Part shown: one piece after another, positions 1-64,000 of the stretch
Numbering within the stretch: position 1 is the stretch's first letter
Layout of the letters: each line of letters begins with the position of its first letter
IMG/VR virus record: IMGVR_UViG_3300021399_000002
Coordinates: 118,656 to 182,655 of that record
Length of the DNA stretch: 64,000 nt
Direction: 5' to 3' (one strand)
Origin: a virus
Taxonomy: Duplodnaviria > Caudoviricetes
Translations under genes and position numbers: made by a program
The notes under the pieces: model-generated
Told to the model about the DNA's origin: nothing
The model's input: only the letters and a program-made list of their open reading frames with translations
Database searches by the model: none

Positions 1-8
1 GTAAGATT

Positions 9-1736
9 ATGCATCGTGAATTAGATATCTCAGATGGTATGTCAATCACACAAGAGCAGTTTATGCAGTTAGTACAATTGCCGGAATGCGGTGGTTGGGA
101 CTTACAGTTTGCGGATAAATTAAGAAAGTCTATAGCAAAGAAAAATCCTAAAGAGTATGATGCATTAACAAAACAATTCTTTGATAATGTAAAAGAAAAA
201 GGATTGAGCGAAAAGTTTTGTAATTATGTATGGAATATTGAGATTGCATTGAGCCGTGGATATGGATTTAATGCGGCGCATACATATTCATATTCAATGG
301 TCGCATTACAAGAAATGAATCTTGCACGCTTCTTCCCTATTATATTCTGGAATACCGCAAATCTTATTGTAGATAGTGGTGGCATTCAAACTGTTGAATA
401 TGATGAAGATGGTGAGGCATCTTTAGTAGTTGAAGCAGAACCAGATGAAGATCCAGATGAAGAAGAAGAAGAACAAGAAGAATGGGAAGAAGAGAATGAA
501 GTAACCGAGGGTGAAAAAGAAGATAAGAAAAAAGAGAAAACCAAGAGTATGGATTATGGTAAGGTTGCATCAGCAATCGGCCGATTTAGTACTTATGGAA
601 TTAAAGTTTCGCCGCCGAATATTAATGACTCTTCTTATACTTTCACGCCTGTTGTTTCAAAAAATGAAATCTTATATGGACTTCGTGGTATAACAAGGTT
701 ATCAATCTCAATTATAAAAGATATTATGGATAAGCGTCCATTTACTTCTATGGATGATTTCTTAGAAAGAGTTAAATTAAATAAGATTCAAATGTCTAAC
801 TTAATTAAATGTGGAGCATTTGATGAATTAGTAGGTTTACCTCGTGAAGAAATTATGGCAAAATATATTGATATGATTGCCGATAAAAAACAGAGATTGA
901 CATTACAGAATATGCAAATGCTTATTAATTATGATTTAATTCCAGAAGAACTTATCTTTTGTAAAAAGTTATTCTTATTTAATAAGTTTTTAAAGCAACA
1001 AAAGAAAGTTGAAAATTATCAATTAAATGATGCGGCAATTAACTTTATTGCGAATAACTTTAGTGCCGATTATATCTCAAATGGTGTAAGTATTTCTGCG
1101 GCGGTATGGGATAATCTATACCAGCGTGGTATGGATCCAATGCGTATGTACTTAAAGAAAAATAAAGATGAGGTACTGAATAAATTAAACAAAGCATTAT
1201 ATGATGAGATGTTTAATAAATATGCGGCGGGAAATATATCACATTGGGAAATGGAATCTGTTTCATTTTATAGTCATCCACATGAATTAGCAGATTCTCA
1301 ATATTTATATGATGATTTCTTTAAATTGCCAGAAGAACCAGAAATCGATTATACATTCACTGGCAAAGATGGCAATGAAGTTAGAATATATAAATTAAGA
1401 CGAATTATTGGCACAGTTATTGATAAAAATAAGATGAAGAATACTATAACATTGTTGACGCCAACTGGCGTAGTTAATGTTAAAGTATATAAGAATCAAT
1501 ATGCAATGTTTGATAAACGACTATCTCAGAAAGGTGTTGATGGGCGCAAACATGTAATAGAAAATAGTTGGTTCTCCAGAGGTACATTATTAATGGTTCA
1601 GGGAATCCGGCGCGAAAGCGATTTCATTCCTAAAAAACGAAAAGATAGTTTTTATCCTGTAATTTCTAAAATTACAGCAATACATGATGATGGAACTTTA
1701 GAGTTCCAGACAGAACGAGTTGAGGTGAATGAATGA
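9..1736 (+). CDS. dnaE: DNA polymerase III alpha subunit (DnaE-type), C-terminal part; frame is open at the window start, so probably 5'-truncated
   Basis: ADKLRKSIAKK, GYGFNAAH..YS, PPNINDS, YGLRGI, LIKCGAFD and a C-terminal OB-fold, all typical of family C polymerases; no in-frame TAG. Confidence 0.9.
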   Translation: MHRELDISDGMSITQEQFMQLVQLPECGGWDLQFADKLRKSIAKKNPKEYDALTKQFFDNVKEKGLSEKFCNYVWNIEIALSRGYGFNAAHTYSYSMVALQEMNLARFFPIIFWNTANLIVDSGGIQTVEYDEDGEASLVVEAEPDEDPDEEEEEQEEWEEENEVTEGEKEDKKKEKTKSMDYGKVASAIGRFSTYGIKVSPPNINDSSYTFTPVVSKNEILYGLRGITRLSISIIKDIMDKRPFTSMDDFLERVKLNKIQMSNLIKCGAFDELVGLPREEIMAKYIDMIADKKQRLTLQNMQMLINYDLIPEELIFCKKLFLFNKFLKQQKKVENYQLNDAAINFIANNFSADYISNGVSISAAVWDNLYQRGMDPMRMYLKKNKDEVLNKLNKALYDEMFNKYAAGNISHWEMESVSFYSHPHELADSQYLYDDFFKLPEEPEIDYTFTGKDGNEVRIYKLRRIIGTVIDKNKMKNTITLLTPTGVVNVKVYKNQYAMFDKRLSQKGVDGRKHVIENSWFSRGTLLMVQGIRRESDFIPKKRKDSFYPVISKITAIHDDGTLEFQTERVEVNE

Positions 1737-2836
1737 TGATTGGCTTAGTAGATCTTTAGTTACAGAGTTGGCCAAAATCTCAACTTTGTCCTCCTAATCT
1801 TGAGATAATGAAGTTAGCTAATTATTATCAAACAGAAGAAAATAAGTTTTGTCGTTTAATAAATTTAGATGAAACTGAATTAACTAATTATGAAAAAATT
1901 TATATATTTAGTGAATCTAAAGAATATACTACGGTGCCCGAGGCTTTTCTTCGGGCGCCTAATGTGGTATACGGCGGTACTGCTTTTACAAATGGTATAT
2001 ATGTACCATTTAAAAATAAATTAATTGACTTTACATTACCACGCACTCGTATATATCAAAATTTTCTTAAAGATAAGCGTATTGCAGGATTAGATGATAA
2101 AGAAATTGGAAAATTATTAGACAATTCTTATTATAGATGGCACGCGGGCAATGAAGTATTGCCGCTCCCTGCTGTTCATAAAAGACATAGATTTTATATT
2201 TATGATAATGATTTCTTTCAAGAGGGATGGAGAGAAGTTATTGATAAAATCATGCAGCGAACTCCATCTTCAATACAATTTATTCATCCAGCACATTATA
2301 AGAAAATTTCAGACTTTTTGGAAGTGCGTGAAAATAGTTTAATTGCTCGCGGAAATGATGCATATTTAGATTTAAAGATTCCATTAAAAGAAACGCCAAT
2401 TTTAATGAAACATTATAAGAACAGATTACTTGCAGTAATTCCGCCAAGTTCACAAGTTTACTTATCACTTGGTGGCTCATTCCACTATCAATCAGACTAT
2501 TTTAAAGATATTATTTATAAACTTAATTTATTGTATGTATTTTGGAGTTGTGGTATTCCATTGAAAATAAAATATGAAGAGCCATCAATAGAATGCTATA
2601 ACCCAATTACAGATATATCCAAGCTAATTGCAACTTGGACGCAAGGTGAAACAAGTAAATCTAAATCTATAGTAGAAAGGATTCCTAAAGACAAACGTAT
2701 GACTGAAATTCGCCCCGAGCGCGAACAGCTTGAAATTATAATAAAAAAATATCCTTCTCAAAAGAACTTGTTTTATCAAAGCATGGAAACGGTTAAACAA
2801 GGAGGTTTTTGGAAATATGGAAACTACAGAAGTTAA
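1733..2836 (+). CDS. Phage protein with radical-SAM-family-like N-terminus (no CxxxCxxC seen); one internal TAG at 1757-1759
   Basis: ATG overlaps dnaE stop (ATGA); read-through gives MMIGLVDL[Q]LQSWPKSQLCPPNLEIMKLANYY...YGGTAF, resembling the IGLxDxD..PNLxLMK..GGTG phage family; in frame with ORF 1808..2836. Confidence 0.6.
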
Positions 2837-3023
2837 AAAGAAGTATGCAGAATTAAGTGCAGAATTAAAAAAAGAATTAAGTAGAATGCAGCGTACTGAT
2901 AGGGTATTTACTATTAGAAATGAAATTAAAGCATTACAAGCACTATGTACACATGATATAGGGAATTATGATTTTTCTAATGCTGATGAATGCCCCTATT
3001 GTGGAAAAAAGTTTAAGGGGTGA
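2817..3023 (+). CDS. Small hypothetical protein with C-terminal zinc ribbon (CxH...CPYCG)
   Basis: SD GGAGG upstream; overlaps both neighbours; Cys/His motif. Confidence 0.7.
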   Translation: METTEVKKKYAELSAELKKELSRMQRTDRVFTIRNEIKALQALCTHDIGNYDFSNADECPYCGKKFKG

Positions 3024-5320
3024 TTCATATGAAATTACAAATTCGTAAACGCACTGGGCAATTAGTACCATTTGATAAAGAAAAAATTCAAACAGCCATA
3101 TGTAAAGCATGGCATGAAATTTATCCAACAGAAAAAGGATTTCCACCTTATGCCGAAGAAATTGCAGATGAAGTAGAATATGTTGCTCATGAAATGGATG
3201 AACCTTTAGGTGTAGAAGATATTCAAGAATTAGTTGAAGATTATCTTACAGATTATGATTTAAAAGTTGGTAAAGCATATATTAAGTATCGCTATAAACA
3301 TGGCATTATGCGCGCAAATTCAACCGAATTCATTCGAGCTATTAGCGAAAAACTTCAAGCATCCAATGTGCAAAATCAAAATGCAAATATAGATGAACAT
3401 TCATTTGGCGGCCGCGTTGGCGAAGCATCTGATGAAATGATGAAGCAATATGCACTTGATTATTGTATGTCAGAAATGGCCCGTAACAATCATTTAAATA
3501 ATGAGATTTATATTCACGATTTAAGTGCCTATGCAGTAGGTATGCATAATTGTTTAAGTATCCCATTTGATGATTTATTAGCAAAGGGCTTTAACACTAG
3601 GCAAACAGATGTTCGCCCTGCTAATTCTATTAATACTGCTTTCCAGCTTGTAGCAGTTATCTTCCAACTACAATCTTTAATGCAGTTTGGCGGCGTTAGT
3701 GCTACACATTTGGATTGGACTATGGTTCCTTATGTGAGGAAGAGTTTTTGGAAACATTTTAAAGATGGATTAAAATGGTTTGATGAAGGAAATGAAGCAC
3801 ATTATTTTGCCAATGTAGATATTAGTAAAATGCCTATTGAACCTTATCATAATTTAACAGTTGATGAAGATGTGCTTCCTTTAGTACAAACTGCGCAAGT
3901 AACAAAAGCTTATAAATATGCAATAGAAATGACTGAGCGCGAATTGCAGCAGGCAGTCGAGGGCATGTATCATAACCTTAACACGCTCCAATCCAGAAGC
4001 GGAAATCAGTTGCCTTTCACATCTATTAACTATGGCACCTGTACGCTACCGGAAGGTCGTATGGTAATTAAGGCATTGCTAGAAGGTTCTATTAAAGGCG
4101 TTGGTAAATTTCATAAGACTCCGATCTTTCCATGTGGTATTTTTCAATGTATGAAAGGTGTCAATAGAGCACCTGGGGATCCAAATTATGATCTATTTAG
4201 ATTAGCCCTAGAATCTACAGCTAAGCGTATTTATCCTAACTATGCAAATGTTGACTGGAGTAATGCGGCTGGATATGATATAAATGATCCTCGTACTTAC
4301 TTTTCTACAATGGGTTGTAGAACCGCAAACCTTGCTGATATCAATGCAGAACCTGGCACCAATCCTCAAATGAAAGATGGCCGTGGTAATATTTGTCCTG
4401 TTACTATTATTATGCCAACATTAGCGATGGAGGCAAAGGAAAAATGTAAAAAAGCCACTCTTTCTGATGGCAGCACGATTACATTTGAAGGATATATAAT
4501 AGACGAATTTATGCAATTATTAGATGAAAAAATTCATGAAGCTAAAGATATGCTTCTGGAACGTTTTGAATGGATTTGTAAACAGTCTCCCGCATCCGCG
4601 AAGTTTATGTATGAAAATAATACTATGCTTGGCTATCATCCAGAAGAAGGTATTCGCTCTGCATTGAAGCATGGCACCATTGTTATTGGACAACTAGGAC
4701 TCGCGGAAACCCTTCAAATTCTAATTGGTTGCGATCACACTACTGAAAAAGGAATGGAACTTGCCAAGAGAATTGAGCAACTATTTAAAGACAGATGCGC
4801 AGAGTTTAAGAAAGAATATAAATTAAACTTTGGTGTATATTATACCCCTGCCGAAAATCTCTGCTACACCGCAATGAAGAAGTTCAAGGCAAAATATGGC
4901 GAAATTCCAAATATTTCCGACCGTGAATATTTTACTAATAGTATTCATGTCCCAGTATGGCATGATATTTCAATCTTTGACAAAATTGATATTGAGAGTC
5001 AATTAACGGGTTATTCTAGCGCCGGATGTATTACATATGTAGAAGTACCATCTGGAGTAAAGAATAACATTGATGCTCTTGAAATCATTGTAAACTATGC
5101 TATGGATCATGATATCCCGTATTTCGCTTTGAACATACCCCTAGATATGTGTAATGACTGTGGTTATCAGGATGAAATTGGTGAAAGCTGTCCTGAATGT
5201 GGCAGTAAGAATATTTCAAGACTTAGACGCGTAACTGGATATCTTACTGGTTCTTATAAAGATGCTTTTAATCTTGGAAAGCAAGCTGAAACAGAAGAAA
5301 GAGTAAAACATATTCATTGA
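3020..5320 (+). CDS. nrdD: Anaerobic (class III) ribonucleoside-triphosphate reductase with N-terminal ATP-cone
   Basis: ATP-cone IRKRTGQLVPFDKEKI, YIHDL, MGCRT, TPAENL, YFTNSIH, CxxC..CPxC and glycyl-radical loop RRVTGYL. Confidence 0.95.
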   Translation: MIHMKLQIRKRTGQLVPFDKEKIQTAICKAWHEIYPTEKGFPPYAEEIADEVEYVAHEMDEPLGVEDIQELVEDYLTDYDLKVGKAYIKYRYKHGIMRANSTEFIRAISEKLQASNVQNQNANIDEHSFGGRVGEASDEMMKQYALDYCMSEMARNNHLNNEIYIHDLSAYAVGMHNCLSIPFDDLLAKGFNTRQTDVRPANSINTAFQLVAVIFQLQSLMQFGGVSATHLDWTMVPYVRKSFWKHFKDGLKWFDEGNEAHYFANVDISKMPIEPYHNLTVDEDVLPLVQTAQVTKAYKYAIEMTERELQQAVEGMYHNLNTLQSRSGNQLPFTSINYGTCTLPEGRMVIKALLEGSIKGVGKFHKTPIFPCGIFQCMKGVNRAPGDPNYDLFRLALESTAKRIYPNYANVDWSNAAGYDINDPRTYFSTMGCRTANLADINAEPGTNPQMKDGRGNICPVTIIMPTLAMEAKEKCKKATLSDGSTITFEGYIIDEFMQLLDEKIHEAKDMLLERFEWICKQSPASAKFMYENNTMLGYHPEEGIRSALKHGTIVIGQLGLAETLQILIGCDHTTEKGMELAKRIEQLFKDRCAEFKKEYKLNFGVYYTPAENLCYTAMKKFKAKYGEIPNISDREYFTNSIHVPVWHDISIFDKIDIESQLTGYSSAGCITYVEVPSGVKNNIDALEIIVNYAMDHDIPYFALNIPLDMCNDCGYQDEIGESCPECGSKNISRLRRVTGYLTGSYKDAFNLGKQAETEERVKHIH

Positions 5321-5329
5321 GGTGATTAT

Positions 5330-5449
5330 ATGACTAAATTAGAAGATATTATTGAAACTGATATTGGTACAATAGAAATATGGTCGCAAGATGAATTTGA
5401 ATATTATCCTCCATATATAAAATCATAGGAGGATGATAATAATGAGTAA
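5330..5449 (+). CDS. Small acidic hypothetical protein (39 aa with TAG read-through)
   Basis: SD GAGGTGA, ATG 5330; TAG at codon 33; next TAA overlaps nrdG start (ATGAGTAA). Confidence 0.4.
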
Positions 5450-5936
5450 AATCGCAGGAATCTATTGGGATGATACCGCGGCGGCACCAGGTATCTCCCT
5501 TTCAGTGTATTTTTCGGGATGTCATTTCCATTGCCCCGGATGTCATAATCCCGAAGCACAAGATTTTAATTATGGTAAAGAATTTACCTGGGATTATATT
5601 AATGAAATTTTACATAAAATAAAAAAGAATGGCGTAATGCGAACTTTAAGTATTCTTGGCGGTGAGCCATTAAATAATGAAAATATTGATGCTGTAAAGC
5701 AATTAATCGGGTGGTGTAAACATGATTTTCCAGATTTAAAAATTTATGTCTGGACTGGTTATACTATAGAAGAATTAGAAAAGCGAGATGATGATGATGT
5801 TAGAACGGTCCTCCGAAATATAACCTGTTTAATAGACGGGCGATATGAGGAGGATAAAAGAGACACGACGTTGCCGCTACGTGGTTCTTCAAACCAGCGA
5901 ATCATTATGATGGAGGATTATTTAAATGGCCATTAA
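5442..5936 (+). CDS. nrdG: Anaerobic RNR activating enzyme (radical SAM)
   Basis: GCHFHCPGCHNP (CxxxCxxC), LGGEP, WTGY, DGRY, RGSSNQR; follows nrdD. Confidence 0.95.
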   Translation: MSKIAGIYWDDTAAAPGISLSVYFSGCHFHCPGCHNPEAQDFNYGKEFTWDYINEILHKIKKNGVMRTLSILGGEPLNNENIDAVKQLIGWCKHDFPDLKIYVWTGYTIEELEKRDDDDVRTVLRNITCLIDGRYEEDKRDTTLPLRGSSNQRIIMMEDYLNGH

Positions 5937-6489
5937 ATTATCAAGAGCAATATTTGCAGGTATGGCTATCGCGCTTGGAGGTTGGGCGTTCTTATCAGCG
6001 TCCAATCCTCTTGTAGGCGCAGTAATATTTGCCTGCGGATTACTTACTGTAAGAATTTATAATTTACATTTATTTACTGGTAAGGTTCAATTTATGCTTA
6101 CCAAAGAAAATCCTTGGTATTATTATCCATTGATACTTTTATGTAATTTTTTTGGAGTGGCTATAATTGCTAGTTTATCACATATGGTGGTACATGATGC
6201 TGCCATAGCAGTAGCAACAGCCAAGAGTGCTCAAACAATATCAGCAGCATTAGCAAAAGGAATTGGTTGCGGAATGCTAATGTCTTTTGCAACCTATAAG
6301 AATACTCCACTTTGGGCGACGGTACTTGGAGTAGCAACTTTTATTATAGCTGGCTTTAACCATTGTATTGCCGATTTCTACTATATGTTAGTAGGCGGTC
6401 AATTTAGTATAAATCTATTATTTACTATTTCAGGAAATATTATTGGTGGTATCTTATTTAGCGCACAAAAATTAAAATCTAATATTTGA
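5926..6489 (+). CDS. Formate/nitrite transporter (FNT/FocA family) channel
   Basis: Multiple TM helices; AGMAIALGG, LFTG, CGMLM, GFNHCIAD and GNIIGG motifs of the FNT family. Confidence 0.85.
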   Translation: MAIKLSRAIFAGMAIALGGWAFLSASNPLVGAVIFACGLLTVRIYNLHLFTGKVQFMLTKENPWYYYPLILLCNFFGVAIIASLSHMVVHDAAIAVATAKSAQTISAALAKGIGCGMLMSFATYKNTPLWATVLGVATFIIAGFNHCIADFYYMLVGGQFSINLLFTISGNIIGGILFSAQKLKSNI

Positions 6490-6514
6490 CAAACTCCCAG
6501 AAATCTGATATAAT
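6486..6514 (+). promoter_or_regulatory. sigmaA/sigma70 consensus promoter
   Basis: TTGACA-17 bp-TATAAT with TG extension, upstream of ATG 6543; no dyad operator in front. Confidence 0.75.
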
Positions 6515-6542
6515 TAAGTATAAAAGAAGAGTGGTGATATAA

Positions 6543-7577
6543 ATGACATACGCACTTATCGGTTGCTTAATTATAATTGGATTTCTGGGAGTTAAACTTT
6601 ATTAGAAACAGAAAATTGATAAAGCTGTTTTAGAAAAATATAAAGCAGATATAGAAACAGTTCGTAATGAATTACATAATGTTGAAGTAGAATCATTGGC
6701 TATGATTCAAAAGTCTGTTAAATGTAAAGCAGAATACGAAGATTATAAGAAAAAGCGTGAATATGAAGAATATAGACTTGAGGAATGTAAGAAAGATCTT
6801 CAAGCAGCACTGGATACTTATCATGATATTACTGATAATAAATTAAAAGAAATTGATAATTCTATTGAAGAATAGCGGCAAAAGCGCTAGCAAGAATTAG
6901 ATTTGGCACTAGAAGAAAAATAGAATTATTATAATAAATTGCTTGAAGATACTATTAATCAATGCAATCTATAGGATGAAACAATTAAAGAAGCTTCAGA
7001 AGCTAAATGGCGCGAAGCTATGGAACAAATTGAACAATATAATAATTCCATAGCAGAAGTTAAAGAACGATTTGAAAGTATTGAACAAACTTTAGCTTAG
7101 TATGAGAAAGATAAACAAGCAAAGTTATTTTATACTATTCAATTGCCTGATGAATATAAAGATGATATTGAGTTTTTGCTAACGACCGTTTCTATGAAAG
7201 TGCAACATCCAGATATCATTTCTAAGTTAGTTTGGGCAGAATATGTTAAACCAAATTTAGATGATACATTCAAACGAATTGAAATTAAATCAGAGCCGGG
7301 AATTTATAAAATAACTAATATAGATACTGGTAAATGCTATATTGGAAAGAGTACTAATGTAAAGACTCGTATTGCCGACCACTTTAAAAGCGCAATTGGA
7401 ATTAAGTCAATAGCCGATTAGGCAGTGCATCATGCTATACTAAAAGAAGGATTTTGGAATTGGTAGATTGAAATTATTACTTATTGTGATAAGGATAAAT
7501 TAAGTGAATTAGAAAAATATTATATAGAGTTCTTTAAATCATAGGAATTTGGATATAATAAAAATGCAGGAGGCTAA
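6543..7577 (+). CDS. Membrane-anchored coiled-coil protein with C-terminal GIY-YIG nuclease domain (several TAG=Gln)
   Basis: N-terminal hydrophobic helix, long E/K/Q-rich coiled coil, GIYKITN..CYIGKS..R..H..E..GYN; in frame with ORF 7143..7421; ends at TAA 7575-7577. Confidence 0.75.
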
Positions 7578-7578
7578 T

Positions 7579-7938
7579 ATGGAATACGCATCAAAAGAAA
7601 TTCCAAATGTAAGATTAGTTTTCTTAAATAATGGAACTTAGGTTAGAGTAATTGATATAGAAACTATTGTTGACTATACAGAAGATATAGAAACAAATAC
7701 AGAATTAGATGGTGCTCAAATTTATTTTGCTACTATTGATACTGATGATTTTGATTTTATAGAATCAAAACAATATACAGAAATTTTATTATATCGTTGC
7801 TTAATTATGAGGAATTGCGATAACTATGAAGATAAATTATATTTTCCTCCCACCCTTACTTTTCATAAATTAAATTTTGAATATAGCCTAAATGCAGAAG
7901 GAGACCCTACACGATGGATGATAAGATTGAGCAATTAA
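7579..7938 (+). CDS. Hypothetical protein (one internal TAG)
   Basis: SD AGGAGG before ATG 7579; open to TAA 7936-7938 if TAG is read through. Confidence 0.55.
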
Positions 7939-8318
7939 ATACAGAAGAGCCTCTAACTTGTCAAGAATTGATTGAACGCTATGCTAAAATACAAAATATC
8001 AGTACTGAGGAAGCATATGAACAGGTTGGCGCGGATACACCCGAAGAGGTACTAAAAAAGATCCAAGACAAAACTATTGAAAAAATTAACTCAACTAGAG
8101 TACCAATGAATAGAGCACAGAGGCGCGCATTAAAGAAGAAAGTTGGCGCGAAAAAGTACGCTGAAATGATTAATGAAAGTGGAGATGCAGTTGGCGCTGT
8201 GAGCGAGACTGCAAAGAAACTTAATTATATTGATTTGATACAAAAACTAAGAAAATTAAACGAAGAAAAAGAAAAGGAGATTAAAGAAAATGGCGAGACA
8301 GCTACTGAAGACAACTGA
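7914..8318 (+). CDS. Hypothetical phage protein (MNRAQRR motif)
   Basis: ORF track; SD AGGAG. Confidence 0.7.
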   Translation: MDDKIEQLNTEEPLTCQELIERYAKIQNISTEEAYEQVGADTPEEVLKKIQDKTIEKINSTRVPMNRAQRRALKKKVGAKKYAEMINESGDAVGAVSETAKKLNYIDLIQKLRKLNEEKEKEIKENGETATEDN

Positions 8319-8499
8319 TGTATGGCGTGTGGATACTGAGGAAGAAGCTATGGAAATGATTGAAGATGCTAAAGATAGCCAGGCAGCCGGCGGATATACA
8401 CTAACTAAATCTGGATATGTAGTAAAAACAAAGAAATCCAAAGGAGAAATAGTTGATATGTGGATGGTTGTTACAACAGAAAAAACATTCAGCGATTGA
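8290..8499 (+). CDS. Conserved-looking small phage protein
   Basis: ORF track; SD AAGGAG; operon-like overlap. Confidence 0.7.
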   Translation: MARQLLKTTDVWRVDTEEEAMEMIEDAKDSQAAGGYTLTKSGYVVKTKKSKGEIVDMWMVVTTEKTFSD

Positions 8500-8510
8500 G
8501 GTGAAAGGAA

Positions 8511-9284
8511 ATGAATGAATTACAGACATTAATTGATTCTATTAAGGGATTAACTGATATAGATGATGAAAATTTAACTGATGATATGATGAAAATTATT
8601 CTTGATGGAGTAGAGCAGCAATTCTCAACTGAATTAGTACAGCAGTCTATTAATCAGATTGTAAATAATATGGAAGACCAAGGTTTAAGTAAGGCAGAAG
8701 CACAGGCTGCGATTAAGGCGCTATCTGATACTATGAAAGAAATGATTTATAGTGAAGTGTCTTATACTGGAAATAAAAAGTTGCTAGTAGACACAATTAT
8801 GAATAAAATGTTTAGTATCTTTGATGCCGCTGCGGAAAAGTATCATTCCTATGCTATTGAACTTCCTATTCAGCTAGAAGAGGGCGCACAAGTACCAACA
8901 TACGCGCATGATAGTGATGCTGCCGCTGATATGTATGCAATGGAAGATACGACAATTTCAGCTCATTCTATCGGAACACCAGTAAAGACTGGAGTACATA
9001 TTCAATTACCAGAAGGATGGGTTGCATTTGTGCTACCTCGCTCTAGTATTGGCGCGAAAACTCCTCTTCGTTTAAGCAATAGCGTCGGCGTAATTGATAG
9101 TGGCTATCGCGGGGAGGTACGCGCGCTATATGACAATATTAGTGATGAGCCTTATCAAATTCATAAGGGAGACCGTATAGCACAGATGCTTGTAATGCCA
9201 TCTTATAGATTTAAGGCTAATGTAGTGGATTCTTTAGAGGATTCTGATAGGGGCGAAGCTGGCTTCGGTTCTACAGGAGTATGA
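8511..9284 (+). CDS. dut: Trimeric dUTPase with ~115-aa helical N-terminal extension
   Basis: Motifs AAADM, PRSSIG, GVIDSGYRGE, GDRIAQ, RGEAGFGSTG. Confidence 0.92.
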   Translation: MNELQTLIDSIKGLTDIDDENLTDDMMKIILDGVEQQFSTELVQQSINQIVNNMEDQGLSKAEAQAAIKALSDTMKEMIYSEVSYTGNKKLLVDTIMNKMFSIFDAAAEKYHSYAIELPIQLEEGAQVPTYAHDSDAAADMYAMEDTTISAHSIGTPVKTGVHIQLPEGWVAFVLPRSSIGAKTPLRLSNSVGVIDSGYRGEVRALYDNISDEPYQIHKGDRIAQMLVMPSYRFKANVVDSLEDSDRGEAGFGSTGV

Positions 9285-10033
9285 GTACTATAAATATTTA
9301 TTCTGTCTCTAATGCGTTGGAAGCAGAGGGATGGAAACTTATAAGTGAAACATATAAGAACCTCAAGACTCCACTTGAAATGCAATGTCCGGTTGGACAT
9401 AAATAGGAATAGACTTTTGAGAACTGGCGCAAACATAAGATATGTGATATATGTATGGCCGGCGATCCATATAAAGTCAAAAAAAATAAGGTACCCAAAA
9501 AGGGTACAGATGTATAGCGTATTCTAGCCTTAGATGCGGCAACAAGCACCACAGGCTATGCAATATATGATGATAAAGTATTGGTTGGGTATGGGACTTT
9601 TAAGACAAGCACTACTCTGCCAGCTACTGAGCGTATTAATCAAGTTAAAAATTGGCTTAAGGCCGCATTAAAAGAATGGGAGCCAGATTTTGTAGGTATA
9701 GAAAATATTCAGTTGTAGAAGTATGGTTCTAAAGCAACTGAAGTGCAAGTAAAAACTTTTTAGACTCTTGCAAATCTTCAAGGAGTATTATTAGATACTG
9801 TCTTTGAAGCGTGTATAGACCATGACTTGGTTTACCCGAGTGAATGGCGCTCCTATTGCGGCATAAATGATGGCGATTAGCATCGAGATCCCAAGAAAAA
9901 ATAGGCTTAGGCTAAGGTAAAAATTTGGTATAATATGGATTGCACTGAAGATGAATCTGATGCAATATGTATTGGTAAGTATTGGTGCGGAAAATTACGC
10001 AATAATAAAATTACATGGGGAGAAGATATATGA
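9281..10033 (+). CDS. RuvC-like Holliday junction resolvase with N-terminal zinc-binding domain (multiple TAG=Gln; absent from ORF track)
   Basis: Read-through gives CPVGH..CDIC, then RILALDAATSTTGYAI, VGIENIQ, LANLQGVL, SEWRS, EDESDAICIG; ATGA overlaps at both ends. Confidence 0.85.
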
Positions 10034-10413
10034 TTAAGGTTAAGATTAATGATTTATTAAATGCAACAGAAGTTTTACAAGCACTATCAAAGAAGAGTCT
10101 AAAAGCTAGACTAGCATTTGATATTTCTCGTATTTTAAAAGCAGCAGATGCTGAGGTATCTCAGTTCAATGAAGCGCGTATGAAGATTCTTCAGAAATAT
10201 GGAGAAAAGGATGAAAATGGTGAATTAGCATCAGATGAAAAAGGGAATTGTAAAATTACAAAAGAAAATTTAACTGATTTTAATAATGAGTTAAATGAGC
10301 TAGTTAATGCAGAAGTTGAATTAAATGCTAATAAAATTTCAATGGAAGCTCTTGATTCTCTCAATTTTATGCCAGTTGAAATGGTTGCGTTAGAGCCTTT
10401 TATTGAAGAATAA
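10030..10413 (+). CDS. Hypothetical phage protein (DUF1617/YolD-like helical protein)
   Basis: ATG overlaps resolvase TGA; KYGEKDENG signature. Confidence 0.65.
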   Translation: MIKVKINDLLNATEVLQALSKKSLKARLAFDISRILKAADAEVSQFNEARMKILQKYGEKDENGELASDEKGNCKITKENLTDFNNELNELVNAEVELNANKISMEALDSLNFMPVEMVALEPFIEE

Positions 10414-10456
10414 AAAAAGAAAGCCCGGGACATTTAAGTCCCGGGCTATTTTTTTA
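10414..10456. terminator. Bidirectional intrinsic terminator between the convergent replication and morphogenesis blocks
   Basis: A-tract + AGCCCGGGAC-loop-GTCCCGGGCT + T-tract. Confidence 0.85.
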
Positions 10457-13400
10457 TTTATCATAAGCATACATATTATGAACTACCACTTTTTCTACAA
10501 CAAAAGTACGACAAGGTTCAACATGGCAAGTATATACTGTTTCATCTTGTAAATCATCACGATATTTTATCTATTTAATATAAACTTTTTCATTATTAAT
10601 TGTAACTAATTCATCACTTTCATGAAGTAATTTAGTCTATACTTCATGCTCTTTATAAGCTTGTTCACAATTTAATGAACCCCATCCTGTAGTTGTTAAT
10701 ACTGGATGACTATCCGTTAGAGTTAAAATTGTATCATTAGATAATATCAAATCATAAATCTAATTTTTATGTTTTAACATCTATACTGAAGCAATTTCAC
10801 CCATTTCAATTTGATGTGTAATTTCATTATATGACTTTACCTTTAATCCTACCTATAATTTTTCAATATTAATAGTAGAACCATCATATAATTCTATTTG
10901 CGTTCCTGCGATAAAGCATCCACCACCGCTTGCTTTAGGTATTACTTCAGCAGATGCTCCACTTGGTGGATTCGTTGGGCTGACCGCCGCGGCCGAACTA
11001 TTAGATGTATTATTCGCAGTACAAACAGCATCCCATAATGCTGTACCATCAATACATTTCCATTGAAAGGTGCCAGTTCCAGTTTTTACAAATACCCATA
11101 ATTTTCCTACATGATTATCCCAATTACCTTGGACCACTTCATTACGAGATGCGTCCGATGGCCCATTACCTAAACATAATATTTCTGTATATACTTCCCC
11201 ATTGTTAGTAATTCTAAAAGGAGCCCAATATTCAGGACGAGTGCCATCCCATTTACCTGGTGTTGCATTTTCTGGATAACTTGCGCCAATATACATAGCC
11301 CAATTTCCAGGTGTATTATACCCACCATAATTAACTTTCTTTCCTAAGAATACATTAGATATCCCCGTATCACCATTAGTTAAATTATTATCAACAATGC
11401 TCCAATTACCAATAGACCCACTAGTTGCATTTATATTACCTTTAATTTTTAGTCCACCACTAGAAGAATATTGAATTCCCTATGTAGCATCTTTCCAAGT
11501 TTTATTATCGGCTATATATAAATTTGTATTATAATCAATAGCATTACTTCTAAGAATAAATTTAGAACCATTTGCTACAACTGAAAAATGTGCTCCTGCT
11601 GTTATAGTTAAATCTTTATTAGCATTAATATTTCCATATTTATCAATAGTTAAATAAGCTGTGGTGCCATCAGAATTAAAAAATCCCATATCATCATTAT
11701 CTACAACAAAGCGGCCATTATTACTATCGGCAATGAGCTTTGTAGCTGTTATATTACCTTTTACAGTAACATCCCCACTTGCATCTAACTTAAAATTAGT
11801 CATATTAACTTGCAATGTCCCGGTCCCACCAATAATAATACCTGTTTTTTTAATATTAACGAATGAACCACTAGTTTGATTATAACTAGTTCCTAATACT
11901 ATTTCTGTTGGAGCTATATATACTAATGAACGATTACTTGCATCTCCAGATGCAAGGCCAATAAAATTTTTTGTAGCTTTTATACCAACTATACTAGAAT
12001 TCGATCCAAGAGTTTCTTTTGTAGCGTCTCGTAATGCTGTTAATGACTTATTACCGCCCGCGCCTAAAATAAAATAAGAATCTGTCATTTCTACTGCAGT
12101 ACCACTAGAAGTATTAGAGACTCCAAATAATAAATGTGAAGGTAATAATTCTACACTTACACCAGTAGAAGGGGCAGTAATTGTTTCAGTATCTTTATTA
12201 TACTAAAATCCTCCTGCATATAATCTAACTCCTTTACCACTACCAATCAGAACTCCATTTTCTGGACTGATTTCTATAACAGAAGTAGAAGCAATAGTAT
12301 CTAAAGATGTAACCATCTAAATTTTATTTTTGCCACGCATTAGAATATTAGAAGATGCCATTTCAATTTTAGTCGGATTAATTAATACTTTAGAGATGCC
12401 AGAATCTTCTTCAGAATCTTCTATTAAATCATTGATTTCTTCTTGTGGATCAATATGTTCGCCATCTTTATTTTCAAATTGTACATTATTACCGCCACTA
12501 CTAATTAAATTAATACCACTTATCTCTTCCTACTTAGTTTTTGGATTTCTACCGCTAAGTAAATTAATAGTAGTACCACCAATATTTATTGCTTTATTAC
12601 CAACAATATCTACGCGTTCATCCGCGGCAATATATATATTTCCTCCGGATCCCATATTAATCTAATTTTCTGCTTTAATATCAATAATTCCTGTAACCGC
12701 ATCAACATTTAAGTTAACACCTTTAATCTAAGCAAGTGTACCATCATAGATTTTTCCCCAGCCATCTCCACTATTAGATTCACTTGAATTACAAACAGCA
12801 AGATAACGATACTTTTCCGTTTTACCCTCATCAATCTATATCCAAATATCTCCAGCTTTAAAAGTAGTTGGTGGGTCTGTCTAAGTATAAGTCTAAACCG
12901 CAACTTCCCTACCAATATCTTGAACAAAACTTGCTAAAATCGCGGCATTTTCAGTATTCAATGTACGAATATTATCTAATCCTTTACTAGCATCAGCTAA
13001 TATAGACCCCGCTTCATTAAATATAGAAGTTAATTTTTCTTCTACAGTAGGACTGGTATTAAAATAAGTATCTAAATAATTATTTAAAATAGGAGTATTC
13101 TATGCTAATGTATCAGTAAAGCCTACATTAGATAATCCAGTCTATCCAGATAGTAGACCACTAATACCCTAAGATACTCGTTTCATTTCTTCCGTAGAAG
13201 CAACTATAGTTGAAAATAAATCTTCAAATTTAGTTTTATAATTTCTAACTTCAATAGTGTCCTTCCAAGGTGCATCTAAGTCTAAGTTTAATCTAGATAT
13301 ATATCCAAAAGTATCTTTAAACTTCAATTCAGTATCATTAATCATTAATAATTGCGCGAGTCTATTATATAATGTATGTGACACCCAATATTTTGTATAA

Positions 13401-16279
13401 TCAAGGTTAATATGACTAATACTATTTTCATAGTATTTTGTATCTATTAAATGAGCATCTAATTCATATGATACTTTTGGATAAGCATTTTCATGGGATA
13501 TTTCTAGCGCATCTAAATATATAGAAGTATTGGCATTAGAAATTATATAATGAACATTTAATTCTTTTTCCTCACATTCTAGATGTCTAAAAATTACTTC
13601 TGGTTTAAGAGTAACAAAATATTCAGTATAATATATATCATTTCGTTTTGTTTCACGAGTATTTATATAATAATCATTAAACATTGATAATAATTCTGCG
13701 TCATAATGAATAATAATATCACTACTCTAAGTTTTTAAATTCATAGAAGAAAATTTAATACGCGGATATACAACTTCATAATCTTCTGGATGTGCAACCC
13801 ATAATGCTGGTCTAGATAAATCAGGCGTTATTTCTACTTCTATACCATCACCCGTAAGAGACATATCTGTATAATTAATTTTTCCAAGATATCCAGTATT
13901 TTTCATACGAGTAATCTATGCTTCAGTTAATGTTTTCGCGCCAAGCAAAACTATAGCAGGCAATATAGTATTACTATCACTCTTTTTTTTAATAAAAACT
14001 AATTTAGCCTAAGACCCTATTGAAAAAAACTATCTATATTTTAACTCAAAGGGCTCATTATAATTTTCTCCAGCATTATAGTTAGTATCAAAATAAAAAC
14101 TATATTCTGTTAAATCAACTCCCTTATATAAATTAGCAACGCTAATTATAGGGTAATAAATTTTCTTCTATAATGCCGCGCTAGATGTATAATATAATTT
14201 TTGCTCATTATAAAATAATCTAGAATCATCTTCATCAGTAGATTCTTCTTTTCCAAAATCCCAAATAAACTATGCATTGTTTCCAGTATCAGCAGTAATA
14301 ATACTACTATCTGCGGTTAAATTTAATTTTGTAGTATATTTTCTAATATCTCCATAATCAGAATAATCATCAGGCTGCCAGTATCCTTCACGCAATGCTG
14401 GTCCCATCATTTGTTCAAATTGTAAAATTAGCTTCTTTTTTTCATTTAATTTATTACTAATATCTGTCTTTACTTTTTCAAGTGTTTTATATAATCCAGT
14501 TTTATTTTCTGGATTTATATCATCTTCTCCTAAATGTTTTTTTAACTAACTTAAATCAATGCTATCATTAGCTAATCTTTGATCCCACATTGCTAATACT
14601 TTATCATAATATGAATCAGGATTATAGCTATATGTCATATAAACAATATTAGAAGCCTCAGTATTATAAGTTAAATTATTAATCTACTCTAAATTACCAG
14701 ATTCATTATATTGAGCTGTAAAATCACTATCACTTCTCTCTGCAGTACATTGTACATTTGAAAAGAACTTTATAGTCTAAAATATAATTCCTAAATTACT
14801 TTTTAATACAATATGCCCCTTATTATTTCCATCTGGGATAATTATTGCACTTGCAGGATTGCTTGAATTTACTACTAAATTACTCCCGGCGGCATCGCCA
14901 TACTTCTAAACTAACGCAGTCTTTAAGGCATTGTTTGCGTCTACCTGTTCCTAATCTAATTTAATAGCGTTTTCTAGAACTGTTTTTCGAGCTTCTAAAT
15001 CTACAATATCTGCTTCTATCGCGGCCTAGCGCTATTGTAAAGGAACTAGTTCATCATTTAATTGCCTTACTTTCTTTTCATATATACCAATCTCTTCATA
15101 CTGCTCATCTGAAATAGTACCGATTTCATGCAAATAATCAAAATTTAATATATAATCTTCTTTTGTTTTATTAGCTTCACTGTCCATAATACTATGGAAG
15201 CCCTGTAATGTAGTATCATCATCAACTTTTAATACATACAATTTAGTAGTTAAATCTGTGCTATCCATTTTTCTACTAATTTTATTAGTATCATAAGGAT
15301 AAGTTAATGATAAATAACCTTCTTCTTCTTTAAAAAAGTTATTATAAAAAATTACTGTACGAGAAATAATCTAATTATTCTCATCATGTCCATACTCATA
15401 AGCACAAAATACTCCGAATGTTTCAGCTATTGTCTAAGTAATATTATATTTATTACTATTTTTAACATCTACCATTCTTTGTTTTATAGTAAAAGACTAT
15501 GTTTTTAAAGGCTTTAAATTCTCATCCCATGAAGTAGTATATGTTTCTTCATACACCTAATTAGGTAAACGCTAACTAGTATTTGATAATCCATTTTCAA
15601 AAGAATTCCAATTCATATTAATTTTATAATACCAAATATTAGGATTAATATTATTACGATTCTTTTCATAACTCTATAACTCAGTTTTTTCACACCAGTA
15701 AGCTAAATCTGCCATAGGCTCTTTTTCTGGATGCGCTTCATCTGGTGGTTCTGGATCAATACCAGTTTCAGCCCACTTTTTATATCTTTCATAATATTCA
15801 TCATATGATAATGAGAGCTTATATCCAATTTTTCCTAACTCATGAAAGGCTAATCCTTCACATTTAACATTACAAGTTAATACATCATTTTCATGTAATT
15901 CTTCAACATCAAGAATTACAAATTCAAAAACCTTCTTATTCTAAGGTTCTTCTTTATTAAAAATAACTTTAATTTTGCGTAAACCAGTAATAAGATTTCC
16001 GCTATGAATAGTATACCAATTTGGATTTGGCTATAATATCCCATTCTGATGATAATACATAGGAATACTAAAAGTTAATTCCTAAGTTCCATCAATATCC
16101 AATATCATTTTAGGATTTTCTATTCTACCTTTTTGCTCCACATCGGACCACTTTAGGACAGTAATAAAACTGTCCTAAAGAGTCCATAGGGAGACTTCAT
16201 AACTACGAACTTCTTTTTTTTCAATACCATATGAATTATTTATTTCAACAATCAAATTTTTTTGCTCATCCGTAATCAT
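10454..16279 (-). CDS. Large tail tip/host-specificity (Tal-like) protein, ~1,941 aa, with C-terminal Hint (intein-like) domain; many TAG=Gln
   Basis: Fragments 15032-15268, 13169-13684, 11480-12088 and 10853-11296 share one frame; SD AAGGAGG before ATG 16279; follows Dit-like gene; ends CFIAGT...TDSHP...VY...VVHNMYAYDK-TAA. Confidence 0.75.
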
Positions 16280-16307
16280 GTGTCTACCTCCTTTTAACTC
16301 ATTTATA

Positions 16308-18056
16308 TTATAAGTACATATTTTTATAATAAATTACAAAATTAGTTAATGGAGTACTAAAATCATGTGTAATACGATGTGAATAACGCCTACCTTCTGT
16401 TGTATTATTCCATCCTACAATGCGTCCATACTAATTTGGATAATTTCTTTCTCTTATAATTATGTAATTTGAGTTCAACATATCTCCTACATCTTCTTCA
16501 AATATTTTTCCATATTCTGAACACATATCTGTAAGATCAGTTTTATTAGCATCTGGAGTGTTATACTAAATTTTTCCGATTGCTTTTCCATACTAGCTAT
16601 TAAAAGTCAAAGTTAAGGTATATGGTGTATTATTAGTATCTGTTAAAAATCTTAACATTGCATCTTTAACATTAATTATATTAGCTCCGCTAGTAGTTTC
16701 TCCATCTTTAATAATATCTATTATTTTAATCGCCCATGCGCGCACTCCAGCATGTCTCACACTATCTCGAATATTCGCACGCACATCTTCCCATGTATAC
16801 TCAGTAGAATTTAGCATCTTATAAAATATCTATAATGCTTTATTATAACTAGTTAAAATATTTGGTGTAGTTAATTTTAATACCTACTGATTAACACTTT
16901 CAACAATAATAGTATTATATGATGGATTAGAGCCTACAATTGAGTTATTTGGACAAATTACATAACCTTGGTCATTAAACTATGGAGTCAGATTAAATTT
17001 AATTTCAGTAAATGCAGGAGCATTTCCAGAGTAATAGAAATATGCATCTGTATTAGAGCTAAGAGAAGTAATACCCTATCCATCTGCATTCATAATCGCG
17101 CCCGCTATTGCTCCATAATATGTCCCTGGGGCAGACCTAATCTTATTATCAGCCTCTTTATCAGCGGCAGTAACAGTTCCATTAATACGCGCACCAGTGC
17201 CGCGAGGAACGCCGTCTGTCCAAATACTATCATCGTCAGATGCAATGCTCCAAATCTAAGATGTTTCATTATCTTCAACTTTTGCTAAGGCTCCATTACC
17301 AAGCATCATATTCTAATCTATCATGCTACCTAATGGAATACCATCCTCATATAATATTTTTAAAGCATCCTAAGAAGCAAATATATTTGTATAATATTGT
17401 TCTTCATCTGGGTCGTTAGGAGCTTTCCACATATCAATATACCTAGTTGGATGTCCTTCTTCTGAAATCTTACGACCAAGTATATTCTAAATTGCATACC
17501 AATGAGGTTCATCCATTACTAATTTTAACTAAATATCTCCTTTATATAAAGTAGTTTTAGTTTTATATGATATTTCATTAATAGTAATTGATACATCATC
17601 TTCAAATGGAAGTAGTGATAATTGAGGAGGCTCTGCCACACGCGCCAAAGTAGCTCTATTCGGATGCTCAGCTAATATTAACTCACGAATTTCTCCGGCA
17701 TGGAACCAATATAAAAAGTCATCAAGCATTTTCTAATCAATACCGTCAGTAGAAAGAGTGAACTCCATTTGATTTGGATTATAATGCGTGCCCCAATAGT
17801 ACTGCCCATCTAAATTTTCATACGATGTAGTAATGTCATTAAAAGGAGAATATCCTATTCTATCTAACCTATTATTATTAATTGTTGCGATTAAATTAAA
17901 ATCTTCAATATATTTTCCGCCATAAGTAAAACTTATAAATGAGCGATTCATAAGGGAGATTCTAACATCTCCCTTATGAGTAGCCTGGTAGACCTAACCC
18001 TTGCGGGTTAGGTCTACCGGTATATTCGCGTTTATGATATCTCTATATTCCGGCAT
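16308..18056 (-). CDS. Distal tail (Dit-like)/baseplate protein, ~582 aa (TAG=Gln); alternative start at 17951
   Basis: Fragments 17733-17951, 17529-17729 and 16593-16817 in one frame; FISFTYGG..DGQYYWG pattern; directly after tape measure. Confidence 0.65.
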
Positions 18057-18061
18057 CTCCT

Positions 18062-21000
18062 TTACCTCCTTATTCTATTCTATGCCATTGTTTTACGAGC
18101 TACATTAATAATTTTATCTAGCGCTTGTTCTCCTGCGCGTTGAGCATCGTAATCATTAGCAATCTAAGATACTTGCATTACAACTTCAGCCTTTTCAATA
18201 GTAACTCCATCTGTATAATTATTACTAATAGAAGAAGTATCGGCTAATCCAGTAACGCTATCGCGCCAACTAGTTAATAGAGAAAGTAAGGAATTAGGTT
18301 TATTACTTAAAATTTCATCACGAAGAATAGCAGTTTGAGAAGCATTTAAAACAGCTTCAGGCTTATTCTTTGTGCCATGAAGGATTGCAGGGCCGGTATA
18401 ATCATTTAAACCGCCTTCTTCATACTTTTCCGCATTTGCAGTCCAATAATTAGACTGCCCCTCTTTTGATTTAATTTTTTTAAATGCAGCATCTTCAGCG
18501 TTAGCATATGTTCTACCTTTTCCTTCAACAGAAAATACTTTTCCATTATCCCAATAATTTAATGTAATTTTCCAGCCATGCTCATTATTATTACCTTTAG
18601 TATTACCACTAGTAGCCTCTCCAATCAATCCTCCAGAACCATTAAATGAATAATTCTTTCCATCAATTGCCTAAGTACCAGTAACCATATAGCCATTTTT
18701 ATCAAAGTAATACCAAATACCATTTTCTTGCATCCATTCATTTTGCTTATAACTACCATCAGCATTTTCATACCACCAGCCCTTATCATCCTATTTCCAA
18801 GAGCCTTGTGTAACAGACTTTTCAGCCCTACCAGAAGCAGTACTCTAAGTAGCAGCCGCGGCAGTACTAGTAGTAGTTGTACCATTAATTGTATTGGTAG
18901 CCTAATCTGCAAGTTCAGTATTATTTCCAAGACCAACATTAGTATTATTATAATGATTAATTAAAGTCTCAATTCCTTCAAATCTATTAGCAAAGTCTTT
19001 ATAGGCTTGAGCTTCAAACAAATCATCACGCTAAGTCTTTAATAATTCAGTTGGAGATTTGCCCCAATATTCACTATTATTTTTAGCAATATATGCCGCA
19101 ATTCCTTCTGCATTTTCACCATGCATTATTTCATAAACCTTACTCCATAATAATCCATATTCTTTTTCATACTCTAACATTTCTGTTTCTAAATCAATTT
19201 GCTGCTATAATTTCTCTAATTCATTATCTGAAGCCTGCTGAATTGCATCAATCTATCTCTATTGCTCGTCAAAATAAGCATCAGATTGCTTTTCAGTGAT
19301 CTGCGCCTATATTCCAGCAATTTCGGCCGCGCTTGCGCCAGACCGCTATAGAATACCAAGTTGCCGCTGTAGTTTAGTAAGGTCATCACTCTTTGCCTAC
19401 TAATTATACATATCTTTCTCATTATTCAACTAATCCTATAAGCCATTAATAAGTTTATCGGCGCTATTTTGAATTGCATCTTTAGTATCTTCTAGCTCTT
19501 GTATAGCGCGCTCTCGGCTATCAACCATTGCTTCATATACTTTATTTTCTACTGAAATCTAATTATCTTCAATATCGCGTAATATCTCATTAATTGATTC
19601 ATAATCTGCAAGTATATCTTTCTTTCCTTCTTCTATAGAATCATGTAAAGACTACATTTCTTCTTTATCGGCTTCAATTTTATTCCAGAAGTTTTCAACC
19701 GCGGTTACATAGTCTTCATTCTTCCAATTGCCCTCATCGTCTTTTTCCCATTCAATTTTTTCACCGTTATCATTATACTACATATATTCCTCAAAACGAG
19801 GATCCATAGCAACAATCATTTCATATTGCTCTTGTGCAGTATAATTGGCTTCTCCATATTGATTAGTTCCCATTAATTTAGATAAGTTAGCAAGCTAACC
19901 ATCTTTATATTTTAATTGGCCCGCCTCATCAAATTCATATAAGGAACTAAATGGATAAGCCTGGTCATTTAATTCTTGACGACGAGTATTAAAATACTCT
20001 TCTTGTGAATTAACTAAATCTTGACGAGTGGTTACTGATTGTTCTAATTTATCAAGAGTAACTAGCTAGCTCTAGAAGTAATCTTGTCCATGTGATACCA
20101 TATCAGATTGAATCTTAGAACGAAGTTGCTCTTGATAGGTAATATCTGTTTCTAATTGAGCAATCTTTTGTAGCCAATTATACCATTTTTCAAGATCTTT
20201 TAGGAAAGCTTTATTAGATTCGGAATCGCTTCCTCCACCACCGCCGCCTCCACCGCCAGCTGCGCCAGCGAGATCTTTAGCAGTTAAATCTTTTAATGAT
20301 TGCCACATTGCACGAAGTTGTTTTAGAGAACTTAATGCACTTGCCGCAGAAGCCATAGCTTCGCCGCCATTCCAATTACCGGTCGCAAAAGCTAAAGCTC
20401 GTTCTTCTGAAGTATAAGCTTTACCACGAGTAGAATGCCCATTATTCATTAAGTTGCGAGTCTATAGATGGTTAAATACAATAGCATCATCAGGTAAATC
20501 AACAAATTCAGCGCCATTTTGTCCAGCTATGTAATAGCGGCCACCAGTAACATAAAGCTCAGGGCCAAGTTCACCCATTAATGTACCTTGAGCGAGAGCT
20601 ACATTGCCTTTTGCGCCTGTTACATTACCAAATTCATCTATTGTATCATCACGATTGTTAGAAGAAGTATTACTAACTTCAGTTTTAATTTTCTAGATTA
20701 CGCCACGATTTGCAATTTTAATATTTTCTAATAATGCTGTCTATGTTTCATTTATAACATTGTTAATATTTTGTGTAGCCGGATTAGCTCGAGCATAATC
20801 TCTATTTTCATCTATTTTATTTTGTACTTCATCTTTAGGCGTTACTTGCTATTCTGCTGGAGTATCTGCAGCAACTTCAGCATTGGCTTTTACCTGGCCT
20901 GTAACATCAAGAGTAGTATTATATGCCTATTCTACTTCATAAGCATTAACAAAATTATTCCATTTTTGTTTTAAATCTTCATCATTTTCAGAACCTTTAT

Positions 21001-24000
21001 CAACTACTTTCCATTCTCCATCTACAACTTCTAATACCATATTAGTTGTAACCTATCCTGGAATAGTAATAGATACATTGCTCCTAGTTATTTCAGTATC
21101 AGTACCAGTTTCATCGCCAGTTATATTCTACTAAGTCAATGATTCATAAGCTTTAATCATAGCAACTAAAGCTGGCTAACTATCGGCAGTAACTTCACCG
21201 CCATCTTCAAAATGAGCAGTATACACGCCGCTTTTTACATTATATTCTACAGTAGTATCAATAGCTCCATGATAAGTTACTTCTCCGGATTCTTCAATTG
21301 TATAATTGTTACTTAATAATTCATCAAATTCCGCAGCCGCCATGGCAGAAACAATCTTATCAGTATCATTTTTACCAAATTGAGTTTCTTTTCCATTTAT
21401 AATGGCCTTGTTATCTTTACTCCATGTAATAACTGTTCCTGCAGTAAAGGTAAGGTGCATATCACCAATATCAATATCTCCTTCAAAACCAGTACCAGAT
21501 AATACGGATTTAATAGATTCAAATAAATGATCTAAATCATAATCTCCAGATAAATAAGCTTGATAGAAAGAATTTAATATTGCAGTATATGCTTCAGCGT
21601 CAATATCAATATCTTTTACACCATCTGCAGCATCTTCAAACATCTAACGCATAGTAACAACTTGGCCATTAACTGTTACTTTCATTTCATCTAATGCTTT
21701 AGTTAAATCTTTATTATCTTTAGCACTATCTAAAATTTTCTGTGCAGCAGTTTGAAATTTTTCAGTATAAGTATTAAGTATTTCTATAATACGATCGGAA
21801 TCCTCTGGGTCATATTTAACATCAAATATTTCTCCTAAATCTAAAACATTATCTTTATCGATGTCAATATCACCTAGTTTTTCCATAGCAACTACAGTTT
21901 CAAGTAATTGAATCATACTATCAAGCATGTCAATCTATTCATCAGCTAATGCATCAATACCTTTATCAACACCAGCCGCCATTTTATCTACGCCAGATGA
22001 AAAATCAATACCGATAGCACTTAACTTAACGCCCATCTCGCCAGTAGACATATTCGTTAACACACCAGCCGCTTGTGTTATTAGATCCGCGGCTTGCTAA
22101 GAATTTTCTACTGTCTTTCCACCAATATTAACTGCCGTACCTGAAATCTCCGCAATCTTTCCCATTTCTGTAACAATATTATAGAAATCTTCATAGGCCA
22201 TTTTACCGCGGTCTTTCCCTTTATAACTAGTCTGTTTCATTTTTGCAAATGCATCATACCAATTAGACCAGTAATTTAATGGATTATTCTATCCGCTAGG
22301 AATTTTATTATCCATAAATTTAAAGGAATCATCTTCGGTTGTAGAACGAGCAGCATTAATTTCTTGAGCAAGACTTAATTCTTCTTCTAATGCCGTAATA
22401 CGCTTCTAATTATCAGGAGTTTCTTCTTGATCGCGTAATTGTGATAGTTCTTTTTCAAGACTTACAATATATGAAGTTGTACTACTAATTGATTTAAATT
22501 CATCCTGGGTTTCAATTAATGATTCTTTTAAAGCATCAAATACAATACTACCTTGAATATCATCAATATTTTTAATTACCTAATATAATTCTTTTGCAGA
22601 ATTAGTAGATAATTTTAAACCATCTGCTGTAGTTGTAAAATCTAACTAATGAATCCCATACTAGTCAGCCCATGAAGATAATTTCTAAGCATCCACATTA
22701 CTTAAACTACCACTAATACCGCCACTAATTAATGAAGCTATATCAGCTAACATATCAGAAATTGTATCTGCTAATTCTGCCATCTATTCTGGAATAAGTT
22801 TTCCAGCTTTCGCCGCAGCTTCTGCAGTAGCTTGAATTAATTTAGGAATATCTACAGTTTCATTAAAAACATAAATACCATTCTAAATCTATTCACCATA
22901 AGAGCCAATTACTTCCTTAAGCTTTCCTTCTGGCAATACACTTTCTAGATATGATAAATTAATAGCTTTACCTGGCTTAATTTCAGCTAATTCCTAAATC
23001 TATTCAGCAACACTATCTATAATATTATTAGTATTATTATAGAATTCAGTCATTGCATCGGCATATTCATTACGAAGCTCATAATATTCAGGAGAACTCG
23101 CATCTAAACCTAATGTACCTAAGAAGGCATCAATATCAAAAATACGAATGCCGCCAAAACCTGTTAATCCAACAGTACCACTCTCAACTAAATCTGGCAA
23201 AATTGTAGCTATATTTTGACCATAATTACTATATAGCTAAGCTAAAGTATCAAATGACATATCTGCTGCATTTTCTAATGCTTCTTGAGCATCCATGCGT
23301 TTCTAATCATTTGCAGTCAATAATTTAGCGTAAGCATTATTTAAATCAGATACAGTTGCTCCAGCAGTATTACTCATCTGCTCATAAATAGCAGAATATA
23401 CTTCTACAGCATTAAAGGTTTTATTTACAACGCCGTTGGCATCTACCATTTCTAACTAGCTTAATACCTAACGCAACTCGCCAGTAATGACTTGCCCCTA
23501 AATAATTCCTTCAACTTCACCTAAAGCATCATTCCAACGATTAATAGCACTAGAATAAATTTCAGCTAATTCAGATTCAGTTAAATCAGGTTTAATCTCA
23601 CGAGCTTTATTAACAGCCCTTTCTCCACCTGCCTATAGAGCTTTAATAGCATATGAAGCATCTTTAGTAGCGCTATTTATATCTCTATTAACTGTAGCAT
23701 AATATGTTTCTAAAGCTCTGCCTAATTTATTAACATCATTTTGAGTCCTATCACCAGATAAGAAACTACCAATATCAATATTATTCTAAGCAGCTTTAAT
23801 AGTATTATCTTTAATCCACTAATCAATTTTAGCTTCGGGCAAAATACCCATATTCTTTAACTGTTGAGCCTATGCTTCAATATACTTTCTAATATATTCA
23901 GGGCGCACAGTAAAGGCATCAAGAATATCATCATAATAACTTACATTTTCAATTTGTAAATTTGTACCAAGCATCTAATTATAATTCTCAACAAAAGAAC

Positions 24001-27000
24001 CTAAATCTGCTAAATTATTAGTACCACTAGATAATAAGGACACACCAGTAGAAATATTCTATAAATAAGAATCACCAATCGCGGCAATTTCCTACTAGAA
24101 TAATTCATTAACATCATATCCAACTTGTGCTAATTTCTAATTTAAGCCAGCTAAATCTACTCTATTATGGCCCCATTCATCAGTATTAATAAAGTCTCTA
24201 ATATTAATACCCCAGTTTGCGAATGCAGTCTGGAAAGCGGCGATGGACTCTTCAGATAAATTCTAATAATTAGAAACTAAATCTTGAATAGCATTATATC
24301 TCTAATTCTATAATTCATATTTTAATTTATTATATGCTGCTTCAAGATTGGCTACATCTTCAGCAGTACCATTTTCACGTGCCGCAGCTAAATCAGCACT
24401 TAAATTCTTTAATACTGCTGCGGTTGCTTCCCATTCTTGAGTATATTCGTTAAAAACATACCCGCGTTCACGCATTACCTACTCAGCATTAATAGATTCA
24501 TTTTCAGTTGCAATAGCAAAATCCTAAGCTGCCTGCTAACTTACTTTCATAGCGATAATAGCATTAGTATTAGTAGCAATATTTCTCTTACTCTTAACTG
24601 CTTGCTATGATTCTATAATAGCACGCTTTACAGCTTCATTCTATTCTTTAGAAGCATCTAATGCTAAAATCCAATTGTCTCTCTATACTTCAGAAAGAAT
24701 AGTAAGAGTATCAGTTTCAGCACTTACTCCTAATGCCGCCTTCATTTCAGATGATAAATCATGAATATTAACGGTATCTCCAACATTCGCTCCAGCCAGA
24801 TTAGAAATTTGTGTTTTAATACGAGTATTAACATCACGAGAAGCATTATCACTAATAGTAGCATCAACCCATGCACTATAAGCCGCTTTATATTCTTCTG
24901 AAGCATCATTCCAGCCTCTTCTTGCAGCATATCCAGCAAAATCTTTAATACGAATTTGTCCATAGTCATTGATTTCAATTAATTCATCATTTATTAACTT
25001 TTGAAGTGCCGCATCATAATTATACCGATCCTTGCCATTTTTGTCTTTTCCTTCATAGACGCCAAATATTTCGCCAGCATCAGTATAAGTCTATATTAGT
25101 TCGTCAATACTAAGTGTATTCTTACTTAAAGTTTCTAAACCATTACGTTTTCCTTTATATTTATTATCTAGTCCTAAAGCAGCAATATTATTTAATTGTG
25201 AAATAGTTGCTTCTCCAGTTTCAGCCATCTAATTATATAAATTTTTATAGGCTTCAGCCAATGAGGTGGCAACAGAAACTACAACATTATTTTCAATTGT
25301 AAATCCTGCTTTAGTTAATGCTTCAATATGTTCCGTTGCAACAAAAGAACCAACTTCTAATGAATCTACTAATTCTGCAGCAGCTTGAATAGGAGCAATC
25401 TAAGCTTCATATGCGGTTTGTAGCTCTTCAGTAGTTGCTTCTGGCTTAACACGCTTTAATTCTTCAACTGCCACTGAACCGCCTTTTGATAGAATTTCTA
25501 ATGTAGATTTTGTGTGTTCTTTTGCCCATTCATTGATAGTTGATTCTGAGCCGTAAACTCCATAATCTTTAGCTTTGGTTATAAAATATTTTTGTAAATT
25601 ACTTTTTAAAGTATTAGATTCTCTTACAGTGGCTGTTCCAGATAAGAACTTACTAAAATCTAAATTATCTTTAAACAAAGCATCTATCTAATTCTATATA
25701 TAAGCTTGCTTCTCAGCTTCAGAAGCGAATGTTAAGTTTTCGGCTGATCTTTCAATCATACGACGCATATCATTAGTATCAAGAATCCAAGCATCTAATA
25801 ATGCATCATATATAAATGTCGCGCTTTCACCATTAAATAACTACCCAAAAGCTTTCTAGAAGCCCTATATTTCTACTTGACTTGAAGTGCCACTTACAGC
25901 TAATGAACCGGCTTTAGAAATATTATCAATATAAGAATCTGCGATCGTAGAGATATATTCATCAAAGATTTTAGAGTATTCATCGTCCATGGCTGTTTTA
26001 AACCCTTCAAAATCTTTAATAAACTTATTTCCTAATGCATCCGTACCAATATATTTATCATACTTATTTCCAAATTCTGCTCTAAAATCGTTTAAAGCCT
26101 ATTCACTTATGTTTTCATAAGAATCTAAAACTCCAATTAATGCTTCATTTTTATAATTCTTATTTAATTCAGTTGCAAGAGCTTCTCGTTTCTATTTTAA
26201 TTCACGAATAGTTTGTTCCGTCGCACCAGAACCTGGAGCTTCTGCTTCGGCAATTTGTGCATCAATATCTGCTAAAGTCTATTCTGTCGCAATTAATTGT
26301 TTAGACCACTCATCATATTCATAGCCCTTAGCTTCTGCATATTGTCTAATCTACTCATCATTTATTATGTTTTTATCCAATAGTCCATTATATCCAGATT
26401 TTGTAGCTAGTGACTTCCTATAATCGTCTAAATTAATTGAAGACTAAATAATATTTTCTAAATTTTCACCGCGAGTTCCACGAGAAGAAATAATACTATC
26501 ATTAATGGTTCTATAAACAGCCTATAAAGCTTCTTTTCCTTCGCCTTCATAGCTATCAATATAAGTCTTAAGTAATAATAATAAATTATCACGCAAATAT
26601 TCATTACTAATAGTTATTGTACCATCAACGGCCCCAATTGCTGCTTGCATTTCAGGTGTCAATGAGCTAACATTAATCTCGTCTCCAACTTTTGCAGAAG
26701 ATAAATTCTATAGCTAAGAAGCTATCTATTTACCTTTATTATCTTTCGCACGCTAAGCGATTTGACTATCAATAGTTTCAGTCGCAAAATCTGTAAAGCC
26801 TGCTAATGTTACACCAAATGCTTCAGCGAGCGCAGTTATAATCTATTCAGCACTTGCATTTGCGTCTGCTTCAAGAGAATTAGTTTCTGGATTATATTTA
26901 TAAATACCTTTAAGAGTTTCATCTTTAAATTCATTTGTTTCTTCATTATATAATTCAGATAATGCAATTTTATAAGTATTAGCATAAGTTTCTAATTCAT

Positions 27001-30000
27001 CTAAAGTAATACTTCCATCACTAGCCATATCAGCTACAGATTTAGCTTTTAATACATCTTTATTATTCGCTTCAGCCTAAGCTTTAATAAATTTATTATA
27101 ATCTTCTGCTGAAATTATTCCATTCTTAAATAATGATTCCATATTAGTCTATAATTGTTTGACTAATAATTTAACCATCATAGGATATTTTTTAACATTT
27201 TTATATCCTAACTAACTAGCTAATGCTTCTGAAGCATCACTTAATGTAGTATTATTATTATCTAATAATTCTTCAATTAAAGTAGTATACTACTAAGCAT
27301 TGGTCTGTCTACTCTATTTTTTAATAGTATCACTAATCTTAATTCCTAATACATCTTCTAATGGCTTGAAATTAGCTTCCTTTAAAGCTTCCCAAATTTC
27401 AACTGCTTTTTCCGCGGCTTCGCCGCCAAGAATATTCATATATGTAATAAAACTTTCATATATGGTATCTGATGCAGTTCCACCTGCAATAGCATCAAAG
27501 TCCATTGAAGCAATATATTGTAATGGAGAATTTTGTAAATAAGTCTATAAGAACTCTAATTCTTTTTGATCATATTGATTTAGTGCATCAATAACCCAAG
27601 TATTCCATTCTAAATTTTTATTTTCTGCTTTTTCTTTTTTAAACTAATCCTATAACTATTGTAATGTCTAACTTAAAACATTTTTTTCAGGTTCAGATAA
27701 TCCTTCTAATTTTCCTAATTGTTCAGTAATATTTTCTCCAGTAGAATCAGCAGTTAATTGTTTAATTACTTCCTATACAGAACTATCCTAAATAATTTCT
27801 GCTTGTCTACTGATTGCTTCTAATCTATCATTATTAGCTTCAGTAATCTATCTATATGATTCATCAAGAGCTTCTGAAGTAAGAACCCATTTATTTAAAT
27901 CAGCATTCCACTCAATTAAATTATCGGCTGTTCTATCTTTCTTTTCAGATTTAGCAATAATTTCCTATGCGGCTTTTAAAGCATCAGAATAATCCATTCC
28001 TTTTCCTATATTTCCTAATGCTTTTTCAGCCTCTTCTGCAATTTTAGAAGTTTCAGACATCATTGAAGAGATAGTTAATCCGATATTTGTATAAACTCTT
28101 TCTCTTATTTCTGTTAATTTAGAAACAATATCAGTTAAACCTAATGCTTCAAAATTCTTAATAGCCGTATCAATTGATTCAACATCAGTTAAATCTAATT
28201 CACGAAGTATAGGAGATATATCATGTTGCTAATCATCACTTAATTGTCCAATCTATTGATATAAAGTAGTTAAGCCATTTAAATAATTATCGGCAGCAAT
28301 TGTATAACCTTTATCCATTAATTGCTTGTATTGTGGTAATGAAGATTGCAAAATAGTAGCAACTTCTGCAGTTATGTTATCTTCGGTATTACTCATATCA
28401 AATAGTCGCCATAATTCTGTGTCCAATCCACCAGTATTTAAACTACCAACATAAGTTTTAATTGCATTATATAAATTAGTACGAACTAGCTATAAATTAG
28501 ACTAATAATCTTTTTGTATTGAAGTAATAATATTAGCATTTATACCATGCTCTGTATCAAAATTATGACTAGTTAAAAATTCATTTAATTTTTCAATACT
28601 ACTAATCTATGAATAATTTAAACCAGTAATTAATTCATCCGCTAACCACTAATTTTGATCAATATAAGTAACAAGTTCATTATAGAGAGTGGTTCCTAAT
28701 GTTGTATTTCCCGTTTCAGTCCAATCTACATTTTTTTTATACCTAGATATCATTGAACTAATAAACTATCTATATTGATTTAAATCAATTCCAGAAGTAG
28801 ATTTAGAATTAATTAAAAGCTAATTTTCTGTTAATGATAAAGCTGAAGCAGAAGTAACAGAATCTGTAATAACTTCAATATCATGTTCTGTTTTTAACAA
28901 TCCATTATTAATAAATTCACGAGTGTGCTAAATTGCTTGTACTAAATCGCTCGTACTTAAATTAGCTAAAGTTTTATCTAAATTATCTGCATTAATATTA
29001 GTGATTCCAGTAAGCTATTCATAATTTAAATCTTTATTATTCTCAACTGCTTTTTTTAATAAATTAGAATAATTGGTAAGTGCAATATCTGTGTTAGTTG
29101 CATTATTTAAAATCCAGTCATTTAAAACTGCATTGATTTCTTCCTAATGCTCTTCATATAGCTATTTAGTTTTTTCCTCAACATCCCAGTCATCTATATT
29201 AATTAAATCACCGATTTGTTCTCCTTCATATCCTAAAAATTGCACTGCTCTATTATATGCCATTATTAATGATTCATAAACAGTTCGTCCTTGCTCAATA
29301 CCACTATAACTTTCACTTGGAATAATTTGTTCTCTATTCTTATATCCTTCACTATCTTTAACATATAAATCAAAATTAGCATATATTCTATCAAAAATTT
29401 CATCAGGAGATAAATTAGAAATAACATCTTCAGTTAACTGAATATTGTCAGCAGCCTATAACTCTTTCCAAGCATCTTTTTCAATTAGAATACGCTCTTT
29501 TTCTTTATTTAACGCTTCAACAGTAGATGAAGCAGCTTCTGCACGCGCGTCAGCTAGAGCCAATTCTAATGATTCTAAGGTTATAATCTAATCACCGTTA
29601 ATTTCCATAGCAGATATCAATGCTGGATATGAATCAGCCAACTAATTCATATATTCATGATATTCAGTTAATGCTTCAGCAGATTCATACTATTTAGAAG
29701 ATAACTCATTTAATTTATCATAAGCCTATTGTAAATCATCTACCTTACCTCGATCTAATGTAGCTTCTTGTTGAGCCTTAGTTTCTGCTTTCTCGGCTAA
29801 TTCTAAACGACGGCTTAGACTTACATTAAACATATTAATACCAGAAATTAAAGAGGGTAATGCACTTGCTACAGCTCCGACTCCTATAGCTATAGGATTG
29901 CCGCCACTCATTAGGCCTCCCTAAATACCGCCTGAAATAGCATTAGCAATTGTACCTCCGACTCCAGCCCATAGTCCTGCTGATTGGTCTTGAGCAACGC

Positions 30001-33000
30001 TAGTACTGGCTCCATAATCAGAAGTTGCTTTTACATTTGCTAATGCTCCTGCAGCAGAGAACGCAGTAGAAACGAAGGTTAGTGCTGTACGCGTTTTATT
30101 AGAACCAAAAAGTGCTTGCAGCTTTGTTCCACCCTAGGCCATAATCTAATTCATCTCTGCACTAGCAGCTTGCGCCCAAGTTCTACCAAAAATTTGTCCC
30201 TAACGCTATGCTTCAGAATTTAAAGAAGATAAACTAGTAGATACATCAGTCTTCATCTAATCTAAGCTATTTTGTAATAATACAATAGCTAACTATGCAA
30301 TATTCTTAATAGTAGAAATAATCTATACTCCTAATGCCATGGCCCATATTGGTATATTACCTAAAGCTTTAGGTAAATTATTCGCACCATCAATAACATT
30401 AGTAATAGTGTCTAATATTCCTTTATATAAATCCTAAATTCCAGAGCTAGTATAGAACTCTTGGACTGTTACTTTCATACGCTCTATCTTAGCATCTATA
30501 GAATCCAAAGTTTTTAATGTCTATAATTCGCCAACATCTTCAGAATTATTAGCTAATTCTAATGCTCTTCTATACTCTTCAACATTACCAACCAAAGCTA
30601 AGAAACGAGACTATTGTCTATTACCAGCCATAATAGTTGCAATATAACGTTGAGCATTTTTATCAATAGAATCCCATTTATCGCCTAATTCTAAAATGAC
30701 ATCATCAAAATCCCTAAATTGCCCATTAACATCATGAATACTAATACCAATAGTCTATAAAGCTTTATCAACTCTGTTCAGACTCATTTCTTCCCCTTCA
30801 GAGTCAACCATTTTAGAAGGATCCGATGTCATTTCACCATAACGACTAATAACAGATTTTAAAGCAGTACCAATATTTGTTGCAGATTCACGAGTAACTG
30901 ACACCATAGTAGCAATCATTGCAGAAGTTGCTTCAAAACTTGCACCAACAGCTTCAGCAGACGAAGCAGTTTTACTAATAGCAGTAGCTAATTCTTCAGT
31001 ATCGGATGCCGTATGCGCAGCTAAATTACTAAATACATCGGTTACATGAGCGGCTTCGCTCATTTCTAATTTAAAACCACGCACAGCAGTAGTCATATAG
31101 TCTGCTGCAGTCGCATAATCAATTCCAGCAATACGTGCCATCTTTAAAGTTTCAGTTGTAAGATTCATTACATCGCCTTTATTTAAGCCTTGCTGATAAT
31201 AAATCTATGAAACTTCATAAACGCCCTTAATTGCTACACCATATTGACGAGCAATTTCACTGTAAGTACTAATTTGTCCCCATAAATCATTTTGAGACAT
31301 ATTAGTAACAACAGCAATTTGAGTCATTACTTTATCAAGTTCTTGAACATGAGTTTTCATGTCCTAAATTGCTTTTTTAGTTAAATTTAAAACTTGATAA
31401 AAACCCATCCAACGAGCAACAGCGGATGATACATTGGTTAATGATTTAGAGGCTTTTTCATATTTAGCAGTAGTAGATACATAATTTTCTAAAGCCCTAC
31501 GTGCCTAATCAATCTTATCTTTATCCTATTGCATGCCGTTAGCTAAACCACCATTAAGTAAAGCTAAAGTTGCTTGTAATAAATCCTAAATCTATTGTGA
31601 TAAAGCCTATGCTGCATCTTTTTTACTAGTTAAAGCCGCGGTATCAGCCGCGGCAGTAGCAGTCACAACACCCTGCGCTGCGCCATAATTGCTTGTAGTT
31701 GCCTATAATTGCTAGATCGCACTATCTAAATCCTTTATTTCTGTATTACTAATCTAACTCTAAATCTAAGCAATAATTTGATTAATAGCGCTTTCAACAC
31801 TAATACCATTTTTAATAGTACTCCAATCAATATTAAATGAACGATTAAAAACTGACTAAATTACAGAAGTTATACTACTTTTAAAATCATTTATATTAGA
31901 AATTCTATCTACAGTAGCGCCAGAAACATTTAAAGCATCATTAATTACTGTTTCTATTTTAGACTATAATTCAGTTTTAATCGCACTAACATCAACAGTC
32001 GAAGAATATGTTTGTAATTCTTTAATTAACTAATCAATATATCCCTATATTCCTTTACCTGTTTTAGTATTGACAAAATCATCTTGAGAAGAAAAATTGA
32101 TTAAATCTTTATACTGCTCTTTAATTTTATCAATTAATGGTAAACGATTCTGCCAATTTGTTCTACTACCATCAGGATTTTTCTACATCTTTTTAATATC
32201 AGTTAAATCCTAAATAGCTTTAGAAACATCTGCTTTTCTAGCATTGGCAAAATCTATTAAAACCTAAGTTGATTTATCAATACTTTCACGCTATGTATCA
32301 AATAATTTATTTGTACTCGCGCCCTACTTAATCTATAAATTTAAATTTAATTGTTTTAATGCGTCATCACCCAAATATCCTTTATAAACATCCGCTAGCT
32401 AAGTACGTAAATTATCCGCGCCAGCCTTAGTTAATGTTCTATTAGCTATTTGAGCATATTCACTAGAACTCACAATTGTATTCATAATAGAATCTTTATT
32501 AATCTATGGATTATTAATAAAATTCTATAAATTTTTTAAATTCTATTGTAAATCTGCAATTTCTTTATTTGCTTTTTCAATTTCAGTAGTTAAATTATCA
32601 GAAAATTCTGTAAAAGTAGTCTTAGATAAATCAATATTTAATTCTTTCGCCGCCTACCTTACTTTTCCAAAATCAGCATTATTTACATCATCAAATACTT
32701 TGCCTATTTTTCCAGATTCAATCCTATCAATCTCTCGCTCAAGTCCTTTCAAATCTTTAGTTAACTGAGAAAACTACCCTTGTATATTATTAGGTAATTT
32801 TAAATCATTTAAATTTAAAGTAGAAAAGGAACTTACAATCATTCCAATATGATCAAATACTTTATCATAATCCTATAGAAATTTTTTCGCTCCTGCACTA
32901 GTAGAGAATGAAGTAGCCATTTCTGAACGCAATTTGTTCACTTGGCGTAAAGCAGCATCTAATTCTTTAGTAATATTTTTCATAGAAGCAGTATTAGGCG

Positions 33001-33100
33001 AAACTGCATCCTAAAGAATCTACCTCAACTATTGAATCTAATTCTAAGCTCCCTATAAACCTAATGATACCTATATCTCTAAAGTATTGTTCGCAGCCAT
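18062..33100 (-). CDS. Giant tape measure protein, ~5,012 aa (very TAG-rich), with C-terminal cell-wall-binding repeats
   Basis: Ten ORF-track fragments between 18164 and 31168 share one frame; TP901-type TMP core (IYYQQGL, AADYMTTA, IGTALKS, AGNRQ[Q]SRFLAL); SD AAAGGAG at 33100; TAA at 18062 followed by the next SD. Not every codon was checked for TAA/TGA. Confidence 0.85.
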
Positions 33101-33124
33101 TCGTATTCATCTCCTTTTCTCGCA

Positions 33125-33163
33125 TAAAAAATAAAGAGCCACCTTCCGAAGAAAGTGGCTCTT
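33125..33163 (-). terminator. Intrinsic terminator upstream of tape measure gene
   Basis: AAGAGCCAC...GTGGCTCTT stem followed by U-tract on - strand. Confidence 0.7.
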
Positions 33164-34049
33164 AAAATTCCTCTTCAGGTTTTCCTAAACGAGTAATTTC
33201 CATAATCAAATTCTTTTTATCTCCAACAGTTTCTGGCAGCCCTATTATATTAAAAGTAGAAACAGTTGGATCTGCCCTTTCTCCCAGTCGTAAATTAATA
33301 TTACTTACAACCCTAACTTTAGGCATATATAATACATTTGTATAATTAATGCCTTCATTCTCATCTTTAGAATAAAATTTAGCTTCTAAAGTAAATAATC
33401 CATTAAAGCGTTCTTTCTATACAGTATATATCAACGCTTCATCACTATATTTATAGTAATAATCAACGGCATATTTTCTATTATTTTCTGCTGGTGTTTC
33501 GAAATTTTTATCCTTAGCTAAAGCTAATCTATAATGTGGATTATCAAAAGGGTCAAGAACTTCTATATATTTTCCATATAATTTTTGCTATATAGCATTT
33601 CTAGTATATTCAAAAATAAAAATTTTTTTATCTGGATAAAATATAGGCTTATTCGTTAATTCAACAACAGGAAACAATAAACCATTATGCTCATATTCAT
33701 CTACAATTGTTAAATTTTCTTCTTTTATAGGAATATATAATGGTTCATCTTCCTTCTAACTGGTGACATTCGCACTTAAAAGTATACTCATTCCAACTGA
33801 AGACATAACTCCTTCAGTCATTTGAAATGTTACTTCAGTGCGCTCATCCCATATTACACGTGGCATATTAGCCCAGCCGCCACGAGCAAAGACTGGCCTA
33901 TTCTATTCAGACAACAATGAGAGGTTAACATTATTAAAATATAATACTGGCTCTTGTGATTCAATATATCTATCTCCAAACTACATAGGGGTTTTCGCGC
34001 GAAGGATTACTTCATATAACTCTTTATATCCAAAATATTCATCATTCAT
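33162..34049 (-). CDS. Second tail-tube-like protein (paralog of the major tail protein), 295 aa, TAG=Gln; absent from ORF track
   Basis: FGYKELYEV..ARGGWANMPRVIWD..EVTFQM matches YGIKEVANV..AQGGWGNPRLIQWD..EINITL of the 34110 gene; C-terminal RADPTVSTF vs EGDPSTF. Confidence 0.75.
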
Positions 34050-34063
34050 AGGTATCACCGCCT

Positions 34064-34097
34064 AAAAAAAAGAAAGGGGTCCCCATTAGGGAACCCC
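34064..34097 (-). terminator. Intrinsic terminator after major tail gene
   Basis: GGGGTTCCC-loop-GGGACCCC stem + U-tract on - strand. Confidence 0.7.
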
Positions 34098-34109
34098 GGT
34101 ATAACTCGA

Positions 34110-35072
34110 TTACTGAGCTACAGAGCCGATATCGTCTTCAGTAGTGCCACCAGAGGTAGTACCGATGTTATAACGAACTAGCTTCATCATTTCATTCTGA
34201 CCATCATCGTTGGTAGAACGTAATACATTTAGAGTCATTTCAAAGGTAGAAGGATCGCCTTCAGCCTGTAGAGTAATAGTAACATTGCTCTGTACCTTTG
34301 CCTTATTAATAACGAACTGGAATGGCTCATCCTTACCAGTCTTTTCAGAACGCATGAAGGTATCACCAACAACCTTGTAAGTTCCAGGGAAAGTATCAGG
34401 AGAAATGGTTACTTCAATAGCAGTCTCATTTCCTTCATTATTCTGAAGAACTTCTTCCCAGAAAATACGAATGTGATCGCCAGCAGCAGTTAGCTGTTCA
34501 GCAGGTTGTTCAGTAGAATCATAACCGATCATAGCAGGGTTGACGAAATTAATTGCTTTATTACCCGGTAAACTAATCTCCGCTGCGCCTTTCGTAGGTC
34601 TAATTTGAGTACGAGTACCCTGAGTTAAGTTGATTAAACGAATTGGATGTTCGTAAGAAGCTTTTGGAGTTAATTGAACACCAGTTAAATGATCTTTAGG
34701 TAGTGGTACAACACCATTAGTGCCGCAAACTACTTCTTCAGTATGACGTACGATAACAGGCTTACCAGATTCTGGCTTTTTAATAGCGCCACCTAACATG
34801 AAACGTAAAGATTCTAGAGACATTAAAGCATCTTCTAGAGTAATATTGATTTCCTTACCATAATCCCACTGAATTAGACGAGGATTGCCCCAGCCGCCCT
34901 GCGCAGCTGTATTTTCTGCAGTGGTCTCAATGGTGGAAACTTTTAGGGTATCTAAGAATAGAACAATATCACCAGCATATACGCCAGCGGCGAGATCGTC
35001 TTCTAGAGCTTCAAAATAAACATTAGCAACTTCTTTAATGCCATATTTATCAAAAATATTTACATTAGCCAT
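34110..35072 (-). CDS. Major tail (tube) protein
   Basis: TAG-free ORF with highly expressed codon bias; SD AAGGAGG; position between neck genes and TMP; followed by terminator. Confidence 0.75.
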   Translation of the reverse strand: MANVNIFDKYGIKEVANVYFEALEDDLAAGVYAGDIVLFLDTLKVSTIETTAENTAAQGGWGNPRLIQWDYGKEINITLEDALMSLESLRFMLGGAIKKPESGKPVIVRHTEEVVCGTNGVVPLPKDHLTGVQLTPKASYEHPIRLINLTQGTRTQIRPTKGAAEISLPGNKAINFVNPAMIGYDSTEQPAEQLTAAGDHIRIFWEEVLQNNEGNETAIEVTISPDTFPGTYKVVGDTFMRSEKTGKDEPFQFVINKAKVQSNVTITLQAEGDPSTFEMTLNVLRSTNDDGQNEMMKLVRYNIGTTSGGTTEDDIGSVAQ

Positions 35073-35091
35073 AAAAGTTACCTCCTTTAAA

Positions 35092-35871
35092 TTAAGTTTT
35101 TTCTGTACTTGCAATGGAACGCATCCAATGCTTTAACTAAGATTTTTTTAGCTTAGCTCCTGCGAGAGCTGCTTTCTAATTTATATTAAACTAATCACGC
35201 CAGCCCATCCGCTTTAGCTAATCATGAAAAGCATAATATGTAATATCCCAAATATTTATCATATTTAGGCCACAATCATTGATAGCAATACTACCAATTA
35301 AATCAGATAACTTTAAATCAGAACCTTCTTTAGCATTCTATTTTGCTTTTGCTCTACGAACTTTTTCACGATTTTCACGCATTTTTTGTTTTAATTTTTT
35401 TGTCGCAGGTAAATCATCAGCATATATAATAATTTCCTCGCCTTCAACTTCTAAAAAATACATACGGCGCAATACACGCTACAAATCATAAAACTTTTCT
35501 TCATTTAATATGCGTTTATCAGTCAAAGGCCCTATAAAAATTGAAGGAGGGTCTAAACTTAAAGTTATTTCTTCATGAGTAAAAAATTTAAAAGCTCCTT
35601 TTAAATTTTCATTCATATTAATATCTAAATTTGCCATTAAAAGAATAAACTAAAAATCTGTTAATGAATCAATCATTTTCTTCATTTCAGCATCAATATT
35701 CTTTTGCTCTATAGGTTTAGTAGAAGTAATAACAGATAAATATATCTAAAATTTATCATATCCTAAATCTACTATTTCACCCAAAGTAGCAGGATAAACT
35801 GCACAAATATCGTCAATAAAAACGGGACTTCCTTTTTGAAATTTTAATATTTCTGTATCAGTTAAATTCAT
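35092..35871 (-). CDS. Virion morphogenesis hypothetical protein (possible tail assembly factor), TAG=Gln
   Basis: Read-through ORF MNLTDTEIL...AGAKLKKS[Q]LKHWMRSI; ends at TAA just before major tail SD. Confidence 0.6.
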
Positions 35872-36361
35872 TAATCTAATACTGCATAGTATAGCCGCCA
35901 ATTTGTGAAGTAAAAACTGTTCTATCAGCCCGTACAAATTGTAAAGTTCCAATTCCTGCCATCTATGCTCCATTGAATATGTTATCAATGCGTTCCATAA
36001 TTAAGTATGGCCGCAAAGAATGCTCATTTAAAACCCATTCATCATAAGGACAAGCTACTTCGACACCAATTGTATCTATCTTATAATCTGGGTTTATTAC
36101 ATTGGTAATAAAACTATTAAATAATACTACTACATATGAAGTTTTTTCTGTACTATCATCCCATATTTTAGGAGTAATCATAATCTATTTATTTAATAGT
36201 AATATCCCATCTACTTCTTCGTATTTTTCATCAAAAGGATCCCGTACCTAATATTTTAATAGACGACAAAGTTCTCTATCTTTCATAAGCTTATTTGCCA
36301 TATTAAATGCATTATTACCCATTACAGCAAATCTGCGCTAAGTAGGTCGTTCTATTGCCAT
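35858..36361 (-). CDS. Putative tail terminator/neck protein, TAG=Gln
   Basis: Extends ORF 35963..36181 on both sides; LCRLLKY, RPYLIMERID..F..GIGTLQF; synteny. Confidence 0.6.
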
Positions 36362-36371
36362 TTATCTCACC

Positions 36372-37592
36372 TCACCATAAAGGAATAATCTCTACAGTTT
36401 TGGTATATTCCTTACCCTAATAAGTAGCAATTAAAATAACCTTTCCTAATTTATTTTTATCATTTGCATGAAGTACATATATTTTATTATTATTAGAATC
36501 TACGTCCTCTTTAATAGTTGCATAATCATAAGTTTTTTGATTCTTTTGAATACTTATTTCTGCATTTATAATATTTTCATCAGCTTTTAAAACATAAGTT
36601 CCATAGCGATCTAATTTAATATTATCTGGCCCATCAATATAAATCAAAGATGGTTCATCTTTAGGATAAATAGTAACTTCTACTTCATGTTCTACAGCAG
36701 GCCGATTTTTTAATTGCATTTTAATTATACACTATCCTGGCGCGATAGCATTAAAATTATCATCAATAAAATCACAATCATCCGGTTTGATTAAATTAAT
36801 TTCCCACTAATTCAATGTGTCTTCTTCGAATTTAGGAACAATCTATTCGCCCACCTTATATAATGTTGGTAATGCTGGAAATTTATATCTATCAGTATCA
36901 GCAACATCTATATCCCTATCATCATACTAATAATTGACTTTACTTTCTGTTAATGAAATATAAATAATTCCTTCTACACTAGTCCAGTCACACTCAATAA
37001 CTATCCATCCTTCATTTTCAATAATAAAAGTAACTCCTCTCATTAATTCATTATAATCCTCACTATTTTTTCTAAAAATAGGTCTTGGCATAATAATTTC
37101 TGCAAACTTATTTGGCTATGGAGAAATCAAAGAATGCCACATTCTAAAGTTACTTTTAATTTTACTATCTACAGAACTTACAGCATAAGCCCAAGACTTG
37201 CGTAAATATCCATCTGTATCAATCCATTTTAATTCATAATTACATTTAACCATCTAAAATGTCTAATACTATTCATGTACTTTATGTATTTTCTATAATA
37301 AAAGCCATTTTTCAATAGCTCCATTATCCTATCTCCATGTTACTATATCACCAACTACTATAGGTATATCATTGGCAACATATAAATACATAATTTTCTG
37401 TTCTTCTTTATCTTTACTTGTCTAAATAATCCCACTAAAATAATATCCACGTTCGACAGATAAATCAGTAACAGTAAATGGAGATTGAGCCAGCCATTTT
37501 TCAAAAGCTACAATCCCACTATTATTAATTCTTTCAGCTATTGTCTCTCCAAAGTGATTCACACGGGAAAAATAAACATCAAGATAATTCAT
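36372..37592 (-). CDS. Putative head closure/neck protein with C-terminal Ig-like region, TAG=Gln
   Basis: ATG 37592 in frame with ORF 36417..36719; ends at TGA 36372 with next SD; synteny. Confidence 0.6.
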
Positions 37593-37914
37593 CTGGTATT
37601 GTTAATCCACCAACTAGATTGATACACTCAAAAATATTTTTTCTAAAATACTCATATGATAAATATCGTAAAAGTGCAACTTTTCCTAGTAGTGGCCACC
37701 AATTGATAGAATTTGCCCCAAGACCTAGTAATTCAATTAAAATTGAATCTAAAAATTTTTCCCATTCTCCATCTTTTTCTCTTTCGCAAAGTAATCCGTA
37801 AAAGCGGCCTTTAAGTTTACTTTTATAACTATCAAAAGTTATTTGAGTAAACTTGTCGCTTCCCTGCCAGTTTTCTAAATATTTCTGAAGGGGTTTTTCC
37901 ACGCGATCTGTCAT
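37579..37914 (-). CDS. Hypothetical protein in neck cluster
   Basis: TAG-free ORF; overlaps the adaptor gene 3' end, so the true start may be downstream. Confidence 0.55.
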   Translation of the reverse strand: MTDRVEKPLQKYLENWQGSDKFTQITFDSYKSKLKGRFYGLLCEREKDGEWEKFLDSILIELLGLGANSINWWPLLGKVALLRYLSYEYFRKNIFECINLVGGLTIPDELS

Positions 37915-38335
37915 ATATATCCTACTATTCTTCGACCTCTCGCATCACATTTGCTTCAAGGTCATTCAATTTATCTAAATGATTTGCGGCAGAGAAATCT
38001 TTGGAGGTATAAAGCTATCCAATATGTTCCCAACTAGCGACGCATCTTTTTACCCACTCATGTTTCATATATACAGCAAGTAACTAAATTTCATCGTTAG
38101 TTAAATCTTCTACAAACTAATATATTTTAAACTAAGGAGCATCATCCGTACTATCGACATTAGATACTTCTTCAAAATCTAAACTCACACGAGGATACTT
38201 AAAGCGAGCAATGGCCATTTTGAGAAGTTCTTGCCAGTCTCGTTCTACGATGGCTAACTCTTCTTCTAATGTCCATTCATCAGCAGTTATTCGCGCGAGA
38301 AAAGCATCATAAACCTTTAAGAAGGGCGTTGCCAT
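37832..38335 (-). CDS. Putative head-tail adaptor, 167 aa, TAG=Gln (includes a TAG-TAG pair)
   Basis: TPFLKVYDAFLARIT..AIARF..DLTNDEI[Q]LLA..KDFSAANHL pattern; open to TGA 37832. Confidence 0.65.
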
Positions 38336-38341
38336 TTTTCA

Positions 38342-38782
38342 TCACTTCTCTTCTGCGTCGTGCTTCACGGCAATAGCCTAAATTACATCAACATCGCAGT
38401 ATCTTTTAATTAGGGCTACAATGCCCGCATTGGTAATTTTATGTTCTACAGCAAGAGTAACAGCACTTTCTTTTTCCGCATCAGTTGCATGTGGAATAAA
38501 TTTAGCAAATGCGGTTACATCACCTTTAACTAGCATTTTTTCAATTTCAGAAGCTTCAAATACATTTTCAACAACTTCTACCTGCTGCTCTTCTTCAACA
38601 CCAGTAATTTTAATATAATGTCCATTTACTAGGGACATAAAACCTGGATCAAAGGTCAACTCTTCATATTCTTCCTGTGATACAGGAATTTCACGTCCCG
38701 GCATTAATTCACGATTAAAACGAATGGCCGGTAAATATAACGAAATTAAACTCGTACTAACATTCTTAATTTTAATACTCAT
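38342..38782 (-). CDS. Hypothetical virion-associated protein (one TAG near C-terminus)
   Basis: SD AAGGAGG; read-through ends at TGA 7 nt before next ATG. Confidence 0.65.
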
Positions 38783-38804
38783 AATGAATCCTCCTTTTAT
38801 CTCC

Positions 38805-38844
38805 AAAAAAAGAATCATGGGAGGGAGAGAAATCTCCCTCCCAT
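38805..38844 (-). terminator. Terminator after major capsid gene
   Basis: 12-bp stem ATGGGAGGGAGA/TCTCCCTCCCAT + U-tract. Confidence 0.75.
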
Positions 38845-38852
38845 TATATTAA

Positions 38853-39959
38853 TTATCCTTGAATTTCATTATTGGCTACAATGCTAGCATTTTCGGTTTC
38901 CCAACCGCTACCCTGAGATAGAGCAGCATTGTAGTAAATTCCCCAATAATTAGGAGTAGTGAATAGACCTACACCAACTTTTACATAACCCTGTAGAGTG
39001 AAGCTATTGTCGCCCTCATGGTCATCCCATTCACGGAAGTAAGGAGATCCTTCGAAAGCCATCTTAATGATCTTTTCCTTACCAGCAGGTAGGACATAAG
39101 CAAAAGCAGGATTAAACTGTAACTTAGTATTGGTTTCATCAGTCCAAGACTGTGGCATTACAACAACTGGTACGCCCTGGAACTTGCCGATATAGCCGCG
39201 TTCACGGATATCAATCATATCCTGATCAGAAATCTTACCACCAACCCAACTTGGATTAGCATTGCTATAAACGATAGCATTTACCATTTCAGCTGCAAAC
39301 TCAGGAGTACAATAAATAATTGGGCTGCCATAAGGAGCAACGGTATTGCATAGTTTCTTCATAGCAATAGGATTGAACTGATTGGTTGCAACCTTGTTGC
39401 GAGCGGGACGGCCTGCGGCGTTCCAAGAATTTAGTAAGCAACCCTGTACCATTTCAAATAGACGGTCAACAATACCTTCCTGGATAACTTCATAAATATC
39501 AGTCATGGATTCTAGACCATCAAGATAACGCTCAAAGTCTACATATCCAGCGCCGCCAATAGCCTGAATGTATAGATCGAAACGATCATGATCTAGACGG
39601 AAGGTCTCATAGTTACCAGATTCAGTAGCACGAGTAACGAACTGCTTACCACGAATCTTGCCACGAACTACGCGGAACTCTGGGCGCTGACCCTGAGCAT
39701 AATTCTTTACTTCAACAAACATATCAAGAGCACTCTTGACATTCTGTGGTAGAACTTCCTGTAGATTTTCTTCTAATAGTTCAAATACATCTTCTTTATT
39801 ACGATTGAAGACGTGACGATTGAAGTGTACGCCATCCTTTGTCATTAGCTTAGCTAATTCATCACGGAGAGCAGCTTCGTAATCATAATTTTCTGCTGCA
39901 AATTCAGCAGGAACGGCACGACCAAATACGCCGTTCATTAACATATGTAGCTTATTCAT
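38853..39959 (-). CDS. Major capsid protein
   Basis: ~368-aa TAG-free ORF with strong codon bias, after protease/scaffold and decoration gene; GYIGKFQGVPVV; followed by terminator. Confidence 0.8.
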   Translation of the reverse strand: MNKLHMLMNGVFGRAVPAEFAAENYDYEAALRDELAKLMTKDGVHFNRHVFNRNKEDVFELLEENLQEVLPQNVKSALDMFVEVKNYAQGQRPEFRVVRGKIRGKQFVTRATESGNYETFRLDHDRFDLYIQAIGGAGYVDFERYLDGLESMTDIYEVIQEGIVDRLFEMVQGCLLNSWNAAGRPARNKVATNQFNPIAMKKLCNTVAPYGSPIIYCTPEFAAEMVNAIVYSNANPSWVGGKISDQDMIDIRERGYIGKFQGVPVVVMPQSWTDETNTKLQFNPAFAYVLPAGKEKIIKMAFEGSPYFREWDDHEGDNSFTLQGYVKVGVGLFTTPNYWGIYYNAALSQGSGWETENASIVANNEIQG

Positions 39960-39973
39960 AAGTCGCACCTCCA

Positions 39974-40603
39974 TTATAGTTTGATAATCTGATACTTAAC
40001 GCCCTTTCCGCCATTAGGAATGGTGTAATATTTAGTTACACGAGCATAGATACCAGACTGTGGTTTAGTTTTAGTTAGCTGTGGAACAGCCTTATTTACG
40101 CTACCCTGAGCAACGCCAGGTACTACATAAAGAGCATTAGCAGCTAAGGATAGATCCTTTTCAAGAGCTTCCCATAGTTTAGCTTCAGTAGCGAATTCAG
40201 ATTCATCATACTGTAAGCAGTTAGTAGTTACAGTATCACCTACGCCTAATAGACCAACACGAGGATAATCCCCAGCGATCTTGCGGCCAAAACGTTGTAG
40301 ACCATAGTGTTCACGATCATATTCTTTTTCAGTAGTATAAACAATACCAATAGGGGCATCAGTTGCAGCGGCGGGTGGATTGATAGCGCCAGCGGCCTTG
40401 TCAGCAACGACCCACATACCATTCTCACAAGGAGCGGCCTTTGTAAAAGCGTCTCCGAGAGGAGTCTGGGAAACTACCATACCAGTCTTTGGGAATGCTA
40501 CCTGGTTTAGTTCTAGGCTGGCATATAGCTTTTCATCGGGATCGCGATGCTGGTCAACTAGATCGCCCACAACATTGGTAATAGGAAATCTTTTCATTGC
40601 CAT
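39974..40603 (-). CDS. Capsid decoration/cement-like structural protein
   Basis: TAG-free ORF between scaffold and MCP; ENGM..V signature. Confidence 0.6.
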   Translation of the reverse strand: MAMKRFPITNVVGDLVDQHRDPDEKLYASLELNQVAFPKTGMVVSQTPLGDAFTKAAPCENGMWVVADKAAGAINPPAAATDAPIGIVYTTEKEYDREHYGLQRFGRKIAGDYPRVGLLGVGDTVTTNCLQYDESEFATEAKLWEALEKDLSLAANALYVVPGVAQGSVNKAVPQLTKTKPQSGIYARVTKYYTIPNGGKGVKYQIIKL

Positions 40604-40616
40604 AAGTTATTCCTCC

Positions 40617-41921
40617 TTAATTCTTGCGATATTTTTCCATAAATAACGCGAATTCATCAACAACGGGTTCTGGTAGTGGAACTACTTTGTTGTCAGCACT
40701 GCCAGCCATGTGTTTTTTAGCATAGCAAATTGCGAGTTTGCTTTCCAATTCATCTAAAGAAAAATTATTTATATTTTCACGAATTGGGCTAATTTCTTCC
40801 TCAGTTAAATCAGTTGCGTACTGTTCAATTAAGGAATTTTTTTGTTCTACTTCTAAACGAGTGCGCTCGGCTTCATAGGTAGCAATCTCATTACGCAAGG
40901 TAGCTTCAGTCTCAGACGCGGATGTTATCTGGGCCTCAAGTTCTTGAATACGAGTTTGAGCATTCTCATAATTAGTAGTCATTTCATTTAATTGATTTTC
41001 AAGCTCAGTAATGCGAGCTTCAAAATCTGGTGCGGGTTCGGCCGCGGGTTCAGGCTCCGTAGCAGCTGGTTCTGCGGGTTCTGCCGCAGGTTCAACTGGT
41101 TCAGCAGCAGGTTCTTCAGCAGCAAAATTTTCTGCTGGTTCTGCGGCTGGCTCTGCAGCTGGTTCAGCCGCAGGCTCAACTGGAGCTACTGGCTCCTGAT
41201 TTACAGGTTCTTCCTGTACAGGAGTGGGTTCATTTACTTCGGGATTTACAACATTTTCCATTTGATGTTCCCCTCCTTCTTTTGGTTGTTTTTCAGCCTC
41301 TTCAACTTTAGCTTTCAAATCCGCCAATAGAGAAGAGAACTTTTCATATTGAGATTTATATGTATCATCATTTTTACTGAAGAATGAAGATACAGAAAAA
41401 CATGGTTCATGATCTCCTATAATACATAGCCCCATGATTTCAGCTTTAGTATAAACAAAATATTCAGTATCGCCAATATTTGCCCAGTCACCTTCAATGG
41501 AATTAATATCAAGCTCCATAGATTGATGTTGGCCTACTACAAAATTAGCTTCATTAAAATATTTAGTAAATAATACTACAGAAAAGACTGCATAATCGCG
41601 TTCTACTCCATCAGTATCCTTAAATGGCTGCCATCCATCAAAGTATTCGACATATCCATAAGCGCTAGCAAGGGTAGGCCCAGTATGGCTTGCCCAGCCT
41701 TGTGATTCTGGATCAAAGAAGCCAACTACTGGAGTATCTCCTTTAGTTGCACTATTAATTAACATTTCTGCGACATCGTCTTTAATATAGGAACCATTAC
41801 GATTACCATATTTAGTAAAAACACCAACTTTCAATCTATTAAGATTAGAAGCACCATTAATAGACTCGGCAGGCGACATAATGATAGCATTATCAAAATA
41901 AATTGGAATATTTTTTCTCAT
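40617..41921 (-). CDS. Prohead protease/scaffold protein
   Basis: NRNGSYI, HQSMEL, GLCIIG..EPCF protease-like N-domain; AEPA-repeat linker; C-terminal coiled coil; follows portal. Confidence 0.75.
   Translation of the reverse strand: MRKNIPIYFDNAIIMSPAESINGASNLNRLKVGVFTKYGNRNGSYIKDDVAEMLINSATKGDTPVVGFFDPESQGWASHTGPTLASAYGYVEYFDGWQPFKDTDGVERDYAVFSVVLFTKYFNEANFVVGQHQSMELDINSIEGDWANIGDTEYFVYTKAEIMGLCIIGDHEPCFSVSSFFSKNDDTYKSQYEKFSSLLADLKAKVEEAEKQPKEGGEHQMENVVNPEVNEPTPVQEEPVNQEPVAPVEPAAEPAAEPAAEPAENFAAEEPAAEPVEPAAEPAEPAATEPEPAAEPAPDFEARITELENQLNEMTTNYENAQTRIQELEAQITSASETEATLRNEIATYEAERTRLEVEQKNSLIEQYATDLTEEEISPIRENINNFSLDELESKLAICYAKKHMAGSADNKVVPLPEPVVDEFALFMEKYRKN
41025..41215 (-). repeat. Coding low-complexity tandem repeat (AEPA)n in scaffold linker
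   Basis: EPAAEPAAEPAAEPAE... visible as GGTTCTGC/GGTTCAGC repeats on +. Confidence 0.8.
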
Positions 41922-41937
41922 AATATATATCGCCTCC

Positions 41938-43482
41938 TTAGCTCATACTATCAATATTTTGTTGCGTTTTCTAGGAACGATCTTCATCTGCTAAAGTGGG
42001 TCTTCCGCCCTTATTAGTTATGTCCCTAGGCTAAGATAAACCATTACTATTTTTTTCTCCAGAATTATTTTTTTTCGTAGAATTTTCATCACCAGATTGA
42101 GTATAAGAAGATAATAATGGCCGCATTTTTTCATCTAGATTTAAAAATTCATTTTCAAAATCAACTGTACTTACTAAATTGCGCTATTTAATACCCATTG
42201 CCGCGCCTACGCGCATTCTTGGATAGCCAAATTGGGCCATAGATAAATAGTAATCTTTATAATCTTTAATATTAAATTTTGTTACTGGTAATATTTCAAA
42301 ATCAAAACTTAATCCTGTACGAGTAAAGCGACTATTGATCAAGAATTTAATCCAAGTGGCATATGCATTAATATACTCTTGCATAACACTTTCTAAACGC
42401 TTAATAACATATGCTAATGAAGAACTATTATCTGCATTAAAAAATAATTTACTGCTTCCTAAAGAATCCCAAGCATTATCACTATATTTTTCAATACGAT
42501 TATTAGATTGGGTTGCCGCGGATGAGTCTTGTAAATTTTCTAAAGTAGTATCCCCTAATGTTGTTAATACATCAACTGTATCTAAATCCTAAAGCATACT
42601 AGCAACTCCAGCATGTATTTCTGCTATTTCATCTAATTCAAATACTAAATGGCCATTGCTATCAACTGGCATTTTTTGTATTAACAATTTATATAACTCA
42701 TTTTCATCTCGTTTTTCTTCTCGCTTTACAGCATCTTTCATTTTAGCCAATTCGGGAATAGAAGCTACGAGCAATGGAGTTGTATCTTCTGAAAAACAAA
42801 AAACTATCCCACCCGCGCTTGCAGGTACCATGATCCATGGATCTGTTAATTTTTTTGCTTTATATAATTTCCATCCCTATTGGATTGCTGGTGGGAAATT
42901 AAGTAAAGCGGCATCGCGCGTTTTCTCATCTTCATATTTAGTTAAGAAATAAGTAATATTAAACTCTAAAACACATAAATTATTAAAATCTTTTAATCTT
43001 GTGCGGCAATATTCCTATGGTAAATCCTATATAACAACTTTGTTGCCATGTTCTTGTAAAATACCATAATAAATACCTGATTTAAGCCATTCACGCGTAA
43101 TGCGAGTTAATGTATTTTTAATATCTAACGCTTCTACAAAATTACATGCATTATAAAATGCTTTTATAATCTATGCTTTAGATCCTTTTCCTGTTTCATA
43201 AATAGGAGTAACTAATGTTTCATAAAGAAAAAGTGTAGAAAGAAAATTAATATTATTACGATAACGACCATTGGTTCTATAATAGTATCGAGATAATTCA
43301 CGGATAGCAGAAATTTCGCCTGAACGAATTATTTCTTCTATTTCCTCTATAGTTAAATCTCGATTCATAACGCTATTTGTTCTATTACCGCCCCAACGAG
43401 AGAGGCGTTCACGAGAATCAATAGGAACATAATTAATACGAAACTATGGTCTTGCAAACATAGTTTTAAAATCCTAACTCAT
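41938..43482 (-). CDS. Portal protein, ~514 aa, TAG=Gln (third codon is TAG)
   Basis: Fragments 43171-43368, 42589-42831 and 42184-42384 in one frame; between terminase and protease; C-terminal SSYTQSG..GGRP typical of this portal type. Confidence 0.75.
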
Positions 43483-43487
43483 AAAAA

Positions 43488-45272
43488 TCACCTCCTATTT
43501 TTAGGAGTGAAGAAACCAAACTAACCAATATTCTTTTTTCTGCGTTTAAAAATTTCTTTATCTTCATAATATTTTATTCTATACATTGCATATTCAAGTG
43601 CGCTAAAACGGTCTTTTTCAATTGATTTTGAAATACGTTCAACTTTATATTTATTTTCAACACCAGTTGGTTTTAGCCGCAAGTTGTTAAGTTCATCCAT
43701 AAGGCGAGAAGTCATTTCATATGGTAATAAAAATACTCGTCTATCATATGATGTCATTTTCTAACCTTTCTTTGTTTTAATTAATTTATCTTTAATAACT
43801 CGTTCATGCGCTAAAAATGAAGTAGACCCATTATTTATACTAGTAAGAAATGCTGCATGAATCTCATCTTCATTAGAAGCAGAAGCCTTAATATCATATA
43901 TAATAGCATTATATTTAATATTGGGCTCCTCTACTATATCATGTAATTCTGGCGGCAAATGATTTTCATTATTAAAAGTAAAATATGCAGGAAATTGTTC
44001 TCCTGTTTTTGCGTCAAAAGAAGGTAATACCATTGCATCCATAAGGCCAATACCTGGACCATTGCCATCAATAACAATCTCTTTAGGATGATATAATTCA
44101 ATTAATTTTTTAATACGAGGCGCCTATACAGTAATATAGTTTTCGCCATGTATTACTTCAGTATAAATTACATGCTTCTTAAAACGTTGTTCTCCAGGCA
44201 ATACCTTAATAACCATAATAGCAGTATTCGCGCCATAGCGTGCTACGTCAACACCAATTATATAGAAAGCACCATCTGGTAAATTATCTAATGCCTTACG
44301 TTCACATTTTAATAAAGAACGATGCTTATTAAGTCGGCGTGAATCAAGCCATGCATCCTTACTATTACCGCTCCATATCGATAATGATTCGCGCGCGAAA
44401 GAATCCTCGCTTACTGTATTAGAATAACGTTGATCCATTAGGGTTGCTTTATCTAATAGGCCATAATGCAATGGTACTTCATAAGAGAGACCCCATGAGA
44501 AGTATTCCTTCGGTCGCAAAACCGCATTCACAGTAATCTCAATAAGCTTCTAATACATAAATACAGTACGTTCTGCAGCAGTTGTGATAAAGATTTGAGA
44601 AGAACTTGGCTCATTGGGATTTAAAGAGCCATCTACTTCTCTACGAGCAATATTCATTTGTGGCCAAAGTACTTCATTAAATGGTACTTCTTCAATTAGC
44701 GCTGCTTCTTCTAAGATTGCAGCAGTTGCACGTAATCCGCGGGATGTATCTTTAGATACAACAGAAATCATACTACCATTTTTTAAGTACAACTCATAAT
44801 AATTGGTACTTGCTTTTTGTCCGGTTTTACCATCATCTGCGCGCGTTTTTAATTCTTTCCTTAATAGCGGCCAGTGTCTAAATATTTCTTCAAACTTAGC
44901 CTCCGCAATTTTAATAACTGTTCCTTTGGTATCGGAAGCAATCATTATTGTGGAATTAGGTAAAAGCACCGCGCGAATAAGTGCACTTAAATAAGCAGTA
45001 AATGATTTAGAAGTCGCACGGGTAGCAGTCCAGAATGTATATCTATAGCGCATAGCTGCGCGCAATTCTACTCGTTGAAAAGGCATTAGATGAAAATGTT
45101 TTGCATCTGTCGAATCTTGTATAATATCGAGTAGAAGGTCTGGATATCGTATCCATAAGTCAAGATATTTAGTAAATAATTCTTGATTTGCATCGAGGTA
45201 TTCGCGCGTTAGAACAACACCTTTTTCAATTGGTATTCCATCCCGCAATACAGCTTCATCAAAATCATTCAT
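43488..45272 (-). CDS. terL: Terminase large subunit, ~594 aa, 4 internal TAG
   Basis: Q-motif MPFQ, Walker A ATRATSKS, RGLRA, Walker B ILEEAA, ITTA, nuclease IGVDVAR, DGNGPG, KDRFSA; four in-frame fragments each ending at TAG. Confidence 0.9.
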
Positions 45273-46218
45273 CTGTACCCCCTCCCATCAATTCGGCAGA
45301 GAGTTCATCTTCTCCTTCATATTCTACATCTGCAGTTTCATCAAAATCAACTTTTTCATTTTCAATTTCTTCAAGCCGTTCGGTCATATTATAACGTGCG
45401 CGTCTATCTTCTACTTGCTCTGCAAAATTTCCCTCATTTATAACAAGCCTCTTTAGATAATTCTAAATATTCTCCATCATAAAGTCAATGGAATCTTGCG
45501 GCTCAGTATGCCAATTAGGATGCCATCCTTTCTTACCATAATAAACCATTAGCTCTCCCACTGATTCAAAGTCCGCCGCGGATTTCGCATTAGAAGCTTC
45601 AAAATGATAAGTTTTTACAATATCATCGGCTTGTTTCATCATTTTAGAAACATCTACGCCATTTCTTAGCCCTTCCTTAATATGGAGTTGAAGTTCACAA
45701 AAGTCCCTAGCTTTTTCTTGAAGAATAGGAGTAGAAACATTTTGCGTTGCAACAATCTAATTATAAAAATTATCAAGCCATAAAAGCTGTTCTGGTTTAT
45801 AGGCCGCAGACCATACTTTTCTCAATCGTTTAAGTTTTGCTTCATTCAAAACTTTAATTTCATCATCAATGGTACCCTCTTCGCGCGCGAGACGCCATCT
45901 TTCATTTTCATCGGCCCATTTTAAAGGCTCATAATGCTCTCCATATAATAAATTAAAATACATAGTAAGAGTATGATCTTTATGCTATGCATATAACTAT
46001 GTCCACTTATCAAGATCGAAAGGCAAATCAAGCCAACGCATAAGTCGATCTACTTCTCCTAAATTATCTTGTGGTACCATAGTCTCAAGACATGGTGTAC
46101 AAATATAGCATCTTCCGCCAGGAAAAAATTTTGATGGAGTTGATTGAAACAATAATAGCGGCTATTCTCGTTTACATTTTAGGCATCGTCGGGTCTTTGT
46201 ATCTGAGGTCATTGCCAT
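45265..46218 (-). CDS. Zinc-finger protein upstream of TerL, putative terminase small subunit (TAG=Gln)
   Basis: CLKC..CTPC N-terminus; in frame with ORF 45757..45963; TGA overlaps terL start. Confidence 0.55.
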
Positions 46219-47482
46219 TATTCACCACTCCTCTTTTTACGCGTGAAGCTCTATCGCATTCTTTACAAGTATTAGATAATCCATCTTTATGGGTGTTGTT
46301 GCGGCTAAAGAAAAGTGTATCCATTGGAAATATTTTTCCGCAGTGAATACATTTCTTTCGCATATTAGGCGGCGTCTCTAGTTCTAAACGCAATTGCCGG
46401 GCAATTTTTGCAATCTTATTTGGAATTTCTGTATTGACAATTGTAATAACATAATTAGGAGAATACTCTATATTATACTATATACGCATTTCTTCTATAA
46501 TATCCTCATAATATAGCCCCATCTTACGCCATTCTACAAGGCTTTGCCGCAATGGGGTTAAATTGCATAAAGACAAATAGCGATCTAAATCCCATAGTAA
46601 GGTCACCCCATATGTATTTAATTTGTCATGTAGGGCTTCGCGCAAGGTACAGTACTAATTAAGTAGGGCGCGAATATGTTTAGGGTTCTCCCAATCAAAT
46701 GTATGCTAGCAAATTACCCACTTAACTTCTAAATCATCTCCCTCTCCACGAGTCTCGTAGTCTGCTAAATTCTTAGAAACTCGTGATGTATAGGCATGAT
46801 CTACTCGATCTTTCCATGATTCGCGCGAAACCCAATAAAAGGAATCGCCGCTCCAATCATAAAATTGTTGTTTCGGATGGTCTAAATTTTGAAAATGTAA
46901 AGTTGGCTTATAAGAATCTTTCAAATAATACTAATGTTTCCTCATATCAATTAAATTATGCTTTAATTGATATATACGGAAAGAATCCGTTACAATAGTA
47001 TCAGACTCATTTGGCGCAATTTTGCCTTGCGCGATATCAAGCATGCGTTGCCATCTATCAATAGCTTCCCATTGTTCTACCATGCCAGGAATGTCTGAAT
47101 CGCCGGGGTCAACCATTTCTCCAGTTACTTTATCATATTTAGGGCGCATAATTGTAGGCTTAGGCGCAGTATAGGAATCGCGCTTGTACGCAGAACGCAT
47201 TTGCTGTTCATCAAAACCTGGAGCTTCCATAATCTCATCCAGCGACTATACCTTATCTTCTTTCACTGTATAACTCTTATATTTTTTATTTCTATCTGTA
47301 CATTCATTACGCTATATTGCATTCTAACCATTTTCGTCTTTGCCGTATAAGATGTAGGAGGCCATTTGTTCCAACTCTATTGCGGTTGGATCGGTTTCTA
47401 AAGAATCAATAATTTTTGCAATTGCGGTGCATCGGTCCGAATCACGTTCTATAGAATAATCGAGTTGGTATTTCTTTTTCAT
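46172..47482 (-). CDS. ~436-aa protein with sigma-region-4/HTH-like segment and C-terminal CxxC-CxxC zinc finger; first gene of late block (TAG=Gln)
   Basis: Fragments 46931-47230, 46706-46924 and 46172-46393 in one frame with ATG 47482 (SD GGAGGTGG); KKCIHCG..FFSRN..DGLSNTCKEC. Confidence 0.7.
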
Positions 47483-47501
47483 ATTTCCACCTCCAATTTT
47501 T

Positions 47502-47531
47502 ATTTTATCATGTTGGGTTTATTGTTGTCAA
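47502..47531 (-). promoter_or_regulatory. sigmaA-like promoter heading the minus-strand morphogenesis block
   Basis: TTGACA-18 bp-(TG)TAAAAT on - strand, about 20 nt before SD/ATG 47482. Confidence 0.6.
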
Positions 47532-47675
47532 ATATTTAATTTTAAAAAGTTTGGTGGAAAATGTGTACCCCCAGGGGATCCGGTTGTCATGAGCGCGTCG
47601 CAATCCTAAAACGGATGGGGGATATGGTCAAAAGCCATCCCAAATTATACAAATCTAAAAATTACGATTTAGTTG

Positions 47676-47704
47676 TTGACAATGTGCTTGTATGGTGCTA
47701 TATT
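47676..47704 (+). promoter_or_regulatory. sigmaA promoter of first GC-rich gene
   Basis: TTGACA-17 bp-(TG)TATATT; no dyad operator. Confidence 0.65.
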
Positions 47705-47764
47705 ATAGCCAAGCCGAAGGGCACAAGCCCCCAAGGCAAAACGATGAAAGGCAGGTTTAAGACA

Positions 47765-48367
47765 ATGGCGAAAGAGATGACAGTGGCGGAAAAGATTCAG
47801 GCGGTACGGGAGTTTAATGCCCGTTTGACGGCTGAAGCGGCGAAAGGTAGCACGGGCTGGTCAGGCAAGCAGTGTGATTTTGATGTCCGTGACTTTGTGC
47901 TTGCTCGTGGCGTCCGCAGGCTGGAAGATGTCCGGTGCCGGGCTGCAGGCAAGGCCGATTGGACTATCCGTATCAACGGCAAGCTGTACCGGGGCGAAAC
48001 CAAGACGAACATGGGCGAATGGAAAGTCCCTTGCGCTCGTATCAGCGCTGATGACATTTTCCCCGGCGTGGACTATGTGGTATACGCCGCTGAGGTTGAC
48101 AATATCACGAAGGACAACTTGCCTGATATGATGTTCGTCTTCACTCGGGCGCAGTTCATCGAATTGCTGACGGTGACTGGGCGCAAGGGTTTGGAAAGTT
48201 CCCTGCGGTACAATGCCAAGCGTGGTACGGTCGGAATTCAGGCTTGGTCGGTGTACAACAAGAAGACCGCCAAGTGGGTTTGTGCCCGGCTGAACAAGTA
48301 CTACGATTACCTCGAAGCGAACAACATCCCGACTCTTCGAGACTGGGTGGAAGCGGTGAGGGGCTAA
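47765..48367 (+). CDS. Hypothetical protein, possible PD-(D/E)xK nuclease fold
   Basis: KADWTI...GETKT motif spacing; start MAKEM after promoter; GC-rich codon usage. Confidence 0.6.
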   Translation: MAKEMTVAEKIQAVREFNARLTAEAAKGSTGWSGKQCDFDVRDFVLARGVRRLEDVRCRAAGKADWTIRINGKLYRGETKTNMGEWKVPCARISADDIFPGVDYVVYAAEVDNITKDNLPDMMFVFTRAQFIELLTVTGRKGLESSLRYNAKRGTVGIQAWSVYNKKTAKWVCARLNKYYDYLEANNIPTLRDWVEAVRG

Positions 48368-48568
48368 GGCCCCTCACCCCCCTCCGGGGGATGATGAGAA
48401 AGAAGGTGATACCATTGGACAGGTGATAGCGCCATGAATCCCACGCACAGGTGCACGGTGGGGAAGGGCGAAAGACAAGGCGAGCACCCAGCTTCGTTGA
48501 AGGCCGAAGAGTGGCAAGACGAAGCCCCTTAAAACTCAGGATACACCAGCAACATCAAAGGAGGAAGC

Positions 48569-48883
48569 ATGATGAAGACATACACCGTAACCGTGATGGA
48601 TACGCCGGAAAACGCTGAGAAGGCGGTCCGGTTGTTAGACCGGATTTTCCGGTGGAGATACAATGTCCACGGCGTCAAGCGTGAGATGAGCGCTTTTAAT
48701 CGGGAGACCGGAGAATTGTCCATCACGGTCAGCTTGACAGCGGTCTGGATGGATTCACCCCAGATGCAGTACTTGTTCCCGGAGTATCAGATTGACGGTA
48801 TACAGCGCACATGGTATAGACTGATGAACCGAGTGAGGGCGCTTGACAATACTTATATTGGAAAGATGGAAGAAGGGGAATAA
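48569..48883 (+). CDS. Hypothetical protein
   Basis: SD AAGGAGG; stop in terminator loop. Confidence 0.7.
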   Translation: MMKTYTVTVMDTPENAEKAVRLLDRIFRWRYNVHGVKREMSAFNRETGELSITVSLTAVWMDSPQMQYLFPEYQIDGIQRTWYRLMNRVRALDNTYIGKMEEGE

Positions 48884-48905
48884 TCCCCTTTTTCTTTTTT
48901 CGGTT

Positions 48906-48968
48906 AGTTAGTCATGACTAACTGTATAAATTATTTAGGTGTTAGTCGGAGTTAGTCATGACTAACTC
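48906..48968. repeat. Two copies of perfect palindrome AGTTAGTCATGACTAACT
   Basis: 48906-48923 (18 bp) and 48949-48968 (20 bp), flanking a half-site TTAGGTGT. Confidence 0.85.
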
Positions 48969-49062
48969 GCCACCAATTATTTAGGTGTCGACACCTAAAT
49001 CGAACGATTGAAACGGCATTGAGATTATGGTATAATAGGGTATCAAATGAAGGGGGAACGGA

Positions 49063-49266
49063 TTGATGGAATGGTTGCTTGGAGTCGCAGGTGGACTGAT
49101 ACTTTGCGGGCTGGCGTTTGGTTGTGTGCTTTGCAATATGTGGATTGCAGTCATAACAGCTGCGGCTGGAATCATAATAGCTGGAGCTGGAAGCTGCTAC
49201 CAAAAAGCACAAGCTGAAGCTGCTAAGCATGAGCGCTTATCTCAATATCCTTCATATAAATATTAA
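49063..49266 (+). CDS. Small membrane protein (2 TM)
   Basis: Cassette gene, hydrophobic; followed by AAGCGC-TTCG-GCGCTT hairpin. Confidence 0.7.
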   Translation: MMEWLLGVAGGLILCGLAFGCVLCNMWIAVITAAAGIIIAGAGSCYQKAQAEAAKHERLSQYPSYKY

Positions 49267-49372
49267 GCGCTTCGGCGCTTGTGCATATTTAGGTGTCTTA
49301 CACCTAAATTTTCCCCTTGACATTATACATATCTTCTTATATAATGGTATCATCAAATAAGGGAGGTACGAA

Positions 49373-49546
49373 ATGATGGCACTGTGGCAGGAATTACTCG
49401 CAAAATGGGAAAAGGAAGAATTGCCGGATGTAGATAATAATCCGTTCAATCCGGACGATGAGCCAGATTGGGACGACGAGGAAAAGGATCCTTTTGATCC
49501 TTCTGGTGAGGATCCTGTCGATTTATTCGGCGTATGGTGGGAATAA
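49373..49546 (+). CDS. 57-aa very acidic protein (not in ORF track)
   Basis: Promoter 49317, SD GGGAGG, MMALWQELLAKWEKEELPDVDNNPFNPDDEPDWDDEEKDPFD...WWE; stop in terminator loop. Confidence 0.75.
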   Translation: MMALWQELLAKWEKEELPDVDNNPFNPDDEPDWDDEEKDPFDPSGEDPVDLFGVWWE

Positions 49547-49652
49547 TTTTCCCATCATATAATTATTTAGGTGTTAAACACTTAAATATATTGCTTGACT
49601 TATACTTCTCAAACATGTATAATTAAGGCATCAAATGAGGGAGGTACTTACC

Positions 49653-49799
49653 ATGTTCTATGTAGTTGATCAGTGGGGCCAATACATTAACGAGTTCAAG
49701 TCTCGGGATGAAGCGGAACAGTTCTGTGAGAAGTGGAACAGCAAGTTCCGCTTCAGTGAATGGACAGCACCGAAGGCGACTGTGATCGAGGCGGAGTAA
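49653..49799 (+). CDS. 48-aa hypothetical protein (not in ORF track)
   Basis: Promoter, SD GGGAGG, MFYVVDQWGQYINEFKSRDEAEQFC...; stop in terminator loop. Confidence 0.75.
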   Translation: MFYVVDQWGQYINEFKSRDEAEQFCEKWNSKFRFSEWTAPKATVIEAE

Positions 49800-49916
49800 T
49801 CCGCCTTTAGTTTATTTAGGTGTTAATCACCTAAATATATGGATTGACATATATATACATATAGTGTATACTATACTTGTCCGAAGGGACAATACATAAA
49901 GAAAGAGGTAAGTACC

Positions 49917-50285
49917 ATGAAGAACAGCACTCTGATTAAACTCATCACTATCATTTGTACTTGTATCTTTGCAATCTTTGCATGTTTTCCGGTAGAAGCT
50001 GAACGAGAAGCTGCACAGGAAAAAGCTGAGCTGGAACATGGTAAGCTGTATCCAAAGCTTACGGTAGTAGTTGAGTCGATCAAAATAGATGATCTATGGC
50101 TTGTCTCTTGCCGCGACAGAGAGGATAATGTGTGGGCTTTTTGGGATGATGAAGGAAAATGGGATTATGGTGATATCGCCAATCTTCTTATGTGGGGTCT
50201 TGAAGAAGACGAGATTATTGAAGTATATTGGGAAGGATATACAGAGAATATATCACTATTCTTTCAGATCACGGAAGGGCGCTAA
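49917..50285 (+). CDS. Membrane-anchored/secreted hypothetical protein
   Basis: N-terminal signal/TM; cassette gene. Confidence 0.75.
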   Translation: MKNSTLIKLITIICTCIFAIFACFPVEAEREAAQEKAELEHGKLYPKLTVVVESIKIDDLWLVSCRDREDNVWAFWDDEGKWDYGDIANLLMWGLEEDEIIEVYWEGYTENISLFFQITEGR

Positions 50286-50412
50286 TGCGCTTTCTTTCCA
50301 ATTTAGGTGTTAAATACTTAAATAAAAGAGTTGCAATTTCATTTTTGTTTTGGTATAATTCTATCAGAAACAGGGAAGAACACAACTTCCCAAAACGAAG
50401 GAGGATTTACCA

Positions 50413-50703
50413 ATGATTACAGCACAGGAAGCAAAAAAGAATGTTGAACTTTATGAAGTTACCATTTTTCAGAAGACTCTTGAGCGTGTTATGACTCAAT
50501 TAGAAAATATTAGTACCATTATCGAATTTCATTCTAAAAATGGAAAAAGGCAAATTGTCTTTACTCCTTATGATAAATCCCATTTCCCTTCCTCTGAAAT
50601 GTTAGATATGGCCCATAAAATTTTCGATGAAATTTTAAAACGAAATGGTTATGATGTAATCGAAAATGACTATCAGAAAAATTTCCTAAAAGTCCAGTGG
50701 TAG
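50413..50703 (+). CDS. Hypothetical protein ending in TAG (stop in terminator loop)
   Basis: SD GGAGG; MITAQEAKK start; TAG lies in loop of AAGTCCAGTG/CACTGGGCTT stem. Confidence 0.75.
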   Translation: MITAQEAKKNVELYEVTIFQKTLERVMTQLENISTIIEFHSKNGKRQIVFTPYDKSHFPSSEMLDMAHKIFDEILKRNGYDVIENDYQKNFLKVQW

Positions 50704-50829
50704 CACTGGGCTTATTTCATTTTCAAATTTAGGTGTCAAACACTTAAAAATTTCTCTTGCATAATTCCCAATTCTATGATACAATTTCATTGTCCAAAGG
50801 GGACAAAGAAAAGAAAGGGGAATTTCAAA

Positions 50830-50997
50830 ATGAAAACCTATTACTGGATGCACAAAGAATATGGACATCTTGTTCCCGAAACCGAACTATATAAAGACGC
50901 GGACGAATTGGGTTATGATGATATAACAGACCCTTGCTCTGTTGAATATGGAAACTTTTCCCTTTACTACGAAAAGACATCGATTGTAGTAAAATAA
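50830..50997 (+). CDS. Small hypothetical protein
   Basis: Cassette gene; start MKTYYW after SD AAGGGG. Confidence 0.7.
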   Translation: MKTYYWMHKEYGHLVPETELYKDADELGYDDITDPCSVEYGNFSLYYEKTSIVVK

Positions 50998-51137
50998 TCC
51001 CGAAACTGGCATTCGCGCCAGTTTCATTTTCAAATTTAGGTGTTAGACACATAAATTTATCTATTGCATAATTCCCATATCTATGAGATAATACTATTGT
51101 CCAAAAGGACAATTTGAAAATGAAAAGGAGAAAACAC

Positions 51138-51320
51138 ATGAAAATTATTCTTAAATATCAGGCACCCGAAACCCAGATTGACGCTTACAAGTTTTCTGCT
51201 GTTTATGATGAAACCGAAATCTCCGAAGCGGTTGAAGAACTACAGGCCGCAAGAAAATATGGATATGAAATCACAATGTGGACACTTGTTCATGAAGAGG
51301 ACGTGGAACGCGCCCTCTAA
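51138..51320 (+). CDS. Small hypothetical protein
   Basis: Cassette gene; SD AAGGAG. Confidence 0.7.
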   Translation: MKIILKYQAPETQIDAYKFSAVYDETEISEAVEELQAARKYGYEITMWTLVHEEDVERAL

Positions 51321-51419
51321 TTTCCTTCTCAAATTTAAGTGTTAAACACCTAACTTTTCCTCTTGAATCTCATATCATTCTATGCTATAATAAGGCATCA
51401 AATGAAGGAGGCGCTAACC

Positions 51420-51728
51420 ATGATTAACATTCGGACGATTCGCAAATTGCAGGAAAATGACGGACTCACTCTGAAAGCCGGGAAAATCATTACCTATAAA
51501 TCCGGTTGGCAGGTTGCTGACTATGGTTACGAGCTGGCCACAGCTGAGGAAGCTATCGCCTGCGTCCGCAAGCTGGGCGGTAACTGCGGCATCTGGTACG
51601 CCGGTGGCATCTACTATATTGATCATTCTTTCCGAATCAGCACAAAACGGGAAGCATTAGAAATTGGCCGCAAGTTTTCCCAAATTTCAATTTTTGGATG
51701 GAAAACACAGAAACTTGCCTATTGCTAA
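51420..51728 (+). CDS. Hypothetical protein
   Basis: Cassette gene; SD AAGGAGG; G.W...G.YY.D...QISIF pattern seen in phage proteins. Confidence 0.75.
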   Translation: MINIRTIRKLQENDGLTLKAGKIITYKSGWQVADYGYELATAEEAIACVRKLGGNCGIWYAGGIYYIDHSFRISTKREALEIGRKFSQISIFGWKTQKLAYC

Positions 51729-51855
51729 ACACCGCGCCCGAAATTGGGCGCAATTTCATTTTAAAATATTTAGGTGTTTGACACATAAATATATATCTTG
51801 ATATTTCCGAAAATGTATGTTAAAATTAGGTATCAAATGAAGGAGGTCGGGTAGC

Positions 51856-52038
51856 ATGGCGATGGTCAATCTTGTATGGTACAAAACAGAAGACGGACAG
51901 TGGGCATTATGGGGTGTATATTCTAATCTCGATGCTGCTTGTACTGCGTTCGACCGCATTCTTAAAGAAGGGTACGGAGTCGAAGCGAGAATTAATAGCG
52001 AGCATGTAAACGATGGAACCAATCCTGACTGGTGGTAA
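51856..52038 (+). CDS. Small hypothetical protein
   Basis: Cassette gene; SD AGGAGG. Confidence 0.7.
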   Translation: MAMVNLVWYKTEDGQWALWGVYSNLDAACTAFDRILKEGYGVEARINSEHVNDGTNPDWW

Positions 52039-52181
52039 TCATAAGTAGGCGCAAGCCTACTTTATTTTATTTTAGATTACTTATGTGTTAAACACCTAAA
52101 TATTACTCTTGTAATTTTCCCATAATTATGTTATTATATACTTGTCCCAAGGGACAATAAAAATAGAAAAGGGGAAACATT

Positions 52182-52340
52182 ATGAATACTATTTCTTATA
52201 CCTATCGGACCGAGCGTATTGATACCCGCAATTTCCATGGGTGGATTGTCTTTGAATGCGTTGACGGATACGAAGAGGAAATTTTTTCCAGTATCTCACT
52301 TAACGAGGTAAAGGCATTCATGCGCGATCTCGGCGCATGA
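52182..52340 (+). CDS. 52-aa hypothetical protein (not in ORF track)
   Basis: Cassette gene; SD AAGGGG; MNTISYTYRTERIDTRNFHGWIVF... Confidence 0.7.
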   Translation: MNTISYTYRTERIDTRNFHGWIVFECVDGYEEEIFSSISLNEVKAFMRDLGA

Positions 52341-52458
52341 TACCTTTATATTTAGGTGTCATACACCTAAATCAAATCTTGACAAATCAATATAAAAAAT
52401 GTTATAATTCCTTTGGAACCAAGGAACAAAGGATAAAAGAAAGAGAGGAACAAAGAAC

Positions 52459-52698
52459 ATGAAAACCACAGTGAGAGCAACCGTTATTATCCCCGATTCC
52501 TATGTAACAATCCAGCGCCTTTATGATGATGGTGTATCTTTTAGACTGGAAAAGGAAGTCAAGACGGGACATGAGGCCGCTAATTTTATTGATAGGTTGT
52601 GTGCGGCTGGCGGGAAAATGGTTGATGTGCATGAGTTTATTGATGATGATGATTTCAAGAATAAACTTTGTGCGCGGTTTGAGTATATTTCAGAATAA
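52459..52698 (+). CDS. Small hypothetical protein
   Basis: Cassette gene; SD GAGGA. Confidence 0.7.
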   Translation: MKTTVRATVIIPDSYVTIQRLYDDGVSFRLEKEVKTGHEAANFIDRLCAAGGKMVDVHEFIDDDDFKNKLCARFEYISE

Positions 52699-52834
52699 GG
52701 CCCACAGGCCTTATTTTGTTTCATTTCAGATTTAGGTGTTAAACACCTAACTATTACTCTTGACTTCTACTCCCATTTCTGTTAATATATACTTGTCCGA
52801 AGGGGACAGAGATAAGAAAGAGAGGAATTGAACA

Positions 52835-53077
52835 GTGAAGAAGTACATGGCGGTCAGACTGACTATTTGCGAAGGCACCTCTATCCATGGTGCCCACCTC
52901 TATTATTCCGATGAGGAGCTGGGGCTGGAAATTTCTACCAAGCTGTCTTATAATGATGGCATGAAACAGCTTCGTAAGCTGGAAAAGCTCCTGGGCAAAA
53001 CCGCAACAATGACGATCAATCAGTTTGATCGGAGCATTGCTTACAAGGAACTGTACGGATTCTTCGGCCGGGAGTAA
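52835..53077 (+). CDS. Small hypothetical protein (GTG start)
   Basis: Cassette gene; stop in terminator loop. Confidence 0.7.
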   Translation: MKKYMAVRLTICEGTSIHGAHLYYSDEELGLEISTKLSYNDGMKQLRKLEKLLGKTATMTINQFDRSIAYKELYGFFGRE

Positions 53078-53203
53078 TCCCGGTTTTCTTATTTATTTAG
53101 GTGTTAAACACCTAAATATACCCATTGACATATAATATAGATTGTGATAATATATAATTGTTCCAAGGGGAACGAAATAAAAGAAAGAGTGAGGTAAAAG
53201 AAC

Positions 53204-53491
53204 ATGGCACGGTATCTGTACAGCAAGGTGGTCGCAGGACATGAGTACGCACAGGCGCAGGAAAACTTTTTCGATGACGGCACAGTGCAGCTGCAAAGCT
53301 ACAGCACAATCGTTATTGAGATTAGCCCGGACGGCTGGCTCTCTTGCACGGGCACCTATAGTATGACCACGATTAAGCACATCGGTTGGTTCATGCGGGC
53401 AAGGGGCATGTCCTATCAGCTGGCAAAGCTCATGTATCTTGAGCACAAGGAATTCAACATCAACACTGGCGAGTGCCGGAACCGGGGCTAA
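53204..53491 (+). CDS. Phage hypothetical protein (LQSYxT..YSxTTxKH family)
   Basis: Cassette gene; recognisable widespread phage motif. Confidence 0.75.
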   Translation: MARYLYSKVVAGHEYAQAQENFFDDGTVQLQSYSTIVIEISPDGWLSCTGTYSMTTIKHIGWFMRARGMSYQLAKLMYLEHKEFNINTGECRNRG

Positions 53492-53600
53492 TGCCCCGGT
53501 TTTATTTTATTCTAATTTAGGTGTTAAACACCTAATTCTACCTCTTGAGATTTCTCATAGAGTATGATATACTATAATCACTCCAAAGGGAGTAGAAAGG

Positions 53601-53849
53601 ATGGAAACCATCATGAATAAGCTTTTTGTGAACCTGACCATTGTTAACTACAGCGATAACGGATATCTCCGCTGTGAGCTTCGTACCATCATTGATGGCG
53701 GTGATGTAATCACTTACAAGCTGGAGCCCTCTGCTGCGATGGAGCTGATGTGGGAGCTGAAACGCCTCGGCGGCAAGAAGCAGATGTATGTCAACCAGTA
53801 CAATCCTTACATCAACTATCGGGAAGTTGACCTTTGGCTTAAAAAGTAA
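53601..53849 (+). CDS. Small hypothetical protein
   Basis: Cassette gene. Confidence 0.7.
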   Translation: METIMNKLFVNLTIVNYSDNGYLRCELRTIIDGGDVITYKLEPSAAMELMWELKRLGGKKQMYVNQYNPYINYREVDLWLKK

Positions 53850-53975
53850 GAATAGGGGAGATTCCTCCCCCTATTTTATTTAGGTGTTAAACACCTAAGT
53901 TTACTTATTGACTTTATATATGTAATATGATAGTATACTATTGTACCAAAGAGGTACAGAAAGAGAGGAAAGAAT

Positions 53976-54206
53976 ATGAGAATCGGAAGGACTATCATTG
54001 ATACGGACAACATGAGCATCGAGGATATGGATGTCATCATCAAGGAATTGCGCGCAATTCGTGCACGCAAGGCAAAGGCGGAAGAACTGAAAACCCGTAT
54101 GGCCGAACTGATCGCCGAAGCAAAGGAACACGGTTTCACCTTTATTGATAAGGATTTCGGACAGGTATGGATGGGTGACGATGTAGAACTCTATGATGAA
54201 CGGTAA
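53976..54206 (+). CDS. Small coiled-coil hypothetical protein
   Basis: Cassette gene; SD GAGGA. Confidence 0.7.
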   Translation: MRIGRTIIDTDNMSIEDMDVIIKELRAIRARKAKAEELKTRMAELIAEAKEHGFTFIDKDFGQVWMGDDVELYDER

Positions 54207-54338
54207 TTCCAATTAGCGCCAATTGGCGCTTTAACTTATTTAGGTGTTAAACACCTAAAACCGTCTCTTGACTTTCTATTATAATATGCTATAATGATAT
54301 TGTCCTCAAAGAGAGGAACACGAAAGGAGATTGAAACC

Positions 54339-54578
54339 ATGTACATGTTCTATGCCGATCGCACTGGTTGGATTCCCATGGGAAACGATGGACAGTTGGT
54401 TGTTCCGAAGAGCATCAAGTCTCGCCGTGCCCTGCTGAAGCTGGCTGAAAGCTTCCTGGGTAAAAGAGCTGGCAGGGTGTATCTAATGAACAGCTGGACA
54501 CAAGCCATGAGCGAGCTGGGGCCTCGTGCCTTTGAAGAGTATATCGCACGCAACGGAGAGGTTGTGATGTATAAATGA
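54339..54578 (+). CDS. Small hypothetical protein
   Basis: Cassette gene; SD AAGGAG. Confidence 0.7.
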   Translation: MYMFYADRTGWIPMGNDGQLVVPKSIKSRRALLKLAESFLGKRAGRVYLMNSWTQAMSELGPRAFEEYIARNGEVVMYK

Positions 54579-54731
54579 TTATCTGTTTTGAATTATCTCG
54601 TCCACCGCCCTTCGGTGACCGCCAAAGGCGGTTATTCTATTTCGGTATTTAAGTGTTAAACACCTAAAAATATGCGTTGACTTCTATCCCGTAATATGAT
54701 ATTATAATGGTGTCGAAAGGAGGAAGGGTAG

Positions 54732-54866
54732 ATGATTCCACCGGGTTAGACTTCCCAAGGTTACGGGTTGGTACCGGACTGGCGGGATTCATACTTGTCG
54801 CAACCAACTGCCGTCAACCTGCCGCGGCGAAGCAGATTGATGAAATTGAGCCAAGTAGCGGACTGA
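54732..54866 (+). CDS. Candidate 44-aa read-through microgene (MIPPG-TAG-TSQG...), or ncRNA
   Basis: SD AGGAGG 8 nt before ATG; TAG at codon 6; next stop TGA lies in the cassette terminator loop. Confidence 0.45.
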
Positions 54867-55070
54867 TCACCCGCTATTTTTTACACTGTCATTTAGGTGT
54901 TAAACACTTAATTTTATTACTTGCTTTTTAATATAAATTATGGTAATATAATCTTGCGGAAAGGAAGAGGGACTTCAATCCGAAGTGAGCAACCCCATGG
55001 ACTAACCCACCAAGCCCTCAAAGGCCACGAGGATGGAGTTGTGTAGCTCAAATAAAATATATTGGAGGAT

Positions 55071-55310
55071 ATGTTCATGACCATGATGATTGAAAAGAAG
55101 CTGAGAGATTTTAATTTCTGGGGCGGAGCTGCTACAAATGCCGCAAAATTAACTTATGATGAGTTAGACCAGCTGGAAGATATCTATGAAAGCAACGATC
55201 CTGATTATACCCCCACTGTATCTGAAATCAATGATGATATGTGGTTCGGCTTTGAAGCAATTTGTGAATGGTTGGGACTTGATTATGAGGAAGTGATGGC
55301 AAGGAAGTAA
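55071..55310 (+). CDS. Acidic phage hypothetical protein (FxFWGGA..EINDxxWF..EWLG family)
   Basis: SD GGAGG; stop in terminator loop. Confidence 0.75.
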   Translation: MFMTMMIEKKLRDFNFWGGAATNAAKLTYDELDQLEDIYESNDPDYTPTVSEINDDMWFGFEAICEWLGLDYEEVMARK

Positions 55311-55426
55311 TTCCTTGCCCTATTTTTAATTTAGGTGTTTAACACCTAACTTTAGTCATTGACTTCTACCCTAACTTATGGTATATTATACTTGTTCCAA
55401 GGGGAACAGAAAGGAAGGAAACGAAG

Positions 55427-55651
55427 ATGATTAAGATCACGAAGTCTCACGCACGCACGCTGTATAATGCCGGAAAGGAAATCATGATTTTGCCCAACAA
55501 GATGAGGACAGATTCCTTTATGGCAAGCTGGACGACCAAACCTGAAAATGACCCCAGCGCCGATTTTGACAAGCTGTGTAATGCTATTTCTTATTACAAC
55601 TGCTCCCCCGAGACTGGTATGGGGCTGGCCTACTATGTAAAGGAGATGTAA
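55427..55651 (+). CDS. Small hypothetical protein
   Basis: Cassette gene; YYNC..ETG signature. Confidence 0.7.
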   Translation: MIKITKSHARTLYNAGKEIMILPNKMRTDSFMASWTTKPENDPSADFDKLCNAISYYNCSPETGMGLAYYVKEM

Positions 55652-55654
55652 GCT

Positions 55655-55846
55655 ATGAACGAGCTGCATGAGAAGCTGATTGACGCTGCCGAAACGGCAT
55701 ATAACCAGATAAAGGAAATCATTGAAGATCATCACTGTCCCATCGAAGACTGTTTTCCCGCTGCCATTGGACGCTGTGTTATTATTGACGGGACTATCTA
55801 TCAGATGTATGTAGATATCACCGTGAAAAAGGTAACCGGGGTATAA
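55655..55846 (+). CDS. Small hypothetical protein
   Basis: Second gene of cassette; SD AAGGAG; stop in terminator loop. Confidence 0.7.
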   Translation: MNELHEKLIDAAETAYNQIKEIIEDHHCPIEDCFPAAIGRCVIIDGTIYQMYVDITVKKVTGV

Positions 55847-56065
55847 CCCCGGTTTATTTCATAATAGAATTTAAGTGTTAAACACCTAATTTTCTTTATT
55901 GACTATAATCCTATAATATGGTATGATATCAGTGTTGAAGGACGGGTTCAAGAGCATGAACCTTAAAGCAATTAGCAGAACGCAATTGTTTGAAAGTAGC
56001 CACCACGCGCGAGGATATATGAACTGAAGCGAAATTGCCGCCCTTATCTAATTCTGAAGGGAGTA

Positions 56066-56296
56066 ATGAAGATGAATGAACTGTATGTGCTGATGAGAGA
56101 TGACGAACTCGTTGGAGTTTACACTACACATCGAAAGGCTACGCAGGCACTAATTCTTGATACCATGAAAGATGACATGAAACTGAATGACTACCATTTT
56201 GAATTCGGAGTTGAGTTCTTTGATTATATCGGCCCGAAGTCCGGCGGACACTTTGTGTGGGAAATTCAGGAAGTTACACCCGATAATCGGGTGTGA
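56066..56296 (+). CDS. Small hypothetical protein
   Basis: SD GGGAG after long leader. Confidence 0.7.
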   Translation: MKMNELYVLMRDDELVGVYTTHRKATQALILDTMKDDMKLNDYHFEFGVEFFDYIGPKSGGHFVWEIQEVTPDNRV

Positions 56297-56396
56297 TTTC
56301 ACTTTCATCTGATTTAGGTGTTAAACACCTATATCCGAATATTGACTTTCCCATTACTTCATGGTATCATATAACCATGAAAGGGAGGTATTGAAC

Positions 56397-56729
56397 ATGA
56401 AGGAACAGATGACTTACCATGTGGCAGTTCAAAGAGCGGAAAGAGTTAAGCATATTATTGAAGATGTGGGTCTGGGCCAGATTGTCAAAGAGAAGTATAC
56501 TCGATTTAATCTTGACCAAGCTGGACGCTGGATTTGTATAACTGATACTGGTATCACCATTATCAAGGATGAACCCAAGGAAAAAATTATTACCATGTAT
56601 GTTACCACACAAAGGGAGCTGGTAGCTGTCTTTGGTGGAGCAAATAAAGTTCCTGCTTTCCTGCGTAAGAAGGTCGACCATAATCAGAGTAAGTACACTG
56701 AAAGGGGTAAAACGATATGGAGAAGCTGA
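56397..56729 (+). CDS. Hypothetical protein
   Basis: SD GGGAGG; ITDTG..II..IITMY pattern. Confidence 0.7.
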   Translation: MKEQMTYHVAVQRAERVKHIIEDVGLGQIVKEKYTRFNLDQAGRWICITDTGITIIKDEPKEKIITMYVTTQRELVAVFGGANKVPAFLRKKVDHNQSKYTERGKTIWRS

Positions 56730-57007
56730 ATAGATGGGCTGGGAGTAAGAAAAGCTACGCTAACGACAGAAGGCGGCTGAACCGCCTTCTGAAAAAGGCT
56801 GGTATTGTATTTAAATGGGAACCGATATGGGATGGATATAAGTGGACTTTTCCGCAATCTGCCTATCCAAATGGAGATGCAGTTATCCATAATTTTTCCT
56901 ATTGGAATGACTTAGGCTACTTTGAAACTTTGAACATCGGTCCGGAGAAAGAGTGCACTCCGCGTACCGCACGGGAACTCGTAGAATTACTCCGTCCAAC
57001 GGAGTAA
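56717..57007 (+). CDS. Hypothetical protein
   Basis: Overlaps previous gene; H..SY...G..ET pattern. Confidence 0.7.
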   Translation: MEKLNRWAGSKKSYANDRRRLNRLLKKAGIVFKWEPIWDGYKWTFPQSAYPNGDAVIHNFSYWNDLGYFETLNIGPEKECTPRTARELVELLRPTE

Positions 57008-57090
57008 TTATAATTTAGGTGTTAAACACCTAATTTTATTATTTGACTTTCGTATAATTTTATTATATAATGCTAATGTAAGGAGGGGAT

Positions 57091-57246
57091 ATGATGAGTA
57101 AGAAGAAAAACCCAAAACAAAAAACATGGGTTGAAGTTTTCCAGTCTGAACGCAAGGAATTTCCGCAAGGATATTGCGTTACTCGCATTATCCCCGACAA
57201 GCGCAATAAGAAACCGAAGCACAAGGAAAGGGAGCTGGAAGAATGA
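57091..57246 (+). CDS. 51-aa basic protein (not in ORF track)
   Basis: SD AGGAGG; MMSKKKNPKQKTW...TRIIPDKRNKKPKHKERELEE. Confidence 0.7.
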   Translation: MMSKKKNPKQKTWVEVFQSERKEFPQGYCVTRIIPDKRNKKPKHKERELEE

Positions 57247-57407
57247 GACCTTATCATATTTATCAAATCACAAGAGATGATAAAATTCTCTATGCTTGTT
57301 TTCGGACAAAAGAAGCCGCTGAAATGGCTTTAGAAACATTAAAGCGCAGAGAAAAACAATATCCTAAGTGGCTTCGAGCAATATATACTTTGGAGGAAGT
57401 ACGATGA
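57243..57407 (+). CDS. 54-aa hypothetical protein (not in ORF track)
   Basis: ATGA overlaps on both sides. Confidence 0.65.
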   Translation: MRPYHIYQITRDDKILYACFRTKEAAEMALETLKRREKQYPKWLRAIYTLEEVR

Positions 57408-57565
57408 AATATAAATGGGTAATCATGCAGGAACTTGAAGATACCGATTGCGCGAATCCTTATTTGATTGTAGATACGGAAGAGCGCGCCGAAGAACTAT
57501 GCTACAAGTTGGAATCCGAAAATCCGGGCTTTATCTTCTGGTCATATATGTGCGGAGAGGAATAA
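57404..57565 (+). CDS. Small hypothetical protein
   Basis: SD GGAGG; stop in terminator loop. Confidence 0.7.
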   Translation: MKYKWVIMQELEDTDCANPYLIVDTEERAEELCYKLESENPGFIFWSYMCGEE

Positions 57566-57678
57566 TTTCCTCTTCAATAATTTAAGTGTTAAACACCTAA
57601 ACTTATTGTTTGACATTCCCATAATTATATGATAAGATATCATTGTTCCAAGGGGAACACGAAAGGAGATTGAAAGAT

Positions 57679-57825
57679 ATGAATACTCTGTATGCGGTTA
57701 AAAACTTTGGAAAGTATCATTTCTTCAAGACCGAAGCGCTTCGTCAGGCGTATCTGGATACCCTCTCTGAGTGGGAGCTGAAATACTGTGAATCCTATGA
57801 AGTGCGTTATGGAAAGGTGGCATAA
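57679..57825 (+). CDS. Small hypothetical protein
   Basis: SD AAGGAG. Confidence 0.65.
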   Translation: MNTLYAVKNFGKYHFFKTEALRQAYLDTLSEWELKYCESYEVRYGKVA

Positions 57826-57828
57826 GCT

Positions 57829-58032
57829 ATGACTACTCGTACTTATTATCTGCCGAAGAATCGTATTGCGATTCATGTTATCAATCACATCGTAAGCAAA
57901 GTTGGTTGTAGCATTGGCGAGCTGAAAGTAAACCGCCAGACCGATACCATTCGTGTTCCCGTAAGCTGTAATGATGTAGATGTTGCTAAAATTGAGCGCA
58001 TCCTTAAAATCTATGATATGATAGAGGAGTAA
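57829..58032 (+). CDS. Small hypothetical protein
   Basis: ORF track; SD AAGGTGG. Confidence 0.65.
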   Translation: MTTRTYYLPKNRIAIHVINHIVSKVGCSIGELKVNRQTDTIRVPVSCNDVDVAKIERILKIYDMIEE

Positions 58033-58039
58033 AATACTT

Positions 58040-58174
58040 ATGGATTTAGTAATGATTGTGCTCGCTATTTTGAATTTATGTGGTGTAGTATCCGGTACAA
58101 CAGTTTCTATTTACGGTATTGTATTTGCCGTCATAGTCATGGTTAGTGCTCTTATCCGTGAAATGGAGAAGTAA
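58040..58174 (+). CDS. 44-aa membrane peptide (not in ORF track)
   Basis: SD GAGGAG; hydrophobic; stop in terminator loop. Confidence 0.6.
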   Translation: MDLVMIVLAILNLCGVVSGTTVSIYGIVFAVIVMVSALIREMEK

Positions 58175-58445
58175 TTCTCCATTTCAATCATTTAGGTGTT
58201 AAACACCTAAACTAAGTAATTGACTTTTCATCAAATTTGAGTATAATAATAATTGTTCCGAGGGGAACAAACCTCAGATGAAGGCGCCAAATGTTTGAGA
58301 GGATCCCCAAAGAACAAAAAAATAACAGATTTAATGCTTGACAAAAAGCAAAAAATCTGATATAATATAATCATCCCAAAAGGGAAAACAAAAATTGTGC
58401 AGGGTGGTCTGCCGAAACTAAACCACTGAGAAAAAAGGAGTAAAT

Positions 58446-58934
58446 ATGAATAAGAATGAAATCCTCAACACTATCCTGTCTATCCCCGGTGCGAGCATGG
58501 CTCGTCAGAACAAGACCAATTTTGTGGTTATCCCTGCTGATGACGGTATCATCAAGGTGAGTGTTGGTACGGCTTTGTCCATTGACACCAAGGCTCACAA
58601 GGCTTTCAACGCCGAAGCTGCGATTGCTGAATATAAGGCTTGGGAAGCTGAAGCTGCCCTTCGTGAAGCCGAAAAGGCTACCAAGCCTGTGAAGGTTAAG
58701 GGGCCGAACCCCGAAGCGCAGGCCCGCCGGGACGAACTTGACGCTAAGGTTTCTGCTCTGCCCGCTTTCACCGAGTATACCGCTACCGATATTCTGAACG
58801 CTCTTGCCGGACAGGTTGCCGAGAATGTCACTGTTATGGCGGTCGGTCAGAGCGCCAAGCGCCTTGTGGAAAAGGGTGTCCTCACGGTTGGCAATCGTGA
58901 AGGCGACAAGAAGTCCTACTACACCAAGGCTTAA
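58446..58934 (+). CDS. Protein with C-terminal winged-helix DNA-binding domain
   Basis: YTATDIL..TVMAVGQSAKRLVEKGVL...KKSYY wHTH pattern; tandem promoters; strong codon bias. Confidence 0.75.
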   Translation: MNKNEILNTILSIPGASMARQNKTNFVVIPADDGIIKVSVGTALSIDTKAHKAFNAEAAIAEYKAWEAEAALREAEKATKPVKVKGPNPEAQARRDELDAKVSALPAFTEYTATDILNALAGQVAENVTVMAVGQSAKRLVEKGVLTVGNREGDKKSYYTKA

Positions 58935-59084
58935 TCCCAAAATCAAAACTCCCCTTCCACCGGAAGGGGAGTAATTTTATTTTCATTTATTTAGGTGTTA
59001 AACACCTAATTTTATGAATTGACTTTTCCTTTAACTTCTGTTATACTAAACATGCTCAAGAGAGAGCGGAAGGAGTGAACGGAA

Positions 59085-59543
59085 ATGGAAATGAAAAGAA
59101 CTATCTTCTTTGATATGGATAATACTATTGCCGCCTTATATGATGTACCTAATTGGCTCCCGAAACTGCGAGCATATGACCCCTCGCCTTATGCCGAAGC
59201 CGAAGTCATGCTGAACATGAACCTGCTCGCCCGGTATCTGAATAAGCTCCAGAAAATGGGTTATCGTATTGGCATTATTAGCTGGTTGTCTAAATGCTCG
59301 AATACTCAATATGATGAAGCTGTGACTAAAGCCAAGCGTGAATGGCTAAAAGTACATCTTCACTCTGTGACTTTTGACCTTATCCATATTACACCCTATG
59401 GAGTGCCTAAAGAATTCTGGATGACTAATACTGATGACATTCTGTTCGATGATAACGAAGAAATTCGTAACGATTGGAATGGTGAAGCGTATGAGCCGAC
59501 AGAAATCTTCTCCGTTCTTTCCTCTCTCATCAAAGGGGAGTAA
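59085..59543 (+). CDS. HAD-superfamily phosphatase (5'(3')-deoxyribonucleotidase-like)
   Basis: FFDMDNTIA (DxD), K..WL, LFDD motifs. Confidence 0.8.
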   Translation: MEMKRTIFFDMDNTIAALYDVPNWLPKLRAYDPSPYAEAEVMLNMNLLARYLNKLQKMGYRIGIISWLSKCSNTQYDEAVTKAKREWLKVHLHSVTFDLIHITPYGVPKEFWMTNTDDILFDDNEEIRNDWNGEAYEPTEIFSVLSSLIKGE

Positions 59544-59619
59544 TCCCCTTTTGATATGTTAGGTGTTTAACACCTAAACTTAATACTTGATTTTTGTTAA
59601 AATTATGTTATAATATAAT

Positions 59620-59847
59620 TGTTCTTAGGAACAGCAGACATTCTTGCCCATACAGCAGTCTGGTCTTAGTGTTTTAAGAACTAAGGCGGTTTCCGATAGG
59701 AGCTTCCGCTGAATAAATGAAAAAGGCATTATTGACTCTTCGCCGGGGTGGACAGGCTTGTTCGGAAAAGGAGAACTAAAACTGGAGCCATCATAAAGGG
59801 TGTGTATGTTGCCTTTATGGAAATTGGATTTTATTATATCCAATTTC
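59620..59847 (+). ncRNA. Candidate structured non-coding RNA cassette
   Basis: Own operator and promoter, several hairpins, no SD-led ORF, terminal hairpin before next operator. Confidence 0.4.
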
Positions 59848-59977
59848 ATTTTCCTACTTTAAGTGTTAAACACCTAAATGTAGGTATTGCTTTTTTCCTA
59901 ATATGTGATATACTATCATTGTTCCGAGGGAAGAACGGAACAAGAAATAAAAACGAAAAAGAGAGAGGAAAAAGAAA

Positions 59978-60958
59978 ATGAAAGTATCTGAAACGATGAC
60001 CATTACCAAGCGGAGTTCTGACGGAGCGTTCTACGGCGAAAAGAACAATACCCCTTATATCATTGAGCCGACCCATAGTGAATATAATGCCTATGACGGT
60101 TTCTACAATGTCATGCGTGCTACCGCATACGCTGACCGTCCGGCTCTGTTCAATGAGATTCTGAACACGAATCGGTATCCTACTATTTTTGACACTGTTT
60201 CTACTCAGGCTGAGGAAGTGCCCCAGATGAGCGCTAAGGAAATTCTCGTCCGTGGGATTAAGAATCTGATGAATTTCTTTACGGAATTCAGTTTCACTCC
60301 TTCCTTCCGCTTTACCAATACCTTTGCTTTTATGGCTTGCCGGGGACAGCAGCAGGCAACTGAGTATGTCAATAACTACTTTGCTCTGATGGATTCTTCC
60401 TATGTGAAGGAAGTCCAGCAGAAAGTAAAGAGTCCTGAGTTTAAACAGATTATCAAAGACATTGCTCAGTATGGTGAGCCTACTTCCCATATCAATACCC
60501 GGTTTAAGGTTTACTACGGCCCGGCCGGAACTGGTAAGACTACGATTGCGCAGGAAGAAAGCGAGAACCGTTGTATTGTATGTAATTCTTCTATGTTGCC
60601 GTCTGATTTGATGGAAGATTTTATCTTCAAAGATGGCAATCCGGATTTTAATCCTTCTCTTCTGTGGGATTGTATGGAACAGGGCAAGACTATTGTTCTC
60701 GATGAAATCAATCTTCTTCCCTTTGATTCTCTGCGTTTCCTTCAGGGTATTGTTGACGGTAAGAGTGAATTTTACTACAAGAACCGTCCTGTCCATATTC
60801 ATGAAGGATTCCAGATTATCGGAACAATGAACCTCTCTCTTGGCGGTATGATTTACGGATTGCCCGAACCGTTGGTCGACCGTTGCTCTGATGCCAAAGA
60901 ATTTGCCTTGACTGCCGAGCAGTTGACCAAGGCGATTGTCGGGTGGGATGGGGAGTAA
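59978..60958 (+). CDS. MoxR/CobS-like AAA+ ATPase
   Basis: Walker A GPAGTGKT, Walker B VLDEIN, GTMN sensor, LVDR arginine finger. Confidence 0.85.
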   Translation: MKVSETMTITKRSSDGAFYGEKNNTPYIIEPTHSEYNAYDGFYNVMRATAYADRPALFNEILNTNRYPTIFDTVSTQAEEVPQMSAKEILVRGIKNLMNFFTEFSFTPSFRFTNTFAFMACRGQQQATEYVNNYFALMDSSYVKEVQQKVKSPEFKQIIKDIAQYGEPTSHINTRFKVYYGPAGTGKTTIAQEESENRCIVCNSSMLPSDLMEDFIFKDGNPDFNPSLLWDCMEQGKTIVLDEINLLPFDSLRFLQGIVDGKSEFYYKNRPVHIHEGFQIIGTMNLSLGGMIYGLPEPLVDRCSDAKEFALTAEQLTKAIVGWDGE

Positions 60959-61077
60959 TCCCCATTCTTTTTTCATTTTCATTATTAGGTGTTTAACACT
61001 TAAATATAAAAATTGACTTTTTCCTAAAACTTTGATATACTATCATTGTTCCAAGAGAGGGGAACAGAAAGTGAGGA

Positions 61078-62631
61078 ATGAAAATGGAACTGAGTTTTGC
61101 CAAGTGTGAATCTATCGTGAATACTCTGCCTATTGGTTTTTATACTGGTAGGAGAGTTGGTATAAAGATTGATAAGGAAGCGCCGACCTCTTACTATGAC
61201 CCTATGGAAGATAATATCGTCATTTCTTATCCGATTATTGCTCAGCGGTTGAGCAGTGTCAAGGATAATTCTGTCACTGAGGAAGAAGCGGTTCGGTCTA
61301 TGACCTATCATGAAGTTTCTCATGCGATTCTTACTCCTGCCGAAAATCTGACCAATACTTTTCAGTTGAATTGTATGGAAGATGAGCGCATTGAAACCGT
61401 ACTTCGCAACTATTTTCATGGCGTGAATTTCCGCAAGCAGTTGTATGACTTGTATGGTGGTGTCCCTCCTCGGGCAACTGATGCTAAATCTGCTTTTTTC
61501 AATGCCGTTAGGTTCGGGCTTGGTACTGGTAAGGTACAGTCAGAAGTAAATCGAATTATTAAGACATATGCTTCTATCAATCGGTCTACTGACCGTTGGG
61601 ATTCGAAAATCAACGCCGGAAGCTATGAAGAAGAAGTTAATAGATTGTATGATCTGGTTCGTAGAGAGTTTCGTTCATCCCCGGAAGAGTTTCAGCCCCA
61701 GACGGGAAACGGCAATAATCAGGAACCGAAAAATATGGATGAACTGAAACAGAATCAGAAGAATAGTAAATCTTCCAATACGGCGAAAGATGATTCTGAA
61801 TCTGAAATGAAGCAGAATAAAACCGATGGCGATTCAGAATTTGAAAATAAATCTGACTCTCAGGAAACTGAACCGCACGAATGTCCTTTTTCCCCGGAAC
61901 AGGTACAGCGTATGGTTGGTGCTTCTCTTGGCAAGAATTCTGGGTTGAATGATGAACAGGCCATGAAGTTGGATGATTTTCAGAAAACTGTTGAAATGAT
62001 TATTGGCAACTTCAATAAGAAGAACAAGGGCGGTAGCGGAATCAACGCCTACTCCGGCGTGTTCAATCCTCGTGCCGTTGCTCGCAAAGACTATCGGTAT
62101 TTTGAACGGGCTATGACTACTCAGGGCAACAATAAATTCGGTACTTGCCATTTGAATCTGATTATTGATTGCTCCGGCAGTTATTACTATAATGTGGATA
62201 TCACTAATGGAATCCTTGCGGTTCTGTCAGAAATCGAGCGTAAGAATAGAAACTTCTCTATGGATGTCGCTTTTATCAATCATGAGTTTCATCTGTGCCA
62301 GTCCGTGAGTGAACGGAAAATGAAGGCTTCCGGCGGTAATAGTATCCCGGACGATATGAAAGAAATTCTGATGAAACTCCAGAAACCGCAGACTTGTAAT
62401 TACAATATCATCCTGTTTGATGGTGATGCTTGTTGTAATAATATGTATAATCGAGATTCTGTTAAGGCTTTCAGCGTATTCGATATGAAACAGACTACAC
62501 TTATCACTGACCCCGACAATGAACAGTACATGAAACCGCCTTTTACTTCTACTAAGGTTGTGGTGACTAAGAATTATACGAACGAACTGATTGATCATAT
62601 TATCCATGCTCTGACGATTGCTTTCGGATAA
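61078..62631 (+). CDS. CobT-like protein: N-terminal HExxH metallopeptidase-like domain + C-terminal VWA domain
   Basis: YHEVSHAIL, EDERIE, MIDAS IIDCSGS, GGN, LFDGD; adjacent to AAA+ ATPase. Confidence 0.85.
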   Translation: MKMELSFAKCESIVNTLPIGFYTGRRVGIKIDKEAPTSYYDPMEDNIVISYPIIAQRLSSVKDNSVTEEEAVRSMTYHEVSHAILTPAENLTNTFQLNCMEDERIETVLRNYFHGVNFRKQLYDLYGGVPPRATDAKSAFFNAVRFGLGTGKVQSEVNRIIKTYASINRSTDRWDSKINAGSYEEEVNRLYDLVRREFRSSPEEFQPQTGNGNNQEPKNMDELKQNQKNSKSSNTAKDDSESEMKQNKTDGDSEFENKSDSQETEPHECPFSPEQVQRMVGASLGKNSGLNDEQAMKLDDFQKTVEMIIGNFNKKNKGGSGINAYSGVFNPRAVARKDYRYFERAMTTQGNNKFGTCHLNLIIDCSGSYYYNVDITNGILAVLSEIERKNRNFSMDVAFINHEFHLCQSVSERKMKASGGNSIPDDMKEILMKLQKPQTCNYNIILFDGDACCNNMYNRDSVKAFSVFDMKQTTLITDPDNEQYMKPPFTSTKVVVTKNYTNELIDHIIHALTIAFG

Positions 62632-62782
62632 GAATTAGGGGAGTTAGTCTCCCCTAATTTCATTTTAGAATAGTTTAGGTGTTGAACACCTAAATTCATC
62701 GTTGACAATCCTTATACTGTATGATATACTATCTATGAAATCAGGGAAGGAACAACCCTCTAAAACCAAAAGGAGAAATGTA

Positions 62783-63541
62783 TTGTCTGATTACGCACTG
62801 ATTCTGGATACTGAAACCACTGGTCTGGATAAGCCGTTTTGCTATGATTGTTCATGGGTTATCATGCGGAAATCCGATGGGCAACTGATTGACTTTAAGG
62901 CGAATGTGGTTGAACAAGTTTGGCACAACCTGCCCCTGTTTGAATCTGCGTACTATAAGGAAAAGCGGCAAAAGTATGTACAGATGATGCGGAAGCGTGA
63001 AGCCGTTATGGATAAATGGGGCTATGTCATGCGGAAATTGAAGCAGGATATTATCAATTATGATATTGAAGAAGTATATGCTTACAATTCCGATTTTGAC
63101 GATAAAGTGATTGCCTATAATTGCGACTGGTTCAAATGTAATAATCCCCTTGAAAATGTGGCCGTATATGATATTTGGGGATACGCAAGTGAGTTTATTA
63201 CGGGCGATTCGGACTATCAGAGTTTTTGCGAAACATTCAAGCGGTTTACGGATAGCGGAAACTATAAAGGTAGTGCCGAAGTTGTTTATCAGTTTCTGAA
63301 TAACAACCCTGAGTTTATTGAAGAGCATATGGGTTTGTTCGATTCTGAAATTGAAGCAAGTATCCTTTATGAATGTGTCAACCGTGGTGCTGAATGGGCA
63401 ACAGATTATAAAGTAAATAAGATTCTTCCCCGGATTGCCCTTCACCCTTTCATTATCAAGGTTGACGGTAAAGAAGTATACAAGGGCGAATATATCAAGA
63501 AATATAACCGCTCTGATGTATACAGTTTCAAGACGAAATAA
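62783..63541 (+). CDS. DEDDh 3'-5' exonuclease (DnaQ-like), TTG start
   Basis: ILDTETTG, AYNSDFD, EEHMGLFDS motifs; SD AGGAG 7 nt before TTG. Confidence 0.85.
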   Translation: MSDYALILDTETTGLDKPFCYDCSWVIMRKSDGQLIDFKANVVEQVWHNLPLFESAYYKEKRQKYVQMMRKREAVMDKWGYVMRKLKQDIINYDIEEVYAYNSDFDDKVIAYNCDWFKCNNPLENVAVYDIWGYASEFITGDSDYQSFCETFKRFTDSGNYKGSAEVVYQFLNNNPEFIEEHMGLFDSEIEASILYECVNRGAEWATDYKVNKILPRIALHPFIIKVDGKEVYKGEYIKKYNRSDVYSFKTK

Positions 63542-63691
63542 GAAGGTGGGACAGAAATGTCCCACCCTTCGCCCAACCATATTTAGGTGTCCAACACCTA
63601 ACTTTATTGATTGACTTTTATTAAAATCTGAGTATAATAATAATTGTCAAAAGGACAAGGAAAAGTCCTAAAAACCAGAAAGGATACCGCT

Positions 63692-64000
63692 ATGAAGAAA
63701 GCGTCTATGGAAACCCTCGTTAACTATATCGACAGCCACAATCTGACCGATCTGTTCTCCATCAAGGATGAATTGACTGCCGAACTGTCCAAAGGCAAGG
63801 CGAAAGCCGATGCTAACCGTGCCCTGTATGATGAGTACCATGATAAGGTGATCGAAGCTCTGAGCAAGGCTTCTGCTCCCGTGAGCGCACAGGAGATTGC
63901 GGACGAGACCGGGATTGCCCGTGGTAAGATTGTGTATGGTCTGACTAACTACTGGAAATCCGAAGTTGTTCGGGATGATTCCGGTAAGACCGCCATCTAC
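63692..64000 (+). CDS. Winged-helix DNA-binding protein (3'-truncated by window end)
   Basis: MKKASMETL...VIEALSKASAPVSAQEIADETGIARGKIVYGL...; cassette with operator 63583. Confidence 0.7.
   Translation, partial: MKKASMETLVNYIDSHNLTDLFSIKDELTAELSKGKAKADANRALYDEYHDKVIEALSKASAPVSAQEIADETGIARGKIVYGLTNYWKSEVVRDDSGKTAIY

Follow-up and report, generated by a model that had tools for sequence, protein, structure and literature searches.

The reassignment of the TAG stop codon to glutamine (genetic code 15) has already been published for phages of the gut and rumen and, as the original prediction for this DNA stated, is known in gut phages (Borges et al., 10.1101/2021.08.26.457843; Peters et al., PMC9523058). 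Phages that read TAG as Gln include Lak, crAss-like phages and the 'gemstone' clades, and the same preprint already contains large TAG-recoded phages of cattle (Borges et al., 10.1101/2021.08.26.457843). Recoding of TAG has been proven by proteomics in crAss-like phages (Peters et al., PMC9523058), and an HDV-like theta ribozyme has been reported beside the suppressor tRNA in some code-15 phages (PMC10879173). The phage described here is a further example.

The window (the whole stretch of DNA analyzed, 64,000 nucleotides) covers the final third of a complete rumen-type phage genome of about 182.5-183 kb with terminal repeats. The phage is a large siphovirus whose capsid and tail tube are of the SPbeta type, and the host of this SPbeta-like lineage probably belongs to the Clostridia. 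A related 47-kb contig was binned in an Acutalibacteraceae MAG, in which both prfA (RF1) and glnS (GlnRS) were found above cut-offs; this single binned contig makes the Acutalibacteraceae a candidate host. The clade comprises 44 recoded and 27 standard-code loci (71 in total), the two kinds of lineage lying at similar mutual distances, and lends itself well to use as a natural experiment in how codes change.

In the region 1733-47482, reading TAG as a sense codon raised coding density from 52.5% under code 11 to 97.4% (0.525 vs. 0.974), in the comparison that the original prediction proposed, and median ORF length from 93 to 307 aa. The 28 ORFs of this region contain 299 in-frame TAGs and no in-frame TAA or TGA. 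Genome-wide, coding density rose from 0.665 under code 11 to 0.907 when TAG was read through, compared to 0.708 when TGA and 0.844 when TAA was treated in the same way. In mechanical ORF calls, the code-11 fragments fuse into long frames, each closed by TAA or TGA: 93 of 219 ORFs contain TAG (593 in-frame TAGs in all), and the ORFs kept end in TAA (156) or TGA (63). TerL, portal and tape-measure genes, described at the outset as essential genes fragmented at TAG, are thereby restored to full length, and family profile matches cross the TAGs in each of them (phrog_2, phrog_2739 and PhageMin_Tail, respectively). The joined genes do terminate in TAA or TGA, as had been claimed, with four-base overlaps at 1733-1736 (ATGA) and 43488-43491 (GTGA). 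Only TAA and TGA end genes; TAG may still be a terminator in some early genes, and in a few single-TAG genes it lies 5-18 codons ahead of the stop. A role for TAG as a frequent terminator was rejected, since it is not enriched near ORF ends (TAG occurs within the last 20 codons in 28 ORFs vs. about 42 expected). A standard-code annotation would leave about half of the window mis-annotated as fragments, while reading TAG as Gln yields a clean virion module of TerL, portal, capsid, tube and a 5012-aa tape measure.

At the left end of the window, the TGA of a DNA polymerase III alpha-like gene (3-1736) overlaps, as ATGA, the start of a 367-aa ORF on the plus strand (1733..2836) with one in-frame TAG. 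Also on the plus strand are genes for a GIY-YIG nuclease of 344 aa (6543..7577; 9 in-frame TAGs; Pfam GIY-YIG, 1.1e-9) and a RuvC-like resolvase of 250 aa (9281..10033; 8 in-frame TAGs; Pfam RuvC, 24.6 bits vs. a cut-off of 22.2). All features between 10454 and 47482 lie on the minus strand. They begin with a tail or fibre-type protein of 1941 aa (10454..16279), in which 40 in-frame TAGs make up 58% of the Gln codons, and a 582-aa protein (16308..18056) with 14 in-frame TAGs and a weak match to Sipho_tail, a distal tail protein family. The tape-measure-type giant protein (TMP; 18062..33100, 5012 aa) has 167 in-frame TAGs, no TAA or TGA, and matches to PhageMin_Tail (1.5e-31) and Choline_bind_3; the three TAG-spanning peptides quoted in the original prediction all fall within it, with TAG at residues 830, 4770 and 4810. 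On either side of the YomU-like tail tube gene (34110..35114; 334 aa; TAG-free, with Gln codons CAA 4 and CAG 11) are genes for a 298-aa virion structural protein (33162..34058; phrog_2729; 5 TAGs) and a neck or tail protein, also of 298 aa (35092..35988; phrog_4051; 8 TAGs). Two virion-block proteins of 406 aa (36372..37592; 12 TAGs) and 167 aa (37832..38335; 6 TAGs) separate these from the major capsid protein, which resembles YonB of SPbeta (38853..39974; 373 aa; TAG-free, with Gln codons CAA 1 and CAG 15). Two further TAG-free genes, of 209 aa and 434 aa (the latter coiled-coil-rich), lie between capsid and portal (39974..41921), a position that suggests a protease or scaffold role. The portal protein (41938..43491; 517 aa; 10 in-frame TAGs) matches phrog_2739 over residues 38-515 (1.5e-69), and its GTG start overlaps the stop of TerL as GTGA. 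TerL itself (43488..45272; 594 aa) has in-frame TAGs at residues 241, 383, 504 and 584, with phrog_2 matching residues 58-575; it had no match by sequence to solved structures. The block ends with two genes (45265..47482), one of 317 aa with 5 TAGs (phrog_3314) and one of 436 aa with 7 TAGs, which is sigma-factor-like with an HNH or endonuclease VII-like C-terminus. The rest of the window (47561..64000) holds small early-type genes of higher GC content (40-46%), where TAG is rare (10% of Gln-type codons, counted jointly with genome positions 1-7.5 kb).

The identity of the amino acid is predicted from conservation. We did not use translations of the clade in protein databases, because these already store Q at TAG (P0002, 99% identical) and would have made the test circular; instead, 11 window genes were compared at the DNA level by tblastn with the 71 related loci, and distant homologues were also used. 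Gln was the best-fitting residue at TAG sites (log-likelihood -7679), with Lys next (-10797). It occupied 1337 of about 3800 cells and was the most frequent residue at 38 of 89 sites; among the 31 sites with at least 70% conservation, it led at 23. TAG itself is kept in 631 cells. The enrichment also holds in the 17 relatives with standard or nearly standard code: Gln filled 43% of cells, close to the 46% conservation of true Gln codons and far above the 3.1% background, and 27 of 42 conserved sites were Gln. The alignment of homologues thus supports the predicted meaning of TAG. In the PhoH motif, an invariant Gln, present in 121 of 122 distant homologues and in PDB 3b85, is encoded by TAG. 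Finally, TAG-rich genes have a Gln content of 1-2% if TAG is left out; counting TAG raises it to 3.6-6.3%, a range that matches TAG-free genes.

According to the original prediction, neither a suppressor tRNA nor a release factor is visible in the window, and indeed ARAGORN found no tRNA there. It also proposed searching the genome beyond the window for a suppressor tRNA, GlnRS or release factor; there, a tRNA(CUA) was found at genome positions 55157-55242, outside the window, while six-frame searches of the whole genome detected neither an RF-1 domain nor a GlnRS/GluRS catalytic domain. Homologues of the tRNA occur in recoded relatives, and its presence tracks the code within the clade: a complete standard-code relative (code-11 density 0.88) lacks it and carries tRNA-Gln(CUG) and tRNA-Gln(UUG). 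One locus, L041, looked TGA-recoded in a crude density test, a suggestion rejected on its in-frame counts (1 TGA, 2 TAGs); the L041 record contains no tRNA. No Rfam match to a theta ribozyme adjoining the suppressor tRNA was found within 9400-11000 of L004.

The tRNA(CUA) is atypical, with 86 nt and a 19-nt variable region. Its best Rfam match, tRNA-Sec, is below threshold (33.2 bits vs. a gathering score of 47), its anticodon arm differs from the one in the phage tRNA-Trp(CCA) only at nucleotide 35, and its acceptor end (U1-A72, G2-C71, G73) has features of E. coli tRNA-Gln. Derivation from the clade's tRNA-Gln(CUG) or tRNA-Trp was rejected, as no convincing alignment extends beyond the Trp anticodon arm. 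About 450 nt upstream lies a near-consensus host-type promoter (TTGACT, 17-nt spacer, TATAAT), followed by a small ORF and then the tRNA, whose transcription it would drive. Since the phage encodes no synthetase, host GlnRS is assumed to load it with Gln, and the charged tRNA would vie with host RF1 at UAG. Overall, a code-15 phage, with TAG read as Gln by a host-charged phage tRNA(CUA), is in our view a highly probable explanation of the data.

The share of TAG among Gln codons is 0.48 for the virion block and 0.35 for the late block on the plus strand, vs. 0.01-0.04 for middle and replication genes. The predicted recoding of late genes holds for most of them; the capsid, the tail tube and the two genes between portal and capsid are TAG-free. 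This avoidance is shared by the clade: only 3 of 952 Gln-type codons in the capsid (71 relatives) and 12 of 325 in the tail tube are TAG, compared to 19-38% in the portal, TerL, neck and tail genes of the relatives. Some non-structural genes are also TAG-rich, namely those for PhoH, the RuvC-like and GIY-YIG proteins, a 561-aa helicase-like protein (26 TAGs) and a 974-aa protein (30 TAGs). Read-through is probably never perfect and would depend on build-up of the tRNA, so that most late and some middle genes can accommodate TAG, selection acts against it in early and replication genes, and the proteins produced in the greatest quantity, the capsid and tail tube, nearly exclude it. Their lack of TAG points to a measurable cost of read-through.

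Could the in-frame TAGs be real stops, marking pseudogenes, a dead or misassembled genome, or separate small genes? Code 11 does yield many ORFs of 60-150 aa, each with a possible start codon. However, 593 in-frame TAGs without one TAA or TGA in the joined frames, a single frame of 5012 codons open except for TAG, and profile matches running across TAGs make this extremely improbable. The same pattern recurs in 44 related loci from other samples, where TAG positions are partly conserved (the 631 cells noted above), and the genome is complete with its terminal repeats. A sense reading other than Gln also appears very unlikely. It would draw on the tRNA, whose anticodon arm might indicate Trp and whose length and long, class II-like variable region, with tRNA-Sec as the nearest Rfam family, might indicate Ser, Leu or Tyr. 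Against this, the column log-likelihoods are far poorer for Trp (-19710), Tyr (-16434), Leu (-14925) and Ser (-12600) than for Gln, the 1121 cells of the standard-code relatives hold 15 Trp, 8 Tyr, 40 Ser and 44 Leu vs. 463 Gln, and the invariant PhoH column is Gln. A tRNA-Sec or class II identity was thus rejected, given the sub-threshold Rfam score, the Gln-like acceptor end and the protein columns. Minority insertion of another residue at TAG, such as Trp, is possible, because the anticodon arm is shared with the phage tRNA-Trp save for nucleotide 35.

A different kind of alternative is that reassignment is partial and acts mainly as a timer, with UAG terminating early through host RF1 and late genes becoming translatable once the suppressor tRNA accumulates, so that TAG gates late and lytic functions instead of being simply synonymous with CAG. 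We regard this as a real possibility, if somewhat short of an even chance. Such a model was put forward for phages of this kind (Borges et al., 10.1101/2021.08.26.457843), RF1 is encoded in the candidate host, and TAG, frequent in the late blocks, is near-absent from the early, middle and replication ones. On the other hand, production of the tRNA(CUA) from the onset of infection is conceivable, because it lies behind a strong host-type promoter, and the five TAG-rich non-structural genes do not fit a timer well. Avoidance of TAG in the capsid and tail tube genes, which are late, is more in keeping with a cost in efficiency than with a timer alone.

How might host enzymes load Gln onto a tRNA that reads a stop codon? 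In the class of phage tRNA(CUA) that includes the suppressor found here, the long variable arm forms a small hairpin whose 7-nt loop copies the Gln anticodon loop (consensus Y-U-[C/U]-U-G-A-N, i.e. CUG or UUG), and this hairpin is accompanied by a 1-72 pair that is weak or mismatched, by G73 and by G2-C71. We tentatively propose, with more doubt than confidence, that this second, non-decoding Gln 'anticodon' gives Gln identity to a tRNA lacking G36 in its real anticodon, an apparently undescribed design that would underlie the recoding and explain UAG-to-Gln reassignment without a phage synthetase; our literature search found no paper describing a variable arm with a Gln anticodon loop. Thermodynamic folding is ambiguous: of 28 sequences, only 9 have the covariation-supported hairpin in their MFE structure. 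The stem in the phage studied here has only two G-C pairs, and an alternative pairing (UCUG/CGGA) is more stable, so its hairpin may be a weakened form. If the proposal is true, the hairpin would be the identity element that explains how host enzymes load a stop-codon reader, and a natural template for suppressor tRNA engineering.

Two E. coli suppressors offer a comparison: su+7 is a tRNA-Trp with anticodon CUA that is charged mainly with Gln, and supE is a tRNA-Gln with its CUG changed to CUA. GlnRS favours a weak first acceptor pair and a G73 discriminator. Like these suppressors, the phage tRNA has the anticodon CUA, in an arm that is otherwise that of tRNA-Trp, together with a weak U1-A72 pair and G73. 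Unlike them, it is natural, phage-encoded and has a long variable arm, and elsewhere its body fits neither tRNA-Trp nor tRNA-Gln from the clade. Both have been cited as precedents for Gln charging of UAG suppressors (Borges et al., 10.1101/2021.08.26.457843). A parallel to the hairpin is found in engineered tRNAs, where a pseudo-anticodon arm in the variable arm recruits the synthetase (Mukai 2020, PMC7590224). These too carry an anticodon-like 7-nt loop in a variable-arm hairpin that matches the amino acid loaded, but the engineered case depended on a synthetase to which a second anticodon-binding domain had been fused, whereas the phage tRNAs are natural, no such fused protein is known, and GlnRS binding is putative.

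Near-total avoidance of TAG in capsid and tube was not found stated in the preprint of Borges et al. (10.1101/2021.08.26.457843), where 'major capsid' has 0 occurrences. Several features are shared with the phages of that study: TAG occurs mainly in structural and lysis genes while replication genes mostly keep the standard code, the phage encodes a tRNA(CUA) and no synthetase, close relatives use the standard code, and GC content is low. Unlike those phages, the one studied here belongs to an SPbeta-like siphovirus lineage, with a YonB capsid and a YomU tube.

The phage contig is single, 182,655 bp long and 35% GC, with the window corresponding to bases 118656-182655; its first 127 bases recur as its last 127 (direct terminal repeats) and IMG/VR estimates the genome to be 100% complete. 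The original prediction held that TAG is reassigned to glutamine (Gln) in window 1733-47482. Reading TAG as a sense codon indeed made the fragmented genes of this region whole: the coding fraction rose from 52.5% under the standard code (code 11) to 97.4%, and the median ORF from 93 to 307 aa, with 299 in-frame TAGs spread over 28 ORFs. Over the whole genome, coding density rose from 0.665 with code 11 to 0.907 when TAG was opened; it reached 0.708 when TGA was opened instead and 0.844 for TAA, the stop used most often in this AT-rich genome. In-frame TAGs numbered 593 genome-wide, in 93 of 219 ORFs, the 219 terminating at TAA (156) or TGA (63). ORF ends showed no TAG enrichment, so TAG does not routinely terminate genes here; early in infection, it could still do so in a few genes that have just one. 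The three TAG-spanning peptides quoted in the prediction were all recovered from the tape measure gene, their TAGs being residues 830, 4770 and 4810, and the four-base start/stop overlaps it described are present at window 1733-1736 and 43488-43491.

The virion genes include a major capsid gene (window 38853-39974, minus strand) and a tail tube gene (34110-35114, minus strand), which matched SPbeta YonB-type capsid and YomU-type tail tube clusters, respectively (score 0.99 for each), as well as portal (41938-43491) and large terminase (TerL; 43488-45272) genes covered over their full length by PHROG profiles. The tape-measure-type gene (18062-33100, minus strand) encodes 5012 aa, an exceptional length for such a gene, with a PhageMin_Tail domain around residues 620-823 and, towards the C-terminus, choline-binding repeats. 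A 1941-aa tail protein (10454-16279, minus strand) gave Hint/Vint-like matches below threshold over residues 1782-1893, and its C-terminal part may be a self-cleaving or intein-like module. The gene heading the virion operon (46172-47482, minus strand) encodes a 436-aa protein with 7 TAGs, a sigma-factor-like match (phrog_5767, 1.4e-19) and, at its C-terminus, a zinc motif resembling HNH or endonuclease VII. The window opens with genes of replication and nucleotide metabolism (NrdD and a fragment of DNA polymerase III alpha). Window 59846-63580 is a higher-GC stretch with long ORFs on both strands, including one with an AAA_5 ATPase domain (59978-60958, plus strand) and a 517-aa ORF (61078-62631) in which, contrary to the remaining genome, 21 of 21 Gln codons are CAG (CAA 0, TAG 0).

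Database translations of this clade already carry Q at TAG; P0002, a database protein 99% identical to the phage PhoH, has Q at 6/6 TAGs. Because hits to such proteins would be circular, we ran the amino-acid test on DNA. With the capsid gene as query, 71 related IMG/VR loci (63-98% identity) were collected, and eleven TAG-bearing window genes, with TAG masked as X, were compared by tblastn with their DNA. At 110 TAG sites, the relatives had Q 1337 times, TAG itself 631, K 414, E 297, W 39 and Y 24. Against substitution profiles derived for each true amino acid from those same alignments, Q was the best-fitting residue by a wide margin (log-likelihood -7679 vs. -10797 for K, the second), and it occupied 23 of the 31 TAG sites with at least 70% conservation. 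The expected enrichment for Gln in homologue columns was borne out in the 17 standard-code or nearly standard-code loci, where Q made up 43% of TAG-aligned cells, 14 times the background of 3.1% and on a par with the self-conservation of true Gln codons (46%). One of the six TAGs of the phage PhoH gene (L006:13261-14574, L006 being a stretch of the same genome) coincides with the Gln that is invariant in the D-x-x-Q-x-D motif; Q fills this column in PDB 3b85 and in 121 of 122 representatives, none of them more than about 50% identical. The Gln content of TAG-rich genes was 1-2% without TAG and 3.6-6.3% with it, the latter being the level of TAG-free genes.

TAG use, measured as the fraction of Gln-type codons (CAA, CAG and TAG), varied between genome blocks. 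It was 0.48 in the minus-strand virion block (window 10.4-47.5 kb), 0.35 both in the plus-strand late block (genome 7.5-55 kb) and at genome 81-94 kb, 0.32 in the GIY-YIG and RuvC genes, 0.10 in small early-type genes (window 47.5-64 kb and genome 0-7.5 kb), 0.04 in the replication and nucleotide block and 0.01 at genome 67-81 kb. Four genes of the virion block are TAG-free: those for the capsid and tube and two genes, of 209 and 434 aa, between portal and capsid. These favour CAG (capsid CAA 1, CAG 15), vs. TAG and CAA in the adjoining genes. The avoidance is clade-wide, with TAG at 3 of 952 Gln-type codons in the capsid gene and 1 of 458 in the 209-aa gene, vs. 19-38% in the portal, TerL, neck and tail genes. 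We infer that TAG carries a read-through cost and was purged by selection from the highest-copy proteins.

ARAGORN found no tRNA in the window, in line with the original remark that no suppressor tRNA is visible there; 24 tRNA genes lie outside it, at genome 55-66 kb, the first being a suppressor tRNA(CUA) at 55157-55242. This tRNA is 86 nt long; it has a variable region of 19 nt, G73 as discriminator and the acceptor pairs U1-A72 and G2-C71. Its top Rfam score was to tRNA-Sec, below threshold. Its 17-nt anticodon arm differs from that of the phage tRNA-Trp(CCA) solely at nucleotide 35. About 450 nt upstream of the suppressor is a promoter close to consensus (TTGACT, 17-nt spacer, TATAAT); a cow-rumen-4 RNA motif (L004:9710-9775, L004 and L005 being further stretches of this genome) comes next, and a small ORF devoid of TAG separates this motif from the tRNA(CUA). 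In or beside the tRNA array are also a cow-rumen-3 RNA (L004:12910-13053), a full-length ROOL RNA (L005:6551-7130, genome 66551-67130; 266 bits) and, according to ARAGORN, a tRNA-like gene with an ambiguous two-base anticodon (genome 64854-64925). A search of all frames of the phage found neither an RF-1 domain nor a GlnRS/GluRS catalytic domain, and charging and termination must therefore depend on the host. A single lead exists to the latter, in that a related contig of 47 kb was binned into an Acutalibacteraceae MAG, a weak pointer to this family as host; the MAG encodes RF1 and GlnRS (742 bits, cut-off 426).

The long variable region of the suppressor bears on how TAG is decoded. IMG/VR was scanned with the anticodon arm alone, yielding 106 distinct tRNA(CUA) sequences, 62 of normal length and 44 long (45 including the copy of this phage). 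Of these 45, 36 carry the motif Y-U-Y-U-G in the variable region. This region can be drawn as a hairpin with a 7-nt loop, whose two closing pairs form in 28/28 distinct variable regions and a third in 20/28; the second closing pair is of five types (GC 10, CG 12, UA 4, AU 1, UG 1), and shifted registers and two alternative pairings fitted far more poorly. The loop triplet is CUG (22) or UUG (6), both Gln anticodons, with U before and A after, as in a true anticodon loop. Minimum-energy folding gave this hairpin in only 9 of 28 cases; in the suppressor of this phage, the stem consists of two G-C pairs, and UCUG/CGGA pairing gives a different helix of greater stability. In the motif-bearing long class, the 1-72 pair is weak or mismatched in 30/36, with G73 in 28/36 and G2-C71 in 31/36, vs. 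mostly G1-C72 and A73 in the normal-length class.

The 71 loci comprise 44 recoded and 27 standard-code members, the latter with 0-3 in-frame TAGs per about 4500 aligned codons, and the two groups overlap in capsid identity (63-98%). Low-TAG intermediates occur (TAG share 0.12 in loci L034 and L073, 0.06 in L053), and together with the mixed clade suggest repeated or gradual code change. Suppressor homologues were present in four complete recoded relatives; no tRNA(CUA) was found on reading the whole genome of G005, a complete 181-kb relative. G005 uses the standard code, with a code-11 density of 0.88 and TAG terminating 26 of 229 ORFs. Its tRNA-Gln set comprises CUG and UUG (the region of 156566-156639), vs. 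tRNA-Gln(UUG) without tRNA-Gln(CUG) in the recoded phage (genome 65991-66065).

The recoded phages of Borges et al. (10.1101/2021.08.26.457843), whose data include cattle-derived large phages, share with this one late-gene TAG-to-Gln recoding, a suppressor tRNA encoded by the phage, charging presumably supplied by the host, and near relatives that keep the standard code, and proteomics has proven TAG to be Gln in crAss-like phages (Peters et al., PMC9523058). The phage therefore belongs, as a new member, to an already known kind. To this we add the DNA-level proof, as judged from alignments, of TAG as Gln in an SPbeta-like lineage, a mixed-code clade in which suppressor tRNA presence tracks the code, and the clade-wide exclusion of TAG from capsid and tube genes. 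We also count as new the placement of its tRNA in a class with a predicted Gln-anticodon hairpin; we found no paper on a natural variable-arm hairpin of this type, the published example being an engineered pseudo-anticodon variable arm (PMC7590224).

Follow-up and report, generated by a model that had tools for sequence, protein, structure and literature searches.

Organization of the array

The window, i.e. the complete stretch of 64 kb that was analyzed, is the final part of a virus record of 182,655 bp, which has a 127-bp terminal repeat and represents an uncultured gut phage (183-kb) that reads TAG as an amino acid. The last part of the window holds an array of small genes that are driven by modules composed of a dyad and a promoter (Table 1). 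The array measures ~21 kb in total, as it crosses the end of the record and continues into genome positions 192-6205. A pattern search that allowed up to two mismatches recovered 29 copies of TTAGGTGT-N3-ACACCTAA between 49289 and 63601, where shuffles gave a chance expectation of 0.02 for the window. A 30th copy with a 2-bp centre, at 48981, was added by script, which brings the number to the 30 originally predicted, and no further copy was found in the 64-kb window. A scan of the whole record yielded 38 copies, all intergenic and all inside the array, and none in the remaining ~160 kb.

The distance between the dyad and the -35 box was 9 bp for 28 of the 30 copies in the window (26 by script; 50729 and 54893 read by eye) and 8 bp for the other two, in agreement with the predicted 8-9 bp upstream of a SigmaA -35 box. 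All 30 modules (two by eye) contained a near-consensus SigmaA-type promoter, with the consensus TTGACt-16/17-TGnTATAAT, and around 35 such promoters carry the dyad across the phage. The phasing is kept on both strands, as the site at genome position 5562 serves a minus-strand promoter. Around 72 strong promoters were counted on the plus strand, of which those in the array possess the dyad, unlike the ~40 located at 6-125 kb. As had been claimed, the dyad is also absent from the promoters at 6486, 47531 (minus strand), 47676 and 58338. Among SigmaA promoters that are otherwise alike, the dyad thus singles out one class.

Terminator-like sites were abundant (49 versus 11 expected), and the dyads lie past the upstream terminators and before the promoters, outside the predicted transcripts. 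The beginnings of two RNA contigs lie 8-10 nt past predicted starts and the contig 58384-58947 follows the dyad-free promoter at 58338, although they stem from a low-depth run that may contain DNA. The genes had been considered an early set, and this is indirectly supported by their composition: the 43 array genes are of an early type, as their 4,522 codons include not a single in-frame TAG, whereas 5-23 per 1,000 codons are seen in the rest of the genome. Family searches produced almost no matches for the array proteins, and the only unambiguous DNA-binding fold among them is that of a winged-helix family. The largest protein of the phage (5012 aa) is the tape measure and not a polymerase.

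Table 1. Array features at 48981-64000 and its left border (window coordinates); every module comprises a dyad, a gap to the -35 box and a promoter
Position	Strand	Feature	Dyad	Gap (bp)	Promoter sequence and remarks
47676..47704	+	Promoter	none		First plus-strand promoter, left border of array
48981..49036	+	Module 1	2-bp centre (48981-48998)	9	TTGAAA-17-TGnTATAAT
49289..49345	+	Module	perfect, centre CTT	9	TTGACA-17-TATAAT
49567..49623	+	Module	1 mismatch	9	
49816..49872	+	Module	1 mismatch	9	5' leader hairpin
50303..50359	+	Module	2 mismatches	9	
50729..50785	+	Module	1 mismatch	9	TTGCAT-17-TGnTACAAT, by eye
51036..51092	+	Module	1 mismatch	9	
51335..51391	+	Module	1 mismatch	9	
51770..51826	+	Module	1 mismatch	9	
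52081..52137	+	Module	1 mismatch	9	
52352..52408	+	Module	perfect	8	TTGACA-18-TGnTATAAT
52732..52788	+	Module	perfect	9	
53097..53153	+	Module	perfect	9	Aligns to two L014 modules
53517..53573	+	Module	perfect	9	
53880..53936	+	Module	perfect	9	
54240..54295	+	Module	perfect	9	
54649..54705	+	Module	1 mismatch	9	
54893..54949	+	Module	1 mismatch	9	TTGCTT-17-TGnTAATAT, by eye
55331..55387	+	Module	perfect, centre TTA	9	
55871..55927	+	Module	1 mismatch	9	
56314..56370	+	Module	1 mismatch	9	Promoter of 112-aa basic protein gene
56391..56729	+	Gene			112-aa basic protein, pI 9.7
57015..57071	+	Module	perfect	9	RNA contig from 57086
57582..57638	+	Module	1 mismatch	9	
58192..58247	+	Module	perfect	9	
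58338..58366	+	Promoter	none		Consensus, within array; drives 162-aa gene 58446-58934
58991..59047	+	Module	perfect	9	
59559..59614	+	Module	perfect, centre TTA	9	Followed by stretch without convincing ORF
59859..59914	+	Module	1 mismatch	9	Promoter of AAA_5 ATPase gene 59978-60958
60985..61041	+	Module	1 mismatch	9	
62675..62730	+	Module	perfect	8	
63583..63638	+	Module	perfect, centre CCA	9	Promoter of winged-helix gene
63692..64000	+	Gene			P0003, 106 aa, last 3 codons past window; long helix and winged-helix domain, acidic

Sequence and conservation of the dyad

The palindrome spans 19 bp, TTAGGTGTT-W-AACACCTAA, frequently with AT...AT flanks. The 3-bp centre had been described as free, which is incorrect: it reads T-W-A in most copies, so that the arms effectively comprise 9 bp around one central base. 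When read toward the promoter this base is A rather than T in a ratio of 114 to 31, and the dyad is therefore not strictly symmetric. The claimed uncompensated variation at arm position 4 (the first G) was recovered in a set of 338 distinct sites from the phage and its relatives, with 40 changes in one arm and none in both. All four pairings of the G/A and C/T arm variants are seen within one phage (13/12/7/4), and A-C and G-A oppositions between the arms are found in the dyads of the phage studied here.

A profile of 205 distinct modules taken from relatives gave ~1.6-1.8 bits for most positions of the dyad and ~1 bit for the -35 box, while the 9-bp gap, the 17-bp spacer and the 60 nt upstream of the dyad were at ~0 bits; the terminators are separate from the dyad and not conserved. 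In around 20 related phages, no part of the module is conserved as well as the dyad, whereas flanks and genes diverge, the cassette proteins being 35-90% identical to those of relatives or without a match in the fetched arrays. A leader hairpin within the same modules does covary, unlike the dyad. Outside this group the element is very rare, as only two isolated matches to the exact dyad were found in 185,579 species' genomes. The original prediction favoured a double-stranded DNA site over an RNA hairpin, and this is supported by indirect evidence: the mismatches are uncompensated, the element lies outside the predicted transcripts, it is far better conserved than its flanks and it belongs to one promoter class. 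Judged by these properties, the dyad behaves as a site for a sequence-specific factor.

Other lineages and candidate readers

GGTGT dyads are missing from a more distant lineage, which carries a 17-bp element TTAAYA-N4-TGTAAYA instead; this element is an imperfect palindrome at best and stands 9 bp from the -35 box in 17 of 27 copies. The presence of another word at the same distance argues for a lineage-specific reader. Arm variants that extend over a whole lineage could also reflect homogenisation among repeats instead of a change of reader.

Five DNA-binding candidates were found. The winged-helix family (P0003) is not supported as the reader, since one and the same recognition helix is shared by phages whose dyads are GGTGT, phages whose dyads are GATGT and phages without any such dyad, and since the proteins are acidic. 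The 112-aa basic protein has no known fold; it is present in single copy, with 78% mean column identity, in 15 phages with GGTGT dyads and in none of eight non-GGTGT records or loci. This distribution makes it a candidate reader, as a lead only. A host NiaR operator was also discarded. The type I operator of the Firmicutes is an inverted repeat of 22 bp whose core is TGT-N4-ACA and whose arms are ACACCTGT... (PMC2330245), whereas the dyad has a TGT-N3-ACA core and the opposite arm order, and is nearly absent from the species' genomes scanned. The single homodimeric regulator of the original prediction is a putative one.

Gain, loss and reordering of cassettes

Homologous spacers of ~100 bp between the cassettes had been proposed. 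The conserved stretch is real, but it begins exactly at the dyad and measures ~80-100 bp: each block of homology sets in no more than 2 nt from the dyad edge, and the blocks run until 75-105 nt past a dyad. Comparison of related phages confirmed, at the level of their sequences, the predicted gain and loss of cassettes with breakpoints at the modules, as single modules align to two modules of a relative that bracket an extra cassette (e.g. the module at 53097..53153 and relative L014). The proposed shuffling likewise finds support, in that the order of the core genes differs between lineages. Excised mini-circles, such as PeSL motifs of T4-type phages form by exchange, would show up as joints; those observed in contigs of DNA runs have their short sides in the conserved modules and are probably derived from related phages in the sample.

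Functional interpretation

Based on the above, we slightly favour (probability around 0.55) a role of the dyad as a class-specific operator, by which a lineage-specific protein most likely shuts off or retunes the early genes as a block. The dyad is centred at about -54 of ~35 strong SigmaA-type promoters, and its putative reader would be a sequence-specific, probably two-fold symmetric protein of the phage lineage. On entry, the host RNA polymerase would fire the near-consensus tagged promoters unaided, and the early genes that they drive are readable in the standard genetic code. The ~40 untagged promoters, of equal strength, drive the TAG-containing genes. Considering that the tagged promoters need no help and that the untagged ones drive TAG genes, the tag is most likely a handle to turn off or retune the whole immediate-early set together, while the untagged SigmaA promoters would stay active. 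A bound protein would cover about -65 to -43, and could act in one of three ways: it could take the site of the alpha C-terminal domains of the polymerase, keep the polymerase from leaving the promoter or stop transcription that runs in from the upstream cassette. That a protein binds the dyad, is encoded by the phage and represses is what we infer. The centre at -54 is clear of the -35 and -10 boxes, a position that is unusual for a simple repressor and usual for class I activators, and as such it counts against a repressor. In a second role, the module of dyad, promoter and leader (80-100 bp, present 38 times) also provides homology for the gain, loss and movement of cassettes, and a new gene landing between two modules would join the regulon at once.

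The position of the dyad could also point to a positive element, i.e. a place near -54 where an activator or recruitment factor would dock, so that the early cassettes are served ahead of host promoters and of untagged phage promoters. The factor could be delivered with the virion, made by the host or consist of a phage-modified alpha subunit of the polymerase. Class I activators and UP elements act at this position and in P2 the Ogr sites (TGT-N12-ACA) have their centre near -55; moreover, the dyad does not overlap the core promoter and the 9-bp phasing is fixed, even with the different element of the distant lineage. Nevertheless, we consider such a role rather unlikely. The promoters are near-consensus with an extended -10 and equally strong untagged ones exist, so that there is no evident need for activation, and an activator of immediate-early genes cannot yet have been produced from the genome that enters. 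The two matches in 185,579 species' genomes speak against a common host factor, although a host-specific one stays compatible. A role mainly in recombination, with the palindrome kept as a seam or as the target of a nuclease, resolvase or recombinase and its adjacency to the promoter secondary, seems improbable. It would explain the homology blocks that begin at the dyad edge, the indels flanked by modules and the variable order of the core genes, and the PeSL repeats of T4-type phages do recombine (PMC2839356). But it does not call for a constant spacing of 9 bp to the -35 box, which is likewise seen in the lineage that has the other element; the indels are already accounted for by ordinary homologous recombination across the module of 80-100 bp, and no recombinase was noticed among the array proteins in a general family scan.

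A stem of 8-9 bp with a short loop, and the few copies flagged by the terminator scan that happen to precede T-rich sequence, could suggest a hairpin or cruciform that serves in termination, in RNA processing or, as in N4, as a promoter for an RNA polymerase of the phage. We regard this as very improbable in view of the 40 uncompensated changes at the first G, the A-C and G-A oppositions and the contrast with the leader hairpin, which does covary. Furthermore, the dyad is located between separate GC-rich terminators and the promoters that follow, and is thus mostly untranscribed, and the element at the same place in the distant lineage is imperfectly palindromic at best. The N4-type promoter in particular, a DNA hairpin that a virion RNA polymerase reads to start transcription about 10 nt further on, was rejected on account of the uncompensated arms, the conserved SigmaA promoter 9 bp downstream and the identity of the 5012-aa protein as tape measure; the RNA contigs, which begin after the -10 box and not beside the dyad, weakly point the same way. 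Least probable of all is a dyad without a function of its own, carried along in a recently duplicated promoter module. Such passive spread would fit the bias of the central base and the fact that neighbouring modules share a centre type, which is TAA in the window and TTA where the genome begins, but it is contradicted by the conservation profile, in which gap and spacer are at ~0 bits and the dyad at ~1.6-1.8 bits, among phages whose proteins are only 35-90% identical.

Comparison with known systems

The likeness to an integron, which had been put forward, holds as an analogy: the array is an ordered series of small unrelated single-gene units with repeated sites, and units are gained and lost. 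Integron cassettes are promoterless and read from one Pc promoter, and their attC sites, which vary in sequence, are folded single strands when the integrase recombines them. Here, in contrast, every unit has its own promoter and terminator and the sites are conserved in sequence, so that the likeness goes no further, and a general family scan detected no integrase among the 30 array or border proteins. The late promoters of P2/P4 that depend on Ogr/Delta resemble the array in that a dyad (TGT-N12-ACA, near -55) marks a set of promoters as one temporal class. However, these have a poor -35 box and need their activator, are four in number and late, whereas the promoters described here are near-consensus, around 35 in number and early.

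The stoperators of cluster A mycobacteriophages (L5 gp71 type) offer a parallel in copy number and placement, as one short site is found in more than 20 copies (38 here) within short intergenic spaces and at promoters. One phage repressor controls many transcription units and site variants define lineage specificities (PMC9283540); by analogy, the dyads may have one reader for many units, with lineage-specific variants. In contrast to the palindrome locked to the -35 box, of which only the central base is biased in orientation, stoperators are asymmetric 13-mers that are bound by a monomer, have an orientation-dependent effect on elongation and form part of the immunity system in temperate phages.

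The closest known system is that of the promoter-early stem-loop (PeSL) cassettes of T4-type phages (Arbiol et al. 2010, PMC2839356; Comeau et al. 2014, PMC4122927). Both systems consist of repeated composite intergenic modules with a strong early promoter of the host Sigma-70 type, which flank small orphan genes in a variable region, and in both the insertions, deletions and replacements between relatives break within the modules. They differ in that the partner of the PeSL promoter is a GC-rich terminator stem-loop with an AT-rich region, whereas the conserved partner here is a sequence-specific 19-bp palindrome without hairpin behaviour at a fixed 9 bp from the -35 box, and the terminators, though present, are separate and not conserved. 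Moreover, the array belongs to a different group of phages, with a Firmicute-type promoter and a TAG-recoded genome.

Organization of the genome and the cassette array

The virus record is complete (182,655 bp, with a 127-bp terminal repeat) and the window constitutes its final 64 kb. TAG is a sense codon in this phage, as ORFs of at least 150 amino acids cover 138 kb with TAG readthrough versus 75 kb under the standard code. A pattern search for the dyad, TTAGGTGT-N3-ACACCTAA with at most two mismatches, retrieved 29 copies in the window, all between 49289 and 63601, where 0.02 were expected; an additional copy with a 2-bp centre lies at 48981. The whole genome holds 38 copies, within an array that crosses the record end and continues to genome 6205, and the remaining ~160 kb contains none. 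The positions of the array, the other gene blocks and individual features are collected in the table.

Positions of the features discussed (window coordinates unless marked as genome or L044, a stretch of the same genome with identical numbering)
Feature	Position	Strand
Plus-strand array	genome 166.2 kb across the junction to 6.2 kb	+
Plus-strand gene block	genome 6.2-129 kb	+
Minus-strand block, including the 5012-aa tape-measure protein	genome 129-166 kb	-
5012-aa tape-measure protein; PhageMin_Tail domain, choline-binding repeat near the C-terminus	18062-33100	-
Promoter of the conserved 113-aa gene (genome 310-651); dyad 22 bp from -35	L044:192-260	
TAA stop in terminator loop	49788-49807, 53066-53085, 55298-55319, 60945-60968 and others	
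Leader hairpin, typically TTGTTCC-AAGG-GGAACA; ~2/3 of window modules	49872-49895, 53153-53180, 55387-55410 and others	
112-aa protein gene	56391-56729	
P0003, winged-helix paralog	63692 onward (63692-64000)	
P0004, winged-helix paralog	genome 4123-4452 (L044:4123-4452)	

Sequence reading and scans made clear that the order of elements within a cassette is constant. Behind the end or terminator of the previous gene comes a T-rich tail and then the dyad, which is separated by 9 bp from a promoter made up of a -35 box, a spacer of 16-17 bp and an extended -10 box (TGnTATAAT). The promoter is followed by a short leader, and a strong Shine-Dalgarno sequence precedes between one and three small genes. 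Of the 30 window copies, 28 lie at 9 bp from the -35 box and two at 8 bp, as counted in a script scan plus two promoters judged by eye. Assuming that transcription starts ~7 nt past the -10 box, the centre of the dyad would lie around -54. The layout does not depend on orientation, as the copy at genome 5562 is located 9 bp upstream of a minus-strand promoter. Two copies have another setting: the dyad at genome 4772 lies between convergent terminators without a promoter, and that at genome 192 precedes the 113-aa gene at a larger distance from its -35 box. At the latter promoter a second small inverted repeat, TGTATCCAAAATACA, separates dyad and -35 box, and since the arrangement is kept in a relative (L057:10445-10520) this promoter may answer to two factors.

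Several further observations concern individual cassettes and the borders of the array. Many cassette genes have their TAA stop in the loop of their own GC-rich terminator (the GGAGTAATCC pattern), so that the final residues of the protein are encoded by the stem. In a single array gene (50413-50703) the stop codon is TAG; it too lies in the terminator loop, and the frame of this gene would continue through the next module once TAG specifies an amino acid. The cassette at 59615-59850 has a dyad, promoter, leader hairpin and terminator and no convincing ORF, making it a candidate small RNA; it showed no nucleotide-level conservation in the two closest relatives, and an Rfam search of the array gave no match. 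At the very start of the array a second, 14-bp palindrome (TTAGTCATGACTAA) occurs at 48908-48921 and 48952-48965, the only two copies in the genome, each adjoining a ATTATTTAGGTGT half-site or the dyad with the 2-bp centre. At the left border, a contig from the RNA library (48362-48576) coincides exactly with the GC-rich intergenic region that separates the 200-aa gene from the 104-aa gene, for which Rfam returned no matches. A non-coding region of ~1 kb follows just past the far end (L044:6230-7260); it has many AAGCTGGA repeats as well as GTATACAGTATAC motifs, includes a TTGTCAAGTACTTGACA palindrome, and may function in packaging or as a replication origin. The motif GTATACAGTAT is promoter-linked in the more distant lineage described below. 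A 1941-aa protein adjoining the tape-measure protein carries a Hint module.

Conservation and double-stranded character of the dyad

The exact 19-mer was recovered from 37 stretches (14 other IMG/VR contigs), which together contain ~300 dyads; for 221 of these a strong promoter follows at the usual distance. In 205 distinct modules of relatives, the information content is ~1.6-1.8 bits per position across the dyad, ~1 bit in the -35 box, and near zero in the gap (9 bp), the spacer (17 bp) and the 60 nt that precede the dyad. The cassette proteins are just 35-90% identical between phages, and several had no match in the arrays fetched. The dyad is thus selected for itself and is not a passenger of a recent duplication, because such a repeat would not give this conservation profile.

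A comparison with a covarying hairpin in the same modules argues against the dyad being an RNA structure. A leader hairpin that begins 4-7 nt past the -10 box, practically where the transcript starts, was found in 41% of 238 modules versus 8% of shuffled leaders, with a stem that covaries (TTGTCC/GGACAA, ACTCC/GGAGT, TTGTACC/GGTACAG) and a loop of variable length; this hairpin probably stabilises the 5' end or is an RNA element to which a protein binds. The arms of the dyad do not covary: among 338 distinct sites the first G of the arm showed 40 one-arm changes and no two-arm change, and A-C, T-C and G-A oppositions are all present in this phage. Modules that lack the leader hairpin have a short leader of the GGCATCAAATGAAGGAGG type. 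In most copies the centre reads TAA, TTA, TGA or TCA, so that the arms effectively extend to 9 bp around a single base, which, oriented toward the promoter, is A in 114 cases versus T in 31. The original prediction of about thirty copies in the window, 8-9 bp ahead of a -35 box and with uncompensated arm variation, has therefore held up, and the scan of the whole phage that it proposed placed every copy in the array; its view that the 3-bp centre is free has to be given up.

Symmetric two-arm variants do occur, and these are lineage-wide: TTAGGTGG/CCACCTAA in 7 of 8 copies of contig 33463_386 and TTAGATGT/ACATCTAA in all 23 copies of L060, a phage with GATGT arms throughout. Such variants might be taken as proof of a co-evolving reader, but this argument is weakened by contig 28888_66, where the arm states G/A and C/T mix freely and occur in all four combinations (13, 12, 7 and 4). 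A tolerated purine position that spreads among the repeats would fit this mixing at least as well as a change in specificity. The host NiaR operator was considered as the identity of the dyad and rejected, as spacing and arm order differ.

A different element at the same position in other lineages

More distant arrays (L053, L055 and L056) were obtained via members of a winged-helix protein family encoded in the array. These arrays contain no GGTGT dyads. In their stead there is a 17-bp element, TTAAYA-N4-TGTAAYA, of which 17 of 27 copies keep the 9-bp distance to the -35 box, and a second type of element, GTATACAGTAT, is present as well. In whole IMG/VR records of this TAACA lineage the TAACA element is clustered in arrays and the GGTGT dyad is absent (0 copies). 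Some conserved array proteins are restricted to this lineage (one of 147 aa, one of 148 aa and a basic one of 45 aa), and none of them belongs to a Pfam family. An operator with its reader would be expected to keep the geometry and vary the sequence by lineage, as is the case here. This pattern is hard to square with a role of the dyad that is purely structural or recombinational.

Two promoter classes and the early gene set

On the plus strand, a genome-wide scan yielded ~72 strong promoters of the sigmaA type. The dyad is present at those of the array and absent from ~40 of equal quality at genome 6-125 kb, and the minus-strand block has almost no strong promoters. The 43 array genes contain no in-frame TAG in 4,522 codons, versus 5-23 per 1,000 codons in the other blocks, and the G+C content of the array is 41% versus 33-35% elsewhere. 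Because the array is free of in-frame TAG and the other blocks contain it, the tagged promoters serve genes that are readable before the recoding is in force and the untagged promoters serve recoded genes.

Silencing the first gene set while the host sigma factor still serves the second would require a cis mark on the first. Mainly for this reason we favour the dyad as a putative shut-off operator over an activator site, although its position near -54 would suit an activator better. The one metatranscriptome run from the source sample, a library that may contain DNA, gave few short, low-depth contigs on the array; two of these (57086-57269 and 58384-58947) begin 8-10 nt past predicted starts and the latter ends at the terminator of its gene, a weak hint that the cassettes are monocistronic units.

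Candidate readers of the dyad

Pfam and PHROGs searches with 20 array and border proteins revealed no DNA-binding domain. Among a further 140 proteins we found one XRE protein (genome 96139-96333) and a weak second one (genome 9420-9635). A later scan added a HTH_24/GcrA-like protein of 124 aa (genome 107520-107894) with a HTH_24 winged helix and a weak match to sigma region 4. Discrimination among these three candidates is limited by most relatives being fragments. The HTH_24/GcrA-like protein, which has an ortholog in a TAACA-lineage record (64% identity over the 87 aligned residues), is a candidate regulator of middle or late transcription.

The array-encoded paralogs P0003 and P0004 gave several sub-threshold family matches, all toward winged-helix families. 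In the structural model (pLDDT 94) a winged helix comes after a long helix; residues 43-103 can be superposed on DNA-binding domains of the winged-helix type with Z 8-8.9 and rmsd 1.3-1.8 A. The family, which has no name, comprises acidic proteins of ~110 aa in more than 3,000 clusters, with one to four paralogs per phage, and is encoded in nearly every array among the relatives (L005-L060), behind consensus promoters without a dyad. These promoters form a class of their own, with an A-rich upstream region and a leader ending in ACAAACCAGAAAGG. Some family members are chimeric (e.g. P0018), their N-terminus being of one paralog type and their C-terminus of a different one. Initial sampling had the P0003 subtype tracking the dyad, as it was found in 15 dyad phages versus none of three dyad-less loci. 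We rejected the family in this role, considering that the recognition helix is identical in the all-GATGT phage, that two records without GGTGT dyad (G006 and G007) encode a P0003-type domain with the same helix, and that both paralogs are acidic (pI 5.7 and 4.7).

A better lead, though no more than a lead, is a basic (pI 9.7), single-copy protein of 112 aa whose conservation is unusually high (78% mean column identity) and which may be the reader of the dyad. It was present in 15 of 15 adequately covered GGTGT-lineage phages, including all five positive-control records, and absent from all five non-GGTGT records and all three TAACA loci, a co-occurrence that represents one lineage contrast. 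The orthologs of the two variant-dyad phages have radical private changes at otherwise invariant positions (R47V, A45N, Q75F and G83N in L060, which has the most divergent sequence anyway; D97A and Q100E in 33463_386), and those of consensus-dyad phages have zero to two conservative changes. The 112-aa protein belongs to no Pfam or PHROGs family and has no sequence match to a solved structure; fold comparison gave a best Z of 4.5 with five models in disagreement, and in the atlas it fell in unnamed viral clusters only, the nearest named ones scoring at chance level.

Turnover and order of the cassettes

When the array was compared by blastn with those of the two closest relatives, blocks of homology started at most 2 nt from the left edge of a dyad and ended 75-105 nt past a dyad. 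In several places one module of this phage aligns to two modules that flank an extra cassette in the relative; for example, 53096-53174 matches both ~3187-3109 and ~2839-2761 of the close relative L014. Conversely, the cassette at 53601 is missing at the corresponding place in L014, where a 38%-identical copy occurs elsewhere. Close relatives have their cassettes in colinear order; the GGTGT and TAACA lineages arrange the core genes that they share differently. The suggestion that cassettes could be gained, lost or shuffled through the spacers thus finds support in these relatives, in indels bounded by modules and in the changed core order between lineages. Joints seen in contigs of the DNA runs have short sides (20-35 nt) that lie inside conserved modules; they therefore provide no evidence of excision and are most likely due to related phages present in that sample.

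A proposed reading and its relation to known systems

As a tentative reading, to which we assign a probability of roughly one in five, each lineage would have its own 'address' word at -54 (the GGTGT palindrome here, a TAACA or GTATAC element elsewhere), read by a small lineage-specific protein with a DNA-binding fold of a new type, in this phage the 112-aa product, and the tag would double as a recombination seam. If so, an orphan gene dropped between two tags would be enrolled in the early regulon at once, because the tag is also the seam. The system would then be an analogue of the integron at the level of a regulon, and would provide a natural set of orthogonal operator-regulator pairs. 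More generally, large uncultured gut phages with TAG reassignment must run an early programme in the code of the host and then pass to the recoded one. A tag by which host-type promoters, identical in other respects, fall into two classes offers a testable handle on how the early set is switched as a block, and since it also marks the points where orphan genes enter and leave it ties regulation to gene turnover. As the tag at this position differs from one lineage to another, orthogonal promoter-operator sets for synthetic biology in Gram-positives may be available ready-made from the clade.

No account of the layout was found in those papers and deposited phage genomes that could be searched; neither P0003 nor a 3.7-kb part of the array had a match in the genomes, and a literature search on the two arm words gave nothing relevant. 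For the tag, the closest concept is the multi-site repressor regulon of the cluster A mycobacteriophages (PMC9283540), whose sites differ from the dyad in symmetry, position and biology. The closest known system is formed by the PeSL cassettes of T4-type phages, which the original prediction had already named among the nearest precedents. In the PeSL model cassettes are exchanged by homologous recombination between repeated promoter modules (PMC2839356). There, as in the array, a repeated early promoter module flanks orphan genes and exchange takes place at the modules, but the conserved partner of the PeSL promoter is a terminator hairpin, whereas here it is a phased, sequence-specific palindrome.

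Follow-up and report, generated by a model that had tools for sequence, protein, structure and literature searches.

The cassette described here occupies positions 54650-54882 of the window, by which is meant the whole stretch of 64,000 nucleotides that was analysed. This stretch forms the right-hand 64 kb of a virus record of 182,655 bases (182.7 kb) with direct terminal repeats. An earlier note on this DNA had placed an operator, a promoter, the sequence AGGAGG and the codons ATG ATT CCA CCG GGT TAG in the cassette, and all of these are present (Table 1). Transcription start was placed near G54712 from the spacing of the promoter. The terminator hairpin TAGCGG/CCGCTA spans 54856-54876 with a 9-base loop and is followed by TTTTTT. 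A promoter and a terminator of its own also flank the element in relatives. With its own operator, promoter and intrinsic terminator, the element is predicted to be an independently transcribed RNA.

Table 1. Features of the cassette and their positions in the window
Feature	Position	Strand	Description
Operator dyad TAAGTGTTAAACACCTAA	54650-54667	+	Common to early cassettes; also upstream of the element in relatives
Sigma-70/sigmaA-type promoter	TTGACT 54677-54682, 17-base spacer, TATTAT 54700-54705	+	Extended -10 TG; 10/12 matches; conserved in relatives
Putative small RNA, about 171 bases	54712-54882	+	Predicted start to T-tract; covariance model R1 and covariation
5' module GTCGAAAGGRGG...[A/G]TGA[G/T]TCCACCG	54712-54743	+	32 bases, near-invariant; most conserved part of the family
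Shine-Dalgarno sequence AAAGGAGG	54716-54723	+	8 bases ahead of the ATG; weak pairing with TTCCACC possible
Mini-ORF ATG ATT CCA CCG GGT TAG	54732-54749	+	M-I-P-P-G-TAG
Closing helix GGGTTAG/TTGAGCC	54743-54749 and 54846-54852	+	TAG codon in the 5' strand; weak, least secure helix
Hairpin domain 1	54753-54787	+	Outer TCCC/GGGA enclosing GGTTACGG-GTTGGTA-CCGGACT (54759-54780)
Hairpin 3, CGTCAACCTGC-CGCGGCGAA-GCAGATTGATG	54812-54842	+	
Intrinsic terminator	54853-54882	+	Stem of about 9 pairs, loop ACTGATCAC, T-tract; TGA 54864-54866 in the loop

The cassette is part of an early array. Between 49.2 and 63.6 kb of the window there are about 28 sites with the operator dyad (55 strand-wise matches), where 0.25 are expected, and every dyad is followed by a promoter and then by a small gene with a short leader. 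Several neighbouring loci are of separate interest. The cassette at 59560-59860 has an operator and a promoter and no ORF led by a Shine-Dalgarno sequence, and it is thus a second candidate small RNA. In two further cassettes (window 55872-56065 and 58193-58445) unusually long leaders of about 150 and 220 bases stand ahead of the ORFs, and additional RNA elements may lie in them. A leader of about 100 bases (54955-55060), which lies between the promoter and the gene at 55077, is about 98% identical in the relative L099, where the flanking protein is only 62% identical. L009, L010 and L102 have no such leader, and by this pattern it resembles a leader RNA that was inserted or is mobile; its folding energy is ordinary.

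Distribution of the element and its 5' module

Members of the family were found by exact-pattern scans, by following a neighbouring protein, by a pattern for the conserved 5' end and then by a covariance model, R1. By exact pattern the element turned up in several contigs from metagenomes and in two further phages of about 189 kb, the neighbouring protein led to more distant copies, and the 5'-end pattern returned 16 viral loci. Model R1 gave 19 distinct full-length members and one cut copy, with a single copy in each phage record. The clade is one of TAG-recoded gut phages of 180-190 kb. Two relatives that carry a homolog of the tRNA(CUA) described below, and that are 98% and 78% complete, do not have the element, which indicates that it is dispensable for the clade. 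Megablast and blastn searches gave no match in a phage collection from which the record itself may have been withheld. Rfam gave no match in the window at gathering thresholds, and at E values up to 10 the window and six relatives gave only scattered matches at chance level. Some candidates were rejected as chance. Two pattern matches in bacterial genomes (Herbaspirillum and a Rhodospirillaceae MAG) were not matched by model R1, L017 was a chance pattern match, and the results of a 14-mer scan were likewise mostly chance.

The Shine-Dalgarno sequence, the position of the start codon (ATG or GTG) and the codons CCA CCG are kept in 19 of 19 members, and the distance from the Shine-Dalgarno sequence to the start codon is 8-9 bases across the family. 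In all 19 members AAAGGAGG begins 5 bases from the predicted transcription start and the Pro-Pro pair forms codons 3-4. The mini-ORF has the pattern M/V-[S/I]-P-P-x(1-2)-stop (5-6 codons) in 14 of the 19, where the stop is TAA in nine and TAG in five. Over the family the stop codons are TAA (9), TAG (5) and TGA (4). Four members have longer mini-ORFs of 11-20 codons, and L099 has no stop before a TAG at codon 24. A TAG that ends the mini-ORF is confined to five members that form the window's subgroup. In these, codon 6 is TAG in 5/5, and it is doubled in 2/5 variants (the L009 group and L010). As compared across the members, the sole conserved coding feature is a predicted M/V-[S/I]-P-P with 1-2 further residues behind a strong Shine-Dalgarno sequence. 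The Pro-Pro pair that the earlier note had singled out is real and invariant in all 19 members; what is kept is M-[S/I]-P-P and not the PPG-UAG that the note had proposed as a stall site. A 5' hairpin over the Shine-Dalgarno sequence has a folding energy of -5.1 kcal/mol, which is no better than that of shuffles.

The two most distant members (L136 5565-5737 and L137 5043-5215) keep the 5' module, with a MIPPPNSRGNI mini-ORF, and have a different body and terminator. Since they share the module but not the body, the 5' module may be portable between RNA cargos.

Structure and covariation of the predicted RNA body

The covariation analysis proposed as a check in the earlier note was run. Sequence itself is kept in the 32-base 5' module and in the terminator loop, and the middle of the predicted RNA varies in its letters but retains two hairpin domains by compensatory changes. 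Across 20 matched sequences pairing holds in 90.6% of the cells. Of 46 pairs, 34 changed on both sides, compared with 20.8 +/- 2.3 in shuffles and 6-16 with slid partners; these counts come from alignments fitted to model R1 and therefore lean towards structure. The result from a 9-sequence alignment agrees with that from the 20 sequences. RNAalifold, applied to a plain MAFFT alignment of the close set and thus independent of the fit to R1, gave the same helices. When the divergent members were aligned by MAFFT, only part of the structure was recovered. Single-sequence folds of all 19 members, likewise independent of the fit to R1, have unrelated stems at the same places, flanked by GCC...GGC or CCC...GGG.

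The clearest covarying helices are hairpin 3 and the terminator. Hairpin 3 (helix 7) has 11 pairs, of which 10 changed on both sides, and 91% of its cells are paired. In the terminator stem (helix 8) eight of nine pairs changed on both sides and 98% of the cells are paired. Hairpin domain 1 has compensatory changes in L099 (CTG/CAG and TCC/GGA) and wholly different stems in L102, L101, L133 and L129, where they occupy the same place. In the closing helix (helix 2) 82% of the cells are paired and three pairs changed on both sides. The terminator loop CUGAUCA (TGATCA; window 54862-54870) is kept in 15 of 19 members while the stem around it covaries, and from this pattern the loop may be a site for binding or kissing and not just part of a terminator.

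The window copy folds with a minimum free energy no lower than that of shuffles (z = +0.76). No antisense target of at least 12 bases was found in the phage genome, where the matches were at most 11 bases long. Three resemblances to known RNAs were considered and rejected. The loop GUUGGUA, with its UGG, could mimic an anticodon loop, and the loops differ in relatives. The sequence GAUCACC resembles the 3' end of 16S rRNA over 7 bases only and without CCUCC. The likeness of CGGACUG to tRNA(CUA) is a 7-mer at chance level.

Genetic code of the phage and the read-through frame

The special status that the earlier note gave to TAG in this genome is right, as the phage is TAG-recoded and has its own tRNA(CUA). 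Open frames of at least 100 codons cover 60% of the genome in the standard code and 90% if TAG is read as sense, and the longest frame with TAG as sense has 5,014 codons. This frame is a single tape measure-like gene on the minus strand (window 18062-33106) that contains 167 TAGs in frame and, towards its C-terminus, a choline-binding repeat; its counterparts in relatives have 4,856 and 3,227 codons. The late genes in general are rich in in-frame TAG. In the early array none of the 37 ORFs led by a Shine-Dalgarno sequence has an internal TAG, and their stops are TAA (28), TGA (8) and TAG (1). The relatives of the phage are TAG-recoded as well. In the published model early genes use the standard code and late genes are recoded (bioRxiv 10.1101/2021.08.26.457843). 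The split between early and late genes in this genome fits that model, so the question of a recoding sensor is well posed.

ARAGORN identified 24 tRNAs in the genome, including a tRNA(CUA) of 86 bases with a long variable arm. No tRNA or tmRNA was found within the window, and no release-factor domain was found encoded in the phage genome. The suppressor tRNA(CUA) (G000:C1:55157-55242, outside the window) has a type II shape and a G before CCA, unlike tRNA-Gln, and has homologs in L117, L118 and L119, with lengths of 85-88 bases. The residues that orthologs have in the place of TAG are Q (13), S (11), E (10) and K (9), which are also one-base neighbours of TAG. Inside the tRNA array, also outside the window, ARAGORN reported a 72-base tRNA-like gene with a two-base 'anticodon' in a 6-base loop (G000:C1:64854-64925). 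A Gram-positive (Firmicute) host is suggested by the choline-binding repeat in the tape measure protein, the extended -10 promoters and the strong Shine-Dalgarno style. The only early ORF with a TAG stop (50701-50703) lies within the span 50413-50997 of the window. Its frame runs on from this stop through the next operator and promoter into the ORF at 50830-50997, and late suppression of this TAG would fuse both ORFs.

The earlier note had read the cassette as a 44-residue gene that is opened by read-through of the TAG and that acts as a suppressor sensor or as a trap for RF1. Its description of the frame was accurate. With TAG read as Q, translation from 54732 gives 44 residues and ends at the TGA at 54864-54866 in the TAGCGG/CCGCTA loop. 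Comparison with homologs does not bear out the coding claim. The note had looked to conservation of the frame beyond the TAG and to dN/dS. In-frame TAA or TGA codons and a frameshift occur after codon 6 in relatives, an outcome that the note itself had named as refuting its reading. In the close subgroup nonsynonymous codon changes number 8-13 and synonymous changes 2-4. The five near-identical variants have 12, 12 and 10 variable sites at codon positions 1, 2 and 3, respectively, with no third-position bias. The frame reaches the terminator-loop TGA in four of the five, and a 3-base deletion preserves it; in L010 a TAA stands at codon 31 and a single base is deleted beyond it. In the family as a whole, 10 members have further in-frame TAA or TGA codons between the mini-ORF stop and the terminator loop, and 14 of the 15 members that keep TGATCA have one between the start and the loop. 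The TGATCA is found in all three frames relative to the start codon and thus is not conserved as a stop codon.

In the window copy frame +2 is likewise open through the whole element. By our own estimate from stop-codon frequency, the chance of an open frame of 38 codons is about one third. The openness of the 38 codons after the TAG is no more than chance. A six-frame check across the 19 members found no frame that stays open, the minus-strand ORFs contain no conserved frame, and a PHROG search with the 44-residue product gave no match. A 74-residue frame from the ATG at 54707 was rejected; this ATG lies within the -10 box and relatives lack it, and stops interrupt the frame in L009, L102, L101 and L105.

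A small RNA reading, its rivals and known systems

The element is best explained as a structured early phage small RNA whose long frame is noncoding, a reading to which we give a probability of about 0.72. The element itself is conserved clearly beyond chance, with one copy in each genome of related phages. The best reading is that it represents a new small RNA family with no match in Rfam, rather than a recoded protein gene. The structured RNA that the earlier note had kept as its fallback is thus the reading that covariation and the noncoding frame favour. The RNA would act early, as a trans-acting or a decoy RNA. The activity would lie in its folded body and in the loop CUGAUCA, which would bind a protein or an RNA of the host or the phage during takeover.

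The 5' module may have a different role. It would load a ribosome less than 20 bases from the 5' end, and this ribosome would pause on the Pro-Pro pair and shield the RNA body from 5'-to-3' decay, as Bacillus 5' stabilizers do. Most sibling cassettes start with a small 5'-terminal hairpin, and here the mini-ORF may replace such a hairpin as the 5' protection. In B. subtilis a ribosome stalled near the 5' end, or a strong Shine-Dalgarno site there, stabilizes the downstream RNA with its body untranslated, and RNase J1 is the decay activity that such 5' stalls block (PMC3997798, PMC5737220). SPP is a documented stall motif in the absence of EF-P (PMC12407103). The invariant synonymous positions in AGT CCA CCG fit a role at the RNA level at least as well as they fit translation, so the stall-stabilizer step is a conjecture. 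We regard ribosome loading and pausing as a way of 5' stabilization as tentative, somewhat less probable than an even chance.

Several other explanations of the cassette were weighed against the small RNA reading. In one of these the RNA is gated by the genetic code, in the window's subgroup only. RF1 would end the mini-ORF at the UAG early in infection and the RNA would stay folded; later, at the early-to-late transition, tRNA(CUA) would allow read-through to the UGA of the terminator loop, which would either unfold the RNA and turn it off or yield a peptide of 43-44 residues. The phage has the parts for such a switch, in that it is TAG-recoded, has its own tRNA(CUA) and encodes no release factor. 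TAG is nearly missing from the early array, yet it is codon 6 in every subgroup member and is doubled in two variants, and the frame reaches the loop TGA in four of the five, with the 3-base deletion preserving it. For the near-ban on TAG in the array and its presence in 5/5 subgroup members, a coupling to the code switch is kept as a small chance. However, the five subgroup sequences are close kin and thus amount to nearly one observation, one of them (L010) has the TAA at codon 31, codon-position bias is absent, and an open frame of this length arises by chance often enough. In addition, the relative G004 ends its mini-ORF with TAA and is TAG-recoded (open-frame coverage 0.70 in the standard code and 0.94 with TAG as sense), and so is G003, the genome of L099 with its first stop at codon 24 (0.69 and 0.91). 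Since both are recoded, the element does not need the TAG. The TAG also sits in the closing helix, where pairing can explain part of its local conservation, and in the L009 group the outer helix of hairpin 1 gains length from the second TAG. The best reading is that the TAG of the subgroup is one of several acceptable stop codons. The earlier note's main reading, a genuine 44-residue protein made only by read-through, is highly improbable. It would agree with the strong Shine-Dalgarno sequence and ATG, with a frame that is open to the terminator-loop TGA as in sibling cassettes, and with a genome that reads TAG as sense, but it is at odds with the stops or shifts that break the frame beyond the near-identical subgroup and, among its members, in L010, with the even spread of variable sites over codon positions, with the absence of a PHROG match and with a TGATCA loop that is kept in all three frames.

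A regulatory role for the next gene is unlikely. In a leader-peptide attenuator, a ribosome on the Pro-Pro codons (sensing Pro-tRNA or EF-P) would set the terminator and so tune read-through into a gene of the 55077 family. A leader ORF is present, namely the mini-ORF of 5-6 codons with its invariant Pro-Pro (CCA CCG), and a gene of the 55077 family lies within 600 bases downstream at 13 of 19 loci. As read from the sequence, the terminator's 3' arm has a possible pairing partner in TGGCGGG (54779-54785) of the subgroup. However, this alternative pairing, which would make an antiterminator, is limited to the subgroup and is missing in L102 and L101, which are without GCGGG, and two stable hairpin domains separate the mini-ORF from the terminator. 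In every case the gene downstream comes with an operator and a promoter of its own. Synteny is also loose: another cassette often lies between, or the gene is upstream or absent. It is also very unlikely that the element is a functionless, decaying remnant of a protein cassette. Its layout of promoter, Shine-Dalgarno sequence, start codon and terminator is the same as that of coding cassettes, and two relatives are without it; on the other hand, 19 diverged lineages retain it and have compensatory pair changes, and a dead gene would lose the invariant 5' module and the conserved terminator loop.

The small RNA reading removes a tempting false positive, namely an ORF with a Shine-Dalgarno sequence and apparent read-through in a phage that truly is TAG-recoded, which comparison with relatives identifies as noncoding. 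In its place is a small RNA family that is supported by covariation, has no Rfam match and is predicted to be under the same early promoters as about 30 host-takeover cassettes. The invariant 5' module with its Shine-Dalgarno sequence, start codon and Ser/Ile-Pro-Pro is unusual for a small RNA, and it leads to the testable idea that a paused ribosome may serve a phage RNA as a protective 5' cap. If the TAG of the subgroup did gate the RNA, regulation by RNA would be linked to the code switch, and this would be the first RNA with an activity gated by stop-codon reassignment.

The predicted RNA shares features with several known systems. In SR1/SR1P, SgrS/SgrT, RNAIII/hld and Spot 42/SpfP a translated short ORF, a structured regulatory body and an intrinsic terminator are found in one transcript, and the peptides of these RNAs have 15-43 residues and are conserved as peptides. 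In contrast, only M-x-P-P is kept in the family described here, over mini-ORF lengths from 5 to at least 23 codons, and the phage genome search described above found no base-pairing target. The sequence GGGTTGGTACCGG in the window copy recalls the T-box sequence, and the UAG of this copy could be imagined as a specifier. However, the loop of a hairpin holds GGGTTGGTACCGG, and relatives have GTTAGCA, AGTGCA or GGCACG in its stead. A T-box riboswitch was rejected, as RF00230 gave no match in the window and six relatives even at E values up to 10, the UGG loop is not conserved and there is no conserved antiterminator.

The stop-codon recoding timer of Borges et al. (bioRxiv 10.1101/2021.08.26.457843) resembles this genome in its early genes that are compatible with the standard code, its late genes full of TAG and its encoded tRNA(CUA). 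The element differs from that timer in that it is not a gated gene, its long frame would be noncoding, and the TAG is replaced by TAA in a recoded relative. The Gram-positive 5' stabilizers (the ermC leader, cryIIIA STAB-SD and hbs) share with the element a strong Shine-Dalgarno sequence at most about 10 bases from the 5' end (PMC3997798, PMC5737220). A very short ORF with a pause motif, SPP (PMC12407103), and a long untranslated body downstream are further points of likeness. The known cases protect mRNA, whereas here a predicted structured RNA without an ORF would be protected, and the stall would depend on Pro-Pro and not on an antibiotic.
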